This document shows positions 1-64,000 of a stretch of 64,000 nucleotides of DNA, piece after piece; within the stretch, counting starts at the first letter, position 1; the number at the start of each line of letters is the position of its first letter. The stretch covers positions 248,001-312,000 of the IMG/VR virus record IMGVR_UViG_3300037054_000148; one strand, written 5' to 3'. The position numbers were made by a program, and so were the translations under genes. The notes beneath the pieces were generated by a model. The model was not told where the DNA came from and ran no database searches. It was given only the letters and a program-made list of their open reading frames with translations.

Positions 1-104
1 GAGACGTAAGGAGCAGAGTTGGATCATCTGATCAGCCCTCATGCGAAGGATCGAATGGGTCTCCTGCTGAATGCCGCATTAGAAATTGCAAAGACAGAGG
101 CGGA

Positions 105-320
105 GTGATGGAGTTTCCAATCTTTGGTTCGGACCCCAAAACTAATGTGAAAATTAACGAGGTGACGTTGACGGTTCGGCAGTATATAAACTCCGAAAGA
201 GAGTCCCTGCCCAATCAATATCAGATCATTGCAAATCGGCCAGGAGAACATCCGGTCGATTTCACCACCTCTGATCTGCATCTAGCTCTTCAGGGCTTAC
301 TGAATCGAATCATCAGATGA
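105..320 (+). CDS. hypothetical protein
   Basis: 71-aa ORF; stop overlaps the next start (ATGA at 317-320). Confidence 0.5.
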   Translation: MMEFPIFGSDPKTNVKINEVTLTVRQYINSERESLPNQYQIIANRPGEHPVDFTTSDLHLALQGLLNRIIR

Positions 321-718
321 GTGAAGAGAGTGAGTTCCAGAAAGAACTAGCCAGCTTTTATGAAGAGCTTCAGGCCAGACAAAAGCAGATGGACCCGGTA
401 GCCGCCAAGGCGTTATACGAAAATCTAGCTTATCTGTATAGCTATTCGGATGAACGGCAGGGTGGGAGGACTAGTTTACAGATGTGTATGGCCCCAGCGT
501 GTGCGGTATACATCTGGTGCAACTTCCACCTCTACTACCCTAGGAAGTTGGCTGAGCATTTGAACCGAAAGGACTTACAAATCGTAGACCCCCATTGGCT
601 TGAGGGAATGGATTGGCGGGGTCGGTGGTTCAGTGGGGTGGTTGTGGACCATGCGGCCCATCTGACTGAGCCGCAGGGGATGTGGTTTGAGGCGGTGTTG
701 GCCCGAATAGAAAAATAA
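317..718 (+). CDS. hypothetical protein
   Basis: 133-aa ORF, coupled to the upstream ORF. Confidence 0.6.
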   Translation: MSEESEFQKELASFYEELQARQKQMDPVAAKALYENLAYLYSYSDERQGGRTSLQMCMAPACAVYIWCNFHLYYPRKLAEHLNRKDLQIVDPHWLEGMDWRGRWFSGVVVDHAAHLTEPQGMWFEAVLARIEK

Positions 719-726
719 AAAGTTTT

Positions 727-756
727 GTACCCAATTACCAATTTTCGCGGTATCAT
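727..756 (+). promoter_or_regulatory. putative sigma70-type early promoter
   Basis: TACCCA-18 nt-TATCAT; same layout (GG before the -10) as the sites at 7510, 8444, 11564 and 12202. Confidence 0.5.
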
Positions 757-775
757 ATCCTATCGGAGGTGTACC

Positions 776-2353
776 ATTTCTCATTTTACTGTACTCGTGA
801 TCGGTAATGATCCGGAAACTCAACTCGCCCCCTATCAGGAAAACAACATGGGGGATTGTCCGAAGGAATATCTGGCCTTCAACGACTCGGAAGAAGAGAT
901 GCTGAAGCAGTATCAGACTGAGACCTCCGAGCGAGTTGTCATGCCGGATGGTCGGCTCCTCAGTCTCTACGACGACTGCTTCAAGGTGCCAGATACGAGG
1001 CCCGGTTCCTTCAGTTTCTCCACCACCTTCGAGGTGCCGGAAGACCTGGAGCAGAAGGAGATGCCATTCACCGAGATTTACCCCACCTTCGAAGATTTTG
1101 CCACGGACTGGCATGGTTCCAGTGAGCGGGATCCAGAGATGAACCGGTATGGCTACTGGGAAAACCTGGACCGAAACAAAGTAACTGTATGTTTAGGACT
1201 TTCCAATCCCATGAATGAAGGGATTGGTTATGCCAAAAGGTCATCCAGTGAATCGTCAGAATACCCCGGTGGGGATGAAACTGTGCCCCAGGTGTGGAGT
1301 GACAAAGAAATTAGAGAATTTCTCGCTGGCGAAGAAAAGCGCGGACGGAAGATTCACCTACTGTCGCCAGTGTATGACGGAGAAGAATTTGGAGAGGACT
1401 CCGGAACTCCGACAAAAATGGCATCACTTTGCGAAGTACAAGATAACTCCGGAACAGTATCAGAGACTGCTAGAGGCTCAAAGTGGGAAGTGTGCGATAT
1501 GCAAGAGAGGGGAAGGGGGGAAGGAACTCTGCAAGAACGGGAAGTGGAGATACCTTGCGGTGGACCACTCTCACCAGACAGGGCAAGTTCGGGGGCTTTT
1601 ATGCTCAAATTGCAACACGCTTTTGGGGCTGGTGGAGGGGAACTTCGAATTGCTTCTTGTAATGAAGTCTTACCTCATGGACCCCACATCTTCAAGAATG
1701 AAGTGATTGGTGGGGCCAAGTGGGACTGGTTCCAGATGGGTGGTCGGTGGACTGGCTTCTTCAAGCTGAAGGAAGCGGTCGCTCATATCGGTGGGGTGCT
1801 GGGCACTCCTGGCCTGATGACTCCTGAAGCTGAAGCTGGACATGCGGATCAACTGATAGCCGGGGATGTGGATTTCGAAGGAATGCGAACCCAGGCTGCG
1901 GTCAAGGCGTTCCAGCAGTATGAGGATGTGGCCCATGCGTTCGGCGGAGAGATCCCCAAGATCGAACGCCTCTGGAAAGAAGTGGTCGAGGACCAGACCA
2001 TCGGTGATATCCAAGCCCGAAGGGACTTCTACCATGCTCAGCCTGCCCTGGTAAGGCTGAGCATGGTAGAAGTCCAGGATGCCAAGGCCATGCCGGAGTC
2101 GGTGGATCGTTTCTTCTTCGATCTGGAAGAGTTCCAGTGCGACGAAGAAGCTTACGTCGAACGGGCCAAGAACTCTGCCTGTGTGCCCTTCGCCTTCGTG
2201 AAAGAGGGGCAGTGGTATGAGAGGGGCCGGATGGGCTGGTGGGCCTGTGTGAGCAACGAGAAGGACCGTGACGAGTGGAACCGTCAGTTCAACAAGATGA
2301 TGGACGAACTTCCGGCCAACACGCTCCTGACCCTGGTTGATTGCCACATCTGA
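776..2353 (+). CDS. conserved phage protein (SHFTVLVIG...YGYWEN/AKWDW..GGRW...VDCHI type) carrying a ~181-codon in-frame insertion
   Basis: Open frame 725-2353; GGAGG at 765-769 precedes ATT at 776; GC-rich codon style outside ~1166-1714 and AT-richer inside. Confidence 0.75.
   Translation: MSHFTVLVIGNDPETQLAPYQENNMGDCPKEYLAFNDSEEEMLKQYQTETSERVVMPDGRLLSLYDDCFKVPDTRPGSFSFSTTFEVPEDLEQKEMPFTEIYPTFEDFATDWHGSSERDPEMNRYGYWENLDRNKVTVCLGLSNPMNEGIGYAKRSSSESSEYPGGDETVPQVWSDKEIREFLAGEEKRGRKIHLLSPVYDGEEFGEDSGTPTKMASLCEVQDNSGTVSETARGSKWEVCDMQERGRGEGTLQEREVEIPCGGPLSPDRASSGAFMLKLQHAFGAGGGELRIASCNEVLPHGPHIFKNEVIGGAKWDWFQMGGRWTGFFKLKEAVAHIGGVLGTPGLMTPEAEAGHADQLIAGDVDFEGMRTQAAVKAFQQYEDVAHAFGGEIPKIERLWKEVVEDQTIGDIQARRDFYHAQPALVRLSMVEVQDAKAMPESVDRFFFDLEEFQCDEEAYVERAKNSACVPFAFVKEGQWYERGRMGWWACVSNEKDRDEWNRQFNKMMDELPANTLLTLVDCHI
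1203..1227 (+). promoter_or_regulatory. hairpin occluding the ribosome-binding site of the endonuclease gene
   Basis: CCAATCCC-ATGAATGAA-GGGATTGG perfect 8-bp stem covering GAAGGGA, 6 nt upstream of ATG 1230. Confidence 0.6.
1230..1706 (+). CDS. recombination endonuclease VII-like (HNH-fold) homing endonuclease, +1 frame relative to the host gene
   Basis: CPRC...CRQC zinc finger; YKITPEQY..LLEAQSGKCAIC; LAVDHSHQTGQVRGLLCSNCN..LG are EndoVII hallmarks. Confidence 0.9.
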   Translation: MPKGHPVNRQNTPVGMKLCPRCGVTKKLENFSLAKKSADGRFTYCRQCMTEKNLERTPELRQKWHHFAKYKITPEQYQRLLEAQSGKCAICKRGEGGKELCKNGKWRYLAVDHSHQTGQVRGLLCSNCNTLLGLVEGNFELLLVMKSYLMDPTSSRMK

Positions 2354-2697
2354 TGGGAACCTACTACGTCAGAGATCGGCATAACGACACGCTGGTGGAC
2401 ATCGAGGTCTCTCAGAAGGATGGGATCGTCCTGGATGTCTCCAGCGATGTGGACCTTCGAATGTATACGCAGATTCTCCTAACCGAACCATGGGGGAACC
2501 TGACCGACCAGATTCGCTACATTGAACAAATGTGCGGCTGGAGCGAGTTCCGAGGCTACTGGTGGGAGTCGTTCGTCATGCCCAAGGGTAAAGACTTCGT
2601 GCCTACGGCTGATGATATGGATCAAATGATCCGTTTGCTCGTAGCCGAACTGGCTGATCTGATCCCCAGCCGAGGCTTCTGCATCGTCACCGACTGA
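2353..2697 (+). CDS. hypothetical protein
   Basis: TGATG coupling with the upstream stop; host-like codon usage. Confidence 0.65.
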   Translation: MGTYYVRDRHNDTLVDIEVSQKDGIVLDVSSDVDLRMYTQILLTEPWGNLTDQIRYIEQMCGWSEFRGYWWESFVMPKGKDFVPTADDMDQMIRLLVAELADLIPSRGFCIVTD

Positions 2698-2721
2698 GTA
2701 ATAACCCTATAAGGAGAAAGA

Positions 2722-3246
2722 ATGCTTTTTTATCTAATTATCGTCGCCTACATCGTTTGGATCTGCGTGGCTTTCTACAAAGCTCACACTGGGGAGTGGG
2801 ATGATGGATCTGGGGTAATGACCCTTTTGTTTGGAGGAATGCTGACCGGTTTGCTAACCCTCATGGTTGCGGCAATCTTCAGCAGCAGCACGACTAAAGA
2901 GGTGACTCGGCATAACGTCTGTCCCATCGTATCCTTACGAGGCGCTTCTGAGGTAAGCGGGATCTTCGTTTTGGGCTGTGGCCACATCGGAACGGATGAG
3001 AAATACTATTTCATGTATGATCTGGGCAACCAAACCTACCGGAGGGGTCAGATCAATACGTGGGAGACGCTGGTCAGGGAGACGGCTGCGGAGAAGCCTA
3101 ACTTTTCCTACGATGAGACGCTGGAGACCAATCGGAAGTGCTACAAGTGGTGGCCCCAATGGTATGTTCAGGAGACCGCTCGAAACGAGAATTTCTTCCT
3201 CAACGTCCCTCCCGGCACGATTATTCAAAAGTTCGAGGTGCAATAA
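2722..3246 (+). CDS. membrane protein (two N-terminal TM helices)
   Basis: AAGGAG RBS; hydrophobic N-terminal segments. Confidence 0.75.
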   Translation: MLFYLIIVAYIVWICVAFYKAHTGEWDDGSGVMTLLFGGMLTGLLTLMVAAIFSSSTTKEVTRHNVCPIVSLRGASEVSGIFVLGCGHIGTDEKYYFMYDLGNQTYRRGQINTWETLVRETAAEKPNFSYDETLETNRKCYKWWPQWYVQETARNENFFLNVPPGTIIQKFEVQ

Positions 3247-3413
3247 TGGCTGAATCTAGATCCACTGATAAGCTGAAGCTCGTCACCGAGATGATAGATC
3301 GGATGCCCAAAGATAAGCTGGCCAAGCTGAAAGCTTTCACCATAGACTGGCAGCAGGTAGGGATCATCGACCCCATCTACGCCCCCATTGTAAAAATCGA
3401 GTTTTTCCCATAA
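3246..3413 (+). CDS. small hypothetical protein
   Basis: TAATG coupling at 3244-3248. Confidence 0.5.
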   Translation: MAESRSTDKLKLVTEMIDRMPKDKLAKLKAFTIDWQQVGIIDPIYAPIVKIEFFP

Positions 3414-3419
3414 GGAGAA

Positions 3420-3623
3420 GTGATGCAAGAAACCAGATACGAAGGTAATTTGGAGCAGAAGGTCTATTCGGGTAAGGATCAGGATGAGGTCAGGGAGAAG
3501 ATGATCGCTGCCCTCCGACCCGGTGAGGAAGTGATTCGTCGTCGTGAACTCTCCTTGGCTGAAGTCCACGCATGGCATAAGCGTAACACTGACAATAATA
3601 AGGCCAAACGGAAGAAGAAATGA
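3420..3623 (+). CDS. small basic hypothetical protein
   Basis: AAGGAG RBS; coupled to the next ORF. Confidence 0.6.
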   Translation: MMQETRYEGNLEQKVYSGKDQDEVREKMIAALRPGEEVIRRRELSLAEVHAWHKRNTDNNKAKRKKK

Positions 3624-3898
3624 ACATCTTTCAGTTACTCTTCGGAGGACATCCGAGAGGGCGGGTCACAATCCAACTGAGACGGGATACCAATGCTCGT
3701 TGGGTAGATGCAGACCCGATCTTGCTCGAAGGGGAGCCCAGCTATGTGACGGATACCAAGCGGGTGAAGGTGGGGGATGGAACCACACCTTGGAGCAAAT
3801 TACCCTTCGTTGGCCTGATCGCACCGGAGGGGATAGTTCAGGGGGACTGGCAAGGACCGTGTAGCCGGATCATCGGATTCAAGGGAACAACTGAGTAG
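3620..3898 (+). CDS. stand-alone Mtd_N / hyaluronidase N-terminal-like tail-fibre attachment domain
   Basis: IQLRRDT..RW...DPILLEGE.....DT.RVKVGDG.T.WS.LPF motif. Confidence 0.8.
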   Translation: MNIFQLLFGGHPRGRVTIQLRRDTNARWVDADPILLEGEPSYVTDTKRVKVGDGTTPWSKLPFVGLIAPEGIVQGDWQGPCSRIIGFKGTTE

Positions 3899-3920
3899 TA
3901 TACTTTAAAGGAGCAATATC

Positions 3921-4274
3921 ATGAATCCAGAAGCAGTGAAGCAAATTCTTGACACTATCCAGCAGGGCGGAACAGTCGCACTGAACGGCATCGCAGCCAA
4001 TGCGGTGATGCAATCGTGGGGCAACATTGGTATGATGCTCTTCTTGGTTTTGGTCACTATTGGGGTCGGCTGGCTGGCCAAGTGGTTTATTCAGAAGACC
4101 ATGGCCTGCCACTCCTGTGACAACGAGGGCTGGATCGTCGGATCAGTGGTCGCTTCTGTTGCGACCATCATCCTATTCGTCTGCTCGTTGGTGCAGATCA
4201 GCAACCTCCCCTCCGAGATCGCAACCATCCAGAACCCCCAGGCGGCGGCAATTCGAATCCTCATTGGGCGGTAA
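3921..4274 (+). CDS. membrane protein (2 TM)
   Basis: AAGGAG RBS; two hydrophobic helices. Confidence 0.7.
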   Translation: MNPEAVKQILDTIQQGGTVALNGIAANAVMQSWGNIGMMLFLVLVTIGVGWLAKWFIQKTMACHSCDNEGWIVGSVVASVATIILFVCSLVQISNLPSEIATIQNPQAAAIRILIGR

Positions 4275-4275
4275 G

Positions 4276-4845
4276 ATGAAAGTCGCCACTACTGAAGACT
4301 ATGAGGATATGCCTGCGGGTTCATGTCTTCAAGAAGCCAAGCTCATAAACAAGGGAAGATTTTTTGTCGGGCTGTGGTGTAGTTATGGGGGAAGTTATAG
4401 GGTGAAAGTTCCGGCTGAGATATGTAAGGAGTGGAAGGATCCGTTCGAAGAGCTATTTGAATATCTAGAACAGAATCCTCCTGAACCTGAGCCCACGGAA
4501 GAGCCAGAGGGATTGACTGGTGATGAACGCAATTGCCTCCTTGAAGAGATATTTAAAGCCTTGGAGATACAAGGAGTTGCCTATCCTGATGTGACGATTA
4601 CCACATTTCCTGATGATAAGGGGCCTACCATTGAGTTTGAAATAACGGTATGGCACTATGGTCAAGCGCACTCAATGACACTTAAAATAATGAAACGACA
4701 ACTTGTTGAAAGACGTTACGATATCCTCAAGCGTATGGCTCAAATCGCCGTAATGGACATGTTTCCGAAGATGCCACAGAAGGAATCCACACTTGACAGA
4801 TATTTCGAAGAACGGGAAAAGAAAGAGAGGAGAGAAAATGGATAA
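4276..4845 (+). CDS. hypothetical protein
   Basis: ATG at 4276 right after the upstream stop; coupled to the next ORF. Confidence 0.6.
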   Translation: MKVATTEDYEDMPAGSCLQEAKLINKGRFFVGLWCSYGGSYRVKVPAEICKEWKDPFEELFEYLEQNPPEPEPTEEPEGLTGDERNCLLEEIFKALEIQGVAYPDVTITTFPDDKGPTIEFEITVWHYGQAHSMTLKIMKRQLVERRYDILKRMAQIAVMDMFPKMPQKESTLDRYFEEREKKERRENG

Positions 4846-5089
4846 ATCAATTCTAGGGACTCATTACCATCGAATCCCAGAGCAGATCAACTGGGTCATC
4901 AGCCCTCTGCCCCTCTATACGGCAGAGTGGGGCAGGCAACTGAGCATGACTCAGGGGGGACCGATGTGTATTCTTGGGTTTCACAAGTCCTCCATGGAAC
5001 TGAAACACACCTACGGCCCATTCCCCACCCCAGAGGATATGGTGCGCTTTGCTAGAGAACATCACATTACCCTACCGGGTATGAACTAA
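4838..5089 (+). CDS. hypothetical protein
   Basis: GAGGAG RBS before ATG 4838. Confidence 0.6.
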   Translation: MDKSILGTHYHRIPEQINWVISPLPLYTAEWGRQLSMTQGGPMCILGFHKSSMELKHTYGPFPTPEDMVRFAREHHITLPGMN

Positions 5090-5099
5090 AGGAGGGACA

Positions 5100-5465
5100 A
5101 TGACACAGATCGATCCATTTGCTGAATGGGTGGAAGCCTATATCAACTCGTTGCATTGAAGTTTCGGGACTTCTGACTACGAAAAAACTCTTGTAGCTGG
5201 TAATCTTCGGGGCATGGCCTCCTGGATCAACGCTAACCTCCTTAAGCCTGCGATGGAGCCCCGCCTCGTTTATGTAGTAGGGGACATGCTGCCGGGTGGC
5301 ACATGGGGCTGTGCGGGAGTGTTTAGCACTGAAGAACAAGCCTGCCTGTGTTGCATCTATCACGACAACTACTTCGTTGGTCCGATCATGGGGGACACGT
5401 TCCTTGAGACTGACGACGATTGGCCAGAGGCGTTCTACCCCGCAGAGGGGAAGCTCTACGACTAA
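5100..5465 (+). pseudogene. ORF interrupted by a single in-frame TGA at 5157-5159 (pseudogene or read-through)
   Basis: AAGGAGG RBS + ATG 5100; the same frame continues without another stop to 5465. Confidence 0.55.
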
Positions 5466-5902
5466 AGCGGACCACCCCTATCAAGCTCTTCGAAGGGGTC
5501 TCCCGGTTCTGTTTTGTAATAGGCTCGACGGAGGAATTGGTCATACACATTTGAGCAGTACATCTCAGATCTGATGGCCGGTTCCCCTTCGGGCCATGGC
5601 CCTTTTATAACAAAAAGTGCGTAGTCTACCGCAGAATAAGGTTCTGTAGCGATAGTCGGCTCGGCCTCTGGCCATCTTCCCTTAATCACTTCATTTGCGT
5701 AAACCACCGAGTCATACGGATCTTTCATGATTGTAGGCTCACCCTTTGGCCATCTTCCCTTAACTACTCGTCTGGCGTATAGAAGGCTACCCCAGGGGCT
5801 ACCCAGAACCTTGTTCATGAAGCTCTGAGGCAGCATATCATTCTGCGCTAGACAGATGATCATCTTCCAAGTAAAATGGGACCGGAGCCATGTAGTTGCC
5901 AT
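5462..5902 (-). CDS. helical-repeat protein (3x YA..VIKGRWPEAEPTI-type repeat)
   Basis: Three ~26-aa repeats; late-promoter-like motif upstream (5913-5935). Confidence 0.75.
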   Translation of the reverse strand: MATTWLRSHFTWKMIICLAQNDMLPQSFMNKVLGSPWGSLLYARRVVKGRWPKGEPTIMKDPYDSVVYANEVIKGRWPEAEPTIATEPYSAVDYALFVIKGPWPEGEPAIRSEMYCSNVYDQFLRRAYYKTEPGDPFEELDRGGPL

Positions 5903-5912
5903 TTAATCTTTG

Positions 5913-5935
5913 CCTCACCAAAGAATCCGGAAGTT
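5913..5935 (-). promoter_or_regulatory. putative late promoter motif
   Basis: AACTTC-N12-TGAGG on the minus strand. Confidence 0.45.
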
Positions 5936-5961
5936 CCAGTATTATGTATCAGGAGAAAATC

Positions 5962-6258
5962 ATGACCGAAGCGGAAGCAATCACCCTAGCTGATTCTAAG
6001 TTCTGGGAGACAATGACCATGCGGGAAAGGGCTGTTTTTCAGATATTCGAGAGTCGTCTATGTATGCCATTTAGTGTGTTCCACGAAGCTATGGAGGCCA
6101 CTTTGGGCCGTCCGGTGTGGACGCATGAGTTTGGGTTGAATGCGGACGGCCTGAAGAAAGAGCTTCTTGGCACCGGCCCCGCTCCCACGTTCGAGGAGAT
6201 CATGGACCTGATCCCTGCGGAGAAGCGCATCGTTGTCACCTTCGGTGATGATGTATGA
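5962..6258 (+). CDS. hypothetical protein
   Basis: AGGAG RBS before ATG 5962. Confidence 0.7.
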   Translation: MTEAEAITLADSKFWETMTMRERAVFQIFESRLCMPFSVFHEAMEATLGRPVWTHEFGLNADGLKKELLGTGPAPTFEEIMDLIPAEKRIVVTFGDDV

Positions 6259-6470
6259 CCCGCAGAGAGGGTGCAAAGCTCATAATCGAGCAGACCGAGC
6301 CAACCACATGCTTCTACTGCCACAAAGTGGCTGAACTCAGGCCCTATGGCCCTCAAGGGCAGTCCATTTGTTTTGATTGTGGGATGCACAATCCAGAAGA
6401 AACAGAGCGGCAATTTCTCAAATTACTGGAGGGCTGTAATGGGTTTTCTGACCCGACTGTTCGGGAGTGA
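6255..6470 (+). CDS. small zinc-finger protein
   Basis: CFYC...RPYGP...CFDC. Confidence 0.6.
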   Translation: MTRREGAKLIIEQTEPTTCFYCHKVAELRPYGPQGQSICFDCGMHNPEETERQFLKLLEGCNGFSDPTVRE

Positions 6471-6648
6471 AGGGGTGGTCCGTTATGAGGGGGAGTGCAT
6501 GAATGGGCAAACCTTTAGGGGGAAGTGCTCCATCGAAGTCATCGGTATGGATTGGCCGGAGATTGAAGAGAGTATCAAGAACATGCTCTATGTAGAAAAA
6601 GGGCTTAGAATCCGATCCCTTCGGGTTACAGGTTTCTACGAAACTTGA
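6439..6648 (+). CDS. hypothetical protein
   Basis: GGAGG RBS before ATG 6439. Confidence 0.55.
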   Translation: MGFLTRLFGSEGVVRYEGECMNGQTFRGKCSIEVIGMDWPEIEESIKNMLYVEKGLRIRSLRVTGFYET

Positions 6649-6672
6649 GTAATAACCACTGAGGAGTATCTC

Positions 6673-6942
6673 ATGACCCGACTGGCAACCGAAATTTCTA
6701 ACAGCACGATGAGCGAGGATGGTATCCTTAGCTCCTCCATTGATATCGATGGGGTGACGTTGGAGATCAGAATCAAGGGCACTGAAGTGTCCTATCGGCA
6801 CACCGAACTCTCCAACTGGAGTTCCTGGGAGCGAATTGATGAAGCTCTGAAGGGAATGCGAACCTGGGTCAGTTACCAGAAGGAAGCGGCTCAACAGACC
6901 CGTGAAACCTACGACTCCTTACTGAAGTTGATCTCCCAGTGA
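6673..6942 (+). CDS. hypothetical protein
   Basis: GAGGAG RBS. Confidence 0.65.
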   Translation: MTRLATEISNSTMSEDGILSSSIDIDGVTLEIRIKGTEVSYRHTELSNWSSWERIDEALKGMRTWVSYQKEAAQQTRETYDSLLKLISQ

Positions 6943-7063
6943 GCTTACAGACTATCAGCAACCCCCTCTGCCTATTCACTTTTTGCACCCTCGTGGCCGC
7001 TGTTCCTTTGAGTATTTTCTGGGGAGTTACGGCCACACTTCATTATTTTAAAAGAAAGCACTA

Positions 7064-7345
7064 ATGTCCGGACCCATACTTAAACTTGAACATTTTGTTC
7101 CGACTGAGGATGGGGGGCTTCAGATATGGATGTTTCGAAGTAAAAATCTGGAGCGATTGGCTAAGGAAGCTGGGCATCTATGTAGTAATGACCCTACTTT
7201 ACCAACCGGAGAGAGGATGTTATTTCAGTTCGCCGCAGATGTGAGGCTAGGAGATTTCTTGGCCTTTTGCACAGCTTTTGACACCACTTACTGGAGTCAA
7301 CATGGTCCAAGGAGGTCCAATGCGAATCCCAATCGCACTACTTGA
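7064..7345 (+). CDS. hypothetical protein
   Basis: 93-aa ORF, AT-richer than its neighbours. Confidence 0.5.
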   Translation: MSGPILKLEHFVPTEDGGLQIWMFRSKNLERLAKEAGHLCSNDPTLPTGERMLFQFAADVRLGDFLAFCTAFDTTYWSQHGPRRSNANPNRTT

Positions 7346-7499
7346 AGCAGTTCTGAGAAGTAACGAAAACGCTGAAGGTGAATATTTTTCGTTGAGGGGC
7401 AACAGATTCGTCTGGGCTAAATCAGTCTGGGTGGATGTGGAGGGACGGGTTCATCGGGTCGTTGATGTAGAACTCAACCCAGAAGAGCCCCCTAGATAA
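7320..7499 (+). CDS. hypothetical protein
   Basis: AAGGAGG RBS before ATG 7320. Confidence 0.55.
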   Translation: MRIPIALLEAVLRSNENAEGEYFSLRGNRFVWAKSVWVDVEGRVHRVVDVELNPEEPPR

Positions 7500-7509
7500 A
7501 ACAAAAGTA

Positions 7510-7539
7510 TACCCAAACTGCCCTGACTTAGGGTATAAT
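7510..7539 (+). promoter_or_regulatory. putative early promoter
   Basis: TACCCA-18 nt-TATAAT. Confidence 0.55.
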
Positions 7540-7556
7540 AAGATATGGGGGATCGC

Positions 7557-7937
7557 ATGACCGACTACAACGTCTACGAAACCGATGCACTGAAGGCCCT
7601 GCTGGATGGAAAGCAGGCGAAACGTAACGACCTGGACTACGAGATCAAGCAGATCAGCACGATCCTCAACACCCGTCTGGCTCAGACCTACCGGTTCATC
7701 CGGTTCACGGCGATGAAGCAGGGGCAGTTGGACTGCATCAAGACGCTGCGTAACGCTTCCTGTGCCCCAGGCGGGTGCTACATGGGGCTGAAGGAGGCCA
7801 AAGAATTGACCGATCAGCTTAAGGGCCAGTTCATCCGCCCGTTCACCGTGGAGTTCAGGCACCTCAGCGATATGCCGGAGGTCATCCAGGCCCTGCACGA
7901 ATGCTTCGAGTGTGTGCCGGTTGAGGGCGGGGAGTAA
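7557..7937 (+). CDS. coiled coil plus ribosomal protein L7/L12 C-terminal-like domain
   Basis: LDCIKTLRN...MGLKEAKELTD matches the bL12 CTD IK..R...GLKEAK..VD signature. Confidence 0.65.
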   Translation: MTDYNVYETDALKALLDGKQAKRNDLDYEIKQISTILNTRLAQTYRFIRFTAMKQGQLDCIKTLRNASCAPGGCYMGLKEAKELTDQLKGQFIRPFTVEFRHLSDMPEVIQALHECFECVPVEGGE

Positions 7938-8317
7938 TGTCCAACCCTGTGTTCTGCTTCGGATCCAATCTGGCAGGAAGGCACGGGGCTGGAGCAGCCC
8001 TGTACGCTGTCCGAACCCAAGGGGCTGTGTGGGGCTGTGGAATCGGCCACCATGGGGATAGCTATGCGATTCCGACCAAGGGCTGTCATCTGGAAGTGTT
8101 GGGTCTGGAGGAGATTGGGGATTACATCACCAACTTCCTCTCTTATGCGGCTCGTCATCCAGAACTGACATTCAATGTCACCCGGATTGGATGTGGTCTC
8201 GCAGGCTATGCGGATGACCAGATGGCCCCGCTGTTCTCACCCGTGGAAAACTGTTTCTACCCTACCGAATGGAAACCTTGGCTGGGAGAGGCGGCTCACT
8301 ATCACGATCTTCACTAA
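7937..8317 (+). CDS. macro-domain-like phage protein (FGSN..G.HG.GAA family)
   Basis: VFCFGSNLAGRHGAGAA...SYAIPTK...F.VTRIGCGLAGY. Confidence 0.75.
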   Translation: MSNPVFCFGSNLAGRHGAGAALYAVRTQGAVWGCGIGHHGDSYAIPTKGCHLEVLGLEEIGDYITNFLSYAARHPELTFNVTRIGCGLAGYADDQMAPLFSPVENCFYPTEWKPWLGEAAHYHDLH

Positions 8318-8327
8318 AGGCCATCTT

Positions 8328-8444
8328 ATGTTCCCAAAAATTGTAGTAATCTGTGGCAGCAGTAGATTTGTCGATGTAATGTCGGTGATTAGCTGGTGGA
8401 TCGAGCGAGACGAGGAAAGAATCACATCTGGAATGTTTGACTAG
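8328..8444 (+). pseudogene. apparently truncated gene (KIVVICGSSRF-type N-terminus)
   Basis: 38 codons, ending abruptly at an early promoter. Confidence 0.4.
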
Positions 8445-8472
8445 CCAATTCAGCCCAATCCTGGGTATCATA
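8444..8472 (+). promoter_or_regulatory. putative early promoter
   Basis: TAGCCA-18 nt-TATCAT, followed by AAGGAG. Confidence 0.45.
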
Positions 8473-8488
8473 GGGTAAGGAGACAAGA

Positions 8489-8689
8489 ATGCAACCAATT
8501 CAAATCAACGATTCTCGTCTGGGGTTCAAGACCCCATCCATGAGTGAACTGCTCCCGCCATATGCGGAGATCCCGAAGGAATTCAAGGATTTCAACGGTC
8601 GCAACAAATGGCTTCAGACGACTACCGACTGGTTCTTCTGTGGCCTGAAGGGGGCTCAATTTGACCCCTCCTCTTTTCTGGCCATATAG
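8489..8689 (+). CDS. hypothetical protein, possibly truncated
   Basis: AAGGAG RBS; LLPPYAEIPKEF...W...WFF.GL motif. Confidence 0.55.
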   Translation: MQPIQINDSRLGFKTPSMSELLPPYAEIPKEFKDFNGRNKWLQTTTDWFFCGLKGAQFDPSSFLAI

Positions 8690-8908
8690 CCTTCGCTGTA
8701 GCCAATATTCCGTGCATACTGACCTATGCGATTTTGGATCGAGAGCGGCACCTTCTGGAGCACATTATCGAACTCCATCGTATTGGAGATCAGGTGCGAG
8801 AGCAGTTTGATAAGTTCATTAAGTGTGAGGAAAGGGCCAAACAGATGGAGGCGGAGGCCAGAAACACTCCGTTGGTCTTTGATTTCAAATCCAAAGAATA
8901 GCGATAGC

Positions 8909-8964
8909 AAAATTTCAGGCATATGGAGCCCTTAAGTAGACGGAGCCCATATGCCTGAAATTTT
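8909..8964 (+). repeat. 18-bp perfect inverted repeat that buries the ATG at 8951
   Basis: AAAATTTCAGGCATATGG (8909-8926) / CCATATGCCTGAAATTTT (8947-8964), 20-nt loop. Confidence 0.9.
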
Positions 8965-9166
8965 TCAATTAACTCTGAACCTGACCACCGCAGGGACCGA
9001 TCAGGCTCTAGCCCCCCAGGATATCGCTACGGTGCTGCAAAATGCCGCCAATTTGCTTCTGCAATACGGGTATCAGAATAACATCTTAGTGTATCAGAAT
9101 ATGGGAATGGTGGGTGATTATAAATTCAAGCCCTCTCCACCTCAAGGTAGCTCAGCACTAAACTAA
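8951..9166 (+). CDS. small hypothetical protein (paralogue A)
   Basis: FQL.L.LT.A...A.A..L..AA...L.Y...VG.Y pattern shared with 9197-9409. Confidence 0.7.
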   Translation: MPEIFQLTLNLTTAGTDQALAPQDIATVLQNAANLLLQYGYQNNILVYQNMGMVGDYKFKPSPPQGSSALN

Positions 9167-9196
9167 GCTACCAAATTCTCAGATAGGAGACCACTC

Positions 9197-9409
9197 ATGT
9201 ATACCAATTTCCAATTAAATATTTCACTCACGAACGCTGCCGGTTCAGATCTAACCACCACACAGGTGGCTGCAATTCTGACTGCCGCCGCCTCTACGGT
9301 CAGCACCAACCTCTATACGAATGAGCCATTGATCTATTCCGGCCAGTTAGTAGGCCATTACTGCTGGCAGCCCACTGGATCGGCTGGGACTCCTGGAAAT
9401 GGGGATTAA
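9197..9409 (+). CDS. small hypothetical protein (paralogue B)
   Basis: AGGAG RBS; paralogue of 8951-9166. Confidence 0.7.
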   Translation: MYTNFQLNISLTNAAGSDLTTTQVAAILTAAASTVSTNLYTNEPLIYSGQLVGHYCWQPTGSAGTPGNGD

Positions 9410-9418
9410 GGCCGTCTA

Positions 9419-9859
9419 ATGCGACTCAACGCCAAGTTGCTGTGTAAAACAGCCGATGAAGACACAAAAGAAAAACTTATCGAAAAAGATAAAAATGAAG
9501 ATTATGGAATGGAGGCCATTTTTGACTTGCATAATATCCGTAGCGAGCTTATAACAGTTGAGAGAATTAGAAGGTTTGCTTCTGACCTGTGTGATAAAAT
9601 ATCTATGGAAAAAGGACCAGCGTTTACATGGGGGACAGACTCTAATAAAGACGAAATGAAGAACCCTAAAGCTATGGGGATATCCCACTTGCAGTTTGTA
9701 CATAGTTCCTCTATTACCATGCACTGTTTAGATAAAATAGGTAAAGTTTTTATAAATATTTTTAGTTGTAAATCTTTTGACGACAAAATTGCCCGAGATT
9801 TTGTAATTAAAACTTGGGGTGGTGATATTGTCTCTGAACATGTGATCACCAGAAAATGA
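9419..9859 (+). CDS. speD: S-adenosylmethionine decarboxylase-like (pyruvoyl-dependent) proenzyme with an N-terminal leader
   Basis: YG.E.IFDL.N ... GIS.LQF.HSSSITMH ... VFINIFSCK.FD (prokaryotic AdoMetDC layout with a self-cleavage Ser). Confidence 0.8.
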   Translation: MRLNAKLLCKTADEDTKEKLIEKDKNEDYGMEAIFDLHNIRSELITVERIRRFASDLCDKISMEKGPAFTWGTDSNKDEMKNPKAMGISHLQFVHSSSITMHCLDKIGKVFINIFSCKSFDDKIARDFVIKTWGGDIVSEHVITRK

Positions 9860-10551
9860 GTAAAGACCTACCTCATCCCACTTCTGGTGTTTATAGAATA
9901 ACTAACATTATAGATGGAAAGTTTTATATTGGGTCTTCTCAGAGTATACGAGTTAGATGGAATAGGCATAAACTTTACTTGGGAAGGGGGATTCACCCCA
10001 ACCGCTATTTACAGAATGCCTGGAATCTTTATGGGGGGAGTTCATTTGAATTCTGTGTTATTACTTATTGCGAAGTTTCTTTATTAAAAGACAAAGAACA
10101 GGAACTTTTAGACAAATATTGGGATAACTGTGAAAGTTGTTATAATATATCAAAAGATGCCACATGTCCAATGCGTGGGAGGCATTTAACTGAAGAACAA
10201 CTATATAGAATGCCATTAAGGTTAAAAGGGAGAAAACAGAGTGAGGAATGGGTAGCAAATAGTGCAAAATCTCGTAATGGTTTGAAGCGGTCTGCGGCTT
10301 TTTGTGAAGCTAACTCATTACGTCAAAAGGGAATGAAGCGGCCTACAAACCATTGCAATAGTATATCTAAAGCAACAACGGGCGAGAAAAACCCTAATGC
10401 AAAAGTTACAGAAGAAATTGTAACAAGTATAAGAACTGATTATAGATTGGGAATGACATATAATCAGTTAAAAAACAAATATGACACTACTTATACTATT
10501 GCTAGAAATATCTGTTTAAATATAACCTGGAGGGGGTCTGCACATGAATAA
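9856..10551 (+). CDS. free-standing GIY-YIG homing endonuclease with NUMOD-like DNA-binding repeats
   Basis: SGVYRITN..DGKFYIGSS..IR.RW..H...L....H.N..LQ.AW; GEKNPNAK..E helix-turn-helix tail; AT-rich. Confidence 0.9.
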   Translation: MSKDLPHPTSGVYRITNIIDGKFYIGSSQSIRVRWNRHKLYLGRGIHPNRYLQNAWNLYGGSSFEFCVITYCEVSLLKDKEQELLDKYWDNCESCYNISKDATCPMRGRHLTEEQLYRMPLRLKGRKQSEEWVANSAKSRNGLKRSAAFCEANSLRQKGMKRPTNHCNSISKATTGEKNPNAKVTEEIVTSIRTDYRLGMTYNQLKNKYDTTYTIARNICLNITWRGSAHE

Positions 10552-11554
10552 ACTAGTTGGTGCCGCTATTTTTCCAACTGGCATTGGACTGTCCATTGGA
10601 GGAGATGCTTCGGCTGGTGCAGTTATCCCATTACTTGCTTCTTGTTCGAAAAAGTTAATAGTCAATCCAAATGGAGTGAATGCGAGTGACTTAGTAGCCT
10701 GGGCTGACAACGTTCTCTATGTGGAAGGATCTACGATTGATCGCTTCCTTGAGGGCTCTATTAACCTTAAAGAATGCAGAACTTACAATAAGATTCTCTG
10801 TGTGGTAAATAAGCCGATGTCCATCGCATCTCAAAATGCTGTCAATGCGGCTCGTTGGACGTTGGGTGCGGATATCGAATTGCTGGAGCTTGACACTCCA
10901 CTGCGGATGACAGCATTTATCAATCCAGACGGAACGGCTGGGGGTAAACTCTCTGGCCATCACGAGTTAGTTAAGCAGATTAAGGATGCAAATATTGATT
11001 ATGATATCCTTACGGTGCATACTCCAATTGACTGTCCGGATGAAATCGCCAATGCTTACTGGCGACAAGAGATTCTGGTCAATCCCTGGGGTCGAGTCGA
11101 AGCCTTATTAAGTAAATTTCTTTCCTTCGCACTAGACAAACAGGCTGTCCACTCTCCAGTGGAGTTCTTGGCTGACCCACTCTTTAACAGAATTGCGGTG
11201 AAACCGTCCGAGGCCGCTGAAGTAATTTCGAATACGTTTGCTTGGTGTATGTTCAAGGGAACCCACCGAGCCCCGATGATAGACCCGGATCGTAATCCTC
11301 GTAACCTATCCAATCAGGACATGGATTTTCTCATTTCTCCCTCAGACTGTTGGGGCCGACCCCATGATGCCTGCCTTCAGAACCACATTCCCATTCTAAT
11401 CGTCAAAGAAAACACCACATGTTTCAAAGATTTCAAGTATCCGATGGTGGCTCTTGAAAGTTCCAGGGTAATCTTTGTTGAAAATTACCTTGAAGCGGCT
11501 GGGATGCTGATGGCTTGGAACGCTGGAATCGACCCACGGATCATCAGGGCTTGA
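10544..11554 (+). CDS. DUF3326-like protein
   Basis: IFPTGIG.SIGG.A...L....LIVNPN.VN.....LYVEG..ID.FL N-terminus. Confidence 0.7.
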   Translation: MNKLVGAAIFPTGIGLSIGGDASAGAVIPLLASCSKKLIVNPNGVNASDLVAWADNVLYVEGSTIDRFLEGSINLKECRTYNKILCVVNKPMSIASQNAVNAARWTLGADIELLELDTPLRMTAFINPDGTAGGKLSGHHELVKQIKDANIDYDILTVHTPIDCPDEIANAYWRQEILVNPWGRVEALLSKFLSFALDKQAVHSPVEFLADPLFNRIAVKPSEAAEVISNTFAWCMFKGTHRAPMIDPDRNPRNLSNQDMDFLISPSDCWGRPHDACLQNHIPILIVKENTTCFKDFKYPMVALESSRVIFVENYLEAAGMLMAWNAGIDPRIIRA

Positions 11555-11563
11555 AACTACCTG

Positions 11564-11592
11564 TAGACAAAGCTCCCTGATCTGGGTATTAT
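11564..11592 (+). promoter_or_regulatory. sigma70-type early promoter
   Basis: TAGACA-17 nt-TATTAT. Confidence 0.6.
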
Positions 11593-11609
11593 AAATCATG
11601 GAGGGACCG

Positions 11610-11792
11610 ATGCGTTTCAAAGCTGAGATGGACACCACCACCAACCGCATGGTGTATCGTCGGGCACGGAAGCATGAATTGGAGAACAGGGGCTTGATCC
11701 ACTGCTCTTATTGCCGCTACCACAAGGGCGAGAACTCTGGCCCCTACAAGAAGCATGTCGCCAAGCCGAAGGGTCGTGACCATCGTGATTAA
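11610..11792 (+). CDS. small basic zinc-ribbon-like protein
   Basis: GGAGG RBS; CSYC.YH.GEN. Confidence 0.6.
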   Translation: MRFKAEMDTTTNRMVYRRARKHELENRGLIHCSYCRYHKGENSGPYKKHVAKPKGRDHRD

Positions 11793-11967
11793 GAATCGTC
11801 CCATCAAACACGCTGTAGTTCATGGTATGATTAGCCAGAATCCCGATTATAGTCCAGCGTTCATGAACGGGGTAGCGGCTGGAATCTTGACCTACCATCG
11901 AGAAGTGATCAAGCCTCTGGAAGAGCGCATCAAAGAGTTGGAGAGGCGGCTCAATGATAAGGACTAA
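11755..11967 (+). CDS. small coiled-coil protein
   Basis: Coupled to the next ORF; the true start may be later. Confidence 0.45.
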   Translation: MSPSRRVVTIVIKNRPIKHAVVHGMISQNPDYSPAFMNGVAAGILTYHREVIKPLEERIKELERRLNDKD

Positions 11968-12217
11968 GACCTACCATTCCCCTCGTGGAGAGGAGGTCAC
12001 TCGAACCGACTATACAGAAGAGGGGCGGCTCCACCGTGAGGATGGCCCTGCCATTATCTGTTCAGATGGTTTGGTCGCTTGGTACCGGGAGGGGCGGCTC
12101 CACCGTGAGGATGGCCCTGCCATCTGTTGTGAGGGCTACCAGGGCTGGTTCCTGAATGGCATCTGCCAACGAGCAGAATTTGCTTCAGGAACAATTTTCT
12201 CTATACAAAAAGACTGA
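11954..12217 (+). CDS. GRLHREDGPA-repeat protein
   Basis: Two LHREDGPA repeats encoded by an exact 35-nt direct repeat (12020-12054, 12089-12123). Confidence 0.7.
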   Translation: MIRTKTYHSPRGEEVTRTDYTEEGRLHREDGPAIICSDGLVAWYREGRLHREDGPAICCEGYQGWFLNGICQRAEFASGTIFSIQKD

Positions 12218-12231
12218 ATATCGGGTATACT
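12202..12231 (+). promoter_or_regulatory. putative early promoter
   Basis: TATACA-18 nt-TATACT. Confidence 0.45.
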
Positions 12232-12246
12232 AGTGTAGGGGGATTT

Positions 12247-12423
12247 ATGAAGCTCACTGCGTCCGAACTCAAAACTGCCTTCGCCAAGATGAGCCGTGTC
12301 GATCTCCAGGACGAAATTACCCATCTGGAACACATGAAGGCTGATACGCTCAGCAGGGTGGCTGGTGCGGATGTTTCCGAACTGGACTGCTGCATCAATC
12401 TCCGCAAGGAGGCTCTGAAGTAA
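12247..12423 (+). CDS. 58-aa hypothetical protein (not in the ORF track), possible partner of the RelE-like protein
   Basis: MKLTASELK...KEALK*; TAATG coupling. Confidence 0.6.
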   Translation: MKLTASELKTAFAKMSRVDLQDEITHLEHMKADTLSRVAGADVSELDCCINLRKEALK

Positions 12424-12758
12424 TGGAATACGAGGTCGGAGATCGCATCATCAAAGAGTTGAAGAAAAATCCGGCCCTCCGGAAGCCCTTCGAAGCAGTA
12501 TGTGAAAAAATCAAAACCATGACGGAGGAACAGATTCGAGTCTCACCAGGACTCGATCCCCATCCGATTGATGTAAAACCCCCCTATTGGTCTCTCAAGA
12601 TGAGCCGAGGGCAACGAGTAGTATTCGCCTTCACCGGGGGGAAAGTTTACCTTTACGACATCCCTGAATCTCACGAGAAAGCCTACCGTCAGGGCAGTGA
12701 AGCCGCTCAATTGACTGAAATGGTTCTGGCCGAACTGGAGCGCCAGTCGGTAACCTAA
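12423..12758 (+). CDS. RelE/ParE-superfamily-like protein
   Basis: KELKK...GL.PHP....YWSLK....RVVF....V.L.DI..H..Y pattern. Confidence 0.55.
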   Translation: MEYEVGDRIIKELKKNPALRKPFEAVCEKIKTMTEEQIRVSPGLDPHPIDVKPPYWSLKMSRGQRVVFAFTGGKVYLYDIPESHEKAYRQGSEAAQLTEMVLAELERQSVT

Positions 12759-12795
12759 ATCCCCACAATCAAACAACTTGCTTAAAGGAGAAGAA

Positions 12796-13176
12796 ATGCA
12801 TCAGCCGAATCTGTTTGCCTGCATCTGTGACGCGACCGAAGAGGTTCCGGTCGGCACTGAGGGATCCCAGAATGTGGAGTTCTTCGGAGTCCGCACCGAC
12901 CGAACCAAGGTCACTGCCGAAGAGGTGCGTGGCCTGATCCAGAACCACATCGGTGAGTTCGATCAGTGCAACCCCTTCGACGGAGAGGAGCACTCCTACA
13001 TCGAACTCGGGGGTTTCGTGGGCGACCAGGAAGGTGCGCTGCGCCTCATGGCCATGGGGGCTGAACTGGGTCTCTGGACCCTTCTGACCCCCACCAGCCT
13101 CATGCCGTTCCTGCCGGAAGAGCTTCGTATGCAGATGGCCGGTGCCGGTTTCGTCTGCATCAAGGCGGGGGTCTGA
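12796..13176 (+). CDS. hypothetical phage protein
   Basis: AAGGAG RBS; GC-rich codon usage. Confidence 0.7.
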   Translation: MHQPNLFACICDATEEVPVGTEGSQNVEFFGVRTDRTKVTAEEVRGLIQNHIGEFDQCNPFDGEEHSYIELGGFVGDQEGALRLMAMGAELGLWTLLTPTSLMPFLPEELRMQMAGAGFVCIKAGV

Positions 13177-13177
13177 G

Positions 13178-13348
13178 ATGTGGAAAGGTCTGCAACAGTT
13201 CGTCTTCACCCCCTTCGCCAGCGTCTACACGATCCTTGTGGCGAGTGTGGTCCTCTGTGCTCTTCATGACCACTGCTATCTTGCGGCTGCACTGATCCTG
13301 GTTGTCGGAGGGGTCGTTGGAGCCCTCCTTGAGCCCAAGCATGAATAA
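13178..13348 (+). CDS. small 2-TM membrane protein
   Basis: Two hydrophobic helices. Confidence 0.55.
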   Translation: MWKGLQQFVFTPFASVYTILVASVVLCALHDHCYLAAALILVVGGVVGALLEPKHE

Positions 13349-13529
13349 TTTGGATCTCATCGCTAGGCTCAGGGCCGAGCTAAGCTGGGCCGTTGCTCGT
13401 AAGGCTGACAATCCAGCCGTGCAGGCCATGCTAGAAATGCGGAAGGCTGAGGATCCCACTTTCGTCAACCCTCTCGTTACCGATCAGAACATCAGGGAAC
13501 TTCTTTTCGATCTAAGGAGCGTCAGATGA
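13341..13529 (+). CDS. hypothetical protein
   Basis: Coupled on both sides. Confidence 0.5.
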   Translation: MNNLDLIARLRAELSWAVARKADNPAVQAMLEMRKAEDPTFVNPLVTDQNIRELLFDLRSVR

Positions 13530-13945
13530 TCAACCTTGCAAGGCATTTTGACCGTGAACACCCCGTGGCTGACCCAGAGGTTCAGGAGACCGTCAGGGCT
13601 GAACTGACGGAGGCGGGAGTCAAGATAGAGGAGCACGAGTTCCTGCTCGATAGTTGCGGGGAAGTCCCCACCTCTATTATGGGAGTGGCGTGTCACTGGA
13701 GTTTCAGACGGGCGTGGTACTACTGGGTCGCCAAGGGGCCTGGAATCCCCGTGGAGTGGGCCGAGGATTTCAACAAGCGATGGGGGAAGGAAGTAAGGGC
13801 AGAGGGAGATTGTGGATGCCGTGGGCCACTGTTCTGGAACGAGGGCTTTGGGACGGGAAATTACCACATCGATTCCCAAGCCGGTCTGAGTGCTTTTGTA
13901 GAACTTTTGAAGCTGATTCACGTTCCCAGGAAAAAAGAAGACTGA
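13526..13945 (+). CDS. hypothetical phage protein
   Basis: 139 aa; WSFRRAWYYWV motif. Confidence 0.7.
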   Translation: MINLARHFDREHPVADPEVQETVRAELTEAGVKIEEHEFLLDSCGEVPTSIMGVACHWSFRRAWYYWVAKGPGIPVEWAEDFNKRWGKEVRAEGDCGCRGPLFWNEGFGTGNYHIDSQAGLSAFVELLKLIHVPRKKED

Positions 13946-13982
13946 GGATTCGAAATATCGAGTATCATCTATACAGAGCACT

Positions 13983-14057
13983 GCGGGTATGATGTAATGG
14001 TCAGCCTGAAACCTTGCCATGGTTTACGAAGGAGTTCGATTCTCCTTACCCGCTCCA
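13983..14057 (+). tRNA. tRNA-Gly(GCC)
   Basis: GCGGGTA/TACCCGC acceptor, AAACC-TTGCCAT-GGTTT anticodon arm, GTTCGATT T-loop, encoded CCA. Confidence 0.9.
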
Positions 14058-14076
14058 GTTCCAGATCTTTCTCATT

Positions 14077-14192
14077 TAGACTCTAACAGCACCACCTATC
14101 TCAAACTGCGATTTGTGGGTTCGATTCCCACCTCTGCGCCTTGCGCGGAGTGGCCAAACTGGAAAAGGCAGCAGTCCCGAAATACGAGTCTA
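14077..14192 (+). tRNA. circularly permuted tRNA-like gene (3' half 14099-14140 before 5' half 14143-14176); identity ambiguous
   Basis: Acceptor CGCGGAG/CTCTGCG and anticodon stem GCAGT/ACTGC pair between the halves; intact D and T arms; flanks TAGACTC/GAGTCTA pair. Confidence 0.7.
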
Positions 14193-14201
14193 GTTTTATA
14201 T

Positions 14202-14277
14202 ATCCGGATGCCTGGAGTGGTATCAGGTCTCTGTCACATGGAGAAACACGTGGGTTCAAATCCCACTCCGGATACCA
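14202..14277 (+). tRNA. tRNA-Val(CAC)
   Basis: ATCCGGA/TCCGGAT acceptor, TCTCT-GTCACAT-GGAGA arm, GTTCAAAT T-loop, CCA; G32 is atypical. Confidence 0.75.
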
Positions 14278-14278
14278 T

Positions 14279-14354
14279 GCACCCGTAACTCAGCGGACAG
14301 AGTGGTTGGCTTCGAACCAACTGGTCGGGGGTTCGATCCCCTCCGGGTGTACCA
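14279..14354 (+). tRNA. tRNA-Arg(UCG)
   Basis: GTTGG-CTTCGAA-CCAAC anticodon arm, canonical cloverleaf, CCA. Confidence 0.9.
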
Positions 14355-14357
14355 AAT

Positions 14358-14432
14358 GCCCAAGTAGTGATAACGGTAGCACGAAGGTTTCGTACTCCTT
14401 CAGAGACGGTTCGATTCCGTTCTTGGGCTCCA
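14358..14432 (+). tRNA. tRNA-Thr(CGU)
   Basis: GCCCAAG/CTTGGGC acceptor, AAGGT-TTCGTAC-TCCTT arm (U31:U39 mismatch), CCA. Confidence 0.75.
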
Positions 14433-14448
14433 TTTAAAGGATCAACGC

Positions 14449-14703
14449 ATGAGTCAAGAGGATAAGCATCAGCACATCATCCAGCGTCTCACCTGTCTTA
14501 AGGACTCTTCATTGATCCAGACGGGAATGACGCTGGATTTGTATCAGCGAGAGGGGACGGATCGAAGTGTCTTCTTTGTCAAGATCCCGGCTCTGGCTGA
14601 TCAACTTTTCGAGGTGTTCGACAACCATCATGGTTTTTCCTTTGAAGAATGTCGAGCATACATTCGAATTGTGCTAGGTATTAAGGAGCAGCCCTTTGAC
14701 TAA
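14449..14703 (+). CDS. hypothetical protein
   Basis: AAGGA RBS. Confidence 0.6.
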   Translation: MSQEDKHQHIIQRLTCLKDSSLIQTGMTLDLYQREGTDRSVFFVKIPALADQLFEVFDNHHGFSFEECRAYIRIVLGIKEQPFD

Positions 14704-15091
14704 ACAAATGATTGTAATGCGAAAAGATCTCAATATGCGTAAGGGCAAGATGGTGGCTCAGGGGGCTCATGCCTCTGTGGCTGTTTTGCTAAACGCCGGA
14801 GAGTTCGGTGGCGATGGTCCCGTTGATTTTACCCTTCATTTCGAAACTGAAGATGATCCACTTTACTGTTGGATAAGGGGGTTATTCACCAAAATTTGTG
14901 TTTCCGTAGACTCCGAGGAAGAGCTTATGGAAGTATACGGCAAAGCTAAAGAAGCAGGCTTGCTCTGCACTCTCATAACCGACTGTGGTCTGACCGAGTT
15001 CAACGGAGTGCCAACCAAAACTTGCTGTGCGATAGGACCGGCCACTGATGAACAACTTCAGCCAATCACCGGACACCTCAAACTTCTGTAA
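14696..15091 (+). CDS. pth2: peptidyl-tRNA hydrolase type 2
   Basis: IVMRKDL.M..GK..AQ.AHAS...KI...V.SE.EL...I.D.G.TE...T.T..AIGP. Confidence 0.92.
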   Translation: MTKQMIVMRKDLNMRKGKMVAQGAHASVAVLLNAGEFGGDGPVDFTLHFETEDDPLYCWIRGLFTKICVSVDSEEELMEVYGKAKEAGLLCTLITDCGLTEFNGVPTKTCCAIGPATDEQLQPITGHLKLL

Positions 15092-15096
15092 TAAAT

Positions 15097-15120
15097 GACT
15101 ATCTGATTCCTCTTCAGAGG
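15097..15120 (+). promoter_or_regulatory. putative late promoter motif with RBS hairpin
   Basis: GACTAT-N13-AGAGG; TTCCTC/GAGGAA stem. Confidence 0.45.
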
Positions 15121-15127
15121 AACCACG

Positions 15128-15391
15128 ATGTCCACACAAGCCTATATCTTCAATGAGTATATCTACGTTGGTGGTGAGCAGGCAGATAACAGCCAGCCTG
15201 CCGCCATTTTTATGTCTACTGGGGACTATGGGAGCTACGACAACTCTTCTCTCAAGTTTTCCCTCTACCCGTCCGCTGGGGCCTATGGGGTCATCCTGTA
15301 CGTGCCGTTGCCGGTTGTCGCCTCCATGGTCAGCACTGGAGTCATCGGCACCACTGCGGGGCTCACAGGCAGCCTACCGACCCCTCATTAA
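15128..15391 (+). CDS. small hypothetical protein (composition like a structural protein)
   Basis: GAGG RBS; rich in S/T/G/Y. Confidence 0.6.
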   Translation: MSTQAYIFNEYIYVGGEQADNSQPAAIFMSTGDYGSYDNSSLKFSLYPSAGAYGVILYVPLPVVASMVSTGVIGTTAGLTGSLPTPH

Positions 15392-15402
15392 GGCTAGTTC
15401 AG

Positions 15403-16002
15403 ATGAAACGGATCAGAGCACACTTCTCAGCTAGGCTCCTGGCTGCCCCAATTGAAGGGGATTTGCCAATTGAGGATGAAGAGGATAAGCAGGAGTTCAG
15501 TGGCAAGGATACGAGCCTAACTCCGGCTCAAATGAAGAATAGTGTTCCGGCTTTATTCAACAAAATCCCTTGGCAATCTAGGATCCGAGTGTTTGACATC
15601 GGAGCAGGTAAACCATTGATGGCTGACGCACTTAAGCAGTGGTTCGAACTCAAGGACATCACCTACCTCCCCTATGACAAGTTCAATGGTGAGTCGTACA
15701 ACTTTGAAACTGTAAATCAGATTCGAAGGGGTAAGGCAGATGTGGCGACTGCTTCTAATCTACTCAATGTCATTGCTGAACCCAAGAGCCGTTTAACTGT
15801 CTACAAACAGATGTATAATGCACTTAAGGCTGGTGGAAAATTCTACATCTCTGTCTACTATGATCCAAATAGACGTCCAGGGCAATCCGGCAAGGACAAA
15901 TGGCAGAACCACATTCCCGCCAAAGCGTATCTCGAAGAGGTTCAGACCGTCTTCCCTGATGCTAGAATCCAGAACGGCCTGATCACCGGGACCAAGATCT
16001 GA
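15403..16002 (+). CDS. class I SAM-dependent methyltransferase with an N-terminal leader
   Basis: VFDIGAGK motif I; ASNLLNVI; ALKAGGKFYISVY. Confidence 0.8.
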   Translation: MKRIRAHFSARLLAAPIEGDLPIEDEEDKQEFSGKDTSLTPAQMKNSVPALFNKIPWQSRIRVFDIGAGKPLMADALKQWFELKDITYLPYDKFNGESYNFETVNQIRRGKADVATASNLLNVIAEPKSRLTVYKQMYNALKAGGKFYISVYYDPNRRPGQSGKDKWQNHIPAKAYLEEVQTVFPDARIQNGLITGTKI

Positions 16003-16034
16003 GTAATAATCCTTGAGGGGTCTCAGGGAGCAAC

Positions 16035-16418
16035 ATGGTATCAGAGAAGTATATAAGTATCCAGGAGGCCAAATACCTTCTGGCTAAACATGTTCCTACG
16101 GTGATGGGAGCGTTGATGCTTGAGCGGTTCGAACTGCACCCGCAGAGCCTATATGGAATGGCGGAAATGGTGATCAGCTACTACTCAATCCTGACCCACA
16201 AGCTCTACGGATTCAGCCAGCCGGTAGAATATGAGATGATCAAAAACAGACCGGATCTGGTGAAATACTACCTGGACCGAGTGTTTGAACACATCTTCCA
16301 CGATCTATATCAGAAGGAGATGGAGGACCAGGAAGATCTCCTTCTAAAACGAGTGGAGAACGAGGTTGCGAGGGAACTTGAGGAGAGGATGGGGGCACCG
16401 CTTGAATCTGGACAGTGA
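16035..16418 (+). CDS. hypothetical protein
   Basis: GGGAG RBS. Confidence 0.65.
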   Translation: MVSEKYISIQEAKYLLAKHVPTVMGALMLERFELHPQSLYGMAEMVISYYSILTHKLYGFSQPVEYEMIKNRPDLVKYYLDRVFEHIFHDLYQKEMEDQEDLLLKRVENEVARELEERMGAPLESGQ

Positions 16419-16710
16419 CTTCGACGTTTTGCATTATGAGATTGATCTTGGCTACGGCCCCGTGAATTGGGCTGATAAGAATGCCATCATTGAGGTGCAT
16501 AAGTGCCAGAACGGCTATCTAAAGCACCTCCCGTCCTTGCTTTGCAGTCTGTGCTCTCATGCCGTAACATTTCGAGTCACGATCCATGAATATGAAGCGA
16601 GGAATGAAGCAATCTGTAAATGGAGGAGATCAGAGAACATGCTATCTAAGTTCTCCTTCTCTGAGGACGAGCGCAATTTTGAAAGTCAAATGGACCTGGG
16701 TAGAAGTTAA
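16366..16710 (+). CDS. hypothetical protein
   Basis: ORF overlapping the upstream gene; start uncertain. Confidence 0.45.
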   Translation: MRGNLRRGWGHRLNLDSDFDVLHYEIDLGYGPVNWADKNAIIEVHKCQNGYLKHLPSLLCSLCSHAVTFRVTIHEYEARNEAICKWRRSENMLSKFSFSEDERNFESQMDLGRS

Positions 16711-16725
16711 TCTAAAGGAGCAAGA

Positions 16726-17022
16726 ATGTTACAAGACCCAAAGGAGCGGCTAGTCCAGCTTTTCATGAAACCCGTCTCTCGTGAGAAGGCTGAAGCACTT
16801 GCCCAGGCTCTGCTCGTAGACGTTGCAGAGCTTAAATTAGACGGTCTAGAATCTATGGAGCGAGTCGAACGGGCCTATGAGGCGGGGTTCTACGATGGCA
16901 GGCATGGGACTCCGTGTGAGCAGATTGAGGCTCAAAATGAGGCAGAGAACGCTAAGTTTGAGTTGAACTACCTGAAGGTTGCCCTAGAAAAAAGAGGGAT
17001 TCCTCTCCCCGAATCCTTCTAG
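16726..17022 (+). CDS. hypothetical protein
   Basis: AAGGAG RBS. Confidence 0.65.
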   Translation: MLQDPKERLVQLFMKPVSREKAEALAQALLVDVAELKLDGLESMERVERAYEAGFYDGRHGTPCEQIEAQNEAENAKFELNYLKVALEKRGIPLPESF

Positions 17023-17039
17023 CCGGTAGGCTGAAAAAT

Positions 17040-17066
17040 AACTTCGCTTCTCTCTAGTGGAGAAGC
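17040..17066 (+). promoter_or_regulatory. putative late promoter motif with RBS-occluding hairpin
   Basis: AACTTC-N12-TGGAG; GCTTCTC/GAGAAGC 7-bp stem. Confidence 0.5.
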
Positions 17067-17067
17067 C

Positions 17068-17736
17068 ATGAAATCACCCCTTTTTGAAAAGAGTAAAACT
17101 GCCATTCAAGTCGAATATGAATTTAGCACGACCCAAGCCATCTATGATGGAGCCACTACCAGAGATTTACTAGATTTTATACACAACACAATTCAGGATG
17201 AAGATGTGTATGTGGATGAAACGGATGGAATCAAAGGCAAGGAACGTAAGCCTCATATTACTCTGCTTTACGGAATCAGAGAACGCAAACCAGATATTCC
17301 GAAGTTAGAGCAGCTAATTCAGAACCACCCGGCTCTCAATCATGTAAATTGGATTGGGTTGAGTAAATTCGAATCTGTAAAGCATGATGTGTTAGTAATC
17401 CTAATCGAATCAGAAGAAGCTCAAGAACTTTTCACAGACCTAATGGCTATGTATCCGGATAATGCAAACAGTTTTCCAGATTATCAGCCTCACACCACCC
17501 TGGCTTACTTGAAGAAGGGAATGGCGGATAAGTATATTGAGAAGTTCTTTGACTCCTTTGTGGACTCTCCGGTTCCGATCAAGCACCTAGAATTTGAGAA
17601 TAATGGGGATATTGTGGTCTTCGACCCCAATTCAGCCCAGATGAAAAAGGTCATTACCGCTGCCGAGCTACTCACCAAGAAAAGAGCGGAACTGGAGCCC
17701 AAAACAGCTTACGAACGCTGGGTATCAGGTGATTAA
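17068..17736 (+). CDS. 2H phosphoesterase (LigT/T4 57B-Acb1-like fold) with an N-terminal leader
   Basis: Two HxT motifs: PHITLLYG and YQPHTTLAY. Confidence 0.85.
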   Translation: MKSPLFEKSKTAIQVEYEFSTTQAIYDGATTRDLLDFIHNTIQDEDVYVDETDGIKGKERKPHITLLYGIRERKPDIPKLEQLIQNHPALNHVNWIGLSKFESVKHDVLVILIESEEAQELFTDLMAMYPDNANSFPDYQPHTTLAYLKKGMADKYIEKFFDSFVDSPVPIKHLEFENNGDIVVFDPNSAQMKKVITAAELLTKKRAELEPKTAYERWVSGD

Positions 17737-17770
17737 TAAAAAGGCCCCCGAAGGGGCCTTTACTTTACTT
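17737..17770. terminator. bidirectional intrinsic terminator
   Basis: AAAAAGGCCCC-CGAA-GGGGCCTTTACTTT between convergent genes. Confidence 0.85.
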
Positions 17771-17784
17771 TGCCTAGCAGCCTA

Positions 17785-18006
17785 TTAGGGCTTCACGACC
17801 TTGGGGACGATGGGCTTGACTTCCTTCTTCTGAGGAGCAGCCTTGACAGCAGCCTTGGGGGCTACCTTCTTTGCCTTCTTGACGGGCTTCTTTGCCTTGG
17901 GGGCTACTTTGACCACTGGGGCCTTGGAGGCGGCGGGAGCAGGGGCCTGCGCGAATGCGATGGATCCGAGGGCGAGAGCTAGAACTACGAGTGAGAGTCT
18001 CTTCAT
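17785..18006 (-). CDS. small secreted Lys/Ala/Pro-rich protein
   Basis: AAGGAG RBS; signal peptide MKRLSLVVLALALGSIAFA-Q followed by a K/A/P/V low-complexity tail. Confidence 0.75.
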   Translation of the reverse strand: MKRLSLVVLALALGSIAFAQAPAPAASKAPVVKVAPKAKKPVKKAKKVAPKAAVKAAPQKKEVKPIVPKVVKP

Positions 18007-18111
18007 ATTATCTCCTTAAAAGAAATGAAGTTGAGACATAGAATATGCAGGTTCCATGCCAGTCTAGTAACTTAGTAATTGCAAGGGTTACATAGCTGGG
18101 TCTTTAATTAG

Positions 18112-18522
18112 GTGTTGCAGGATGCCTCACATGAGGCAATCCGCATGTTCTCGACTTTTTGGTATATTTGTAAGGAGAAGGACATGGATAAACCCTCAGA
18201 TGTAGAAGTAATTCAAGAAAGTGTAGTAAAGTTAGGGGCCATTCTCTGTAGCAAACTGAACCTCCTGAAGGGGGTGAATGATGAGGTTATGGAGCAGATT
18301 GAAGACATTCGAACAGCCCTTGAAGCCTCCCTTGAATCTCATTCCGAGATCAGACAGAACCAGACCCAAATCCAAATGACCCAAGCGAAGTATATGACAG
18401 AGCATGAGCGAATGAATGAAAGTGTAGTAGCCATATTGGCTGGGCTAAGGGGCTCTATCAACGGGCTAGGTGTTCAGATGAGGGAAATCAAGGGACTCCT
18501 GGAGAAAGACAGGTCAGTTTAA
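18112..18522 (+). CDS. coiled-coil hypothetical protein
   Basis: Heptad-like pattern; the start may be later (18184). Confidence 0.55.
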   Translation: MLQDASHEAIRMFSTFWYICKEKDMDKPSDVEVIQESVVKLGAILCSKLNLLKGVNDEVMEQIEDIRTALEASLESHSEIRQNQTQIQMTQAKYMTEHERMNESVVAILAGLRGSINGLGVQMREIKGLLEKDRSV

Positions 18523-18565
18523 AAATCGTAATACCCCGTCCCTTAGTAGAATCTCGGGAGGGATT

Positions 18566-19336
18566 ATGCACACTCCACGCTACGGCTGGCACCCAGACTT
18601 ACCTGATTTCCGTGACTTCCGTTTAACTGCGGCAGCCGCACACACGACCACCCCAGATGTGCTGGATCTCCGTCCAAAGATGCCCGTGGTTTACGACCAG
18701 GGTGATTTAGGAAGCTGCACTGGTAACTCTAGTGCCGCTGCATTCGAGTACGATTTGATTAGGCAAGGATTGCCTAGCTGGACTCCAAGTCGTCTGGGCA
18801 TCTACTATGATGAACGAGTCCTTGAAGGGACTGTCAGCACAGATGCGGGGGCACAAATTCGTGATGCTGTCAAAGTCCTAGCCACGAATGGGGCCGCACC
18901 TGAGACTTTGTGGCCTTATGTCCCAGCAAATTTCGCTATGGCCCCTCCGGCTGTCTATGTGAAGACGGCTGCTCAGGACTTAGCCCTCCAGTATGCCCGT
19001 GTCGATCAATCTCAGCTTGGAATTGAAGGATGCCTGTCTAAGGGCTATCCGGTTATTTTCGGGTTTACCGTATACTCTTCATTTGAATCAGAGGCCGTAG
19101 CACGGACAGGGGTCATGCCGATGCCCTCCTCCAAGGAAAAATGCTTAGGGGGCCACGCAGTGCTTTGTGTCGGCTACGAGCGTTCCAAGCGGATGTTCAT
19201 TATCCGTAACTCATGGGGAGTGGGGTGGGGGGATAAGGGATACTTCTATATGCCTTATAACTACCTACTCAACGCTAACCTAGCTGATGACCTTTGGGCT
19301 CTCTACACGGTCGAAGAGGCAGGTAAGCAAGCCTAG
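18566..19336 (+). CDS. papain-like C1 cysteine peptidase
   Basis: DQG.LGSCT.N (catalytic Cys), GGHAV..VGY (His), IRNSWG..WG.KGYF.MPY (Asn). Confidence 0.93.
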   Translation: MHTPRYGWHPDLPDFRDFRLTAAAAHTTTPDVLDLRPKMPVVYDQGDLGSCTGNSSAAAFEYDLIRQGLPSWTPSRLGIYYDERVLEGTVSTDAGAQIRDAVKVLATNGAAPETLWPYVPANFAMAPPAVYVKTAAQDLALQYARVDQSQLGIEGCLSKGYPVIFGFTVYSSFESEAVARTGVMPMPSSKEKCLGGHAVLCVGYERSKRMFIIRNSWGVGWGDKGYFYMPYNYLLNANLADDLWALYTVEEAGKQA

Positions 19337-19395
19337 GATCTAGACCAGACACAGGGTGGGAAAGTGACTATTCACTTCTAGAAGTGGAGGCTGTT

Positions 19396-20127
19396 ATGAA
19401 ACAAGCCAAAGTCAATCTCGATGGAGCAGCCCTTTCTCTACTCCACCCACTAGTGAGCGGGGCCACCACCCTGGCTCTACGCTGCCGTGAGGCACACTGG
19501 AATGTCAAGGGACCAAATTTCGGTCCTCTCCATGAACTGTTTGGTGACTTTTACGACTTCATGAACGATTGGGCTGACACCCTTGCCGAACGAGTCGTTC
19601 AGCAAGGAGGAGCCGCTTGGGCTCTGGATAGCTATACGGGGCCTGGGCTCATCGGGGACGAGAAGTTTCTACTGGAAAATATCGCTATCGCAGGGAATTC
19701 CCTGGCTACAATTGTGCATACTACTATCCCTAAGCTAGGGGACGATGAGACTAGCAAGGATGTGCTGATTGAATTTGGCCGAGAGCTTGAGAAATGGGTT
19801 TGGAAGATTGAGGCGCATCTGATGGAGTTTAAACGGTTAGGTGAGGCTAAACCTGAAACAGAAGTAGCGGAAGAGACCATCGCAGGCCCTGTTAAAGGCA
19901 CTGGGCGATTCCTCACGGAGGGGGAAATCAGGGCAGCCGCACAGACCCCCACTAAAGACTTCAGCGCCATCGTAACAGCTAGATCTATTCTGGTTAAATC
20001 TGCATCAGGGCACATTTATGCATTTGATGAGAACGTGATGCCGATTTCCAAGGCAAAAGATCCTTCCGAACAGGATGAGGCTCAGCGGTGGTTACAGGAA
20101 AACTTCAATGAGGTTCTTGGCGATTGA
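19396..20127 (+). CDS. dps: Dps/ferritin-like protein with a C-terminal extension
   Basis: AHWNVKGPNF..LHELF..FY......D.LAER. Confidence 0.88.
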   Translation: MKQAKVNLDGAALSLLHPLVSGATTLALRCREAHWNVKGPNFGPLHELFGDFYDFMNDWADTLAERVVQQGGAAWALDSYTGPGLIGDEKFLLENIAIAGNSLATIVHTTIPKLGDDETSKDVLIEFGRELEKWVWKIEAHLMEFKRLGEAKPETEVAEETIAGPVKGTGRFLTEGEIRAAAQTPTKDFSAIVTARSILVKSASGHIYAFDENVMPISKAKDPSEQDEAQRWLQENFNEVLGD

Positions 20128-20159
20128 CCAGAACGCAGTAACATCCCTAAGAGGCCGTA

Positions 20160-20489
20160 ATGGAAATCTCCAAGAAATCTGAATTGCTCAACCATGATTT
20201 GGTCAACATGCTCCAGACAAACGTCGAAGGGCAATTGAGTTTCAAGAATATGAACAAAATCGAGTGGAACAACCTTAGCCCAGAGTCCAAGGCCGAGTTC
20301 TTTATGAGAAATGTGTTTCACGATGGTGTGGACCCCCGCATAAAAGATCAGATTAACGGGGAAATTGACAAACGGGTAGACGTTGCAAAGAACGACCTAC
20401 TCCAAAAGGTGGATAACGAAGTCCGCAACGGTGCGATGTCTGAAGTGATCAAACAACTCGTTTCAGAAATCAATTTTACGGAGATTTGA
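20160..20489 (+). CDS. hypothetical protein
   Basis: 109-aa ORF. Confidence 0.6.
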   Translation: MEISKKSELLNHDLVNMLQTNVEGQLSFKNMNKIEWNNLSPESKAEFFMRNVFHDGVDPRIKDQINGEIDKRVDVAKNDLLQKVDNEVRNGAMSEVIKQLVSEINFTEI

Positions 20490-20510
20490 AATAGTTTTGT
20501 ATAATAATTG

Positions 20511-20540
20511 TATTCAAAACTGAACAAATCAAGGTATAAT
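20511..20540 (+). promoter_or_regulatory. putative early promoter
   Basis: TATTCA-18 nt-TATAAT (GG before the -10). Confidence 0.45.
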
Positions 20541-20587
20541 ACTAGAGCAGGGGTCGCATCCTTGCTCTTTTCCAACTAAGGAGAAAC

Positions 20588-21253
20588 ATGAGCGAAGAAC
20601 CAACGATTCACCAAGTAGTCCCCATTTCCATCCTCAAGACCTCCCACATTCCCAGCAGCATCATCTCTGCTCTGGTGAGCGCCCTGGTCGTCCTTGCTGG
20701 GTTGTTTGGTGTCTACACCATGATTCGGAATGCCCAGAAGGACCACATGGAACTGGTCGCGGCACTGAGTCAGAACAATCAGGAAGCAGTATTGCTTAAA
20801 GTTGTCGATGAAAAACTGTCTCTTCCAATGGAGACCAAAGTCCTCATCGCTAGAACTCTGAAGAACATGGTCACAGTCAAACAAATCCCCCTTTCCCTGG
20901 CCTGTGGCCTAATTCACGTAGAGACAGGGGGCACCTGGAGGACCGATCTGATCAGTCCAGCGGGTGCGACTGGCCTCCTACAGGTCATGCCAGCTACCGG
21001 GAAACCCTACCTGCGATCAGAGCGGATCGATCCGACTAAGAAGGCTCTGATGGATCCGATCAATAGCATCATCGCTGGCATTGGAGCCCTGGCAGACTTT
21101 CATGATATGGCCGTGGACCTTGGGTTGGAGAAGTCGGACCAGTATGGTGTAAGTCTGGCCATGTATAACCAGGGTCCAAAAGTAAATCGGCCCACTCAAT
21201 ACTCCAAAGAAGTGCTGGAAGCCTCAAAGTTGTATAAGGCCATGGGGCTGTAA
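20588..21253 (+). CDS. membrane-anchored lytic transglycosylase (SLT family)
   Basis: N-terminal TM helix; IHVET, S.AGA.GL.QVMP.T, AMYNQG. Confidence 0.88.
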   Translation: MSEEPTIHQVVPISILKTSHIPSSIISALVSALVVLAGLFGVYTMIRNAQKDHMELVAALSQNNQEAVLLKVVDEKLSLPMETKVLIARTLKNMVTVKQIPLSLACGLIHVETGGTWRTDLISPAGATGLLQVMPATGKPYLRSERIDPTKKALMDPINSIIAGIGALADFHDMAVDLGLEKSDQYGVSLAMYNQGPKVNRPTQYSKEVLEASKLYKAMGL

Positions 21254-21282
21254 ACGAGTAATAAGTAAAAGGAGTTTTACCT

Positions 21283-21552
21283 ATGCATATTGTCACTCTT
21301 CCGAATAAAGAACACTACGAGTATCTAATGTTTGTTTTTCACAAACACGCAGGATCTGGTCTCGATCCGGAAGAGTTGGCGATTGCGGGGCAAGTATGGA
21401 GCTTCCTGAAAAATTCCAGAGAAATTCTGCCCCCTGCCCAAGAAAAAGGTGAGCCGGAGACCATTCAGATTCCTGGGCCACTACAGATCGTCCACGAAGG
21501 GGACGTAAGTATGCCGTCCAATGAGGTGGGTCGTTCCGAGAGAGGGCAGTAA
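21283..21552 (+). CDS. hypothetical protein
   Basis: AAGGAG RBS. Confidence 0.6.
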   Translation: MHIVTLPNKEHYEYLMFVFHKHAGSGLDPEELAIAGQVWSFLKNSREILPPAQEKGEPETIQIPGPLQIVHEGDVSMPSNEVGRSERGQ

Positions 21553-21556
21553 CCCG

Positions 21557-22093
21557 CTAGCTTTTCCCCAGTTTTGCTAGAATCTCAGCCTTGTACTGAT
21601 GAATTCGTTTAACGTAATCAATGGTTTGCTGAGCATTTTTGTGTGTGATATTCGGTAAGGCTTGCTGCCAAGTCGTATTTCCACCAAGTTGCTCAGCTAA
21701 CCATACAGCTTTATCATAATTTCCAGGTCCAGCATTGTAGCTGGCCAAAGCTCCATCCCAAGTATTCGTTGGATCTATCCTGACAGCACCTTCTTCAAGA
21801 TATACCATGTAACGAGAGTTGGCACTGATGGACGCCTCGGGGTTCTTAGGGTCGGCCCCTTTTGGCTTCCCCCAGATTTTCCATGTGTCCATGGTGAATT
21901 GGGATAAGCCGAAGGCACAGGGGACTTTCTCCCCTTTCTTGTTGATGATAAAGGACTGGGCATTGGGGTTGAAATTAGACTCCGCCTTAATTTGGCTGGC
22001 CCTATCCACCCATCTGGCTCCGTCATACTGCACAAGCAAGCTCTGGTAAGGGACCACCAGAACCACACTGAAGCATAGATTGCGGAACCACAT
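21557..22093 (-). CDS. lytic transglycosylase, probable endolysin
   Basis: QIKAESNFNPNAQS, A.GLSQF...TW, ALASYNAGPGN. Confidence 0.9.
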   Translation of the reverse strand: MWFRNLCFSVVLVVPYQSLLVQYDGARWVDRASQIKAESNFNPNAQSFIINKKGEKVPCAFGLSQFTMDTWKIWGKPKGADPKNPEASISANSRYMVYLEEGAVRIDPTNTWDGALASYNAGPGNYDKAVWLAEQLGGNTTWQQALPNITHKNAQQTIDYVKRIHQYKAEILAKLGKS

Positions 22094-22102
22094 AAGGCCC
22101 CC

Positions 22103-22537
22103 TTATTTGAGCAAAGCCTGAATGAGGGAGTTCAAAATTGCACCAACCAGAGCGGCGAGGAGTATGCCTCCGTTGGAGATCTTTCGACTCTTTACCTCTT
22201 CAGAATCTTCTTCAATTGGCTCTAAATACTGCTTACCCAGGCGGGAGTTTTCTGCTATATTAAATAGCGTAGCGGCAGAGAGAAACCCCAGAGCGATAAC
22301 CGGAAGTGCCATCAGCAACCTCACTAAAGTGAGACGAGCACTAACTACTGCTTGCCACCATGCAGAGTCTGAAGTGACAGGAGTATGGGAAGCATAGGCA
22401 GCCAATGCGACAAAAAATGCTAGAAGACCGCAGGCTACCCAAATCAATATTTTGTTGATATGAGATCTACGCTGGGGATCGATTTTTGAACTGTCGGAGA
22501 ACAGATCTTTGATTAAACTTTTTGCCCACTTATTCAT
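22103..22537 (-). CDS. 3-TM membrane protein, holin candidate
   Basis: Three hydrophobic segments; directly upstream of the endolysin. Confidence 0.55.
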   Translation of the reverse strand: MNKWAKSLIKDLFSDSSKIDPQRRSHINKILIWVACGLLAFFVALAAYASHTPVTSDSAWWQAVVSARLTLVRLLMALPVIALGFLSAATLFNIAENSRLGKQYLEPIEEDSEEVKSRKISNGGILLAALVGAILNSLIQALLK

Positions 22538-22545
22538 TTGAGACT

Positions 22546-22568
22546 CCTCACCCTGGTATCAGAAAGTT
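22546..22568 (-). promoter_or_regulatory. putative late promoter motif
   Basis: AACTTT-N12-TGAGG before the lysis cassette. Confidence 0.5.
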
Positions 22569-23644
22569 TAAGTTGTTGCTGTATCTATAAAAATGAAGTC
22601 CTTAACAAAATCTACGTTCAAAACTACTAAGGCCGTGGACCCTGTTCCGGGGGCGGGAGAAAATGTTACTGATAGAACACCTGAGCTAAAGTCCACACTA
22701 CTAGGGATAAAAGCAGCCCCAGAGATACCAAACGTATCCGAGTAGGCACTACTCACTCCTTTTTTAAATATCATCCACATACTCATGTTGTCCACCTGAT
22801 CCAAGATAGCAATAGACTGGTCGGTCACAAGGATCAAGGCGTTTGTAGGGAACCCTTGTGTGTCCCCTCTAGTGGTCTTATCACCCCCTCCGGTAGCCTC
22901 CGAGAACCATGGAGCAATCAGGGTTGGATTTTGAACTCCAGAAGTGTAGTAAAACCCGTCTGCCGCATAACCAGTCAACCCACCGGCAAACGTTGGGTTA
23001 TAAAATAAATCTGTGCTTTGTGCAGGGACCAGACAAGAGCAATATACATTATTTCCGTATAGTTGGATATCCCCCAGGAGATCCTGAGAAAAACTGGAAA
23101 TAAGGGGGGGATAAGATGAAACGGGGAGATTCAGAATGGTGCTAACATAAACATTATCAATATTAAATGTAATGCCTTGATTAAAGAATAGCTGAGTAGA
23201 AGTGAAAATCAGCGTAATAGTTTGTCCAGCAAACATTGATAAATCATACACACCCTGTTGCACCCAGCCCTTACCTACAAGTGGACTTCCGATGTTGTAA
23301 GTCGCCACAGTAGTGTAGTTACTGAAATGGTCTTCCACTTCGACGGTTAAGCTACAAGAGGGGTTGAGCAGGCTATCAGGGTGGGTTAGGCTATCGTCTA
23401 TCTGTAAAACATAGGAGAGGGAGGCCGTGGAGAGGGGGGGGATGGTGAGGGACTGATAAATTATATCTATCTGGTTGTCTGAAATATTATGTCCACATAA
23501 AGAGGCGCACCATTGCCCTGAGTAGGCTTCAGTATGGTTCATTAAAATATAAGGGGACTCAACGGTCCAGGCGGAGGGGTTGGACCCATCTGGATTATTC
23601 TGAATCTCGAATCCTGGGTTTACAATGAGTTGTTGGGTAATCAT
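22568..23644 (-). CDS. virion protein with an N-terminal carbohydrate-binding (jelly-roll)-like domain
   Basis: IVNPGFE...W...AYSG...IYQSLTIP... pattern; S/T-rich. Confidence 0.7.
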   Translation of the reverse strand: MITQQLIVNPGFEIQNNPDGSNPSAWTVESPYILMNHTEAYSGQWCASLCGHNISDNQIDIIYQSLTIPPLSTASLSYVLQIDDSLTHPDSLLNPSCSLTVEVEDHFSNYTTVATYNIGSPLVGKGWVQQGVYDLSMFAGQTITLIFTSTQLFFNQGITFNIDNVYVSTILNLPVSSYPPLISSFSQDLLGDIQLYGNNVYCSCLVPAQSTDLFYNPTFAGGLTGYAADGFYYTSGVQNPTLIAPWFSEATGGGDKTTRGDTQGFPTNALILVTDQSIAILDQVDNMSMWMIFKKGVSSAYSDTFGISGAAFIPSSVDFSSGVLSVTFSPAPGTGSTALVVLNVDFVKDFIFIDTATT

Positions 23645-23706
23645 GTGCGCTCCACATAAAAGGAATACAGAGTTCTTTCTTGAAGCTGATTTTTAAGGTG
23701 GCGTTC

Positions 23707-26700
23707 ATGTCCCAAAAGATTTACCCATTAGGATCTACCAGCAGAACCTTGGACCCCAGCGGACGAAGTTTTACAACGGTAGTCGGCAAGCATGACAAAC
23801 GCATCACCGATGCGGATATCAATCTAATCCAGGACTTGCAGGATCTGAAAAGATACCTGCTCACGGAGAATATGGTCTTTTCTGGAGCACTCCAGGCTAA
23901 CCCCTATATTTTCAACGAAGCGCAGGAACAGGTGTTCCTCATTCCTGCTTTCGATGTGATGTTTAATGGTGAGACTGTGACACTGGGTGGGTGCCGCTCC
24001 ACAGACTTAGCTATGAACAAAGTAGTCTTACCGGCCCCTAATCCCTGGTCTTATGGAGAGGGCTCAGACTCGGCAGCTATTTATGTGGTCTTTGCAGAGC
24101 TTTGGTATCAGGCCCTAAACCCCTCTAATGGACAAGGTTACTTCGTTGATGTGACTGGGGCCAGATGGATATATGCGTTAGGCTGCATCGACTGTGACCC
24201 CTCTAATTTGATTGCTGATGATGTGTTGGATCCGTTCCAAGGCTTGAACACAACTTCTCGGGCGCAAGTTCAATGGAATATTCGTATCGTCCGAGTACCT
24301 CTCAGCTACGATTTCACTCAACGCAGATTTGGACTCGACTCTTTGGGGACCACAGAGGATGCGGTCTTCGGACAGGCGATGCTGGCATCCCCTCCGGCGC
24401 AGATTATCCCTGACCAAGACGCTGGTTATCCGTTTGTAAACATGGGTCAGGTCAACGGCGATTTTGGCCTCTGGCAGGCTGGAACAGGGATCCCGACATC
24501 CGGAGCCCCTCCCATCCCCACTCTGGACGGCTACAGCTACGCTATGCCCCTTGCAGTGGTGTTCCAGCGCAATCTTGGGGTATTTGACCCCTCAGTGAAC
24601 CCTAATGGCTGTGCTAGCTCTCAGATCTCCAATAGCGGTCTTCTGGCCTCTGGTGTGTCGGGGCGCTATGATTACAAATATGCAGATGCAGTTTATCCAG
24701 AAGATGTGGTAGACACCCGACTGTCAGTCAGCCTCAACGGCTACGATTGGGATAAACTTCTACAAAGCGGGTTTGTGGATATCGTTAACGGGAACATCGC
24801 TCAGAAAATTGGAAGAGGTGAAATCCCAGGAGCCTCCCCTTCTGTTATGGGGTCGGTCCTTCCATATACAGTGACACTTGGCCCCCAGGATACCTCTAAT
24901 ACAGACTATCTCGGGCCATTTGACGGCTATATGAATGGCTTTGGTGCAGATATTCGAACCTTCTATTCAATTCAGGCCATCTCAATCAACGAGAAAGTAA
25001 CGGGAACCAATGGGGTCAGATGGAGCAAAGGTGATAGTATCACCATTAATCTGGACAGCACGAACACTCGACTCGGTGCCACCATCTCTTACTTAATGGT
25101 GCAGGCTCAGGTTACTCAAACAAACGGCTCAATTAACCCAGTCCTCCTTCTGAGTGGTCAAATAACCACCACCGGAGTGGGGGGCCGCACTGCCACCGCA
25201 ACCTTTAACAGTAACCTATCTGGCACCGCTTTTGATCCGGGTGTAAATGATCTTTATGTGACAATTGGAGTCCTCTACCCCGCAGGGTCTAATTATTCAT
25301 TACGCCAGATCCCCACCAGCATCATGGGGGGCTCACTCTATGACGGTCAGATTAACAAAACCTTCCCAATCTTTGGCGTCTCAGAGTACGAGACATTCCA
25401 GCCGATTACTAATCAAAATAACCCATTGAGTGCTTACAACCCCTTGTACTCTAACAAAATATTTGGCACCAGGGCGAGTATTCCTGTGCCTGCCTCTAGC
25501 GGAGTCCCCACTACCTACGATAGCCTAAGTGTCTTGGAATTCACCATCCCTAGAACAAACATTAATGGCTATGTAAACTTCAATGGGATTTTCATTGTAA
25601 GCGCCACTGACTTAGCCTCTGGGGCAAATTATTCCATCTATTACACAGCAGTGGACGCGACTAATTTATATGTGATGACCCAACAGGTTCCATCCACTAT
25701 AAACCTTGTGTTCACTGTACTGCTGAATCAAACAGCCCAACTCAGTTACAACCCAGCCGTCAAAGCTGTGTCTTCTATCAGTGAAACTGTGTTGTTTGGA
25801 AACTACCAGAACTCCTCTAGCAGTCTGTTCCCCCTGGACCCCAGAATTAGCCTTCTCAGTTCCACTCAGATTGGCACCGGCTCCACGGCCACCACTTCGC
25901 TGATCTTCGGAACCACCGATGGGACACTTACGGGCGTGGGTGGCAGCCCTCTCAACAAATACATTTTTGTTGCGGATGACCCATCATTCCCTCAAAAATT
26001 CAAGGCTTACCCATTATTGAGTGTTCAATTTTTCAACGGAATCACTACTGTAACTGTTCCAGCCACGGCAAATGTCGCAGTCTACCCCTACTTTATGGTG
26101 GGCTCTGTTAACCCCTCCTTTAGCATAAACTCTTCTTTGGCCATAGCCATGGAGTACCTACCCTACCAAGGTGAAGGGGACGCTACCCATACTTACACAC
26201 TTCTTCATTCAGAAGATACAGCCATGGTGACGACCAATGGAACGGGAGCCGCCCCCATCGTCGGGCTAAAGGATGTGTATCCTTATAATAGAGAGCTTCC
26301 AATTATCACCACTTTGCCCTCCCAACCTACTTGGAATGACTCGGACCTCACCAATCAGGCCATCGGAAATTATTTTGGCAATAACTACGAGGCGAAACGC
26401 TTTAATAACGTGGAACATACTTTCTTCACCCCCCTTCACACCAACGATTTCATCGAGCCGGTTGGTGGCTGGAAGCGTAAATTAATTCAATTATCGTACC
26501 CAGCGGGTCGTGGTTTTGCGAAAATCGCCCCCCATGTAGGATTTGCCATCACTTCTCCGACCCCTGAGTCCTCTCTCTCCAATGGAGGTGTCATGACTAT
26601 CGCCCCCATCAATCTATACGTTAACAACGTTAGCGGGAATGACGGGAATGACGGTCTTACCGCTCAGACACCGAAATTGACAATATACGGTGCGCTATCT

Positions 26701-27516
26701 GTTCTCCCTCCGATCCTTCTTCATCCGTGTGCAGTGTATCTGGTGCAGACCGGAACCCCATTCTCTGTGCAAAATCTGTTCAACACCTCTAGTCTTAGGG
26801 ATGTCTTCCTAGGGGATGGCACAATTTCTCCGGTGGCGAACTCTTGCATCGCGGGTCTCTCCTACACCGTTCAGGATGAGGGACGCCTTTATATTGGCAG
26901 AGCCCCAGGCGACTCGGGATATATGACTATTACGGCAGTAGGTTATACCCCAAATGACACCCCACTCTCCGCCTTTGTTATAAATAATTCCCGTGTGTTG
27001 TTCAATGGGGTAGCCTTTGATTCATTCCCTGCTGGTAACCCCGCAATTTATGGAGTTGACGCACAAATTGATTTTTCAGATTGTAAATGGACAAATAATC
27101 AGCAGGCAGGGGGATTTGTAGATTGCTCTGTTAACGTAAGCAAGGGCACCCTTTCAATTGGAACTGGAGTCGGATTTTATCTGAGCGATTCCTCAATGAC
27201 TGTTTCAGGACTGCAACTTATGGCCGCTGGATCCCCAAACAGTCCCGTCTTCTTTGATATAGAACTCACTTCTAATCTAACTCTTGAGAACCATGGAGTC
27301 GGGGAAGAGATGAATGTGACTAACGTGACTCCGGTTGTCTTGGCCTCCTTGGGCTCTACGGTAGTTTGCAACAGTCAGTCACCATGGACCTCAAACGGCT
27401 CTGCTACCATCACTACTCGTTCCACCCTTGTAAGATCGGCCAACGCAACCCCATTTGCGGGAGGAGTTCTGATTGATAGCAGTTCTACTCAACTGACAGA
27501 CAACTCCAATTCCTGA
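23707..27516 (+). CDS. large tail/baseplate-associated protein with a C-terminal beta-helix-like region
   Basis: LYVNNVSGNDGNDG.TA.TPK.TI motif opening a beta-helix; composition typical of structural proteins. Confidence 0.75.
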   Translation: MSQKIYPLGSTSRTLDPSGRSFTTVVGKHDKRITDADINLIQDLQDLKRYLLTENMVFSGALQANPYIFNEAQEQVFLIPAFDVMFNGETVTLGGCRSTDLAMNKVVLPAPNPWSYGEGSDSAAIYVVFAELWYQALNPSNGQGYFVDVTGARWIYALGCIDCDPSNLIADDVLDPFQGLNTTSRAQVQWNIRIVRVPLSYDFTQRRFGLDSLGTTEDAVFGQAMLASPPAQIIPDQDAGYPFVNMGQVNGDFGLWQAGTGIPTSGAPPIPTLDGYSYAMPLAVVFQRNLGVFDPSVNPNGCASSQISNSGLLASGVSGRYDYKYADAVYPEDVVDTRLSVSLNGYDWDKLLQSGFVDIVNGNIAQKIGRGEIPGASPSVMGSVLPYTVTLGPQDTSNTDYLGPFDGYMNGFGADIRTFYSIQAISINEKVTGTNGVRWSKGDSITINLDSTNTRLGATISYLMVQAQVTQTNGSINPVLLLSGQITTTGVGGRTATATFNSNLSGTAFDPGVNDLYVTIGVLYPAGSNYSLRQIPTSIMGGSLYDGQINKTFPIFGVSEYETFQPITNQNNPLSAYNPLYSNKIFGTRASIPVPASSGVPTTYDSLSVLEFTIPRTNINGYVNFNGIFIVSATDLASGANYSIYYTAVDATNLYVMTQQVPSTINLVFTVLLNQTAQLSYNPAVKAVSSISETVLFGNYQNSSSSLFPLDPRISLLSSTQIGTGSTATTSLIFGTTDGTLTGVGGSPLNKYIFVADDPSFPQKFKAYPLLSVQFFNGITTVTVPATANVAVYPYFMVGSVNPSFSINSSLAIAMEYLPYQGEGDATHTYTLLHSEDTAMVTTNGTGAAPIVGLKDVYPYNRELPIITTLPSQPTWNDSDLTNQAIGNYFGNNYEAKRFNNVEHTFFTPLHTNDFIEPVGGWKRKLIQLSYPAGRGFAKIAPHVGFAITSPTPESSLSNGGVMTIAPINLYVNNVSGNDGNDGLTAQTPKLTIYGALSVLPPILLHPCAVYLVQTGTPFSVQNLFNTSSLRDVFLGDGTISPVANSCIAGLSYTVQDEGRLYIGRAPGDSGYMTITAVGYTPNDTPLSAFVINNSRVLFNGVAFDSFPAGNPAIYGVDAQIDFSDCKWTNNQQAGGFVDCSVNVSKGTLSIGTGVGFYLSDSSMTVSGLQLMAAGSPNSPVFFDIELTSNLTLENHGVGEEMNVTNVTPVVLASLGSTVVCNSQSPWTSNGSATITTRSTLVRSANATPFAGGVLIDSSSTQLTDNSNS

Positions 27517-27547
27517 ATACCGACCGCTCTTATGAGGACTTGAAACG

Positions 27548-30500
27548 ATGGCCTTAACACTCTCTGCCGCAACGACTGATAAACAAAATGTGCTTCTGAC
27601 GCTAAATGCTGATAACGAGGGGGCAATTGTAAGGATTGCGGCCTTGCAAACAGCCTATCTGATAACCCTGACGGCTGTGAATCCGGCCAGCACGGTTAGC
27701 TGGGGCCTCTTTCTAAACCCCTCCTGGTTGACCTTAGAGACAAACTCTGCAACTAATACGGCTCAGGTGAAATTCACCAGCCCCAGTGCTGACACTAGAT
27801 TGTTCCAGTGCTATGTGAAAGCGGACGATGGGGTAACCCAAACGTATTATCCATTGGCCATTGAAGTTCTAGAGTCGCTATCCATCGTGGTTTCGGGTAG
27901 GACAAATAACTACTTAGCCTACGATTCCGCCGCCACCCCTGTCACACTTCAGGCACTGGGCTTGAACGGCACTCCCATTTCTAACGGACAAGTGAGCTAC
28001 GTCACACCCATAGGGTTGCCGAACGGCCTCTCGCTCATCACCGCAGACGGGAACTCCGCCTCGCTTCAGGTTACCCAGCCGAACATCAACTCCATCTCCG
28101 GAGGGGTCACAGCCTCCTCTCCCGCTACCTATGATTTTCTCGCCTTCTGCCCTGGCACTCTTTACGATTCCCTGACCTACCCATACGATCTTAGTCTAGT
28201 GGTCGGCACTCTGGCAACCAAAGTGGGTATCCTAGATGCTGCGATGTCCTGCTATTTTGACAACACGAATCACTATATGGTACTCAACATCCAATCTGAT
28301 TATTTGGATGGACTGGGCGGGGGCCTAGCTTTCAATTGGAACACCTCTGGCACAGCTACGGGTATCGTTACCGATGGGGGAACCTCCACTTCTTCCTTTA
28401 TGAATTGGACCCCAACTACGGCTGGAACCATTCAATTCCAAGTGGCAGTGCAGGATTCTGTAACAGGGAATACCATTACCAACCTCAACTTCGGCCCCTT
28501 CCAAGTCGGCCCAGCTAGCGGAGTTTGGACTTCTACAAGTGCCATTAAATTACAAGTGGATGCGCCATTTAAAACTGGCCCTGCGGGGAGTTCTGTGCCA
28601 TTCATTGTTTCTGTTCCTACAGGAGAATTCCAGGGTGGGGAGACAATTAACGTCACGGTAAGCCTCATTTCAGCTAACGGCGAACCTGCCATCACCCCCC
28701 CATCCACGTTCGCTCTAACATCTATTGCTCCCTCCAGCACCTTTAATTTGACTATTCCCGCCAATGCTCAATTTAAGGGTAAGTGGACTGTGGTCGCCAC
28801 AGCGAACAATAGCCTCATCTCCCCAACTCGAACCGGGCAGTTGAGCACCGTATTGCTCTCAACTGGGCTTCCAACATTCAGCATCAATAATAATGCCATT
28901 ATCACTCTAAATCAAGTAACCGGAAGCAATATCACCCCAGTGTCTCTGGTGGCCACCAATAGTGGAACCCTGCAACCTATCACCGATGTGAAGTTCTCCT
29001 TGGTAAACGCCCCTCCAGGACTCTCCATTGTAAACAACCAAATCGTAGGGGCTGTCCCCCAGGTGGGGAGTTTTAATTTCCAAGTAATGGGAACCGAGCC
29101 CAACTACTCCAATTCATTCACAAACGTGTCTTTGGTTGTCACCGGCTCTGCCTCCCCGCTTACGATTACTAGTTTTGGCTCCACCGTTGCCCAAACTCCG
29201 GATAATACACAGTTCAACGTCAACTGGGGGGTTACTGGTTCCCCAGTCTCTCTAACGCTTCAGAGAAATGCGGATGTTCCTCTCAGTGTTCTCAATTCGG
29301 TACAGAGCACTCAGACCATTGTCGGCACGAGTGTGTTCACCCTCATAGGGTCAGATTACCGCACCAGCGTCTATTCGATCCCATCCATCGTGGTTTCTAA
29401 TAGCTCTGTCAACGCCACACAGCTTTCGGGAGCCCCCGCTATTGCGGAGATTGATGACTCCAATTTACTGACCATTATCTGGAACCCCCCACAGGTTAAC
29501 AATGCCTACAATCTTTACTTGGGTTGGAACATTCAGCTATCTGATAATGGGGCTGCTCCGGTTCAGATTTTAAATAAATCAGGTCTACCACCCACCGGGT
29601 TAGAAATCAGCACTGCTACAAACGACTCTCGACTCTTCACCTACCAGCTAGCTAACAATGATAGCTATACGATGAACATGACGGCTCTGTCATCCAATCG
29701 TGGGGCTATTCTAGACTCCAACCCATGGTCCCAATTCTTGGCGTTCCCTGGACCAGTGAACAACTCTCTGGTGAGCCTGAGCAGTTCAACTTTATCTATT
29801 AGTCAGTCCCTTACCATCACTTTAAGTCAGTCTTATGCTGCCGCCGACTATTGGCGTATTACCTACAGTGATGGAACAAATACCGGATGGCTCCCAATCA
29901 GTCAGAAAACCCAGGCCAAGGCGTTCAACACCCCTGGAAGTCAGACTATTTTTGTCGAATTTTCAAATGACTTTTCCACCCTCACCCCTCCAATTTACCT
30001 TCGCCGTTCCCTAGCTCTTAGCGTTTTTGTTCAAAATCAGGTCTATAACTCTACCACCGCAGGCGTGATCGGAACTGGGAATGTGGGACTAGGAGGTGAG
30101 GCAGGATTTGAAATTGCCTCTTCCAGTAGCTCTACTTACAAACCCCAGCCCTACATGGTCATTGTTAAGGCCCTGGTACAGGACAATATGACCCAAGAAT
30201 TAAAAATTCTGGTAGCCACGAGCCGAACCAACAACGCCTCCTCGCTGTTAAACACCATGTCAGCGGATGTGTTCCCTATTGTTTACCGCCCAAATCTCAA
30301 AGATTTGATTATTCCACCACTGAACTTCTCTTCCAACTTAGCCCTAGTTACCCCTGTATCCATTGCTACTACAGCCCTTCCAGACGCTATCGTGGGTCAG
30401 CCGATGGCAGAAGTCCAGCTTTCGGCTTCGGGCGGAACCGCACCCTACGACTGGTACTCCGATTCACTCCCATTTGGGTTAAACTTGTCTCTAGATGGAA

Positions 30501-33500
30501 CGCTCAGTGGGACTCCACTGACTGTAGGAGTCTATAACATCAACTTCTCCGTGCAAGACGCCACTGTCCCAGCTTTCATTGCTGAGGCCACAGTGATGCT
30601 CACGATTGAGTCAGATCTAGCTGTTCAAGTCATCACTCCTCCATCAGCTAGAGTAGGGACATATTACCAGTCTCAACTTACGGCTACGGGGGGGCTCCCA
30701 CCTTACTCTTGGAATGTAGTAGATGGTGCGCTACCTCTTGGACTCTCTCTTGATGCTGGGACTGGTTTGATCAGCGGCTACCCCGTCACTTACAATTCAG
30801 ATTCTGATTTTGACACTCCGTTTGTTTTTGTCACGGAAGTAGTGGATTCCATAGGTTCTTACTCTTCGGTCAGTTTCTCCATGAGTTTGCTGCCGATGAA
30901 TCTAACTCTAGGGAATATGGATCAAACCATCATCTCCGAGGGAATGGATTTCAAGATGGCCATTCCGGTCTTTGGGGGTCGAAGCCCTTATACTATCGCC
31001 TCCTTCACTTCTGATAATTCCATTGGAAACGCCCTATCAATTATCTCCCCAGAGGCCGTGGATGTGGTTTCGGGACTTGGAACTCCTGCTCTCACCATCA
31101 TGACCGGAGATCAGGTGTTTAGCCCAACCGCTTATCCATATGTTGTCTCCTTCCCGCTTTCAGCTACGGGTGGAGTGGCCCCCTATGTGTGGAGTCTGGA
31201 CATCTCCACCCCCTCACTTAATACAATTTTGAGCCCCATTGTCAGTGCTTCTCTAGCAGGCGGCACCTTCCTTGCAGATGGGGCTTACGCCATTGTAGCC
31301 CATGTGGTGGACCAGACCGGAGCCTCTGTCTCCAAGATCATCAATTTGACCTCTACTCTCAAGGGTGGGTCAGGCGGAACTGGACCCTCTGCTCTTGAGT
31401 ATGTCATCATCAACAAGAACAGCAGTTCTTATACGACTGATTGGACTTTCACTCCCCTGAGTAACCTGCCAGATGCCCAGCAGGGGTCTCCCTACCTTCC
31501 ACCATCACTCCCCGGATCTTTCTTTGGGATTGCCGTGTGGAACCCAACTTCCAACCAAATTTATGATCTTCGAACTGAGGCTACCCAGATTCAATTCACT
31601 AACCTCTACTCTACGGTTGGTGGGGCAGGGCAGTCCAATAACAGTAAGTTTATTGTGGATGCTACGGCAACTGGTCTAGGCCAGGGTTTTTCTGGAATCC
31701 TGCAATCTCTCTTCTCCACTTCGAATAGCACTCTGGTAGACCCCACCACCGGAGCCCCTTATCCCGCTCAATGGCAGGATATTTATGATCCGATCATCAC
31801 CGTCCATCAGCCCAATCTACCAGCCGATCAGCAAGTCTACACGTGGAGTATCGGTGGGGCTACCACCATTCCCTATCCCACTTTCTCCGGAATCAACTCT
31901 GCCGGGGAGACAGTCGTAGGGCCAGTGGTGACGACCTCCACCGGAACCGTTAACTTGGTCCCCACTACCCTGCTGACCAGTTTCTTCACCACTCCAGCTT
32001 TAGCAGCGTCTAATCCCTATGTGCTAGAGATCGTCGCAACTGATACCAACGCCAATACCTACTCTACCCAATTTGCTTTCTACCCAGTCGCTGGTGGGAC
32101 CATAACCAGCACTCAAACCAGTGGAAAGACTGTGGTTAACGAAGTGTTCCCAGGCATCTCCCTCCTGACCCCCAGTGAAGCTGGAGCTATTAGTTCTGGT
32201 GCAGTGGCGCAGAGTGTGACCTCTCAGCAGAGTGGGGTTACCACTCCTTACTTCCCCATGGGGGTAGCCTACTACCAGGGTGACTATTCAAATCTGGCCC
32301 ACACTCAAATGAGAGCAGCCGATATGGCAGCCATCACCCCCACTCAGGGTGTCACCACTACGGCTCTGGGCTCCAATCCTTACACATTCGTCATTTTGGA
32401 TGACATCGGAACTTCACCTTCAAACTCCACCATAAGCAACCTTGGGAACTTCACGTTAGGCACTGTGGTAACAAATAACAATTTATCCAAGGAAATGAGT
32501 GTGCATTGCTCCGTTCTGGGAGGGGGAGGTGGGAATACCACCACTCCTGTTGTCACCATTACCACCGTGCAGGGGGATACTCTGAATGCAGCCGCACTGG
32601 GGTATCAGGCCAACACAACTTACGTGAATTGGTTCTATATCCTGAATGCCACTGGTGGGACCGCCCCCTACACATTCTCTCTGGTAAATGGCACCACCTT
32701 CCCAGGTGTGACGGTCCACAACAACCAGACCACCACCACTTTCCTCAACCCTACTGGAACCTCCGCGCAGACCCCATATACCGGATCCTTCTTGCTGGTT
32801 AACAGCCTTCCAACCGTATCGGCCAATTCCTTAAACTCAACCCTCAACTACACAGTTCAGGTTCGAGCGACCGATGCGAATGGTAATCAATCTACGGTCG
32901 CTACCGTCCCCTTCACAGTTATCCCAATGACTACTTCAAGCTCCGGTTTGGCTCCGGCCCTTCAAACTCTGACCAATACGCTGACCGGTGGACCACTCTG
33001 GGCTGGGGTGAATGTGGCTCCTCTCGCACAATCCATCACCCTCAGCACCAACGCCACATGGACTCTAGACAGCCAGCTTCCGGCTGGATTATTGCTGGCA
33101 GACCCAAGCGGAACCGTTCTGATGCATGGAACCTCCATTTCCGGAGGGGGTAATGCCACGGCCATATACAATCAGACTATCCAATTGATTGGGACTCCAA
33201 TTAACACGGCAAACGTGACGGTGAATCTGACTGCCACGGCTCCTGGCTACTCCCCGTTCACTATTGCCCTCCCTCTGACCATCAATCCGCAGACTGCCAC
33301 AATCAATATCACCAGCGGAGGGTTGGCTCAGCCTAACACAACCTACAGCCTGTCTCAGGGTAGCCCCTTTGTCAGTCTGCATGTTGAAGGTTTCCTTTCG
33401 ACCGCTTCTCCGGCTCCCAGCCTCATTACAAATCTAGGCACCCTGAGCAACCCCGTGGTAGTAAATGTGACGAATATCTATAACTCTTCGTACGCACAGA

Positions 33501-34348
33501 CTTATGATTTGTTCTACACCTTCACCACAGCCTCTGTAGGTGGAACCGGAACTTTCTCCATCCAAAATGCCGGAAGCATAACTGGCTCGACCAGCTTTAC
33601 GGTCGCACCTCCCGCTTTGGCAGCCCAAGGAAATACGGTTGCGTTCACTGTCTCTGAGTATACCTCCGCTAACTTCACCATTTCGACTCCCCCTCTGACG
33701 ATTACCGGAGGGACCGCACCTTACGGAGCAATCTGCACCGTAGTAAGCAACCCCACTTACTTTGCTATCGATAGCAACGGTAGACCTTACTTCAAGGTGG
33801 ATCTTGGTCTTCCTGGAAACACCTATACGACCAACGTCACCTATCAGGTTGCAGACAGTAGCGGTGTGCCACTGATTACCAGTGCAGTAGCCACCCTCTC
33901 AGTCTATATGCAGCCCGAAACCATGAATACCGTTCAGTTTGTTTCTGCGACTCATGCGTTCACAGTTGGGCAATCTACAGTTTATTCAACGGCTGAGTGC
34001 ATTCATGTCCAGCTTGGTCATCCCCCATTTACTTGGAGTATCACCTCTATCTCGATGAGTCCAGGGGCCAGCGCCTTCATCAAGGCCAGCCCATCCAATG
34101 AACTCCTTGTAGTCAATAACTCTGCCTATCCTGTGAACTACCAGGATTATGCTCCGACTGATAACATCATCGGACTTTGGAACGGAGGGGTGCAATTATC
34201 CGGTCAGACAGGTCAGACTTTCACAATCCCAGCTTATGTGGGAGCCCCAACCGCAGGGGTTTACACCGTCACCCTTGGCATTACTGTTGTTGATTCAACT
34301 GGAGTTTCCACTAGTGGGGTCGGCACCATAACCGTGATTGTGGCTTAA
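27548..34348 (+). CDS. giant Ig-repeat (He_PIG-like) tail fibre/adhesin, 2266 aa
   Basis: Repeated LSASGGTAPY.W...LP.GL.L...G.LSGTP units. Confidence 0.85.
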   Translation: MALTLSAATTDKQNVLLTLNADNEGAIVRIAALQTAYLITLTAVNPASTVSWGLFLNPSWLTLETNSATNTAQVKFTSPSADTRLFQCYVKADDGVTQTYYPLAIEVLESLSIVVSGRTNNYLAYDSAATPVTLQALGLNGTPISNGQVSYVTPIGLPNGLSLITADGNSASLQVTQPNINSISGGVTASSPATYDFLAFCPGTLYDSLTYPYDLSLVVGTLATKVGILDAAMSCYFDNTNHYMVLNIQSDYLDGLGGGLAFNWNTSGTATGIVTDGGTSTSSFMNWTPTTAGTIQFQVAVQDSVTGNTITNLNFGPFQVGPASGVWTSTSAIKLQVDAPFKTGPAGSSVPFIVSVPTGEFQGGETINVTVSLISANGEPAITPPSTFALTSIAPSSTFNLTIPANAQFKGKWTVVATANNSLISPTRTGQLSTVLLSTGLPTFSINNNAIITLNQVTGSNITPVSLVATNSGTLQPITDVKFSLVNAPPGLSIVNNQIVGAVPQVGSFNFQVMGTEPNYSNSFTNVSLVVTGSASPLTITSFGSTVAQTPDNTQFNVNWGVTGSPVSLTLQRNADVPLSVLNSVQSTQTIVGTSVFTLIGSDYRTSVYSIPSIVVSNSSVNATQLSGAPAIAEIDDSNLLTIIWNPPQVNNAYNLYLGWNIQLSDNGAAPVQILNKSGLPPTGLEISTATNDSRLFTYQLANNDSYTMNMTALSSNRGAILDSNPWSQFLAFPGPVNNSLVSLSSSTLSISQSLTITLSQSYAAADYWRITYSDGTNTGWLPISQKTQAKAFNTPGSQTIFVEFSNDFSTLTPPIYLRRSLALSVFVQNQVYNSTTAGVIGTGNVGLGGEAGFEIASSSSSTYKPQPYMVIVKALVQDNMTQELKILVATSRTNNASSLLNTMSADVFPIVYRPNLKDLIIPPLNFSSNLALVTPVSIATTALPDAIVGQPMAEVQLSASGGTAPYDWYSDSLPFGLNLSLDGTLSGTPLTVGVYNINFSVQDATVPAFIAEATVMLTIESDLAVQVITPPSARVGTYYQSQLTATGGLPPYSWNVVDGALPLGLSLDAGTGLISGYPVTYNSDSDFDTPFVFVTEVVDSIGSYSSVSFSMSLLPMNLTLGNMDQTIISEGMDFKMAIPVFGGRSPYTIASFTSDNSIGNALSIISPEAVDVVSGLGTPALTIMTGDQVFSPTAYPYVVSFPLSATGGVAPYVWSLDISTPSLNTILSPIVSASLAGGTFLADGAYAIVAHVVDQTGASVSKIINLTSTLKGGSGGTGPSALEYVIINKNSSSYTTDWTFTPLSNLPDAQQGSPYLPPSLPGSFFGIAVWNPTSNQIYDLRTEATQIQFTNLYSTVGGAGQSNNSKFIVDATATGLGQGFSGILQSLFSTSNSTLVDPTTGAPYPAQWQDIYDPIITVHQPNLPADQQVYTWSIGGATTIPYPTFSGINSAGETVVGPVVTTSTGTVNLVPTTLLTSFFTTPALAASNPYVLEIVATDTNANTYSTQFAFYPVAGGTITSTQTSGKTVVNEVFPGISLLTPSEAGAISSGAVAQSVTSQQSGVTTPYFPMGVAYYQGDYSNLAHTQMRAADMAAITPTQGVTTTALGSNPYTFVILDDIGTSPSNSTISNLGNFTLGTVVTNNNLSKEMSVHCSVLGGGGGNTTTPVVTITTVQGDTLNAAALGYQANTTYVNWFYILNATGGTAPYTFSLVNGTTFPGVTVHNNQTTTTFLNPTGTSAQTPYTGSFLLVNSLPTVSANSLNSTLNYTVQVRATDANGNQSTVATVPFTVIPMTTSSSGLAPALQTLTNTLTGGPLWAGVNVAPLAQSITLSTNATWTLDSQLPAGLLLADPSGTVLMHGTSISGGGNATAIYNQTIQLIGTPINTANVTVNLTATAPGYSPFTIALPLTINPQTATINITSGGLAQPNTTYSLSQGSPFVSLHVEGFLSTASPAPSLITNLGTLSNPVVVNVTNIYNSSYAQTYDLFYTFTTASVGGTGTFSIQNAGSITGSTSFTVAPPALAAQGNTVAFTVSEYTSANFTISTPPLTITGGTAPYGAICTVVSNPTYFAIDSNGRPYFKVDLGLPGNTYTTNVTYQVADSSGVPLITSAVATLSVYMQPETMNTVQFVSATHAFTVGQSTVYSTAECIHVQLGHPPFTWSITSISMSPGASAFIKASPSNELLVVNNSAYPVNYQDYAPTDNIIGLWNGGVQLSGQTGQTFTIPAYVGAPTAGVYTVTLGITVVDSTGVSTSGVGTITVIVA

Positions 34349-34386
34349 ACAAACGGATTTTCGACATCCTTAATAGAAGGCATCCG

Positions 34387-37300
34387 ATGACTCAGATTTT
34401 GCGCCCAGTAACTGAAACCACTAATGACGGGTTTTATTTTGATCCTACCTTGCATCCAGCGAGTGTAGTGGTTAGCCCTCCGGGGGGAAATGAATTCCCG
34501 TTCACCAGTGGGGGATGGTGGTATAGCTCCTCCCTTCCGGCTGGGCAAGTCTCTCCTTTCGGCGTAAATGGGCAAATCATAAACCCTTGGGCCACCAATT
34601 TAAACTCTAACATTTTGGTTCAACAGTATCACACTGGGTTCAAAGCCTTAGCAGCCCCTGCATCTGTTCAGGGAATGAATACTAAGGAGGTCATTTATGG
34701 GTCGTTTCCAGTCTTAACCGATAGCTGGACAGATGGGCTATTGTCAGTAGTTTGCGGCTACAACGCGATTGCGGCCCTAAAGACCGATGACACTGTTCCA
34801 GTTATGAATTTGGAATATTCTATTGACAACGGCAACACCTGGACCTCCATCACCAGCTTGTCTTGGCCCACCACTTCTGATAATACTGGCCTGAGTGGGG
34901 GACTCTATTGGTGCTATCTGGTGGAGACTCTTGGTCCGAACACGGTTATTTCCCATGGTACAAGCCTTCCCAACGGGTCTGTTCAGCCATGGTGGGGCAT
35001 CACATCAGGAAACCAGTACGACACCACCATACCCGGCATTACGGCTCTGGAAGTAGCCAACATCCTAGTTCGTTTCACTCTGTCTGGGGGTTACGTCCTC
35101 CCAGTAGGTTACCCTTACACGGCCAACGGAGCCCCTTATTATGTGGGGACCGGATGGCAGATTGCTGACGTCAGCCTAACCGATGCGGCCACTGTGGCTG
35201 TTCCACCTAACTCTGCCACAGGCACCACCGGGGTTTCCGGCCCCGCCAATGCAGTTACCATTACGACTGGACCCGGAGCCTTCGGACAGTCGGATCTGGA
35301 CTGGCAGGTAGCTACGATGACTGGAAATGTAGTGACAGGAACCTATATTCCAACAAAAGTCATGCAGCCTAACGCCTTCTGGGGAACCATCGCTGGGACT
35401 ACATGGGTCAACGCAGGAGATGGGCCTATTCCGTCCACTTCAGCCACTCATGTGGGGGGTTTAAACACCCGCTACCGCTATCAGACAACTTTCCTCCTGC
35501 CCAGCAACTTCTCTACAGCCAGTTTAAACTTAGCGTTGCTGTGCTCTGATTACTCCCCACGAATCGCCTTGAACGGCAATGTAATCGGAACTCAATCGGC
35601 CATCACTAATAACGCCCCCAACCCCAACCCTGTGGCCCCTCCGGCTACTTTCGCGGCCTCCACGGGCTTTGTGACTGGCACCAATATTTTAGAAATTGAT
35701 GTTCAGAATGGAGGAGACTGGACAGGACTAGATGTCTTGGCCCAAGTGGATTACCAGTTGAGTTCATCTTCCCTCTCAGGAAGCGGGATCACAACCCCAA
35801 GCACCACGGTCGGACTTGTAGCCGTGGGGGGCACCGCACCCTATGGTTTCTCCATCGTGTATTCTGATCCTCAGACGACTCTTCCAGACCCAACAAGCAA
35901 CGCCAGCATTGTGAGTATTAGCGGTCAGCCCTACCTACAAATTGATGGATCTTACGTCCCAGCCGGAACTTACACGATTCGTGTTCATGTTGTGGATACA
36001 GAAGGGGACTCAAACGATCAAATTGTTCCTGTCAATGTGCTGAGTAACACGAAATTCAATATCCTGAATGAGTCCATTGCGGTTGTTCCCGCCTCTTTCC
36101 CCTACACAGCTTCCCTAGAGTTGGAGCAGTATGGGGGGTCAGGCTCTGTGACTTGGAATATCCTACCGGCCTCAACTACAGTTGCTTCCGCCCTAGTTGA
36201 GGCTGCGGCTCTAAGCTACACGGTTAACGGATTTGGGACTTACCATATCGGACTGGTTGCAGTCGATTCTCTGGGCAATACCACCTCTAAGATCATTGCT
36301 ATCATTGCCACCTCTGATACAGGGTATAAATTAGTGGACGGGCAAATCGAAATCCTATTTGTTGATGAGGCTGGAATAAAGACCGGCTCTCATCAATTTA
36401 ACATTGGACTCTTGGATAGCGCAAGTAACACCAGCACACGAACCTACAACTACCTATTAAATACCACGGATTCTGTTATTGCCCCAGTGCCATACGCTAT
36501 TAATAAGTATTGGGCAACCTCAGATACCACACCTTACAATTTCCAAATTTCTGGAAATCAGTCTGGGGTTATAATCGGGACTTCTCCAGCCGTAACCCTA
36601 GCCAATGGCCTTACGGTATACGTAGACGGCCCTTCAAAATTCATCGAAATTTCTGGACCACCCGTAACTTCTATCAATGCGATTGCCAACGTAAAGATTC
36701 CTTTGATTCGTGCCAGTCAGGTGATTGGCACTATCAATCGCTCCTACGTCACTGTCCCTTATGCGGGGAGCAATCTAGAGAATCTAGGGGCAAATACAGT
36801 CCAGACTGTCCCTGCGGTTGTGGGGGATTTCTTCACTCTTAATGTTCAGAAGCCCTATTTCAACTCTCCGGATAACAATAGGGATGTCACATGGTATGTT
36901 CGAGTCCAGGCAGGGTCGTCCCTTCCAACTGGTCTAAGCCTAGATCGAAATACAGGGCTGATCTATGGGCCAGTTGAAAGTGCCAGTACTTCCCCAGGTG
37001 TTATTGAGTTTGTTAACAAGAGCGGAGTTGTTGTCGGAACCTTCACCATCAATTTCAATTTCTTTGCCAGTGACTACACCTTGATTGAAAGTCTCCCTAT
37101 CGGGAAGCTTGGATCTGTGTACAATGGTTTCATAACTTCAACTTCAACCGATGCGCTGACTACGGGCTCTGTGATATATGGAAATATGCCATCCGGTCTA
37201 ACTCTAACCACCAGTGGAAACACCCTGCTTGTAACCGGAACTCCAACTGAAGCTGGGTATTTTGATTTCTGGGTTAACTCCATTAGCAGCACTGGAAAGA

Positions 37301-39534
37301 AAGGTTACATCTATAAACGACTTGAGGTTACATTCATCGCCCCAATCGCCATCACTTCAACCACCATTCCTTCCGTTATTTCCACTCAGAGCTATTCTAA
37401 GCAACTTACCGCTGTGGGGGGAGTTGGGGGTTATACTTGGAGTGTGAGTTCGGGAACACTTCCCAGCGGAATTACCCTTAGTCCGACTGGTTTGCTGAGT
37501 GGGGTTTCCACAAACGTAGGATATGCACAATCCATCACTTTCACTGTGACGGATTCGGATGGTAACACTATTCATCAGGGTATCCAGGTGACGGTGGAGT
37601 CCGCTCTCACCATTCTTAATGCTTCGCCGCTACCCAACGTAGAGTTGAACGTCCCCTATTCTTTATCCCTCTTAGCTCAGGGAGGAACTGGAACTGGTTA
37701 CACCTGGGGGGTCTCTCCATCCCTTCCGACCGGGCTCTCATTGAACACCAGCACTGGAGTTATCAGCGGAACAGTAGTGGGTGCCACTCTCCCCGTTCCT
37801 GCCTCAGTTTTGTATGGCATCACTATTACAGTGACGGATTCGGGTAGTAATACAGACTCTTCTCCATTCAATTTATCTGTAGTGCCGAAGCCTCCTCCTT
37901 TGGGCATTGATGTGTCTGGTGTGGGTCCAATCTCTAGAGGTGCAAACTATTCTGCTACACTAAAGGCCACCGGCTCTGGAGTCCTTCCTTATACTTGGCT
38001 ATTCTCTAACCCAGCTTCCACCCCTCCTGGATTGCAAATTAATGCAAACCCTGTGGATCAAGGTGGGACCGCTTTCATCAGTGGAGTGACAACGGCTGTG
38101 TTGACCAACATATCTGTTGAAGTTACTCTGGCTGATAGCGCAGGGGGTTTGGTTAACGGTTATGTGATTCTGACTTCTGTGCCTAGCGTAGAGATTCTCA
38201 CCCCTGGACCAAGCCTTCCACAAGGACAAGCGGGGTCCAACTACTCCTTCAATCTCTCTGGGAGGAGTGCTAATTTACCCTTGACCTGGGCCACAACAAC
38301 TCCCCTACCCCCTGGGATGTCCATGAACTCAGCGGGAACTATTACGGCTGGTAACATTACGGCTGCGACTGGAACCTACAATGTCACCTTCCAATTAACG
38401 GATGGGATAGCGGATACAGCGACTACCACCTTTAGTATCCAAATTGTAAACACAACGTTAGCCATCACTACCACATCGCTTCCAATCATCCCCAATGGCC
38501 AGCCCTTCAGTACCACATTGACTGCCACTGGAGGGAGTGGAACCGGCTATGTCTGGGAATGCTCTGATCCGGCAAGCGGGGGGCTACTGGCAAATGGTTG
38601 GACTGTTACGGTTTCGGCTACTGGAACCCTTACTGCTACTGGTGCGACTGGCTCTTACACTGTCTCGGCTACGGGAGGAAGCGGGGTCTACTCCGGCACT
38701 GGATTGTTCCCTTGGTCCGCTCTGACCGGAACCGTCCCCGCTGTTTCCGGATTGACCAAAACGCTGTTCTACAATTATATTGGAACCGTTCAAGTCACTG
38801 ACACAATTACAAATCAAACTATCCGTGGAGTAATCAATATCCCCTTCCAGCTTTCCCCAACGGACACTTTGCCTAAGACCATCACCTCTTCACAAACTCT
38901 TACCAATAGCTGTAATCTGGCATCTGTCCTTCCGACTGGGGTTAGTTTTTCTGAGGGTGGAATTCTAGCCACCACTGGAACGACTGCAATTTTCAATCAG
39001 CCGGTAGAGTTTACTGTAACCGATTCAAATGGGGCTACGGTAAGCACTTCCCTGAATCTACAGGTTCAGACCATTACCCCATTGGGTGCGCTACAGACTG
39101 GGCCAGACTACATCAATGGAACTCAGACCAGTTATCTGGGTGCTATCAGTTTGGTCCCCGGAGACATCCAGGCCATAAACCCACGACCGAATCAGAGCTT
39201 CTTTATCTATGGAAGTGTCCCCGTTGGCGTGACCGCTTCTCAGCTTAACGTCACCACTACTGTAAACAGCAATACGGGAGCTTACTCGAATGTGGTTGGG
39301 GTGGTGGACTCAATTAGCAGCACTGGAATTGTTATAATCAAACTAGTGTTTGAGGGGCTCCAGAATGGTTATATGACTAATCCTCCTCTTGGAATCCAAA
39401 GCAATTCAGTGGATATTACGCTGATTAACACCGCTAGTGGGGCTAAAGCCGTAGGAACCTTCTCATTCCAAACCATAAATCCTGGAGTATTAACAATATT
39501 GCAGGGCTTCTTGGCCGCTCTTCCAACTTTTTAA
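34387..39534 (+). CDS. giant Ig-repeat (He_PIG-like) protein with a lectin-like domain, 1715 aa
   Basis: Many GG...Y.W....LP.GLSL...G.I.G repeats; YRYQTTF.LP...IALNG jelly-roll segment. Confidence 0.85.
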   Translation: MTQILRPVTETTNDGFYFDPTLHPASVVVSPPGGNEFPFTSGGWWYSSSLPAGQVSPFGVNGQIINPWATNLNSNILVQQYHTGFKALAAPASVQGMNTKEVIYGSFPVLTDSWTDGLLSVVCGYNAIAALKTDDTVPVMNLEYSIDNGNTWTSITSLSWPTTSDNTGLSGGLYWCYLVETLGPNTVISHGTSLPNGSVQPWWGITSGNQYDTTIPGITALEVANILVRFTLSGGYVLPVGYPYTANGAPYYVGTGWQIADVSLTDAATVAVPPNSATGTTGVSGPANAVTITTGPGAFGQSDLDWQVATMTGNVVTGTYIPTKVMQPNAFWGTIAGTTWVNAGDGPIPSTSATHVGGLNTRYRYQTTFLLPSNFSTASLNLALLCSDYSPRIALNGNVIGTQSAITNNAPNPNPVAPPATFAASTGFVTGTNILEIDVQNGGDWTGLDVLAQVDYQLSSSSLSGSGITTPSTTVGLVAVGGTAPYGFSIVYSDPQTTLPDPTSNASIVSISGQPYLQIDGSYVPAGTYTIRVHVVDTEGDSNDQIVPVNVLSNTKFNILNESIAVVPASFPYTASLELEQYGGSGSVTWNILPASTTVASALVEAAALSYTVNGFGTYHIGLVAVDSLGNTTSKIIAIIATSDTGYKLVDGQIEILFVDEAGIKTGSHQFNIGLLDSASNTSTRTYNYLLNTTDSVIAPVPYAINKYWATSDTTPYNFQISGNQSGVIIGTSPAVTLANGLTVYVDGPSKFIEISGPPVTSINAIANVKIPLIRASQVIGTINRSYVTVPYAGSNLENLGANTVQTVPAVVGDFFTLNVQKPYFNSPDNNRDVTWYVRVQAGSSLPTGLSLDRNTGLIYGPVESASTSPGVIEFVNKSGVVVGTFTINFNFFASDYTLIESLPIGKLGSVYNGFITSTSTDALTTGSVIYGNMPSGLTLTTSGNTLLVTGTPTEAGYFDFWVNSISSTGKKGYIYKRLEVTFIAPIAITSTTIPSVISTQSYSKQLTAVGGVGGYTWSVSSGTLPSGITLSPTGLLSGVSTNVGYAQSITFTVTDSDGNTIHQGIQVTVESALTILNASPLPNVELNVPYSLSLLAQGGTGTGYTWGVSPSLPTGLSLNTSTGVISGTVVGATLPVPASVLYGITITVTDSGSNTDSSPFNLSVVPKPPPLGIDVSGVGPISRGANYSATLKATGSGVLPYTWLFSNPASTPPGLQINANPVDQGGTAFISGVTTAVLTNISVEVTLADSAGGLVNGYVILTSVPSVEILTPGPSLPQGQAGSNYSFNLSGRSANLPLTWATTTPLPPGMSMNSAGTITAGNITAATGTYNVTFQLTDGIADTATTTFSIQIVNTTLAITTTSLPIIPNGQPFSTTLTATGGSGTGYVWECSDPASGGLLANGWTVTVSATGTLTATGATGSYTVSATGGSGVYSGTGLFPWSALTGTVPAVSGLTKTLFYNYIGTVQVTDTITNQTIRGVINIPFQLSPTDTLPKTITSSQTLTNSCNLASVLPTGVSFSEGGILATTGTTAIFNQPVEFTVTDSNGATVSTSLNLQVQTITPLGALQTGPDYINGTQTSYLGAISLVPGDIQAINPRPNQSFFIYGSVPVGVTASQLNVTTTVNSNTGAYSNVVGVVDSISSTGIVIIKLVFEGLQNGYMTNPPLGIQSNSVDITLINTASGAKAVGTFSFQTINPGVLTILQGFLAALPTF

Positions 39535-39543
39535 GAGGAATTA

Positions 39544-42069
39544 ATGTCTTCCACTAATCCAGTTCCCTACATCCCGCTCTTAGAGGGCTATTCAGGATAT
39601 GTCTATCTCACAAATAGCACGACAGTCACAGGAATAAATTATGCCACTGGAGGGGACCAAGCGGCCACTCAGCCACTAGCCCTTCAGAATAATGTAATTG
39701 GGTTTTCAAAGGCTCTGGGATCTGGACAGGGAAGATTACAGATCGCTTACGACTCTGTAAGTGACACCACCCAGCTTCAATATATTGGTGGGAGTCCTAC
39801 CTCTCCAAATACCTGGGATGCCGCTATGGCTGATAATTTCCCTGTCTCCATTTCACTCACTGACATTGCTTACATAAATGCAGCCAACCAATATGATTTG
39901 TACACATTTGTGCCCCCCGCCTCTGGGGCAAATGGAGCCGGTGCGGGAGGCTCTCAATTTACCTTTGAAGTGTGGGCTCTTTGTCAACCACAAATCGCCT
40001 CTATTTCCCCGACCAGTATTACGGCGGATGGGTCGGCTCACATTATTACAATTTCTTTGGCTCGAAGGCTTCACAGTTCTCAATCCCCAACTATTTCACC
40101 CTCCATCACTGGGAGTGGGGTCACGCTTGGCACCCCTACTCCAATAACTAATGCGAACGGGCAGTTGACAGGATGGAGTATGACTGCCACCGCATTAGCC
40201 GCTCAGCCTACTTCTACGCAAAGTATCACTTTCGCTTTGACTGAGAATGCCACTTATCTGAGTGGGGATTCAATCGTCACTAACGCGCTGACCTACCCAT
40301 CTAGCACTCAGAGTCTAGGTGTCATCTCAGAGGTCTCTTCATCCATCCCTATTGCCGCCACAGCCGCTACCCTGGTTGGGGGCTCCGGAACAGACGTTAC
40401 CCATGGCCTAGTCACTGCCACATCCGGTGTTATCGCCGGAGGATTGACGGCTCAGGTTACCCTTACTTCTGGCACTCTATCAGATTTAACGGCTCCGGTA
40501 AACGTTGTCGCTCTTCCTTACAACTTTGCCACAGGGACGACTTCTTACACGAACCCGACCTTGAAGGCCATTAATAACCGCACCACTATTGCAACAATGA
40601 CTCCAGTCGGAGCCCCCACCATTGTAATTAATGCTCAAGGGAATAACGTTTATCAACAGCAATACTACGCAAATTTTGATACTTCTGCTCTGCTGTTGGA
40701 TCCTTCTGGGAGCGCCTACCCTCAATGGCAAATCGGTTACTCCGCAACTGGCCCCACCGTCCCCTATACGAATTGGTTTGGAACCTATGTTAATGGTAAT
40801 CTCACTGGGAACACCGCAGCTTACACAGTGTACGCCCTAGTTGGTGGAGATGAGTATGCCTACTCATCGGGTGTGTGGGAGGATGCGGCTGGGAACCCAG
40901 CCATAAACTTGTATTTCAGCGGCACAGTCCAGTTTTATATCTCCCCAAATTGGAACCCGGAAAATGTTATAAACTCTGCTCCAGAAGTGCTTACCTTGAT
41001 CCAATACCAAATAGATGGAGGCACACTAACCTCTTCCAACTTAGCTACAACTTATACCGCAGGGAATGGGGATATCGCCATGGGTCTCGCATCCATTGAT
41101 ACGACAAAGTTCTCAGTGCCGACAGGGAACCACTCAATCACCTGGAAGTTGATCACCGATCTGGATACTGGTGCCACACAAACTCAAGTGCAAACCGCCA
41201 CTGTAGCCTTCTCTACAAATCAAAGTGCTATTGGTGGGGCAATCCCTGATTACACCGTCTCCAGCACTTCCGCAACGACTCAATCCTTCGTGCAAAACCA
41301 AAGCTCTTCTGTCTCCTGGGTACTCACTTACAAACCCAATATTCTATTCGCTGGCAGCTTGAGTTTCGGCATTACGGGACTTCCCTCTACTGGGACGACC
41401 TTTGTGTTCACCCCTTCCACCCTGAGCCTTCTGCCAGGAGGGACCGCACTCAACACCACACTAACCCTAACAGCCTCAAGCGCACCAGTTGGGAACTACC
41501 CCATCACCATTCACGCCACATCTGGGGCTTCAGATGACGCTCCTTTCAACGCGCTCTTATCCGTAGAGGCTCAGGTTATTGCTCCTGCCCCCCCTTATCA
41601 GGAAACCGGCCGCTGCTGCTTCTTAGCTGGCACGAAGATAACAATGGAAAATGGGGTATTAAAAGACATAAAGGAACTAGAGGTAGGAGATAGGGTTGCC
41701 TCCTACGATATTTCTTCTAAAACCATGACCGTAGGGACTGTGGAGTTTATCCATAATCCTATCCGGAGTCATATCAATCATGTACAGTTTGAGGATGGAA
41801 AGGTGCTAAATGTTACCTCTGATCACCCACTTTACACAACTGAAGGTTGGAAATCATTAGATCCGGAATCAACCCAAGTTGGGTATGGCATGACCTGTAG
41901 GAGATTAGCTGAGGGGGATCAGGTCATGAATTTAAAGGGGGATTTCCTTACCATCACCAATATTGAATTTGAAGCTGGAGAGTTCCAAACATACGCTCCT
42001 GGAAGAGTGTCCGACTGCTCTACCTACTTTGCTGATGGCCTCTTAGCCCACAACTGTGGGGGCGGCTAG
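39544..42069 (+). CDS. virion protein with a C-terminal Hint (intein-like) domain
   Basis: CFLAGT.I.M (block A), VTSDHPLY (block B), YFADGLLAHN-C (blocks F/G). Confidence 0.85.
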   Translation: MSSTNPVPYIPLLEGYSGYVYLTNSTTVTGINYATGGDQAATQPLALQNNVIGFSKALGSGQGRLQIAYDSVSDTTQLQYIGGSPTSPNTWDAAMADNFPVSISLTDIAYINAANQYDLYTFVPPASGANGAGAGGSQFTFEVWALCQPQIASISPTSITADGSAHIITISLARRLHSSQSPTISPSITGSGVTLGTPTPITNANGQLTGWSMTATALAAQPTSTQSITFALTENATYLSGDSIVTNALTYPSSTQSLGVISEVSSSIPIAATAATLVGGSGTDVTHGLVTATSGVIAGGLTAQVTLTSGTLSDLTAPVNVVALPYNFATGTTSYTNPTLKAINNRTTIATMTPVGAPTIVINAQGNNVYQQQYYANFDTSALLLDPSGSAYPQWQIGYSATGPTVPYTNWFGTYVNGNLTGNTAAYTVYALVGGDEYAYSSGVWEDAAGNPAINLYFSGTVQFYISPNWNPENVINSAPEVLTLIQYQIDGGTLTSSNLATTYTAGNGDIAMGLASIDTTKFSVPTGNHSITWKLITDLDTGATQTQVQTATVAFSTNQSAIGGAIPDYTVSSTSATTQSFVQNQSSSVSWVLTYKPNILFAGSLSFGITGLPSTGTTFVFTPSTLSLLPGGTALNTTLTLTASSAPVGNYPITIHATSGASDDAPFNALLSVEAQVIAPAPPYQETGRCCFLAGTKITMENGVLKDIKELEVGDRVASYDISSKTMTVGTVEFIHNPIRSHINHVQFEDGKVLNVTSDHPLYTTEGWKSLDPESTQVGYGMTCRRLAEGDQVMNLKGDFLTITNIEFEAGEFQTYAPGRVSDCSTYFADGLLAHNCGGG
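41617..42054 (+). other. Hint/mini-intein domain, 146 aa, no endonuclease
   Basis: C1...TxxH...HN followed by CGGG-stop; AT-richer codons than the N-terminal part. Confidence 0.85.
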
Positions 42070-42091
42070 CGGAAGCTGATGAAAGCCTAAA

Positions 42092-42784
42092 ATGACTTCT
42101 CCTTATAAATATGCTCTTCCTGGCCCCCCCTTCAACTTTCTGGGGCACATGTCTCAAACCCAGAATAATGCTTTGTATGCTTGGATCAATCGAAACAGTG
42201 CAAATCAACCATTAGCTATGGCGTGGTATCAGATCAGAGCCAACCAATTAAGAAAATCTGCTGGTCTGTTAGAGGGTTACTATGCAACCAAATACCCAGA
42301 TCCGTCTGCTCCACAAGCAATGACTCCTAGCTTCCAGAAAGCCGAATGGCAGCCTGGACCTAATGGTCATTTTACCTACGTAAACGGGAATGACCAGCTT
42401 AGTTCCGTAACAGTCAGCAAGATAAAAGACTACTATCGTTATATGATGCAACGTGATGATGAGGGCATGTTCTGGATGAATTGGCTGAGAAACCATATAG
42501 AGCGGCATGAGGATATGGCTAACTTACACAATGATGCCGTCATCCAAGTCCCACTCCTCCAGACTGAGTTAACTACCATGTTTGGTCTTCCAGAAAATCA
42601 GAACGTTCTTGTGGATGATATTACCACTCCTGTCGAGGGTGTGAACAACGCCTCCCTACCGGGGCCTTACTTCCGAGTTAACCAGTTAGACCAGCCCACC
42701 GCCTGGGAACTCTCTCAATTTAGCCATCTATCCAGCGGTAAGGCCATTCCGGGGACACCTCAGCAGACTGGTGCCGGAAGCTAA
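42092..42784 (+). CDS. hypothetical protein in the structural module
   Basis: 230-aa ORF between structural genes. Confidence 0.75.
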   Translation: MTSPYKYALPGPPFNFLGHMSQTQNNALYAWINRNSANQPLAMAWYQIRANQLRKSAGLLEGYYATKYPDPSAPQAMTPSFQKAEWQPGPNGHFTYVNGNDQLSSVTVSKIKDYYRYMMQRDDEGMFWMNWLRNHIERHEDMANLHNDAVIQVPLLQTELTTMFGLPENQNVLVDDITTPVEGVNNASLPGPYFRVNQLDQPTAWELSQFSHLSSGKAIPGTPQQTGAGS

Positions 42785-42823
42785 TCCAATCATTCGGCTA
42801 TCTGGAGCTATTTTGAGAGAACT

Positions 42824-43603
42824 ATGTCCTACGACTTTGATGTGCGCCTATCCCCTTGCAACCACCTTCAGGTGAAGGAGAGGATGACTGTTGATTTGAC
42901 AGACCTTCGAACTCTGCTTTACGCCAGTCCTAATCAATATCAGGATGCGGTTCATATCAGAGGAACGGTTGCGGCGAAAGCCTCAGTAAAGTTGTTCATC
43001 TCCGGTATTGAAGTGCCCCAGAGCCACCCTCAATACGGTTGGGATGTGTGGCCAGATACCTCATTTCCCGCCTCAGCACAGCTTTCGAAAATTATGTTTC
43101 GACAACAGATGCGGCTGACTAACCCGGTGATTGAGATACAGTATATTACTATCGCGGCCTATTGTTTGAAGTGCAATGGGTTTAGTAAAGTGAACGATTA
43201 CACAATCGCTCAGAATGGCTCGTTCTTACACGTTTGGGAGTTCTATAAACTTGTCCAACGGATATACAAGTTTATTTTGACCTCAAACTGCATATTCTAC
43301 CCTGCCTTTACTTCCCAACTAAAAAATTTCATTGGGCAGAAATTCTTAGGGACGGAAGACGACATTTCAAATGAGTGTTCGAACGCACTGGACAATTTGA
43401 AGCGGATCCAGTTAGCTCAAAAAAACATACAAGTTTTATCCCCCCAGGAAGTGTTGAAAAACATCGAGAGTATTAGCTCAGTGAGAAATGCCGAAGACCC
43501 TACAATCATTACAACAAATATGATGGTTTCTTCTTACGGAACCCCCCGTGCGACCCCACTGAGTTTTACGTTACAAACCACGAACAACAATATCCAAAAT
43601 TAA
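42824..43603 (+). CDS. baseplate wedge protein (gp25-like C-terminal region)
   Basis: KLVQ...K.ILT....FYP.F.S.L..FIG.K; lies next to the baseplate J-like gene. Confidence 0.6.
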   Translation: MSYDFDVRLSPCNHLQVKERMTVDLTDLRTLLYASPNQYQDAVHIRGTVAAKASVKLFISGIEVPQSHPQYGWDVWPDTSFPASAQLSKIMFRQQMRLTNPVIEIQYITIAAYCLKCNGFSKVNDYTIAQNGSFLHVWEFYKLVQRIYKFILTSNCIFYPAFTSQLKNFIGQKFLGTEDDISNECSNALDNLKRIQLAQKNIQVLSPQEVLKNIESISSVRNAEDPTIITTNMMVSSYGTPRATPLSFTLQTTNNNIQN

Positions 43604-43613
43604 GAGGTCGAGA

Positions 43614-46600
43614 ATGACAGTCATACCGCAAATTACCCTGAGTCCACTGATCCTCATCAGCCCTACGATGGAGGGCCAAGAGCTTGGTATTGACACGAAC
43701 GGGATAGATATGGTCTACCAAGCCTCCACAACTGTTCAGGCCGTAACCGTATCGATTGAGGGAGGTAATTTCACTTCTTTAACCCCCACCTTAATGGCTG
43801 GTTATAACAACTTCACTGTAAGCATCACAGGGATAACCCCTTCGTCCTCTGTCATTCAAGTGCTGGCAGTGGGGACGAGCTACAACCCTGCGGAGCCACC
43901 AATGACTGGGCCTTACTACGCGACTCCCACTTCTTCATTTGGGCTAGTGTACACTGGCCTCTCTGGATCTCTCCCTGTGCTTAACCCCCCATCGGGCGTC
44001 AGCACCTATAATGGGCTGAATCAGGCACAATTAGAATGGGTGCTCCCCACAACTCCCGGCCTTCTAGGTGTTCGAGTCCAATACAGCACTGATTCCACTG
44101 GGGTGAATGTTCCTTATCAGCAATATGGGCCGCTGGTAACTCAAATTACCAGGGCTGCCAACAACGTTACTAATTCTGAAACCTCAACAGCGGTTATAGG
44201 AGATCAGACCACCATCACGACCGTGGACACCACCATCCCTGTCAGCTATAGTTCAGTCATATTCCCGCAATCTATCGCCGGAGGAGCCAACTTTTTCTAT
44301 GCGGTCCTCTCTACCGTAGTGCAGGATCCAATAACCAACACGGTATATGAGTCCAATTTCAACGGTCCATTCCAACTCGGGTTTGTTGATCTGCGTCAAG
44401 TAAACCCCTATGACTACCAGTATCTCCAACAGAAAGAGGACATCGCCTCTAGACTGATTAGCTCAGCGATGGCTAACTACCCACAGCTTGATCTAACTCC
44501 TCGGTCTGAACTTAGAGACCTTCATATCGATCCAATCAGCCTGGAGCTATCTCAGCAATCCGTTAGAGAGTGGTTTGGTAGGTGCTCACAATCCATCAGT
44601 GCAGTGGCAACGATTGATGATTATGATGGAGATGGAGTTTCTGACCCATTTAACACCAGCCCTTTCAAATCCCAAATCGCTACCGCATGGAACTTATCTG
44701 CCTCTAATACCCAGCTTCTGATTGATAAGCAATTTGACATCTTGGGAGAGAGGGCCGGAATCACCAGAGGTGGGGCCACCCGATCTGTTGCGATGATGAC
44801 CCTCTACACCTATTCCAAACCCACCACACAAGTTACGTTTACCCAATCTGCAATGACCTTCTCTGCCGCTGGAAATAGCCAGTCCCCAGCGGTAAATTTT
44901 GCTGCGGTGGGGTCAGCAGTTGTGACTTTGCAGAGTATCAATGCGATCTATAGCTCTGCAAATAATTGGTGGAGCGTGGATGTGCCAGCAGAATGTACAG
45001 TCACTGGCTCCATCGGCAATGTGGGGGCGGGGGCAATCTCTCAGGCTTCTGGTCTTCCCTCCGGATGGCTTTGTATTAATCAGGGACCAGCCACATACGG
45101 CACTGATCAGCAATCCAACTCATCCTATGCGGTCATGATTAAAAATCGTCTGGTTGTGGGTGTGGATAGTGGTAGCCGGTTAGGGTATCTGAACACCACT
45201 CTGGCTACTCCAGGAGTCATTGGAGCGAATGTTGTGGCGGCGGGTGATGTGGAAATGGAACGAGATTGGCTCACTCAGCCCACATTGGCCGGTGGAGGAA
45301 AACACATCTTTGGTTGCGTTGATATCTATGTCAGAGGTATAACGGACTCCCAGCAGGCGGATGGACAAGTGTTCTCTTGGGGGAGTAGCTCCTCAACTTA
45401 TAGAAGTTTCACCAGCTACACTCCTCTGCAAATTTCTAATAAGAGTCTTTTGGCGATTAAGCCTGCTTCTACGCTTTCGGGGCTTATCTACACCCCAATC
45501 GAAATCGTTGCTACACAGGGGACGAACCAGATTTTCTTTGGTGTTCAGACCTGTAAAGTAGATCCAACAACCAACACCATGTATTTAAACCCCACGGAAC
45601 TTTGCTATCAACTTACCAATGTGGGTGGGGCGAATGAACAGTACCAGATATTTCAGCTTAATGGTGTGAACGCCACCAATCAGATGGTCATTAATTACCT
45701 AAATCCGCAGGCACCCAATGTCTCAGTCGTCGGATGGTTGAGGATGCAGACCCCACTTCAGTGCTACCCCACGGCCCAACCTGTTTCCACAGTCTATAGC
45801 GTAGTGGGAAATGGGGACAGCGGGACTTTATCACCTCTGGGAGTTCGGTTAATTCACAGCCAGGATCCACTGCTTAATGGGTTTTCCAATAAAGCAAATG
45901 ATATAGTTCAGATTGACACCACGGCTAACGCCACCTACCCAAACATTACCCCAACAGTGCTCTCTACCATGCCTGGGCTGGCTCCTGGTTCACGAGTTCC
46001 ATTCGCTTTTGTGACAAATGGACCAACTATCGAGCCTATTGATACCGACATGCAGGTGAGTCTTGATAACCAAGGTCGTGTGTACGGCATCAATTCCGTA
46101 AGATCCGCAGACCTGAGCACCGTTTACAAAATAAATGTAGACTATGCGATTATCCCAACAGGGATCCCTTCCTATTCTGGCAACCCTTCAATTTCTAGCC
46201 CTCAGATCGCCCCTACGTGTAACTATAATGCTTACAGTATTCAGTGGCTCCCCTCTGGAAGCATCCCTCTGGGTCAAGAGTTGCTGATCGGATACAATAA
46301 ATATACTCTCCATGAATACTGCACTCTTGTTACCGGAGAATCACAAACACTTACTGGGTCAACTCCTGCCCCACTTGCAAATCCAGGGTTTATTAAGAAC
46401 GTGTGGACTCCAGAGTCTTATGGGTACACCGTTATCTCCATGGACTCAGCTTTAGCGTCAGCGTTTATTCCCAAGCAAAATCGGTATATCAAGGTTACTT
46501 ACGACAATGGGTCGGGTCCGACCGTAATGGTGGAAGGGCAGGACTATACCCTCACCATTGACCAGAACACCTATCAGGCGTATGTAGCTAGGATCCTTAC

Positions 46601-47480
46601 GGGACGGATTCCTGATAAATCCTCTGTGCTGGTGTCCTACTTCTACAACGAAATGTTCTCGGTGACGACTGGCTACCCAGGCTATATTGAGCAAGTGGCA
46701 AATGCTATCGCCCAGACCAAGAATGCCGGGGGAGATGTGTTGATTAAACAAATGATGGCCAATGCGGTGGACATCATCCTATCGGTAGAACTCAACCCAA
46801 ACGTAACTCCGGTGGCCATGGATGGCCAAATTCGAACTGTGCTAGGAGTGGTGTTAAGTAACGCCAGTTCAACTGTCACCCAGTCCGAAGTGATCCGACA
46901 GGTGAAGTCCATTCCTGGAATTGCAAATGTCATTGTTCCACTGACAAAGTTAGCCAAATCCGATGGATCTTATGACGTTGGGGTTATTATCCCATCTGGC
47001 ACCACTTGGATTCCCATCACGCAGGACACCACTTTAGGCAGCCTTCCCTTCGCCGCTAACACATGGATCACTTCGACTGCGACCAAAGTCCTTCCCGACC
47101 AGACCATCCCATCTGGGGGTCTACCAGACGCCTACGTTGGAATGCTGTATGAGGGGGATCAGTTCAGACGGGCAAGTAGCATTATGGATTTGGTGACTAA
47201 CCCTCCGACTAGCACCACCGATTTGGACGGAGCTTTTTATATCATCGGTGTGGGGGATCAGATCAACTCTATCACCCCTATTCCCTCAGTCTATGAGGGT
47301 TGTATCATCGCCACCTTCCCCTCCTACCTCTCGAACATCACTAAGAGTATTACTCCAAGCGGGTTCAGCTACAAAGTAACCTATCAGGCTTGGCGTGAGG
47401 GTGGGTATCGAGACATCACTCTTAGCTCAACAGAGTATCTTACCCTAGGCAGTGTCACCATTGATTATATAACGTCATGA
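43614..47480 (+). CDS. baseplate J/gp6-like protein, expanded to 1288 aa
   Basis: GERAGITR.GATRS, V.A.C...GS.GNV.AG.I, G.D.QSN...A..I, V.SIPG...V. Confidence 0.75.
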   Translation: MTVIPQITLSPLILISPTMEGQELGIDTNGIDMVYQASTTVQAVTVSIEGGNFTSLTPTLMAGYNNFTVSITGITPSSSVIQVLAVGTSYNPAEPPMTGPYYATPTSSFGLVYTGLSGSLPVLNPPSGVSTYNGLNQAQLEWVLPTTPGLLGVRVQYSTDSTGVNVPYQQYGPLVTQITRAANNVTNSETSTAVIGDQTTITTVDTTIPVSYSSVIFPQSIAGGANFFYAVLSTVVQDPITNTVYESNFNGPFQLGFVDLRQVNPYDYQYLQQKEDIASRLISSAMANYPQLDLTPRSELRDLHIDPISLELSQQSVREWFGRCSQSISAVATIDDYDGDGVSDPFNTSPFKSQIATAWNLSASNTQLLIDKQFDILGERAGITRGGATRSVAMMTLYTYSKPTTQVTFTQSAMTFSAAGNSQSPAVNFAAVGSAVVTLQSINAIYSSANNWWSVDVPAECTVTGSIGNVGAGAISQASGLPSGWLCINQGPATYGTDQQSNSSYAVMIKNRLVVGVDSGSRLGYLNTTLATPGVIGANVVAAGDVEMERDWLTQPTLAGGGKHIFGCVDIYVRGITDSQQADGQVFSWGSSSSTYRSFTSYTPLQISNKSLLAIKPASTLSGLIYTPIEIVATQGTNQIFFGVQTCKVDPTTNTMYLNPTELCYQLTNVGGANEQYQIFQLNGVNATNQMVINYLNPQAPNVSVVGWLRMQTPLQCYPTAQPVSTVYSVVGNGDSGTLSPLGVRLIHSQDPLLNGFSNKANDIVQIDTTANATYPNITPTVLSTMPGLAPGSRVPFAFVTNGPTIEPIDTDMQVSLDNQGRVYGINSVRSADLSTVYKINVDYAIIPTGIPSYSGNPSISSPQIAPTCNYNAYSIQWLPSGSIPLGQELLIGYNKYTLHEYCTLVTGESQTLTGSTPAPLANPGFIKNVWTPESYGYTVISMDSALASAFIPKQNRYIKVTYDNGSGPTVMVEGQDYTLTIDQNTYQAYVARILTGRIPDKSSVLVSYFYNEMFSVTTGYPGYIEQVANAIAQTKNAGGDVLIKQMMANAVDIILSVELNPNVTPVAMDGQIRTVLGVVLSNASSTVTQSEVIRQVKSIPGIANVIVPLTKLAKSDGSYDVGVIIPSGTTWIPITQDTTLGSLPFAANTWITSTATKVLPDQTIPSGGLPDAYVGMLYEGDQFRRASSIMDLVTNPPTSTTDLDGAFYIIGVGDQINSITPIPSVYEGCIIATFPSYLSNITKSITPSGFSYKVTYQAWREGGYRDITLSSTEYLTLGSVTIDYITS

Positions 47481-47905
47481 AGCGTGGAAATAGCCTAAGA
47501 GTTCTTATGGAAAAGGGCCTTCTGAGTGAGAGGCTAAAGGCCATTTTAGACTCTTATTTCACGTATGAGTGGGGGTGGATGAGCACCTTTCCAGACACTG
47601 CTAAAGTGAATCATATTTTCAGTGGGCACGTAACCATAGCCAGTAAATTCATACAAGGCAAAGGAATGGAGACGGTCAAGAAAATTCAAATACCTTCAAA
47701 AAACGGGAAGGTATTTCTAATAGAAGCCCTAAAACAAGCCTACATGCAGCCGTATCTAGTGGTGGCGTTGTATAGTATGACAGACATGCTGAAAAATGGA
47801 AGTTCTACAATGACTGGACTTAGGTGGGAAAAGAGCGTTCCTTCAGAAGTTTTTGTGTTTCATCTGGATGAATCAAAAAACGTAGAAGGTGAACAGATCC
47901 TATAG
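47477..47905 (+). CDS. AT-rich hypothetical protein inserted in the baseplate cluster
   Basis: 142 aa; composition unlike the flanking structural genes. Confidence 0.55.
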   Translation: MKRGNSLRVLMEKGLLSERLKAILDSYFTYEWGWMSTFPDTAKVNHIFSGHVTIASKFIQGKGMETVKKIQIPSKNGKVFLIEALKQAYMQPYLVVALYSMTDMLKNGSSTMTGLRWEKSVPSEVFVFHLDESKNVEGEQIL

Positions 47906-47908
47906 TAG

Positions 47909-47932
47909 GACTTTTCGATACTTCTCTGAAGG
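47909..47932 (+). promoter_or_regulatory. putative late promoter motif
   Basis: GACTTT-N13-GAAGG. Confidence 0.45.
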
Positions 47933-47937
47933 TAACG

Positions 47938-48963
47938 ATGGCAAATCCTGACCAACTCTACAACCAAACCCGAGATGCCCTGATCCAATATGAGGATTCA
48001 GAGTTCACCTACCTGCTAGGCAATGTCCCTAATTTTTACATCAGCCAGACCGATCAGACCATTTGGGGCTCTCTGCTCCGTAATGTAGCTACCGAACTGG
48101 CCCGTCTTGAATACGCGCACACCTATGATATCATTGGGAAAAATCCGGCTAACCTGACACCCCCAGATGCAAAAAGACAATGGGGGGACGTTCTTTTTAT
48201 TAATCGCAACTCCCCTTATCCTGGGCAGTACGACCTAGACTACTCAAATCTTGTAGTGAACCTGATCAAAGCATTCCAAACTGGGTGTCGGGTAGTCACA
48301 CTAGAAAATATCATACAAGCCTATACGGGACAGAGCATTGTCGTCCAGGAACTCTACCAATTAATTGGTAATGGGGTCTATGACGCAACAGATCGTAATA
48401 CCTTGCAAATTTCCGTTCAAGTGGCCGGAACGGCTCCAGGCTCTATTATCAACGTAGCTTCTGAGACTGCCACCATTTCCGGAACCATCAGCACTTTACA
48501 AACCATCACAAACGACCTTTACACCGCAATAGATTTAGCAAAGCCTGCACACGTGGGCCTTAACTTGTCAGCTATTTTTGGGCAAGATGAACACATTGGA
48601 GACTATGTATATGGCCGCTATGGTATTGATGACTCTTTGACAATTATCGCATCTATGGTAGAAGACCTCCCATTCCCACTCCCTCTCTATCAGGCCCCCT
48701 CTTTCGACTCCGATTCCCCGGATACCGGTTTGGCTAGCACTGACACGGATAGCAACGAGTACAACTCCTTCGTACAGGCATCCTCTGGGGCTCCTCCGCT
48801 CCAGGAAACATACACGCTTGCTGAGTTCAATACCTATAGCACTTATGCTAAGGGAAACATTGTTCCAGTTGGTAACCAGCCTCCATTCCCAGGTGAGATC
48901 GGACCTACTTTGGTCGTTTGGGAAGTCTCAGATGACAATCTTGACATCATGGATATGGACTAA
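47938..48963 (+). CDS. baseplate wedge protein (gpI/gp7-like)
   Basis: LIKAF..G.....LE..I..YTG..I.V.E; .DLAKPAHV.. Confidence 0.6.
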   Translation: MANPDQLYNQTRDALIQYEDSEFTYLLGNVPNFYISQTDQTIWGSLLRNVATELARLEYAHTYDIIGKNPANLTPPDAKRQWGDVLFINRNSPYPGQYDLDYSNLVVNLIKAFQTGCRVVTLENIIQAYTGQSIVVQELYQLIGNGVYDATDRNTLQISVQVAGTAPGSIINVASETATISGTISTLQTITNDLYTAIDLAKPAHVGLNLSAIFGQDEHIGDYVYGRYGIDDSLTIIASMVEDLPFPLPLYQAPSFDSDSPDTGLASTDTDSNEYNSFVQASSGAPPLQETYTLAEFNTYSTYAKGNIVPVGNQPPFPGEIGPTLVVWEVSDDNLDIMDMD

Positions 48964-49685
48964 TGGATGCCGACCACTTTTATCGAATTTTATATAAGCT
49001 GCATATAAATGGGTTAAGCAAGAAATTTACGGATTCGCTGCTTAAGAATTACTCTCACATCCCTAAAGCTGCCTTCAGTTATGCGATTACGAATGAAATT
49101 CCTTTTCCAGAAGGGGAAGCTGCAATTGCGACTAATGGAAGATACAGCTATGAGTATGCTGCTTTTTGTTTAAACAATCAGCGGTTCCCAGCCGGTGAAG
49201 ATGCGATCATTGACGGAGTGTCTCATATTTACGATTATGCTCGTGATGTCCTAGGACATAGCTGGCCCGAAGCTGAGAAGATGCTGTTTTCTGGAAAAAA
49301 TGATGAAGTTGCAGCAGAATACTTTGAAGAGTATATAGGTAAAGAGGGCTGGGAAAACCCAACCAATGAACTAAGAGACTGGATGATTCGACAGTTTGGA
49401 GAGTGTGCGGAATGTGGAGGACCCCTCCCAACCAGCCGGAGAGATTGTTATTCGGATAGTGAGGGGTTTGATACCTACTGTTCAGAGGACTGTGCCATTA
49501 GGGCAAGTGAGCGTTTAGAATGGGATCAGGTGGATTTAGAGGTAGAAGATGCTATGACCTCTGCCAAACCAGATATAACTACGGAAGAAATAGAGAAGGC
49601 TCAGCAGTATATTCGAAGACATGGCTACTCCGGAGACCTCACTGAATATCTGATTGAAGAGGGCTTTCTGCCAGAGGGAGAGTAG
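48963..49685 (+). CDS. helical-repeat (Y...W/FPE.E..I) plus zinc-finger protein
   Basis: FPEGEAAI, FPAGEDAI, WPEAEKML repeats; CAECG...YCSEDC. Confidence 0.75.
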   Translation: MDADHFYRILYKLHINGLSKKFTDSLLKNYSHIPKAAFSYAITNEIPFPEGEAAIATNGRYSYEYAAFCLNNQRFPAGEDAIIDGVSHIYDYARDVLGHSWPEAEKMLFSGKNDEVAAEYFEEYIGKEGWENPTNELRDWMIRQFGECAECGGPLPTSRRDCYSDSEGFDTYCSEDCAIRASERLEWDQVDLEVEDAMTSAKPDITTEEIEKAQQYIRRHGYSGDLTEYLIEEGFLPEGE

Positions 49686-49704
49686 GCTCAGGCTCAAACT
49701 CCCC

Positions 49705-49728
49705 GACTATGGGTATCAATATTGAGAG
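49705..49728 (+). promoter_or_regulatory. putative late promoter motif
   Basis: GACTAT-N12-TGAGAG, 8 nt before ATG 49736. Confidence 0.45.
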
Positions 49729-49735
49729 TGTGAGC

Positions 49736-52700
49736 ATGAAGAGAGCATTTGTCCTACCTGAGCAGGGTGTCATTAATATCTATTTCATCCGAGATGAGCG
49801 GCCCCGAATCCAGTGGCTGATTGACTTGGGTATTCCTCGATTTTCAGTATTCATGCTAGAACTCCCTATCCCTTTGGACAACCCAGGACACACCCAGATT
49901 GTATTTCATGAAGGGACTGCACTTATCCTAGAACAAATCAAGGCTTTCTTATCCGAGACTGAGTTCGGAGAGGATGCGGGGGTCATCAAGGCGATGATGC
50001 AGGCTATCAAGCAGACCGAGATCGACTTCTACGGAACTGAATTGATGTACGGTTATGAAATCCTGTTCCCTTTGAGCCAGCAATTCTACGATCTAGTTCA
50101 TGAGCGAATTGTCAATCAGAAGACGGCCAGTGAAGACTCTGGTGCATGGAGCAGGCTTTATGATGATAACGTCAGTGATGAAGAGTTCTTAGAACGTCAT
50201 GCAGGACGGGAAGAGGGCATCTCCAAATCTGTTTGGAGAGCACCGGACACAAATAAGCGTATGATGGTGGACCTGGGCAAACCAGTGCAGAAACGAGATA
50301 AACAGGAATTAAATGACGCTCGTAAGATAATCGACCGCTACAAGCAGACCATCTACAAGAGCACCCCAGGCCCTTTGTTCGTCATCCTATACGACCGCAA
50401 TGGGCTTCCACGAGGCGTTAGTCGTGTAACCAATAAGGGACTGACCAAATGGGCCGATGGCTCTGAAGTACCTAGGGAACTTTTAACTGCATTGATTGAC
50501 ATCTTTGGGGAACAGGACGCCGATCAAGTCAAAGTGGCTGAAGAGAAGCCTAAAAATATCCCAAAGGATCTGCTCAAAAAACTTCCCGGCATTCACGAAA
50601 TATCACCAGAAGGTCAGGATGAAGGGGAGGGGGATAACAATTGGGAGGAGCCTAATGGCTACTCTCAGACCGTCAGGGATCGCTTAAAGCTCCTGAGAGA
50701 GCGAACCGGAATGGAGCTTCCAGTTTTAGGGGAAGGGTCTTCCCGTATGGTCGTCGGGGTAAATGAACATGTTGCAATCAAGCTAGCGATCAATCAGCCC
50801 GGTGTGGCTCAGAACAAAGCCGAACTCAGAATGTATGAGAAGGTTGAGGATTGCACTATTATCACTCGCATTTTTTACTATGATACTGAGTTTCACTGGC
50901 TCGTAGTTGAGCGAGTCCTAAGAGGGGCCACCTATTCAGATTTCGAACGATATGGAGCAACCGACGCCTACAACTTTTGTAAAAAAGTAGAGCGTGGGGG
51001 AACAGAATTTCTTACAGATAGGCAGGCAGTGAAATCTCTTCAGTTCTTATGCCAGACACTTGGTGTTAAATGGTGGGACATTGATCGAGAGAGCCAGTGG
51101 GGGCTGGTCGAACGTAGGGGTGAGCGGTATCCGGTCTTGGTAGACTACGGACTTGATGAAGAGGTGGCCCGACAACACTACAGCAGCAAACTTGCCGCAG
51201 GGTGGGGTAGTTTCATCAATGGTGAATACTGGGTAGATGGCGACTCAGCGAACAACTATGCAGAATGCAGTGGAGACGGGGACTATACCCACGAAACCTA
51301 TGCCAGAGAACAGATTCTCAATGACAAGTGGGACCAAATTCTTAGTGCTTGTCAGCGTCATCTTCAGGAGGCCCACGAAGAAGAAGATGACAACAACCCA
51401 GGAGAGGTGGAGGAAGAGTGGCGAAAGCTCCATGCGATGAAGTATGGGGAGCCTGACTTTCCAATGGAAGATGTGTTCTTTACCCTCATCTGGGGCTATG
51501 TTTCGTTAGAAGAGTGCGATGCCATCTTCAATGGTGAATACGACATGTTCAAGAATGAGGTTCGGGAATTCTTCATGCGATTCTACAACCAGATCCGGGT
51601 CGTGGACAAAAATTTCGAAGTGTGGAAACTCACCCCTCGAAACCTTGACACCATCATCGATTGGGTATTTAATGAGAGTGGGCTGGATGAATCCGACTTA
51701 GCTCAGATGAAGGATGAGGTTTATATTGAGCAATACGAAGGTGGCAGAAAATACGCAGGGATTCCAATTGGGGAGCTTCTAAACATGAAGAACCCAGGCG
51801 AAGTTTGGCGTTATCAAGGAATGACCGTGGCCTCGAAGCAGGCTGCGATGGTTGAACTTCCACACGATAAGGAAGTCAAGCTCCCCCTCTACATGCTGAA
51901 GAAACTCAAACAAATGGCCCAAAAGTTTGATCCCCAGGCTGACTTCCGCTTTGTCGGGGGCTGCGTACGTGATATGCTCCTGGACCGCAAACCAAAGGAT
52001 TTCGATGTCGTCACCAACACCACGGCTGACACTTTACAGAAGATGGGTTTGGAGAACGTGGGAAAGGCTTTTCCTGTCTACCTCTACCATGACCCCACGT
52101 ATGGCCAGATTGAAATCGCTGTGGCTCGTTCGGAAGAAAAGACTGGGGTGGGGCATAAGGACTTTGATATCGTTCCAACCGGCAATTTCGAAGGAGATAT
52201 GGTTCGCAGAGACCTGAATGTGAACGCCATGATGGTGGATGCGGATGGAAAACTCTTCGGCCCCACTGAAGCCCTACAGAACATCAAGGACAAGACCCTC
52301 CAGAATGTCAGTGAGAAGTTCGCTGAGGATGCGTTGCGCGTTTTCCGAGCCGCACGATTCAGTGCTCAGTTTGGGTCAGAGTGGAGGGTCAGTCCCCAAC
52401 TGGTGGACATGATGCACCGGATGCAACCTGAACTTCAATATCTTCCGGCTGATCGTATCAGGGAAGAAACTAAACGTGCGCTGGTCGGTAAAGTTCCCAT
52501 GCGCTTCTTTGAAGTGCTGCGTGAGGGGGGTTGCCTGGAACCCTGGTTCAGCGAGTTCGATCAAAACTGGAGTCAAATAGCTGAATCGGTCAACTACGGT
52601 CATCAGAATGGCTGGGATTTTGACTTGCAGATCGTTGGGATTGAATCACAGCTTCCCATTCCGGATAGCCTGAATAACCGGCTTGGTCTGTCGAATCAGA

Positions 52701-55700
52701 TCAAGCAGGCGGCTCAGTTTGTTAAAAAAAATAGGGGGAATATTAAACAAGCCAGGGCTCTTCCTAAAGAAACAGTAGTTGGGATCGTTCAAAGCGGGGT
52801 TAGAGGTGCGTTTGAGTTCGTGCAGCTACTGGACTGTGCGTTGCTCGGGACTAACCCAGACTCCAAGGACTTCTTACTCAAATGTGCGGAAGCCATCAAG
52901 GGCACCGATATGACAGGAGTGACAAGCCGCAATGAGGCTACAGAACGTTTGGTAGGGGCCATTTCAAAGGTCGGACACTCTAAGAGAGCTATGTCAGCAC
53001 AGCAGGCAGTAAATGAGGCTGTAAAATTGATCACTCAAGAAGAGATCAAGCAGCCCAAACCGTGGCAAACTCCGCAATTTAGAGCGTGGTTTGGAGACTC
53101 CAAAGTCGTAAATAAGGATGGAACCCCCAAGCGCGTCATGCATGGAACCACTCATGAATTCGATCAATTTTCCTTGCACAATGCATTTGAGGAAGGCTGG
53201 TATGGCAAGGGGTTTTATTTTACAGATTGTGAAAAGGATGTGGAGAACTACGCTTCCTTAGAGGGGCCAGATCTCACGGCCAGGATAGAGTTGGTCGCTG
53301 AGCGTCTAATGGATGACGGGGGCGACTGGGAAGAGAGCATGGGAGAGGAGCATGAGGACAACTCAAAGAGTATCCGTGAGTTAGCTCATCAAAAAGCTCA
53401 AGAAATGATTGCTGGGAAGCATCACGGGACAGTTTACCTCACCTATTTGAAGATGGAGAACCCTGTTATTGTTACCCCCAACGGAGGAACCTATCTTGGG
53501 GGGGACAGTGGATCTGACCCAGAGAACGAGGATGAATGGCTAGATGGCCCCGAAACCACCAAGCTATACGAGGCGATTCAGGCTGCTTGCTCACAGTTTG
53601 GCCTAAATGAGAAACGTATCTGGGATAGCCAACTATCTGATAGGCTGTTGGAAGGCTGCACAGCTTACGAGTTTGAAAAAGACTTACGGGAGAATGATGA
53701 AACTTTAGATGCAGAGGGGGGAGCGGGTCCAGTGATATCCGCCATCTATGAGGCTATGGGGTTTGATGGGATCATTATGGATGCTAAGGCTCAATTCGGA
53801 AATGGGAATACGGGGATGAAGATGTCTCCTAAGACCCGCCATTACATCGTATGGAACCCCCGTCAGGTTAAGTCGGCTATAGGGAACAAAGGGACGTTTG
53901 ACCCCTCCAGTCCCCTGCTAACGGCTGCGGTAAAGCCTAGAACGCAGGGTGGAGGATTGAACGTAGATCCTGTAGAACAGATAGTTGATGAGGAAACCCC
54001 AGAGAAAGAGAAGACCACCCCTCTGACTCAGGAGGAAGAGGATATGGCTAAGTCGCTGGCGGATAAGCGAATCAGCCCTGCGGCTCCAAGCAACGTGCTT
54101 AAGCCCGGTGCGATTGATCCGCATAGTCATGCCCAGAGTCAGCCCGACTTGAAAAAAATGATGGAGAACGAAAAGTTCGAGTTCAACGTCAACCTAGCGG
54201 TAGACAACTATCCTAACTTCAAATACATGCGAGAAGGTCGCTATAAGCAATTTGATGCTCATGAGAAGGCTGAGGAAATCATCAATCACATGGCTGCAAA
54301 TTTGATTTGGCTCTATAAGACCTGGGATAAGGCCCTGTCAGATAGAGCCAAACTCTGGTATGTAGGGGGTAACCGTATAATCCATCGGTGGGCTGATAAG
54401 TTCCATCTAGACCCGCATAAAGTGGCAGCAGTGATTGCCGCTCTATCCCCACAGGCACATTGGTTCCAGAATGTTACAACCGCAGAGCGTACCATCGAAG
54501 CCTTGGTAGAACTCAAAGACTTCCGCTGGGATTGGAAGATGGACCGTGTGGCCCTGCATCGTAACTGGACCCCTGAAGACTTGGAAGATGAGATGAAGGA
54601 ATCGGTCAAAGTCGGAGAGGCTGCGGAGAAGAAGAAAAACAAAAAGGAGAGTGCCAAGAAAGAGAAAGAGCCCAAGATCAAGTGGTCCGCAGCACTGGCT
54701 ATCCCCCTGCTTCGTGGCAAGACTCTGAATGAAGTAATGACCGAAAACAGTCCCGAATCAGGCCGAGAGTACTTAGCCTCTGTGTGGATCAGGGCCTGGG
54801 CCGAAGGGCACACAGATAACAAACTCCGTGAAGTCACCCCAGAGGGGAACTTTGGGGACTGGTTTAAGACTGGAAAGGCTGACGCCAAAGTCCGTTGGAC
54901 ATCCTTCGCTGCCATTACCAAAGCTGTCCGGATTTTAGAGTCTAACTCTGTCAACGATATCTCTAAATTGGTTGGGACTAACCACAAGGTTCGCTCATTC
55001 TATAACAATCTCATCGCCCCTATGGCGGATGAAGGGGATGTAACAATTGATACCCATGCAGTTGCTGCCGCTCTTATTCGTCCGCTGAGTGGAGCTTCTG
55101 TAGAGGTGGCTCATAACTTTGGCAGTGGGTTTACCCCCAAAAAGGATAAGAACGGCAAAATTTGGGTTTGGGATGAGGATGAGGGGGAGTATGTCGAGGG
55201 GGATCCTGATGCAGAAAAGATCCCAGGACCAAGCAACAGTTCAATCACCGGCCTCAACGGACTCTATGCTCTTTACGCTGAGGCATACCGTAGGGCCGCG
55301 AAAGATCCTGCGGTGGGGGTTCTACCCCGCGAACTCCAGTCGATCACCTGGGAGGCTGTGAGAGCCCTTTTCAACCCGGCTGACAAACGGGACAAGAAGT
55401 TCATACGTATGGCAAACGAGATCTGGGCCTCGCACGATCCAGAGGATGGAGGGCTCAATGCCGAACAAGCTAGGGAAAAAATCACCGCTGTTATCAAAGA
55501 ACGAAGAGGTGGAAAAGAAGTCTTCGAAACCCCAAGTTGGATCGGATCCGATCCTGAGATTCATGGAGACGCACAAGGTTCCTCTTACAAGAGAGGCTTA
55601 TCTGGGTCTGGCATACCCGGATCACAAGCCGGGGGCATTACTCCCACCGGAATTGGAGGCGGAGCTTCCCGAAGAACTTCGAGAAAAATAAACTCCCCAC

Positions 55701-56284
55701 TGCTGATGAAGATTGGAGCCCTGACGTTCAAACATGAGCACAGAGACTACCGATATGGACAGAACTACTTCGTCTTGTTTGCTTTTAACGGCAAGTTCTG
55801 TGTGGGTGAGATTCGCTACTCAGTTTATGAGGACGGCCCCTATATTGATAACATTGATGTAGGGAACCATGTTCTAACCAATCTAGAAACAAAAAAGCTC
55901 ATGTCAGAACGGTTGCGTAAGGCAACTGATCCAACAGAGTATGTGGGCCATGAGATGCTCAAGTATTTACAAAAACTCTATCCGGATAAAGACCTTGGGG
56001 TGAGACATGCCGATGCCGCTAAGGGGCTAGATTTTGATGAAATGGAAACTGAATATGCCCCTCTGATGGATGAAAAAGAGGCGCTGACTAAAGAGCAACA
56101 AAACATTGACCAAGCTCTAGAGGAAAACTCCAAAAGGAACGTAGCTTATCAAGACTGGGAGGATCATTATAAGAAACTCATGGATCGTTGGAATTGGATT
56201 GACGACAGGCTCTACGAGATTGAGCAGGCTCTGAACGTCTACCCCACTCCGGTAAGACAGAAACGTCTTATCAGAACAACATAA
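49736..56284 (+). CDS. giant polyvalent protein: kinase-like, CCA/poly(A)-polymerase-type nucleotidyltransferase, ADP-ribosyltransferase-like, HhH-glycosylase-like and GNAT-like domains
   Basis: LGEGSSR.V...AIK...AE (kinase); FVGGCVRD.LL...PKDFDV, RRD..VNAM, EDALR..RA.RF (CCA); FRAWFGDSKVV..DG.P...HGT, G.YFT, GFDGI (ART-PolyVal-type); VAAVIAALSPQ..W..N, KV.SFY.N, TID.HA (glycosylase-like). Confidence 0.85.
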   Translation: MKRAFVLPEQGVINIYFIRDERPRIQWLIDLGIPRFSVFMLELPIPLDNPGHTQIVFHEGTALILEQIKAFLSETEFGEDAGVIKAMMQAIKQTEIDFYGTELMYGYEILFPLSQQFYDLVHERIVNQKTASEDSGAWSRLYDDNVSDEEFLERHAGREEGISKSVWRAPDTNKRMMVDLGKPVQKRDKQELNDARKIIDRYKQTIYKSTPGPLFVILYDRNGLPRGVSRVTNKGLTKWADGSEVPRELLTALIDIFGEQDADQVKVAEEKPKNIPKDLLKKLPGIHEISPEGQDEGEGDNNWEEPNGYSQTVRDRLKLLRERTGMELPVLGEGSSRMVVGVNEHVAIKLAINQPGVAQNKAELRMYEKVEDCTIITRIFYYDTEFHWLVVERVLRGATYSDFERYGATDAYNFCKKVERGGTEFLTDRQAVKSLQFLCQTLGVKWWDIDRESQWGLVERRGERYPVLVDYGLDEEVARQHYSSKLAAGWGSFINGEYWVDGDSANNYAECSGDGDYTHETYAREQILNDKWDQILSACQRHLQEAHEEEDDNNPGEVEEEWRKLHAMKYGEPDFPMEDVFFTLIWGYVSLEECDAIFNGEYDMFKNEVREFFMRFYNQIRVVDKNFEVWKLTPRNLDTIIDWVFNESGLDESDLAQMKDEVYIEQYEGGRKYAGIPIGELLNMKNPGEVWRYQGMTVASKQAAMVELPHDKEVKLPLYMLKKLKQMAQKFDPQADFRFVGGCVRDMLLDRKPKDFDVVTNTTADTLQKMGLENVGKAFPVYLYHDPTYGQIEIAVARSEEKTGVGHKDFDIVPTGNFEGDMVRRDLNVNAMMVDADGKLFGPTEALQNIKDKTLQNVSEKFAEDALRVFRAARFSAQFGSEWRVSPQLVDMMHRMQPELQYLPADRIREETKRALVGKVPMRFFEVLREGGCLEPWFSEFDQNWSQIAESVNYGHQNGWDFDLQIVGIESQLPIPDSLNNRLGLSNQIKQAAQFVKKNRGNIKQARALPKETVVGIVQSGVRGAFEFVQLLDCALLGTNPDSKDFLLKCAEAIKGTDMTGVTSRNEATERLVGAISKVGHSKRAMSAQQAVNEAVKLITQEEIKQPKPWQTPQFRAWFGDSKVVNKDGTPKRVMHGTTHEFDQFSLHNAFEEGWYGKGFYFTDCEKDVENYASLEGPDLTARIELVAERLMDDGGDWEESMGEEHEDNSKSIRELAHQKAQEMIAGKHHGTVYLTYLKMENPVIVTPNGGTYLGGDSGSDPENEDEWLDGPETTKLYEAIQAACSQFGLNEKRIWDSQLSDRLLEGCTAYEFEKDLRENDETLDAEGGAGPVISAIYEAMGFDGIIMDAKAQFGNGNTGMKMSPKTRHYIVWNPRQVKSAIGNKGTFDPSSPLLTAAVKPRTQGGGLNVDPVEQIVDEETPEKEKTTPLTQEEEDMAKSLADKRISPAAPSNVLKPGAIDPHSHAQSQPDLKKMMENEKFEFNVNLAVDNYPNFKYMREGRYKQFDAHEKAEEIINHMAANLIWLYKTWDKALSDRAKLWYVGGNRIIHRWADKFHLDPHKVAAVIAALSPQAHWFQNVTTAERTIEALVELKDFRWDWKMDRVALHRNWTPEDLEDEMKESVKVGEAAEKKKNKKESAKKEKEPKIKWSAALAIPLLRGKTLNEVMTENSPESGREYLASVWIRAWAEGHTDNKLREVTPEGNFGDWFKTGKADAKVRWTSFAAITKAVRILESNSVNDISKLVGTNHKVRSFYNNLIAPMADEGDVTIDTHAVAAALIRPLSGASVEVAHNFGSGFTPKKDKNGKIWVWDEDEGEYVEGDPDAEKIPGPSNSSITGLNGLYALYAEAYRRAAKDPAVGVLPRELQSITWEAVRALFNPADKRDKKFIRMANEIWASHDPEDGGLNAEQAREKITAVIKERRGGKEVFETPSWIGSDPEIHGDAQGSSYKRGLSGSGIPGSQAGGITPTGIGGGASRRTSRKINSPLLMKIGALTFKHEHRDYRYGQNYFVLFAFNGKFCVGEIRYSVYEDGPYIDNIDVGNHVLTNLETKKLMSERLRKATDPTEYVGHEMLKYLQKLYPDKDLGVRHADAAKGLDFDEMETEYAPLMDEKEALTKEQQNIDQALEENSKRNVAYQDWEDHYKKLMDRWNWIDDRLYEIEQALNVYPTPVRQKRLIRTT

Positions 56285-56319
56285 TTCGCAACCCTCTATT
56301 GAACTGTTTGGAGCCCCAC

Positions 56320-59067
56320 ATGTCTGAAGTCATCACTCTTCTTGCCTCTCTGGCTTCTCCGTTGATCCGTAAAGAGGCTATCAGCGAGAGGAAAATTGAG
56401 TTTCTATCCGGACCCACCCGTTACGGCCCGAAGCTCTATCACTACGTAACCACCCATAATCTGGTCAATCTGATGGATGAAACTCTGGGTGAAGAAGCAG
56501 AACAGAAAGAGGCGAAAAAGCAAAATGAGCAGATGCTTAATGCAAAATACGCTCAGATTCTGACTCAAATTGCAGCGGCTGACCCCACGGACGGGATCAA
56601 CAAGAATGACTTTACTGAGTGGCTGTTGAAGGTCTGGTTGGCCATGGATGATGCGGCACGAGGTCACTGGGGTGAGGATACGGCAAATATCAAACAGAGC
56701 CTCACGGACTTTGTGGATCTTCGCAAGAGCCCGGAATGGAAAAAACAGGAGCTACCCACTGATTTGAATCGATTCTCTGATCTGGCAAATCTTAGAAGCA
56801 CCTTGACAAAATTTAACTCCGCCTCAGATATCTATACTCTTCCTGAGCTAAGCCCAGAAGGGGCAACGATCATCTACCAGGATAAGACATATATTTTGTG
56901 GCAAGTAACCAGTGCAAAAGATCTGACCGCTTTATCTCGCTTCCCTGAAAACAACCCACCCGCATGGTGTACCAACGATGAGGGCACTGCTGCACGTTAC
57001 CTTTCTTCTGGTCCGGACTATGTGGCTTATAAGAATGGAGACCCATTCTTTCAGCTTGACCCATCAGAAGATGAGCACCACGATAAATCCAAAGCTCAGT
57101 TTATGAGCCGCAACAATACACACATGTATGGGACTAAATTGATGAACCCAGAGTGTGCGGAACTGATTGAAAAAGCCCTCGCACATGGAAAAATGAATGA
57201 GAGGGCCAGAGAAGACCTAACTAAGACAATGGGATGTTACCAAGTTCCCAATTTAAATGACGCAGAGACCTTCTCCTACCTGCAAGAATACGTAATGGTT
57301 AATGGCGGAAATATAAAAAAGGATAAAAAGTTTCTGGATGCAGAAGAAAAATATGTTCGCCCCAGATATGAGCTTTTAGAGCCTGATGAGCTTCGGGAAC
57401 TGTGTAACCGTTATGCTCGTACCGGAGAGGCGGTCGCCCCTTACTATGAAGCCAACAAAAATGTGACTGAAATATCCAAGAAAATTGATAATACAAAATC
57501 TTACACTGATTTTGTAAAATCAATGAGCACTCCAGACACAGACCCTAACCATCTCACACCCGCAGAGTATGGGTTGGCTTTTAGAATTGACCCGTTGTTT
57601 AAGAAGGTATTCAACCTCTTCTCCAAAGAATACGATTGGGATGAGAAGTTTGCAAAATTCAGAGCGGCTGTCAAAGAAGGAAGCGAAAAAGCTGTGAACG
57701 AGGGGGAGGCCCTAGTTAACCTTCTGAATAGCAAGTTCCCCAGCAGCACTTACAGCTATGATAGAAGCGATGGAAATGTCACTGGGTTCACCATCCAACT
57801 AATGGGGGGGTATGGGGCTCATGGGATGCAGACCAAGGATTTCACTAGAAATATGGCGGTTCAACCTTATATCAAAATGATCAAGAACATGTTCCGGCCC
57901 TTTGTCAATCAGGCTTGGGAGAAAGCTGTTGAACAGGCTAAGGCAGAGCCAGATTACGGTGTTGCACACCAGCTGCTGAAGGATGCGGGGGACACATACA
58001 AGCGTAGAGTATCGGGAGATGGGGGGGCAGAGGAACGCGCACAGGCGGCTGTCAGACAAGCTCTGAAGGATATCGAAATCCCAGCTAGGGAGAAGCTGGA
58101 TGCAGCCTTAGCTGGGTTCACCAAGCTCAAGGAGGTGGCAACTTACGGACGAGAGAACTTCCTAAATGGTAGTCCCTTTAAGATCAGAAAAATTCCCTCT
58201 TGGGCACAGCCCTCCTTTGAGAAGAAGATCACAGAGATTGAGCTTCTTACTGAGAAAGCCATGGAGGACAAGCTCCAGAAAGTGGACAGAGGTGAAGTTA
58301 AGATTCGTACCACTCCAAAGCGTGAATATGAATTCTGGAAAGATAATCATCGGGATAAGGATCTTCCAGACCCAACGGACAAGGTGCTGGAGTGGGTCAT
58401 CAACTCTCCTTCGTTTGATGATAACAACATCATGGACGCACTGATTGAAATGAAGAACATCTCTGCGGTCGGTGAGGCTTGGATATTGCAGAAGGCACGT
58501 TATATCGGATCATGGAGACTAGACAAATACATGGAGAAGTTCCATCCAAAACGATGGCCGGAATTGGAAACGGCGTATCCGGCTATTCTCGATGATGATG
58601 ATTATGTCAATCGAGTATATGAAAAGAATGAGCGAATTCCTCGTCAGGAAGAGGCTATTCTGGCCGGAGTCGGACGAAGGAGAGGCGTCAGCAGTGCTAT
58701 TGCATACATCAAAGAACGAATGAACAGTAAGCCATGGCCTGAACTTGAAAAAGCGGTAGCGAAGGAGTTCAAGAGCCGAAAGTGGTCTGAGAGCTTCTAT
58801 GATGGTCCAGGAAATATAGCTGGGGAGATTCTTGAGTATATCGCTGAAATTAAAAAGAGTCGCTGGAAAGATATCGAAGAGAAAATGTTTGAGAACCAGG
58901 ATTGGGGATATAAATACCTCTTCCAGGTGTTGGGGGCTGATGAGGCTTCTAAACGTATCCGTAAGCTATTGGATGAAGAGAGTGAGACGCTTCCTAGGGG
59001 GGAGAAACAATCTCGACTCCATCAGGTTCTATTCGCCAAAGTAATATCCTATAAGGAGTCCGTATGA
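56320..59067 (+). CDS. large protein with an ADPT...WCT domain and C-terminal WPE helical repeats
   Basis: AADPT...FTEWL; AWCT....A..YL..GP.Y; RWPELE and PWPELE repeats. Confidence 0.8.
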   Translation: MSEVITLLASLASPLIRKEAISERKIEFLSGPTRYGPKLYHYVTTHNLVNLMDETLGEEAEQKEAKKQNEQMLNAKYAQILTQIAAADPTDGINKNDFTEWLLKVWLAMDDAARGHWGEDTANIKQSLTDFVDLRKSPEWKKQELPTDLNRFSDLANLRSTLTKFNSASDIYTLPELSPEGATIIYQDKTYILWQVTSAKDLTALSRFPENNPPAWCTNDEGTAARYLSSGPDYVAYKNGDPFFQLDPSEDEHHDKSKAQFMSRNNTHMYGTKLMNPECAELIEKALAHGKMNERAREDLTKTMGCYQVPNLNDAETFSYLQEYVMVNGGNIKKDKKFLDAEEKYVRPRYELLEPDELRELCNRYARTGEAVAPYYEANKNVTEISKKIDNTKSYTDFVKSMSTPDTDPNHLTPAEYGLAFRIDPLFKKVFNLFSKEYDWDEKFAKFRAAVKEGSEKAVNEGEALVNLLNSKFPSSTYSYDRSDGNVTGFTIQLMGGYGAHGMQTKDFTRNMAVQPYIKMIKNMFRPFVNQAWEKAVEQAKAEPDYGVAHQLLKDAGDTYKRRVSGDGGAEERAQAAVRQALKDIEIPAREKLDAALAGFTKLKEVATYGRENFLNGSPFKIRKIPSWAQPSFEKKITEIELLTEKAMEDKLQKVDRGEVKIRTTPKREYEFWKDNHRDKDLPDPTDKVLEWVINSPSFDDNNIMDALIEMKNISAVGEAWILQKARYIGSWRLDKYMEKFHPKRWPELETAYPAILDDDDYVNRVYEKNERIPRQEEAILAGVGRRRGVSSAIAYIKERMNSKPWPELEKAVAKEFKSRKWSESFYDGPGNIAGEILEYIAEIKKSRWKDIEEKMFENQDWGYKYLFQVLGADEASKRIRKLLDEESETLPRGEKQSRLHQVLFAKVISYKESV

Positions 59068-59651
59068 TAGGCAATGACAAAATGACTATTCCAGTAAAAG
59101 GTTATATTCGAGTATTCGAAGAGGCCAATCCGAAGAACATCATCTTCGAAGAGCATAATGTGATATGCCTGAATACGCAGTATCTGTTCGCTAGAATGAT
59201 GGCCAATATCGCAGATCCGGTCGCCGGGGTCTGGGGTCTTGCGATTGGGGCGGGTGCGCCAGACTGGCCACTCAACAATCAACCGGATGCGTTGCCCACC
59301 CAGCAGAACATCATCACTCCCATCCTTCGTAAGCCCTGCCGCTACATTCAGTTCGTGGATGTGAACCTGAATGTTATTCCGAGTGGGGGGTTCTCCAACA
59401 TAGTTGATTTCCAGACTATTCTGAACGCGACAACTGATAGCATCAATACCCCCATCAGAGAGCTAGGGCTCATCGGTGGAGGCAGCACTGCTTCGTCTAC
59501 AAACCTTCAGGTAGCCCCCTTCTTCAACAATGCCACTCAGTCTAGTATCAACGATACAAACACGGCCCTCCTGATCAATTACAAAACTCTCCCGCCCCTG
59601 GTGCTTCCAGCCGGAATCAATTTCATCATGAGTTGGGTCTTGACATTCTAA
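59064..59651 (+). CDS. baseplate/tail-fibre base protein
   Basis: G.WGLAIG.G...IRELGL.GG...LINYKT...W.LTF, a pattern typical of large myophage structural proteins. Confidence 0.65.
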   Translation: MIGNDKMTIPVKGYIRVFEEANPKNIIFEEHNVICLNTQYLFARMMANIADPVAGVWGLAIGAGAPDWPLNNQPDALPTQQNIITPILRKPCRYIQFVDVNLNVIPSGGFSNIVDFQTILNATTDSINTPIRELGLIGGGSTASSTNLQVAPFFNNATQSSINDTNTALLINYKTLPPLVLPAGINFIMSWVLTF

Positions 59652-59660
59652 GAGGCCCAA

Positions 59661-61382
59661 ATGCCATCTTCATTATTAACCAGACAAGCCATTCTGATTG
59701 ACGCAGCCGCTTCAGCAAATAGACAGCAGGCCCTATTGGATAAGTATCCCGTGGACCGAGCGGAGGTGGAGCAACTTGCGAATGTTGACCCTACTCCTAA
59801 TGGCACCTACACGGAGTTCCTTGTCAGAGAATTCACGAAGAGGCGGTTTGGTCTCAATCGGATGGCTCTGGATGAAGCACATGATGCGTTGGTTAAATTC
59901 AATCGACTGAAGAACTCACAAGAGTTTCGAAATATGCCCAATACCCATACGGATATTTTGGCCTATGATTACCACACATTCTTAGCCCAAATGGCAGAAG
60001 CAGGACGGGCACAGCTATCAAAAAATGAGCAAGAACGAGAACTAAAGCGCAGAAGGCAGAAATATTTAGACGAGGGCTGTGAGTTGTTGACCGAGCAAAG
60101 AGGGTATGCCTTCTTCAAAGTCACCACTCCAGAGGCGGCAGTCCTGATGGGCCAGGGCTCTCACTGGTGTACAAAAGATGAGGCTACCGCACGTAATTAT
60201 TTGCGCCGTGGGCCACTCTATGTGATAACTCAAGAAACTGAGGGGGGAAATTACGGATCAGACCGTTACGCTCAGTTCTCTATTCCCAGTAGTGCCTATG
60301 ATATTGCTGCATTCGAATGTCAAGATGTGGACGGAAATGACTTCGGGAGTAAGGAGGCTGGGGATCGCTGTTACTACTTTAGTAATAAAGACTATTGGTG
60401 GCTTGTGGAAGTGCTAGAAAACTATGATGAAGTCCTGACCTTCTGGGTAAAAGAGGGATACGTTTTTAATGATTATGATAATATGCGCTATCTCGAACAA
60501 TGCTCAGAGTGCGGAAAATATGTGGATGAGAACTCAGAAGATTTATATTATACAGATGATGGGACTTTCTGCTGTAGAAGCTGCTTCTTAGCTCATTACG
60601 AAAACAAAATTGAAGAAGAAGTGCATCGTCTGTATCACCCAGACTTAGAAGAGCATGACAAAATTGCAGCGGAAATAGAATTTTACATCAATAGCCCTGA
60701 ATCCCCAGAGCATAAATACTTTGCTCTAGTGGATCAAGCCAAGCAGGTTGAATACCCAGATACCGAAAAATGGGGGTTTGCCACCCAACTTTCTAATGCA
60801 AGGGGCTGTGCTACCGTCTCGCAAGAGAAAATCGATAAGATGATACCGGGCGTTAGAAAAGAAGACGGAGAGCGAGTTTACAAGCATTTGAAGGGGCTGA
60901 TGGACCAGCTTAAGGATGAGGATGACTTGATTGAGGCAGCCTTTGACTATGTGAAAGAAGAGTTTGCTCCGGAAAATATGGATGTGGCTGAAATTTTACG
61001 CGAGGGGGGCTACATAGACACCCAGCCTAAAAATAGCTCTCTGTTGAAGAAAGCTCGTAAAAACATTGGGGCCACCCTCACGGAAGAGCCAGAACAGGCC
61101 GATATTCTCACCAATTACCCAGTCCCTCAAGATATTAAAACCGCATCTCTAGCCTTAAAATCTGAATTTGAAAATTACAAACAAGGACGAAAAGGGACAC
61201 TGGAAAACGGACTTGTTGACTCTTTTTTGAAGGGGTCTGAAGTCTGGAAAAAGTTAGCGACTGCTCTTAACTCTCAAAACAGACGACTTGTCTTACAGGA
61301 ACTAAGCCGCGAGGGAATCCAAAGAGGACATGCCAATGTCAGACACAGTTCGCAAATGGGTGATGGAGATCCAAGACGATGA
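59661..61382 (+). CDS. ADPT...WCT-domain protein with a zinc finger (paralogue of 56320-59067)
   Basis: NVDPT...YTEFL; HWCT..E.TA..YL..GPLY; CSECG...CC.SC. Confidence 0.8.
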   Translation: MPSSLLTRQAILIDAAASANRQQALLDKYPVDRAEVEQLANVDPTPNGTYTEFLVREFTKRRFGLNRMALDEAHDALVKFNRLKNSQEFRNMPNTHTDILAYDYHTFLAQMAEAGRAQLSKNEQERELKRRRQKYLDEGCELLTEQRGYAFFKVTTPEAAVLMGQGSHWCTKDEATARNYLRRGPLYVITQETEGGNYGSDRYAQFSIPSSAYDIAAFECQDVDGNDFGSKEAGDRCYYFSNKDYWWLVEVLENYDEVLTFWVKEGYVFNDYDNMRYLEQCSECGKYVDENSEDLYYTDDGTFCCRSCFLAHYENKIEEEVHRLYHPDLEEHDKIAAEIEFYINSPESPEHKYFALVDQAKQVEYPDTEKWGFATQLSNARGCATVSQEKIDKMIPGVRKEDGERVYKHLKGLMDQLKDEDDLIEAAFDYVKEEFAPENMDVAEILREGGYIDTQPKNSSLLKKARKNIGATLTEEPEQADILTNYPVPQDIKTASLALKSEFENYKQGRKGTLENGLVDSFLKGSEVWKKLATALNSQNRRLVLQELSREGIQRGHANVRHSSQMGDGDPRR

Positions 61383-61614
61383 GGACATGATCCGTATCCT
61401 TCTAGTGGGGGAGCGGCAGGCGGAATTGAAATACATCGCAATGTCTCAGCTAGATGCAACTGAATTAATTTCAGCCCTCGAATGGGTCGATAGCTTTCGC
61501 AATGGGATGGTGGGGATACCCAAACCAGCCAAGAGGAAACGTGTGATTAAACCTAAACCTAAGACGGTGATTCTGGAGCTTGAGGAGAATCAGAACCAGA
61601 AGTCGCAGGGCTAG
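61330..61614 (+). CDS. hypothetical protein
   Basis: GAGG RBS; overlaps the upstream gene by 53 nt. Confidence 0.55.
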   Translation: MPMSDTVRKWVMEIQDDEDMIRILLVGERQAELKYIAMSQLDATELISALEWVDSFRNGMVGIPKPAKRKRVIKPKPKTVILELEENQNQKSQG

Positions 61615-62146
61615 TCTTCCTTAGCTCTGCCCTCAGTCTGGCTGTTTCCTTACGATGGCAAGCTAGACAGAGAAGTCGGAGATTCTCTTCCCCACACTGC
61701 CCCCCACCCTTGACGACCTCCTGAATGTGATCGATATCATAGAAGGTGGATCTCCCATGAGTATTCACCCATTCCATGTTGTGGAGGTCAAAAAACTCCA
61801 CCTGGAGCGCCTTCATAGCGTGGCGGTAATTCTGGTGCCCTGCATAGACTGGGCTCTTTTGGAGTTCCTGTATGTGATCGTTGACATACCGCCAAAGTTG
61901 CCATACGAATCCTTTACAGTCCAAACCACATATCTGACAAATGTATTTGTCTCGTTTGGCAATGTAAATTCGAATATAACTTGCACTGGATCTGATGTTA
62001 AACTCGTGCACACACTCATCCGAACAAAAAGTTCGTCTCTTTTTACTCAGACGATGAACATCCAAGCCGCACCAGCGACATAGTTTATCTGTCTTGGCCC
62101 TTTCGGATGATTCAGCCTTTTGTTCTGGGGTGAGAAATCGGGTCAT
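61559..62146 (-). CDS. HNH endonuclease with zinc fingers
   Basis: CRWCG...FCSDEC; RD...CQICG; DIDHI..V..GG.....NLR.LC..CH..ET. Confidence 0.9.
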   Translation of the reverse strand: MTRFLTPEQKAESSERAKTDKLCRWCGLDVHRLSKKRRTFCSDECVHEFNIRSSASYIRIYIAKRDKYICQICGLDCKGFVWQLWRYVNDHIQELQKSPVYAGHQNYRHAMKALQVEFFDLHNMEWVNTHGRSTFYDIDHIQEVVKGGGQCGEENLRLLCLACHRKETARLRAELRKTSPATSGSDSPQAPESPS

Positions 62147-62334
62147 TTCTCTTTCGGTTCGGTCGGTGTTTCGACTGGGAATACCTCCAAGTCATTCTGA
62201 ACCTGCATCTCACCGATTATCGAATCGATGTAATATCCGAAGTAGCTGGTCTTCTGAAAGCTGTGGCCTCCAGGTTCAAGCCGAAAATAGCCTTTTAGAG
62301 GGATGTCTTTAAATTTCATATGCTTCCTTTCCAT
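62143..62334 (-). CDS. small hypothetical protein
   Basis: MKFKDIP...YF type; coupled to the HNH gene. Confidence 0.55.
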   Translation of the reverse strand: MERKHMKFKDIPLKGYFRLEPGGHSFQKTSYFGYYIDSIIGEMQVQNDLEVFPVETPTEPKEK

Positions 62335-62497
62335 ACCTTATAATACTTACTTTGGAAGCTGCTCGAACATGCGAAGCTGCCAATCCGCATACCACATCTG
62401 AAATTGCATGGAGGGGCCATCACGGAAGAACCAAATGGCGGCAAGCCAGAGGGGCCAAAAACCCATTCAAAAGTATTCATATGACTCCTATAGAACT

Positions 62498-62525
62498 GAA
62501 AAAGGGGCCATGAGGCCCCTTAGTT
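62498..62525 (-). terminator. intrinsic terminator
   Basis: AAGGGGCC-ATGA-GGCCCCTT stem with a U-run on the minus strand. Confidence 0.75.
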
Positions 62526-62543
62526 TACTGCCTACCCTACTTA

Positions 62544-63740
62544 TTACCCAATGCTGCACCGAGTCAGAAGGGTCTGTTTGGTTCCCTTGTAATCGGTGTG
62601 ATCCTTGACCGTGCCCTTGACGCTGTAGGTCTGGCCGATTTCCATGGAAGGATTGGAGGTAGCCTTCCAGACGATGCAGTTACCCTGCTCGTCGTTGAAG
62701 ATGAACATGGTGGTAGTGCCATAAGCCGTGTCGTAGGAGTAGATGTTCTTGACGGTGAGGGTCAGAATAACCCGTTCACCCTTGGTGGCGACCCACTCAC
62801 TAACAGTACGGGGCTTGGGGGCCAGCGCAGCCTTGGCAGCCGCTTCAGCCTTCTTGATCGTATCGATCCAGATCTTGGTAGCGTAGGCGACGAGACCCTG
62901 GTAGCGGAGCGACTGGGCCAGGATGGCGACCCGGCAGTTGTGCTCGAACTCGCTCAGGTTGTCCTTTTCCATCCAGAAGTCCACGGCCAGTTCCTGGACG
63001 CTCTGTTCGCCGTAGGTGGCCTTGAGCCAAGCGGAACGCTCTTCGTGAGCGGCGTAGAAGGCAGCCCGTTCCTTGGCATCAGCGTAGCTGCTGAGGGGGG
63101 CATCCAGGTAGGAGGCATAGTCGGAGGTGCTCTGACCCTCGGTCTCCTGGGCCTGCTTCTTGGTCACGAAACCCTTGGTCGAGGCGACCCAGGCGATGGT
63201 GGCGATGAAGGAGGCGGTGTCTTCGTAATGTTTGCGGCTCCCACCGGCCATGCCCCAGTCGTCGCTGTCGAGGATGGAGTGAACGTGGTAGGAAGTGCTG
63301 AGGATCTTCGCAACGTCCACACCGAAGTAGATATCGACACAGGTGTCACCGATATGCTTCTGGGCACCAGTGAGGTCGATGACGATCCAGGAGCCCTTAC
63401 GGTTGCGCTTGAAGCCGCAGTGCTGGCATTCGATGGCAGCGGTGCGGTAAGCATCAAGGTTACCCTCGTAGCCACCGATGCGGGTAACCATGTTGAGCCC
63501 TTCGACGTTTTCGATACGGGCCACGACCTGGGTGCCAGCAATGCGGATCAGTTCCTCGGGGACGGTGATTTCGGCGTCATAGACCACGTAGGTGATGTTC
63601 TGGCCACCCTCGGTGGTGCAGTTGACCTTGCGGGGGGTGACGGAGGCGACGATCAGGATCGGCAGGCCCATCTTCACCAGGGGCTTGTTCGCCTTAGCGA
63701 CCAGTTCGTTCATGCGGGTCTCAGAGCGGAAAGTGAACAT
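62544..63740 (-). CDS. early phage protein with a zinc finger and a C-terminal OB-fold-like domain
   Basis: CQHC..KR.RK...HIG.TC; .V..GER..LTLTV.......YG.T....F.D..GN..VWK.....G.VKDH..Y.G..QT.L.RC; strong GC3 codon bias. Confidence 0.85.
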   Translation of the reverse strand: MFTFRSETRMNELVAKANKPLVKMGLPILIVASVTPRKVNCTTEGGQNITYVVYDAEITVPEELIRIAGTQVVARIENVEGLNMVTRIGGYEGNLDAYRTAAIECQHCGFKRNRKGSWIVIDLTGAQKHIGDTCVDIYFGVDVAKILSTSYHVHSILDSDDWGMAGGSRKHYEDTASFIATIAWVASTKGFVTKKQAQETEGQSTSDYASYLDAPLSSYADAKERAAFYAAHEERSAWLKATYGEQSVQELAVDFWMEKDNLSEFEHNCRVAILAQSLRYQGLVAYATKIWIDTIKKAEAAAKAALAPKPRTVSEWVATKGERVILTLTVKNIYSYDTAYGTTTMFIFNDEQGNCIVWKATSNPSMEIGQTYSVKGTVKDHTDYKGTKQTLLTRCSIG

Positions 63741-63761
63741 GGGTTAATCTCCTCTACCTCT

Positions 63762-63791
63762 ATTATACACAGGTTTCGGAGATTTTGTCCA
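63762..63791 (-). promoter_or_regulatory. strong sigma70-type early promoter
   Basis: TGGACA-18 nt (ending TG)-TATAAT, followed by a GAGGAG RBS. Confidence 0.75.
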
Positions 63792-63806
63792 TGTTTTTTG
63801 CGCTGC

Positions 63807-63998
63807 TCAGAGCTTTAATTTCAGGTTCCAGGGATCCTTTCCCTGTAACCGTTTGTGTTCACAATCCACCCATTCTTTAAGCTCAACCTGGAGCTTATCT
63901 TTGGGCGTGTAGGACATGAGGCCGCAACGGGTGAGTCGCCGTTGAATCTCTTCGTCTCTCATGATTTGATAGATGCCCCAACAGGTGCCGATTCCAAT
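63807..63998 (-). CDS. 3' end of a gene that starts beyond the window
   Basis: Open frame ...IGIGTCWGIYQIMRD...KLKL* running off the right edge. Confidence 0.55.
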   Translation of the reverse strand: MGIGTCWGIYQIMRDEEIQRRLTRCGLMSYTPKDKLQVELKEWVDCEHKRLQGKDPWNLKLKL

Positions 63999-64000
63999 CA

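What the first reader, a model, noticed from the sequence alone, without database searches (positions are those of the whole stretch)
1166..1714. Dual-coding homing endonuclease cassette: EndoVII gene inserted in a host gene whose frame stays open
Seen: a 543-nt, AT-richer insert splits the motif YGYWEN-x-x-AKWDW. It encodes an EndoVII nuclease in the +1 frame (1230-1706), yet the host frame has no stop over about 181 codons. By hand count, about 48 nuclease codons start with AA/AG/GA and about 29 of 163 end in T, so roughly 8 host-frame stops are expected and none occurs. Only about 58 nt upstream and 8 nt downstream of the nuclease ORF remain, too little for a separate group I or II ribozyme core. 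The host-frame peptide lacks intein block A/B/G motifs. A perfect hairpin (1203-1227) hides the nuclease RBS, as is known for T4 I-TevI and Aeh1 mobE. Inference: a selfish element that avoids killing its host gene by overprinting rather than by RNA or protein splicing, leaving a junk loop in the host protein. Alternatives are a cryptic intron (5' after U1167, 3' at G1710) or reinitiation at ATG ~1735, as in split Aeh1 nrdA.
Basis: partly seen in the sequence, partly recalled or inferred. Interest (0 to 1): 0.85.

Follow-up and report, generated by a model that had tools for sequence, protein, structure and literature searches.

The report
Out-of-frame homing nuclease inside open gene
A selfish DNA-cutting enzyme gene sits inside a conserved phage gene in a shifted reading frame, and the phage gene's own frame has been kept free of stop codons across it, so the element seems to survive without RNA or protein splicing; one similar case was described in 2025.

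Summary
Window 1167-1714 is a net +543-nt insert in the turn of the motif YGYWEN-PN-AKWDW of a widespread phage gene of unknown function (phrog_10079). It encodes an intact Endonuclease VII-family nuclease (1230-1706) in the +1 frame, while the host frame stays open.

A frame-agnostic DNA search found six diverged lineages of this cassette (nuclease 39-81% identical). All sit at the same site, in the same register, with insert lengths divisible by 3 and no host-frame stops. Codons ending in T never precede AA/AG/GA codons (0/241 against 133/624 elsewhere). Fourteen free-standing relatives have 1-19 stops in that frame.

No intron or intein signature was found. In the last 13 insert codons, variation follows the host frame's codon phase, which indicates the host frame is translated there. 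Structure prediction puts the site in a beta-hairpin turn and models the insert as a beta stalk plus a disordered loop. Insert-bearing genes are scattered across the host-gene tree, each next to insert-free sisters, as expected for a mobile element.

It is not unprecedented: the 'ShiLan domain' (PMC11855218) is the same kind of element, so this is a new member with stronger comparative evidence.

The parts
765..1165 (+). Host gene, N-terminal part (phrog_10079 family). GGAGG lies at 765-769 and the start suggested by homologues is ATT 776. The part ends with the codons for YGYWEN.
   Evidence: PHROG hit; homologue alignments; start region compared with L004/L005, which have ATG there.
1167..1714 (+). 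The mobile insert. It replaces CCAAT of the insert-free allele (net +543 nt), has lower GC, and has no stop in the host frame.
1167..1229 (+). 5' leader of the insert. In the host frame it reads as the conserved pattern x-x-K/R-x-x-I/V-x-x-C-x-G, predicted to be a beta strand.
   Evidence: host-frame identity 0.47 against 0.33 in the nuclease frame; strand 133-139 in the model.
1203..1227 (+). Perfect 8-bp hairpin with a 9-nt loop. Its 3' arm contains the Shine-Dalgarno-like GAAGGGA (1218-1224) in front of ATG 1230.
   Evidence: Minimum-energy fold; chance 3.5% per insert; not conserved in relatives.
1230..1706 (+). Endonuclease VII-family nuclease gene (158 aa), in frame +1 relative to the host. 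The zinc and catalytic motifs are intact: CxxC at 1491-1502, DHxH at 1563-1574 and CxxCN at 1602-1616.
   Evidence: Pfam PF02945 E=4e-20; phrog_2633; T4 EndoVII 1e7d and Hpy99I by sequence; motif conservation in six lineages.
1676..1714 (+). 3' tail of the insert (last 13 host codons, ending in Gly-Gly at 1709-1714). Its variation follows the host frame's codon phase.
   Evidence: Host position 3 differs at 0.72 against 0.44 and 0.37 (Wilcoxon p=0.009), the same phase as in the flanking exons. Gly-Gly codons vary synonymously among lineages. Strand 304-311 in the model.
1715..2353 (+). Host gene, C-terminal part. It starts with AKWDW and ends with the conserved DCHI and a stop.
   Evidence: PHROG hit E=3e-54; alignments.

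Best explanation
This is a mobile homing-endonuclease cassette that lives inside a conserved phage gene without any splicing.

An Endonuclease VII-type (beta-beta-alpha-metal, HNH-superfamily) nuclease gene has inserted into the DNA encoding the turn of a beta hairpin (YGYWEN-PN-AKWDW) in a phage protein of unknown function. The nuclease is read in frame +1 from its own internal start (ATG 1230). Its ribosome-binding site is partly buried in a hairpin that ribosomes translating the host frame would open.

The host gene is read straight through the nuclease gene in the nuclease's -1 frame. That frame has been purged of stop codons: no T-ending nuclease codon stands before a codon starting with AA, AG or GA. 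The host protein is therefore made in one piece with 155-183 extra residues. The first and last ~10 residues extend the host hairpin as a two-stranded stalk closed by Gly-Gly, and the middle is a hydrophilic, mostly disordered loop.

The nuclease presumably cuts insert-free alleles at the conserved motif, and repair then copies the cassette in (homing).

Shown: the anatomy, the stop purging, its recurrence in diverged lineages, the patchy distribution, and the lack of intron or intein signatures. Inferred: translation through the insert, a functional host protein, nuclease activity and target, and the role of the hairpin.
For: 1. Insert and nuclease identity.

2. Stop purging in the window. 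Zero stops are observed against 6.6-8.3 expected (P about 5e-5), while the third frame has 10.

3. Recurrence. A frame-agnostic DNA pattern (nuclease catalytic motif plus the host's AARTGGG, with a 98-104 nt gap) was run on metagenome and viral contigs. It returned six lineages: window/L024/L030, L001/L022, L002, L003, L006/L012 and L016. All have exactly the same 135-nt spacing, the same +1 register and open host frames. Nuclease-frame third positions differ at 50-63% between the main lineages, so the frames have been kept open through near-saturating change.

4. Pooled codon test. T-ending codons before AA/AG/GA number 0/241 against 133/624 elsewhere (Fisher 3e-21).

5. Control. Fourteen free-standing EndoVII genes caught by the same pattern have 1-19 stops in that frame, most of them 10 or more.

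6. Further members. Seven more insert-bearing products (six full-length or nearly so, one fragment) appear among 1.84 billion representative proteins.

7. Phase switch. The nuclease core varies most at nuclease position 3 (p=0.001), while the last 13 insert codons vary most at host position 3 (p=0.009), like the exons. Host-frame identity exceeds nuclease-frame identity at both ends.

8. Structure. The insert-free protein is modelled at pLDDT 96 with the site in the turn between strands 126-129 and 137-142. In the full-length model the host parts stay above 90, the insert ends form strands, and the middle falls below 50.

9. Mobility. Ten insert-bearing genes need at least 6 gains or losses on the host tree (at least 4 forced by strongly supported branches). 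Each has close insert-free sisters.

10. Precedent for the same architecture: PMC11855218.
Against: - There are no RNA, protein or cleavage data, so splicing by an unrecognised mechanism is not excluded.
- The site lies in the most conserved motif of the protein, where a 181-residue insertion might be expected to hurt. Introns and inteins typically occupy such sites.
- The structure model's picture of the insert rests on few sequences and on low to moderate confidence.
- The window's host gene has ATT where relatives have ATG, so its expression level here is uncertain.
- In L016 the host gene's N-terminal region is in another frame, so that copy may be broken or misassembled.
- The phase-switch test rests on 13 codons and 4-6 related sequences.
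- The DNA pattern sampled only cassettes with an intact nuclease motif, so decayed cassettes were not examined.
Confidence: 0.7

Rival explanations
1. It is a cryptic self-splicing intron (a group I-like or unknown ribozyme) whose core overlaps the nuclease ORF. The insert would be removed from the mRNA, and the open host frame would be incidental or a back-up for unspliced RNA.
For: The insert lies in the most conserved motif, as is typical for intron homing sites. The insert ends in G-rich sequence (GGNGG) in all lineages, and a U follows the 5' junction in the window. Group I introns often carry HNH-type nucleases (general knowledge; PMC3943268).
Against: No Rfam intron model matches the window or five relatives even at E up to 1-10. 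Only 63 and 8 nt lie outside the ORF in the window, and in L001 the nuclease frame runs past the junction. Insert length is divisible by 3 and stop-free in all six lineages, which an intron does not need. The 3' tail varies in the host-frame codon phase. The Gly-Gly codons vary at third positions.
Confidence: 0.08
2. The insert is removed or cut at the protein level, either by an atypical intein-like splicing reaction or by proteolysis (for example at the conserved Gly-Gly junction). The mature host protein would then lack the loop or consist of two associated pieces.
For: The host frame is translated, as shown by the stop purging and the phase switch. A Cys in the 5' leader and a Gly-Gly (once Gly-Cys) before the junction are conserved in all six lineages.
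Against: No intein or Hint family is found in Pfam or NCBIfam for five host-frame inserts. The residue after the junction is Ala in four of six lineages, not Cys, Ser or Thr. There is no His-Asn at the insert's end. The conserved Cys is 9-10 residues inside the insert. The middle of the insert is predicted to be disordered, not a Hint fold. The host-frame core is poorly conserved, at 20-36% between the main lineages.
Confidence: 0.07
3. The host-frame peptide has itself become a functional domain, so it is an exapted overprinted gene rather than a tolerated passenger.
For: The ends are conserved in the host frame. The model contains a helix at residues 176-188 with pLDDT 64-73. The lineage is long-lived.
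Against: Most family members work without it. In the core, the nuclease frame is the better conserved one and variation follows the nuclease's codon phase. No family matches the peptide. 132 residues score below pLDDT 50.
Confidence: 0.08
4. The open frame is a by-product of composition or chance, the host gene is dead or dispensable in these phages, or the gene works as two pieces with reinitiation downstream.
For: The window's host gene starts with ATT instead of ATG. L016 has a frame break upstream. A deletion variant that removes the N-terminal half exists in two contigs.
Against: Six lineages have zero stops, with shuffle probabilities of 5e-5 to 0.016 each, and the third frame carries 8-11 stops. 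Free-standing relatives of similar GC have 10-19 stops. The flanking host exons show purifying selection, with position 3 the most variable. There is no stop to reinitiate after, and Met 1735 is not conserved.
Confidence: 0.04

Closest known systems
ShiLan domain and related 'hidden' out-of-frame HNH insertion elements in actinobacteriophage DNA methylases (Arsenault, Gosselin & Gogarten 2025, PMC11855218; earlier PMC9957025)
   Same: An insertion in a conserved phage gene, absent from close relatives and patchily distributed. There are no stop codons in the host frame. An HNH-superfamily nuclease ORF in another frame fills almost the whole insert. No intron or intein signature is found. The host-frame peptide is predicted to form a hairpin or loop held away from the host fold. 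The evidence is computational only.
   Different: The nuclease belongs to the Endonuclease VII family (PF02945) rather than being an I-HmuI-like HNH with flanking zinc fingers. The host gene has unknown function (phrog_10079) instead of being a methylase, and the source is an environmental, probably jumbo phage rather than a mycobacteriophage. A Shine-Dalgarno-like site inside a hairpin precedes the start, whereas that paper proposes leaderless GTG initiation. This work adds stop-avoidance statistics, free-standing controls, six diverged lineages and a codon-phase switch. Sequence homology to the ShiLan nuclease was not tested.
F-CphI of cyanophage S-PM2, a homing endonuclease that uses the Endo VII catalytic motif (PMC6083498, abstract seen)
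   Same: It is an Endonuclease VII-type catalytic module used by a phage homing endonuclease.
   Different: By its F- prefix (own knowledge of the nomenclature; the abstract does not say so) F-CphI is a free-standing gene, not embedded in an open host reading frame. No direct sequence comparison was made here.
mobE inside nrdA of Aeromonas phage Aeh1, a 'genes in pieces' arrangement (own knowledge: Friedrich et al. 2007; Gibb & Edgell 2007)
   Same: An HNH-type homing nuclease gene sits inside a conserved phage gene without an intron or intein. Nuclease translation is restrained by RNA structure over its ribosome-binding site.
   Different: In Aeh1 the host gene is split into two separately translated polypeptides. 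Here the host frame is continuous and stop-free, and no conserved restart codon exists.
Group I intron-encoded HNH nucleases (I-HmuI, I-TevIII) and HNH-containing inteins
   Same: A homing nuclease is parked in a highly conserved site of a conserved gene, with presence or absence varying among close relatives.
   Different: No ribozyme core was found. No Hint domain was found, and the nuclease is out of frame with the host.

Membership tests
Out-of-frame HNH insertion element (ShiLan type) | The insertion lies in a conserved protein-coding gene and is absent from close homologues | tested here: met
   P0002/L004 (85% aa identity) lacks it. Most of 545 and 5832 homologues lack it. Boundaries are fixed.
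Out-of-frame HNH insertion element (ShiLan type) | The host frame has no stop across the insert, and the insert length is divisible by 3 | tested here: met
   True for the window and all six DNA-level lineages. P about 5e-5 for the window.
Out-of-frame HNH insertion element (ShiLan type) | An HNH-superfamily nuclease ORF in an alternate frame occupies nearly the whole insert | tested here: met
   The ORF 1230-1706 lies within 1167-1714 and matches PF02945 at E=4e-20. The register is the same in all relatives.
Out-of-frame HNH insertion element (ShiLan type) | No detectable self-splicing intron or intein features | tested here: met
   Rfam; Pfam and NCBIfam.
Out-of-frame HNH insertion element (ShiLan type) | A disjoint phylogenetic distribution that indicates mobility | tested here: met
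   At least 6 changes on the host tree (at least 4 forced), with insert-free sisters next to each insert-bearing gene.
Out-of-frame HNH insertion element (ShiLan type) | Sequence relatedness to the ShiLan nuclease | not tested
   No ShiLan sequence was fetched. The paper describes an I-HmuI-like HNH with zinc fingers, which suggests a different branch of the superfamily.
Endonuclease VII family (Pfam PF02945) | A profile match above the curated cut-off | tested here: met
   71.9 bits against a cut-off of 23.6.
Endonuclease VII family (Pfam PF02945) | Zinc-binding CxxC...CxxC and catalytic D-H-x-H...N residues are present | tested here: met
   CAIC, VDHSH and CSNCN align with T4 EndoVII and are invariant in six lineages.
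Homing endonuclease (functional class) | Cleaves the insert-free allele at or near the insertion site and drives gene conversion | not testable with these tools
   Only indirect evidence is available: same site in diverged host genes, a patchy distribution, and a nuclease sometimes more similar than its host gene.
Group I intron | A conserved catalytic core (P3-P9) detectable by a covariance model | tested here: not met
   No Intron_gpI hit at E up to 10 in window 900-2000 or at E up to 1 in L001, L002, L003, L006 and L016.
Group I intron | Enough non-coding RNA to build the core outside or beside the ORF | tested here: not met
   63 and 8 nt in the window. The nuclease frame runs past the 3' junction in L001.
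Intein | A Hint domain (splicing blocks A, B, F and G) in the host frame | tested here: not met
   No Pfam or NCBIfam hit for host-frame inserts. The model is mostly disordered.
Intein | Cys, Ser or Thr as the first residue after the insert, and a nuclease domain in frame with the host | tested here: not met
   Ala follows the junction in the window, L002, L003 and L016. The nuclease is in frame +1.
Genes-in-pieces split by a free-standing nuclease gene (Aeh1 nrdA/mobE type) | The host ORF is terminated within the insert, and the downstream piece has its own start | tested here: not met
   No host-frame stop. The in-frame Met at 1735 is not conserved.

The most novel reading that the evidence does not exclude
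This is not a one-off tolerated insertion. It is a long-lived, horizontally spreading lineage of splicing-independent 'read-through' homing elements. Its termini have co-evolved with the host frame into a portable adaptor (a two-stranded beta stalk closed by Gly-Gly) that lets a nuclease gene sit in a beta-hairpin turn of a conserved protein. Together with the ShiLan elements, it would define a third general way, beside introns and inteins, for homing nucleases to live inside genes.
Probability: 0.4. Interest if true: 0.75.

Novelty: new member of a known kind. Interest (0 to 1): 0.6.

Why it matters
Homing endonucleases inside genes are thought to need an intron or an intein to avoid destroying their host gene. 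This locus suggests a third route: stay in the gene, shift frame, and keep the host frame readable. The ShiLan case of 2025 pointed the same way.

Here the evidence is comparative and quantitative. Six lineages that have diverged almost to saturation at silent sites all keep the overlapping frame free of stops. The insert's ends also evolve in the host's codon phase. Finding this in a different nuclease family, host gene and environment makes the phenomenon general rather than a mycobacteriophage curiosity.

It also has practical consequences. Gene callers hide such nucleases inside a longer ORF; none of the relatives' nuclease genes had been called. The T-before-AA/AG/GA depletion gives a simple statistic for finding more of them. 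The system is directly testable with RT-PCR, a western blot and a cleavage assay.

Tried and rejected
1. Rfam scans at permissive thresholds, on the window and on five relatives, found no intron or other RNA family.

2. Pfam, PHROG and NCBIfam searches of host-frame insert peptides found nothing.

3. Reinitiation at ATG 1735 is rejected. There is no upstream stop, the Met is not conserved, and the GGNGG before the junction is followed only by out-of-frame ATG or GTG codons.

4. The hairpin over the ribosome-binding site is not a general feature. It is present in the window and perhaps in L016, but not in L001, L002, L003 or L006.

5. DNA for the more divergent insert-bearing proteins P0237 and P0130 could not be retrieved. 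The viral-contig scans gave nothing or only insert-free relatives. Their nuclease frames are therefore inferred only from host-frame 'shadows' in alignment A5.

6. Three motif-only scans of viral contigs looked for any insert of 420-511 nt between the two host motifs. They returned only false positives, mainly insert-free genes where AARTGGG recurs at the MGWW motif. The genome-collection scan gave one hit with a 98-nt gap instead of 101; it was not examined further and was taken as a chance match.

7. Function of the host protein was not resolved. There is no Pfam or NCBIfam family and no PDB structural neighbour (best E=1.7). The viral structure library returned only uncharacterised phage proteins.

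8. Phage context is uninformative. Eight of ten large window ORFs have no PHROG match.

9. A covariation test for RNA structure across the cassettes was not run, because the alignment is dominated by coding constraints.
Full report
**What is in the sequence**

The window has one open reading frame from 725 to 2353. Its N-terminal 130 and C-terminal 212 residues match the two halves of PHROG family phrog_10079, a 344-position profile of unknown function. The 183 residues between them match nothing.

A second ORF lies in the +1 frame relative to the host, at 1215/1230-1706. It matches Pfam Endonuclease_7 (PF02945, E=4e-20, 71.9 bits against a cut-off of 23.6), PHROG 'endonuclease VII' families, and the solved T4 endonuclease VII by sequence. 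Its CxxC, D-H-x-H and CxxCN motifs are intact.

Alignment with the closest insert-free allele (L004, encoding P0002, 85% aa identity) shows that window 1167-1714 replaces CCAAT, part of the Pro-Asn codons of YGYWEN-PN-AKWDW. The net gain is 543 nt. The insert is lower in GC (0.489 against 0.557).

**Is the open host frame more than chance?**

The host frame is the nuclease's -1 frame. A host-frame stop therefore arises only when a nuclease codon ending in T precedes one starting with AA, AG or GA.

| Measure in the window | Value |
|---|---|
| Nuclease codons ending in T | 28 of 158 |
| Nuclease codons starting with AA/AG/GA | 47 |
| T-ending codons directly before AA/AG/GA codons | 0 |
| Expected host-frame stops, synonymous-codon shuffle | 6.6 (P of zero = 5e-5) |
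| Expected host-frame stops, codon-order shuffle | 8.3 |
| Stops in the third frame | 10 |

**Relatives**

A protein search found hundreds of homologues of 310-350 aa without the insert. It also found three distant ones (31-38% identity; P0033, P0068, P0074) with an insert at exactly the same site. Their DNA (L001-L003) encodes an EndoVII nuclease in the same +1 register. Gene callers had annotated only the long ORF.

Those three were found as uninterrupted proteins, which biases the sample towards open frames. I therefore searched at the DNA level with a pattern that ignores frame state. It combines the nuclease's catalytic motif, a gap of 98-104 nt and the host's AARTGGG, and it was run over the metagenome, viral and genome collections.

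All true cassettes share four properties:
- the gap is exactly 101 nt (135 nt from the T-G codons to the Lys codon);
- the register is the same;
- insert lengths are divisible by 3;
- host frames are open.

They fall into six lineages: window/L024/L030, L001/L022, L002, L003, L006/L012 and L016. Their nucleases are 39-81% identical, and nuclease-frame third positions differ at 50-63% between the main lineages.

| Group | Stops in the host (-1) frame |
|---|---|
| Six cassette nucleases | 0 each (shuffle means 3.1-7.9) |
| Fourteen free-standing EndoVII genes caught by the same pattern | 1-19, most of them 10 or more |

Pooled over the six lineages, T-ending codons before AA/AG/GA codons number 0 of 241, against 133 of 624 elsewhere (Fisher 3e-21).

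A profile search of 1.84 billion representative proteins added seven more insert-bearing products: P0121 (which is L006), P0130, P0132, P0237, P0143, P0221 and the fragment P0135. I could not obtain DNA for the new ones.

**Is the insert spliced out?**

RNA level:
- No Rfam family, and in particular no group I or II intron model, matches the window region at E up to 10 or five relatives at E up to 1.
- Outside the nuclease ORF there are 63 nt upstream and 8 nt downstream in the window.
- In L001 the nuclease frame runs past the 3' junction.

Protein level:
- Host-frame insert peptides match no intein or Hint family in Pfam or NCBIfam.
- The residue after the junction is Ala in four of six lineages.
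- The nuclease is out of frame with the host.

Reinitiation in the style of Aeh1 nrdA is not supported. There is no stop to reinitiate after, and the Met at 1735 is Leu, Ile or Val in most homologues.

**Evidence that the host frame is actually read**

Within the nuclease core, variation between lineages peaks at the nuclease's third codon position. That position is host position 1, which differs at 0.59 against 0.40 and 0.39 for the other two (p=0.001).

In the last 13 codons of the insert, downstream of the nuclease's conserved Tyr-Leu, the peak moves to host position 3 (0.72 against 0.44 and 0.37, p=0.009). This is the same phase as in the flanking host exons.

In that tail and in the 5' leader, host-frame identity (0.47) exceeds nuclease-frame identity (0.30 and 0.33). 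In the catalytic region it is the reverse (0.35 against 0.65).

The two codons before the junction are Gly-Gly in five lineages and Gly-Cys in one, with free third positions.

The sample is small. Even so, the pattern is what translation of the host frame predicts and what an intron does not.

**Structure**

The insert-free protein is modelled with high confidence (pLDDT 96.2). The insertion site is the turn between strands 126-129 and 137-142.

In the full-length window protein:
- the host parts keep pLDDT above 90 and the same secondary structure;
- the first and last ~10 insert residues form strands (133-139 and 304-311, pLDDT about 60-80) that continue the host hairpin;
- residues 145-172 and 196-299 fall below 50.

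The host-frame peptide is hydrophilic (GRAVY -0.4 to -0.8) and rich in Gly, Glu and Ser. This is model-based and should be read as plausibility, not proof.

**Mobility**

On a tree of 128 host proteins with inserts masked, the ten insert-bearing genes need at least six gains or losses, at least four of them forced by strongly supported branches. Each sits next to insert-free sisters. The window's sister is P0002 at branch lengths of about 0.09.

Some nuclease pairs are more alike than their host genes. Window and L016 are 57% identical in the nuclease, while their hosts align over only about 54 residues. L003 and L006 are 81% identical in the nuclease against 60% in the host. This fits spread by homing into a conserved target.

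**Expression of the nuclease**

In the window, a perfect 8-bp hairpin (1203-1227) includes the GAAGGGA that precedes ATG 1230, and it is part of the minimum-energy fold. Such a hairpin occurs somewhere in 3.5% of shuffled inserts and is not conserved in most relatives. Its regulatory role is therefore a reasonable but unproven idea. By analogy with I-TevI and mobE (my own knowledge), masking would limit nuclease translation. Ribosomes reading the host frame would unmask the site.

The nuclease frame is closed just upstream of its start in every lineage except L016. In the window the stops are TAA 1182, TAG 1194 and TGA 1212.

**Comparison with what is known**

A full-text search found one direct precedent, the 'ShiLan domain' of mycobacteriophage DNA methylases (PMC11855218, with PMC9957025). 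That work describes an insertion with no stops in the host frame, an HNH nuclease hidden in another frame and filling the insert, no intron or intein signature, a predicted loop structure, and a patchy distribution. It is computational only.

The present element is the same kind of thing, with a different nuclease family (EndoVII), host gene and environment. This work adds stop-avoidance statistics, free-standing controls, recurrence over deep divergence and the codon-phase switch.

I file it as a new member of that recently described kind. It is not a member of the group I intron, intein or genes-in-pieces classes, whose defining features were tested and not met.

**Verdict**

My confidence in the no-splicing, read-through mechanism is about 0.7. 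The remaining doubt is experimental.

Noticed in passing
window 776-778 (compare L004 2819, L005 109): The host gene's start codon is ATT in the window, six bases after a perfect GGAGG. The insert-free relatives have ATG after AAGGAG. The only in-frame canonical start upstream (TTG 725) has no ribosome-binding site. The insert-bearing allele may be translated weakly.
   Followed up: partly
L007 and L023 against window 371-503 and 1285-2887: Two short metagenome contigs from sibling samples are 99% identical to the window but lack window 504-1284. The ends are joined at a 12-13 nt microhomology (GCCCCAG-C/G-GTGTG). The deletion removes the end of the upstream gene, the host gene's N-terminal half and the nuclease's 5' end. 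P0001 is the resulting fused ORF. This is either a deletion variant in the population or an assembly artefact.
   Followed up: partly
L016 1667-3003 (minus strand): The most divergent cassette-bearing locus has a host gene of another subfamily (STYNP ... KWDYW). Its N-terminal region (MSHF...) lies in a different frame from the rest, overlapping it by about 70 codons. This could be a frameshift, a pseudogene or an assembly error.
   Followed up: no
window 776-2353; model m5065b187c707: The host protein family is very large (5832 representatives at E up to 0.001). It is modelled at pLDDT 96 yet has no structural neighbour in the PDB (best E=1.7) and no Pfam or NCBIfam family. Its viral-library neighbours are uncharacterised proteins of, for example, Pseudomonas phage MP1412 and Rhodococcus phage Finch. 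It may be an undescribed fold and function.
   Followed up: partly
window 23680-59067: A run of very large ORFs on the plus strand (1278, 2266, 1715, 841, 1288, 2191 and 922 aa). The two of them that were tested (841 and 922 aa) have no PHROG match. The window is identical to IMG/VR contigs of 96 kb and 313 kb, so this is probably a jumbo phage of a poorly known group.
   Followed up: no
window 1733-2122 (minus strand) and ORF 1670..2347 (minus strand): The host C-terminal half gives a weak tblastn match (27% over 131 residues, E=5e-5) to the translation of its own reverse strand. That strand also carries a 225-aa antisense ORF. This is probably compositional, but it is unexplained.
   Followed up: no
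L001 3392-3889: In this relative the nuclease frame has no stop before the 3' junction and runs 52 nt into the host's downstream coding sequence. The nuclease's C-terminus there overlaps the host exon itself.
   Followed up: no

Follow-up and report, generated by a model that had tools for sequence, protein, structure and literature searches.

In phage T4, the unrelated proteins IPI-III and Alt share a short N-terminal capsid targeting sequence (CTS; M-K-T-Y-Q-E-F-I-A-E) that ends in the motif of the prohead protease gp21 (L/I-x-E, with Glu at P1), and the gene for this protease lies next to those for the scaffold and the major capsid protein. The jumbo myoviruses phiKZ, 201phi2-1 and SPN3US process many head and ejection proteins at S/A/G-x-E (AXE) with gp175 or gp245, using multiple redundant propeptide sites, propeptides of mostly 100–250 aa and self-processing of the protease at a terminus. 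Herpesvirus assemblin, which has the T4 gp21 fold, cuts at the maturational site (V/L/I)-x-A↓S. In P1, DarB, DdrB and others are packaged in the head, a process that needs Hdf, DarA and an ordered assembly pathway, and we know of no short leader shared by the Dar proteins. Finally, polyvalent proteins are expected to travel in the virion, enter the host and perhaps undergo processing, with autoproteolysis as the published model (Iyer et al, 2017; PMC5512222).

The DNA analysed here (the window; 64,000 nucleotides) comprises bases 248001–312000 of a 313.6-kb jumbo phage genome that is kin to Tunturiibacter phage Tunturi 5. By analogy with the systems above, our best reading is a code for targeting and processing that resembles the T4 CTS and has a new specificity, K-x-A↓A/S, similar to that of herpesviruses. 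Judged from sequence, this soil jumbo-phage family probably tags its head-interior proteins with Lys-x-Ala, the site at which the head protease would cut, and an S-x-L-L…K-x-A tag at the N-terminus of a few unrelated enzymes may load these into the virus particle. To a head-maturation code of the clade's own, with a K-x-A protease and a leader tag on cargo proteins, as the whole explanation, we give about an even chance.

The prohead protease is encoded outside the window, at 122.9–123.8 kb of the genome (PHROG 'head maturation protease', phrog_18299, E 1.4e-18), alongside genes for scaffold and major capsid protein (phrog_2522, E 3.6e-41), in synteny with Tunturi 5 gp329–gp334. Pfam S77 and S78 gave no match. 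In its structural model, which is of low confidence (pLDDT 62), the fold is of the T4 gp21/herpesvirus assemblin type: with VIA-align, the catalytic core scored Z 6.7 against T4 gp21, followed by the KSHV and HCMV proteases (Z about 4), and Foldseek alone returned no significant match for the model (E 0.08). T4 is thus matched in both protease fold and gene neighbourhood. Among 30 aligned protease sequences, the only near-invariant columns in the variable termini are K4/A6, K31/A33, K37/A39 and A262/S263 (of K-A-A-S), and the conserved K-x-A of this globular protein is confined to its termini. Self-processing at a terminus, as in the phiKZ group, is predicted here.

We scanned all 400 residue pairs at gaps of 0–3 in 26 head-module proteins and in the other 292 proteins of the genome. 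K-x-A ranked first in this unbiased scan (103 observed, 50.2 expected, z 7.4; runner-up z 3.6), with no excess in the other 292 proteins (294 against 283). The same holds for the annotation-defined head region of Tunturi 5 (133 against 83, z 5.5; rest 327 against 316) and for a related genome, G3 (106 against 59, z 6.2; rest 261 against 258), and the excess is weaker in another, G1 (z 2.9 only). The proteins with the highest excess in each genome are the protease, the scaffold and the gp328-, gp348- and DarB-like proteins; the DarB-like protein (genome 138121–140856, within the head module) has the largest of any protein (16 against 4.6). A DarB-like protein in the head module recalls the P1 Dar system, whose packaging pathway differs from the leader scheme proposed here. 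At P1', after K-x-A, A and S are enriched 2.2–2.4-fold, and across orthologs the K and A of K-x-A are more conserved than K and A at other positions (P 0.01 and 0.003). R-x-A showed no enrichment in head proteins in the same scan. As a positive control, T4 gp67, gp68, gp21 and gp22 gave I-x-E and L-x-E as top pairs, which are the known gp21 cleavage sites (PMC9026906). As in T4, the core proteins are rich in the putative cleavage motif, and the protease has copies of it close to its ends. The inferred P1 Ala with Ser or Ala at P1' also resembles assemblin, which differs in having an aliphatic residue at P3 where Lys stands here.

It is very unlikely that this excess instead reflects Lys/Ala-rich histone-like DNA-binding or coiled-coil segments with no protease site. 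Many sites do lie in K/A/S/P-rich stretches (KPASKAAS, KKAAAGG), and K..A here (z 3.0) and A.K in Tunturi 5 (z 3.1) rise mildly, but the excess is directional and bound to a single spacing, with KA and A.K outside the top pairs here while K.A reaches z 7.4. The restriction of the protease's conserved K-x-A to its termini, the K..S signal in the Tunturi 5 head region (z 5.2), which fits K-x-A-S, and the recovery of the true T4 motif by the same scan also argue against it.

The initial annotation had proposed that a motif shared by otherwise unrelated proteins of the window is a capsid-targeting and processing signal, cut after K-x-A. The features concerned, all on the + strand, are as follows.

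9419–9859, +: S-adenosylmethionine decarboxylase (AdoMetDC), 146 aa (Pfam AdoMet_dc, E 2e-8, residues 34–145)
15403–16002, +: methyltransferase, 199 aa (Methyltransf_23, E 1.6e-4, below the curated cut-off)
17068–17736, +: 2H phosphoesterase, Acb1-like, 222 aa (2_5_RNA_ligase2, E 1e-7; Acb1, E 3e-7)
49709–56284, +: polyvalent protein, 2191 aa (Pfam, PHROG and mosaic homology blocks)
56320–59067, +: 915-aa protein (922 aa from TTG 56299; called the 922-aa protein below), no Pfam or PHROG match
59064–59651, +: conserved 195-aa protein, homolog of Tunturi 5 gp222 ('virion structural protein')
59661–61382, +: 573-aa protein with leader MPSSLLTRQA (nt 59661–59690) and domain X

Every quoted peptide was found where it had been placed. 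As originally written, the motif was too loose: [KRT]-x-A occurs about once per 80 residues, and 213 instances in the 9419–61055 range compare with 207 expected. The full form [SA][PSKR]L[LFI]x(0-6)[KRT]xA was seen five times within 35 residues of the start, where position-specific permutation predicts 0.62; this test is circular, since four of the five are the initial annotation's own examples. Outside the window the full form gave 1 against 0.49. A looser form ending in A was found seven times outside the window against 2.6 expected (P 0.015). What stood is the N-terminal leader itself, which recurs as [SA]-[KRSP]-L-L-x(0-2)-[KR]-x-A in Tunturi 5, a genome not seen in the initial annotation, with start-proximal matches at 4/598 Met against 0/1390 internal Met (P 0.008). 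The four leaders are near-identical and lie at residues 3–5 of unrelated proteins.

Tunturi 5 gp205: ART toxin, leader MSRSKLLTRRA
Tunturi 5 gp273: NUDIX polyvalent protein, leader MAKSRLLKKA
Tunturi 5 gp220: leader MSKSKLLIRIA
Tunturi 5 gp195: leader MRAKLLRRRA

A weight matrix was built from this genome and Tunturi 5; on two other genomes plus 48 distant loci, some of them counted twice, its odds ratio was 4.4 (P 4e-4). A strict regular expression had 0 matches in the 48 distant loci, and enrichment in G1 and G3 was non-significant for each genome taken singly; the N-terminal enrichment is modest. The start codons of the leader-bearing ORFs look sound, each with an AGG/GGAG-like ribosome site 6–13 nt upstream, and the Leu codons vary from leader to leader, so selection would act on the peptide. 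The leader is also kept in orthologs that are about 30% identical over the remainder. Protease-adjacent proteins on other contigs start MHSKLLQRKA or M..SPLLKKA, and in G1 the same protease-adjacent module is internal, with SSLLKKKA inside a 1650-aa fusion.

A short N-terminal peptide common to otherwise unrelated proteins, in the window as in Tunturi 5, resembles the T4 CTS, and in some of the carriers it ends in the presumed protease motif: K-x-A closes those of AdoMetDC, 2H and the 922-aa protein, R-x-A those of the 573-aa protein and three Tunturi 5 proteins, and A-A that of the methyltransferase. An ADP-ribosyltransferase is among the carriers in both (gp205 in Tunturi 5, Alt in T4). The systems differ in sequence and specificity (S-x-L-L…K-x-A with predicted P1 Ala) and in carriers, since the candidates here range from metabolic and anti-defence enzymes to giant polyvalent proteins. 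The phiKZ group, too, consists of jumbo myoviruses with redundant sites and many processed head and ejection proteins, as predicted here, but it is an unrelated clade (the genes here are common only to Tunturi 5-like phages), with P1 Glu and long propeptides in place of a predicted P1 Ala and leaders of 8–12 aa.

Not all carriers are unrelated. The 922-aa and 573-aa proteins have BLASTP matches to the same G1 and G3 proteins and have in common a domain of ~180 aa (domain X), which identifies them as paralogs. The start of the 922-aa ORF is most likely ATG 56320 (RBS); leader-like SPLIRKEA follows at nt 56356–56379 and domain X begins near residue 88. In the 573-aa family, internal SSLLKKA (nt 61035–61055; S459–A465) is invariant in five sequences (60–67% identity) with divergent flanks, and the gene that occupies this place in distant loci begins with MNPLLQRKAE, MANHPLLQKRAS or MNPLFQKKTN. 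The 195-aa protein between the paralogs (41–55% identity in Tunturi 5, G1 and G3; 51 related loci in IMG/VR) anchors the gene cluster clade-wide. Within the polyvalent protein, SSPLLTAA is a homologous module end: in three genomes, ART-PolyVal modules close with a conserved x-[IL]-T-A-[AGS], to which it aligns.

These observations could suggest that the window's motif is mostly chance and common descent, a loose post-hoc pattern on K/S/L/A-rich N-termini and Ala/Lys/Ser-rich linkers plus two paralogs and one conserved domain end. The background frequency of [KRT]-x-A, the circular full-form test, the empty strict search of distant loci and the single-genome results for G1 and G3 are all in keeping with this, and we nonetheless consider it rather improbable: chance does not readily account for four near-identical leaders on unrelated Tunturi 5 proteins, the cross-genome weight matrix, leaders kept in diverged orthologs, invariant islands in variable linkers, or a head-module K-x-A signal that is independent of how the peptides were chosen.

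AdoMetDC opens with the leader MRLNAKLLCKTA (nt 9419–9454) and an acidic spacer, and its catalytic fold begins near residue 30. Relatives at 50–61% identity retain AKLLCKTAD, ARLLCKQAD or EKLLAKSPD, and distant homologs lack the leader, their sequence opening with the domain itself. The leader is a disordered add-on: pLDDT is 84.7 for the AF2 model and below 50 for residues 1–11. In the 2H phosphoesterase, MKSPLFEKSKTA (nt 17068–17103) immediately precedes the domain; the G3 homolog has a 100-aa N-terminal extension and then FFARLLTKQAA directly ahead of the same domain. The methyltransferase (N-terminus MKRIRAHFSARLLAA; leader at nt 15427–15447, without K-x-A) is a weak case: FSA[RK]LL is kept in two relatives (37–53% identity) and missing in others, and many of its 1236 homologs are domains within proteins of 1000–5000 aa. 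A late-like promoter had been said to precede most carriers; our search yielded no late consensus, and the only motif resembling a promoter is missing upstream of these three genes.

Even if K-x-A is the head-protease motif, the S-x-L-L leader could be unrelated to packaging and act as a degradation or adaptor tag (e.g. a ClpX-type N-terminal degron), as a signal for the phage HslV-like peptidase, or as a helix that binds a partner or a membrane and thereby controls the timing or location of early anti-defence enzymes in the cell. The AdoMetDC, methyltransferase and 2H/Acb1-like genes are surrounded by small genes at a distance from the head module, and in other phages these classes are early cytoplasmic proteins. 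In addition, the leader resembles the ClpX signals at the N-termini of Dps and lambda O, some leaders lack K-x-A, and the genome encodes an HslV-family peptidase homolog (27269–27826, matching Tunturi 5 gp106). We consider a non-packaging role unlikely, as the S-S-L-L-K-K-A form also occurs in protease-adjacent proteins and head-module fusions and internal copies cannot serve as N-degrons. The leader is also carried by an ART toxin and a polyvalent protein, and T4 Alt and P1 Dar, which are their analogs, enter the virion (PMC5512222).

Overall, the capsid-targeting and processing signal has strong indirect support in the K-x-A top rank in the head modules of three genomes, the T4 control, the protease-terminus islands and the ART and NUDIX leaders. 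The proteome-wide scan that had been called for shows K-x-A raised in the head module and not elsewhere; the window's cargo candidates have no K-x-A excess, and the broader [KRT]-x-A stays at expectation in the 9419–61055 range.

The 2191-aa protein begins with a module also found in Tunturi 5 gp224, followed by a phrog_4301 region, a CCA-adding/poly(A) polymerase-type nucleotidyltransferase (PolyA_pol and RNA-binding domain, residues 747–951), ART-PolyVal (residues 1135–1211), DUF7178 (residues 1518–1605) and a C-terminus without assigned domain, with a mosaic of matches, each to different phages. The gene is immediately preceded by baseplate genes and followed by that of the gp222-like virion protein, surroundings in keeping with packaging, and the cluster is kept in G1, G3 and Tunturi 5. 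Its combination of nucleotidyltransferase, ART-PolyVal and DUF7178 beside baseplate and virion genes is that of polyvalent proteins, from which it differs in having no MPTase or other peptidase (frequent in the family, not obligatory); Pfam detected no peptidase domain in it. A SprT-like metallopeptidase is encoded by a separate gene (genome 102076–102828). The candidate junctions in the chain are listed below.

NQKTA: residues 136–140, nt 50114–50128
SSKLAA: residues 492–497, nt 51182–51199
ASKQAA: residues 708–713, nt 51830–51847
HSKRA: residues 1090–1094, nt 52976–52990
SSPLLTAA: residues 1400–1407, nt 53906–53929
NSPLLMKIGA: residues 1995–2004, nt 55691–55720

Because [KRT]-x-A is at expectation, NQKTA, SSKLAA, ASKQAA and HSKRA carry no weight as motif matches, and the K-x-A total of the protein (17 against 11.7 expected) is not significantly raised. 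Compared with the 35%-identical G3 protein, three K-x-A sites are kept at block ends, and the chain may be trimmed at such junctions. A polyprotein of injected effectors, as the initial annotation described it, is not new and equals the published polyvalent-protein hypothesis (PMC5512222); processing by the head protease at K-x-A junctions, which we propose, is not part of that model.

In the mechanism that we favour, the prohead protease would recognise Lys-x-Ala and cut most likely after Ala, with Ala, Ser or Gly next. Its site-rich substrates would include the scaffold, the portal with its N-terminus, the protease itself, a small protease-adjacent protein, the protein in the 'ejection protein' slot and the DarB-like protein. 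At the extreme N-terminus of a handful of unrelated proteins, S/A-x-L-L-x(0-2)-K/R-x-A would form a disordered tail followed by an acidic spacer; as the T4 capsid targeting sequence suggests, its S-x-L-L part may attach the protein to the core during assembly, and its K-x-A part would let the protease take the tag off. The tagged proteins of the window would be AdoMetDC, the 2H/Acb1-like phosphoesterase, the methyltransferase and the 922-aa and 573-aa paralogs.

It is possible, if on balance doubtful, that the consequence reaches further. Soil jumbo phages of a large and for the most part uncultured clade would then use a transferable 8–12-residue S-x-L-L…K-x-A address tag to load a changing set of anti-defence and host-takeover enzymes (Acb1-like phosphoesterase, SAM decarboxylase, methyltransferases, ART toxins, and NUDIX and nucleotidyltransferase polyvalent proteins) into the capsid for injection with the DNA, and the head protease, with herpesvirus-like Ala↓Ser cleavage, would remove the tag and split the polyvalent proteins into effectors.

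The window covers bases 248001-312000 of a 313,597-bp IMG/VR virus genome rated complete. Among named phages, it is related only to Tunturiibacter phage Tunturi 5, a myovirus with a 309-kb genome that infects an Acidobacteriota host and is available as an isolate on Tunturiibacter psychrotolerans; the two have about 89 genes in common (25–66% protein identity). A megablast search of phage records with the gene for the 2191-aa polyvalent protein gave no match, and hence no close DNA relative. For comparison, we added the genomes of two other clade members, G1 (332 kb) and G3 (221 kb), together with 80 head-module loci and 48 loci of the gp222 type.

The initial annotation had proposed that one motif, found on unrelated enzymes and in polyprotein linkers, directs proteins to the capsid and is cleaved there. 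The peptides it quoted are all present, with credible start codons, but the composite motif as worded is too permissive: [KRT]-x-A occurs 213 times in the range considered versus 207 expected, so NQKTA, SSKLAA, ASKQAA and HSKRA carry no statistical weight as pattern matches. A strict N-terminal form is found 5 times in the first 35 residues versus 0.62 expected, a circular test because four of the five matches are that annotation's own examples; outside the window it is found once (0.49 expected). Nor are the carriers all unrelated: the 922-aa and 573-aa proteins have a domain of ~180 aa in common (AAAS.AKK.AL..KY…DPTPNGEYTEWL). SSPLLTAA aligns with a ...QVKSAIGN.G.FD....[IL]-T-A-[AGS] end that is conserved in four ART-PolyVal modules. 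Taking the window's own items by themselves, we consider it unlikely that the pattern is just chance plus homology.

All proteins were first ranked by their [KR]-x-A excess over composition, and the top ranks were taken by the head protease and the protein next to it, the portal and scaffold, a DarB-like protein and the protein in the 'ejection protein' slot. In a second scan, unbiased by any preset motif and covering all 400 residue pairs with gaps of 0–3, K-x-A came first in the 26 head-module proteins of this genome (103 versus 50.2 expected, z 7.4; next pair z 3.6), while the remaining 292 proteins were near expectation (294 versus 283); R-x-A and T-x-A were not enriched. The residue following the Ala is preferably Ala or Ser. 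This was replicated in the Tunturi 5 head region, as set by its published annotation (133 versus 83, z 5.5; rest 327 versus 316), where K..S is also raised, as expected for K-x-A-S, and in that of G3 (106 versus 59, z 6.2; rest 261 versus 258), and more weakly in that of G1 (z 2.9). Applied to T4 gp67, gp68, gp21 and gp22 as a positive control, the scan ranked I-x-E and L-x-E highest, which are the experimentally known gp21 sites (PMC9026906), with neighbouring T4 proteins at expectation. Orthologs conserve the K and A within K-x-A better than they do K and A elsewhere. The N-terminus of the MCP (gp334 in Tunturi 5), LLKTA included, is conserved throughout and is therefore uninformative. Outside the head module, the strongest pair signals (TG, G.T, G..G and T..T, z 13–18) come from short periodic Gly/Thr repeats in giant tail-fibre proteins (window 27548-39534 (+) and other fibre genes).

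The head protease was located via synteny with Tunturi 5, where it is gp331. Its family (717 homologs) has no Pfam model, and Pfam searches of the genome for Peptidase_S77 and S78 gave no match, but it matches the PHROG 'head maturation protease' (E 1.4e-18). Its modelled core (residues 38–221; modest confidence, Tunturi 5 protease row left out of the prediction) is closest to T4 gp21 (Z 6.7, clearly above others), followed by the KSHV and HCMV proteases; Foldseek alone found no significant fold match for this model. Across 30 aligned sequences, the variable N- and C-terminal extensions hold exactly four conserved islands: F-K-K-x-A-x-A, F-G-H-K-T-A-S, x-K-I-A and x-K-A-A-S. Self-processing at the termini is also a property of T4 gp21 and SPN3US gp245. 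Lys/Ala-rich DNA-binding segments could in principle raise K-x-A, but the excess is directional and specific to one spacing, and the protease itself has conserved K-x-A islands, making this explanation very unlikely.

Tunturi 5, which had played no part in defining the motif, has four proteins with a near-identical start peptide at residues 3–5.

Leader peptides at the N-termini of Tunturi 5 proteins
gp205: MSRSKLLTRRA, ADP-ribosyltransferase toxin
gp273: MAKSRLLKKA, 1489-aa NUDIX polyvalent protein
gp220: MSKSKLLIRIA, position equivalent to the 573-aa protein
gp195: MRAKLLRRRA

Such matches follow 4/598 start-proximal Met versus 0/1390 internal Met (P 0.008). With a strict regular expression, neither G1, G3 nor the 80 head-module loci gave a significant result, and the 48 distant gp222-type loci gave 0 matches. 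In these distant loci the leader has N-P-L-L or H-P-L-L variants; genes at the site of the 573-aa/gp220 gene begin MNPLLQRKAE, MANHPLLQKRAS, MNPLFQKKTN or MANLLKKTAV. When a weight matrix was trained on the window's genome together with Tunturi 5 and applied to unseen data, the odds ratio was 4.4 (P 4e-4, with some double counting). Genome-wide, K-x-A within the first 25 residues was enriched only in G3.

Protein by protein, the leader behaves as a conserved add-on. AdoMetDC relatives at 50–61% identity retain the leader as AKLLCKTAD, ARLLCKQAD or EKLLAKSPD, followed by an acidic spacer, homologs at 31–40% begin directly at the catalytic domain, and residues 1–11 are disordered in a confident model (pLDDT 84.7). 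The G3 ortholog of the 2H protein has a 100-aa N-terminal extension, then FFARLLTKQAA exactly before the same domain (a RelE-like identity for the extension was dropped, having no Pfam support). FSA[RK]LL is kept in two relatives of the methyltransferase (window 15403-16002 (+)), whose family is mostly found as an internal domain of very large metagenome proteins (1000–5000 aa, up to 5097 aa); judged by this homology, the methyltransferase is a polyvalent-protein module that occurs as a protein of its own. In the 573-aa family, SSLLKK(x)A does not vary although the linker around it does, and proteins adjoining the head protease keep [AS]SLL.[KR] while the remainder is about 30% identical. The suggestion that the same peptide serves as both leader and linker was borne out by this last module, which begins a separate protein in other contigs (MHSKLLQRKA, M..SPLLKKA) and is internal to a 1650-aa fusion in G1 (SSLLKKKA). 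Leu codons differ between leaders, and selection therefore acts on the peptide, not the DNA. A degradation or partner-binding tag, unconnected with packaging, would be an alternative role for the leader on the enzymes, and one we regard as unlikely.

At genome 102076-102828 (2076-2828 of stretch L008), outside the window, the phage encodes a SprT-like zinc metallopeptidase as a separate protein (E 1e-6), homologous to residues 124–262 of the Tunturi 5 polyvalent protein gp321. The gene before it encodes a 140-aa protein that bears the leader MFKFSAKLLTADA. By homology, parts that Tunturi 5 joins in one polyvalent protein are encoded here by separate genes.

The polyvalent gene of the window and its surroundings are as follows.

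Features of the window around the polyvalent gene
23.6-49.7 kb: tail-fibre and baseplate genes (He_PIG, Hint and Baseplate_J matches)
39544-42069 (+): 841-aa tail protein
49709-56284: 2191-aa polyvalent protein as defined by Iyer et al, 2017 (PolyA_pol/CCA-type nucleotidyltransferase, ART-PolyVal and DUF7178 domains)
56320-59067: 922-aa protein, first of the cluster 3' of the 2191-aa ORF
59064: start of the 195-aa homolog of Tunturi 5 gp222 (annotated 'virion structural protein'), same cluster
59661-61382: 573-aa protein, same cluster
61559-62146 (-): HNH homing-type endonuclease gene, opposite strand, directly after the cluster

The C-terminus of the 841-aa protein (residues 691–837) is Hint/intein-like (AXH E 6e-12, Hint E 9e-10, PT-HINT E 1e-5), which suggests an autoproteolytic or toxin-presenting end. 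Equivalents of the cargo-like cluster in related contigs are interrupted by NUMOD3 and GIY-YIG-like genes.

Each homology block of the 2191-aa protein matches different phages, and all six internal sites lie near block ends, with the caveat that alignment ends tend to fall on matched residues.

Internal sites of the 2191-aa protein
140: end of the gp224-like block (first 140 residues, matching residues 479–616 in the C-terminal part of gp224)
494 and 712: start and end of the block common with G3
1092: between the nucleotidyltransferase and ART modules
1407: end of the ART module
1996: after DUF7178

Three of the six are kept as K-x-A in the 35%-identical G3 protein. Overall, K-x-A occurs 17 times versus 11.7 expected, mostly inside domains, and processing at the six sites is possible. 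Tunturi 5 gp224 (L006:36336-38402 (-)), with the leader-like start MTVRASLL, is annotated 'portal protein', probably wrongly, because gp7 is the other portal (53% identity to that of the window's phage). A portal identity for the 922-aa protein could not be demonstrated, and BLASTP against gp224 gave no match.

The domain common to the 922-aa and 573-aa proteins recurs three times in a 1562-aa G3 protein (G3 genome 21352-26040, L115) and is embedded in G1 polyvalent proteins. Neither protein, this domain included, had Pfam or PHROG matches, and ESM Atlas matches were limited to clusters of hypothetical viral proteins and a weak lead to PcfJ. The domain may be the common anchor of the cluster.

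Most of the leader-bearing genes had been thought to follow a late promoter. Visual inspection upstream of structural genes gave no late consensus, and k-mer enrichment yielded just GAGTA[AT]TA, which occurs chiefly before replication genes and does not precede the leader-bearing enzyme genes. This octamer lies 13–50 nt upstream of >40 genes (5–8-fold enriched in upstream regions), mostly for replication and nucleotide metabolism but including the gp222-like gene at 59064, and is probably a phage promoter element.

Copies of GAGTA[AT]TA
window 2697-2704, 16002-16009, 21257-21264 and 59040-59047
about 40 more elsewhere in the genome

The most economical reading, to which we give roughly even chances, is a targeting and processing system of the T4 CTS type whose specificity is new. 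The head protease would act at K-x-A↓(A/S/G), and the S-x-L-L upstream would serve for docking, as part of an N-terminal tag that is short and disordered. The analysis directly shows the motif statistics with their replication and positive control, the conservation, the leader as an add-on, and the identity and fold of the protease; from these we infer cleavage and targeting, the packaging of AdoMetDC, the methyltransferase and the 2H protein, and the cutting of the polyvalent protein. To our knowledge, prohead-protease specificities that go with cargo-targeting propeptides have been mapped well in just two cases, T4 (L/I-x-E) and phiKZ/SPN3US (S/A/G-x-E), both cleaving after Glu. The logic of T4 CTS with gp21 and of the phiKZ/SPN3US propeptides is the same as proposed here, whereas P1 would here be Ala, as in herpesvirus assemblin sites. 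The idea of a polyprotein of packaged effectors matches, and is already, the polyvalent-protein hypothesis (Iyer et al, 2017; PMC5512222). No paper describing the K-x-A code or leader was found in a literature search; what is new is the motif with P1 Ala, the clade, and the kinds of proteins bearing the tag.

If true, K-x-A would be a third code, used by a clade known from hundreds of metagenomic members and a single cultured isolate, Tunturi 5, and would connect the protease specificities of phages with those of herpesviruses. The polyvalent-protein hypothesis would gain a concrete processing mechanism that can be tested, and foreign proteins could be loaded into large capsids by means of a short tag. 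Packaged and injected proteins of these phages, anti-CBASS-type enzymes included, would become predictable by sequence alone.
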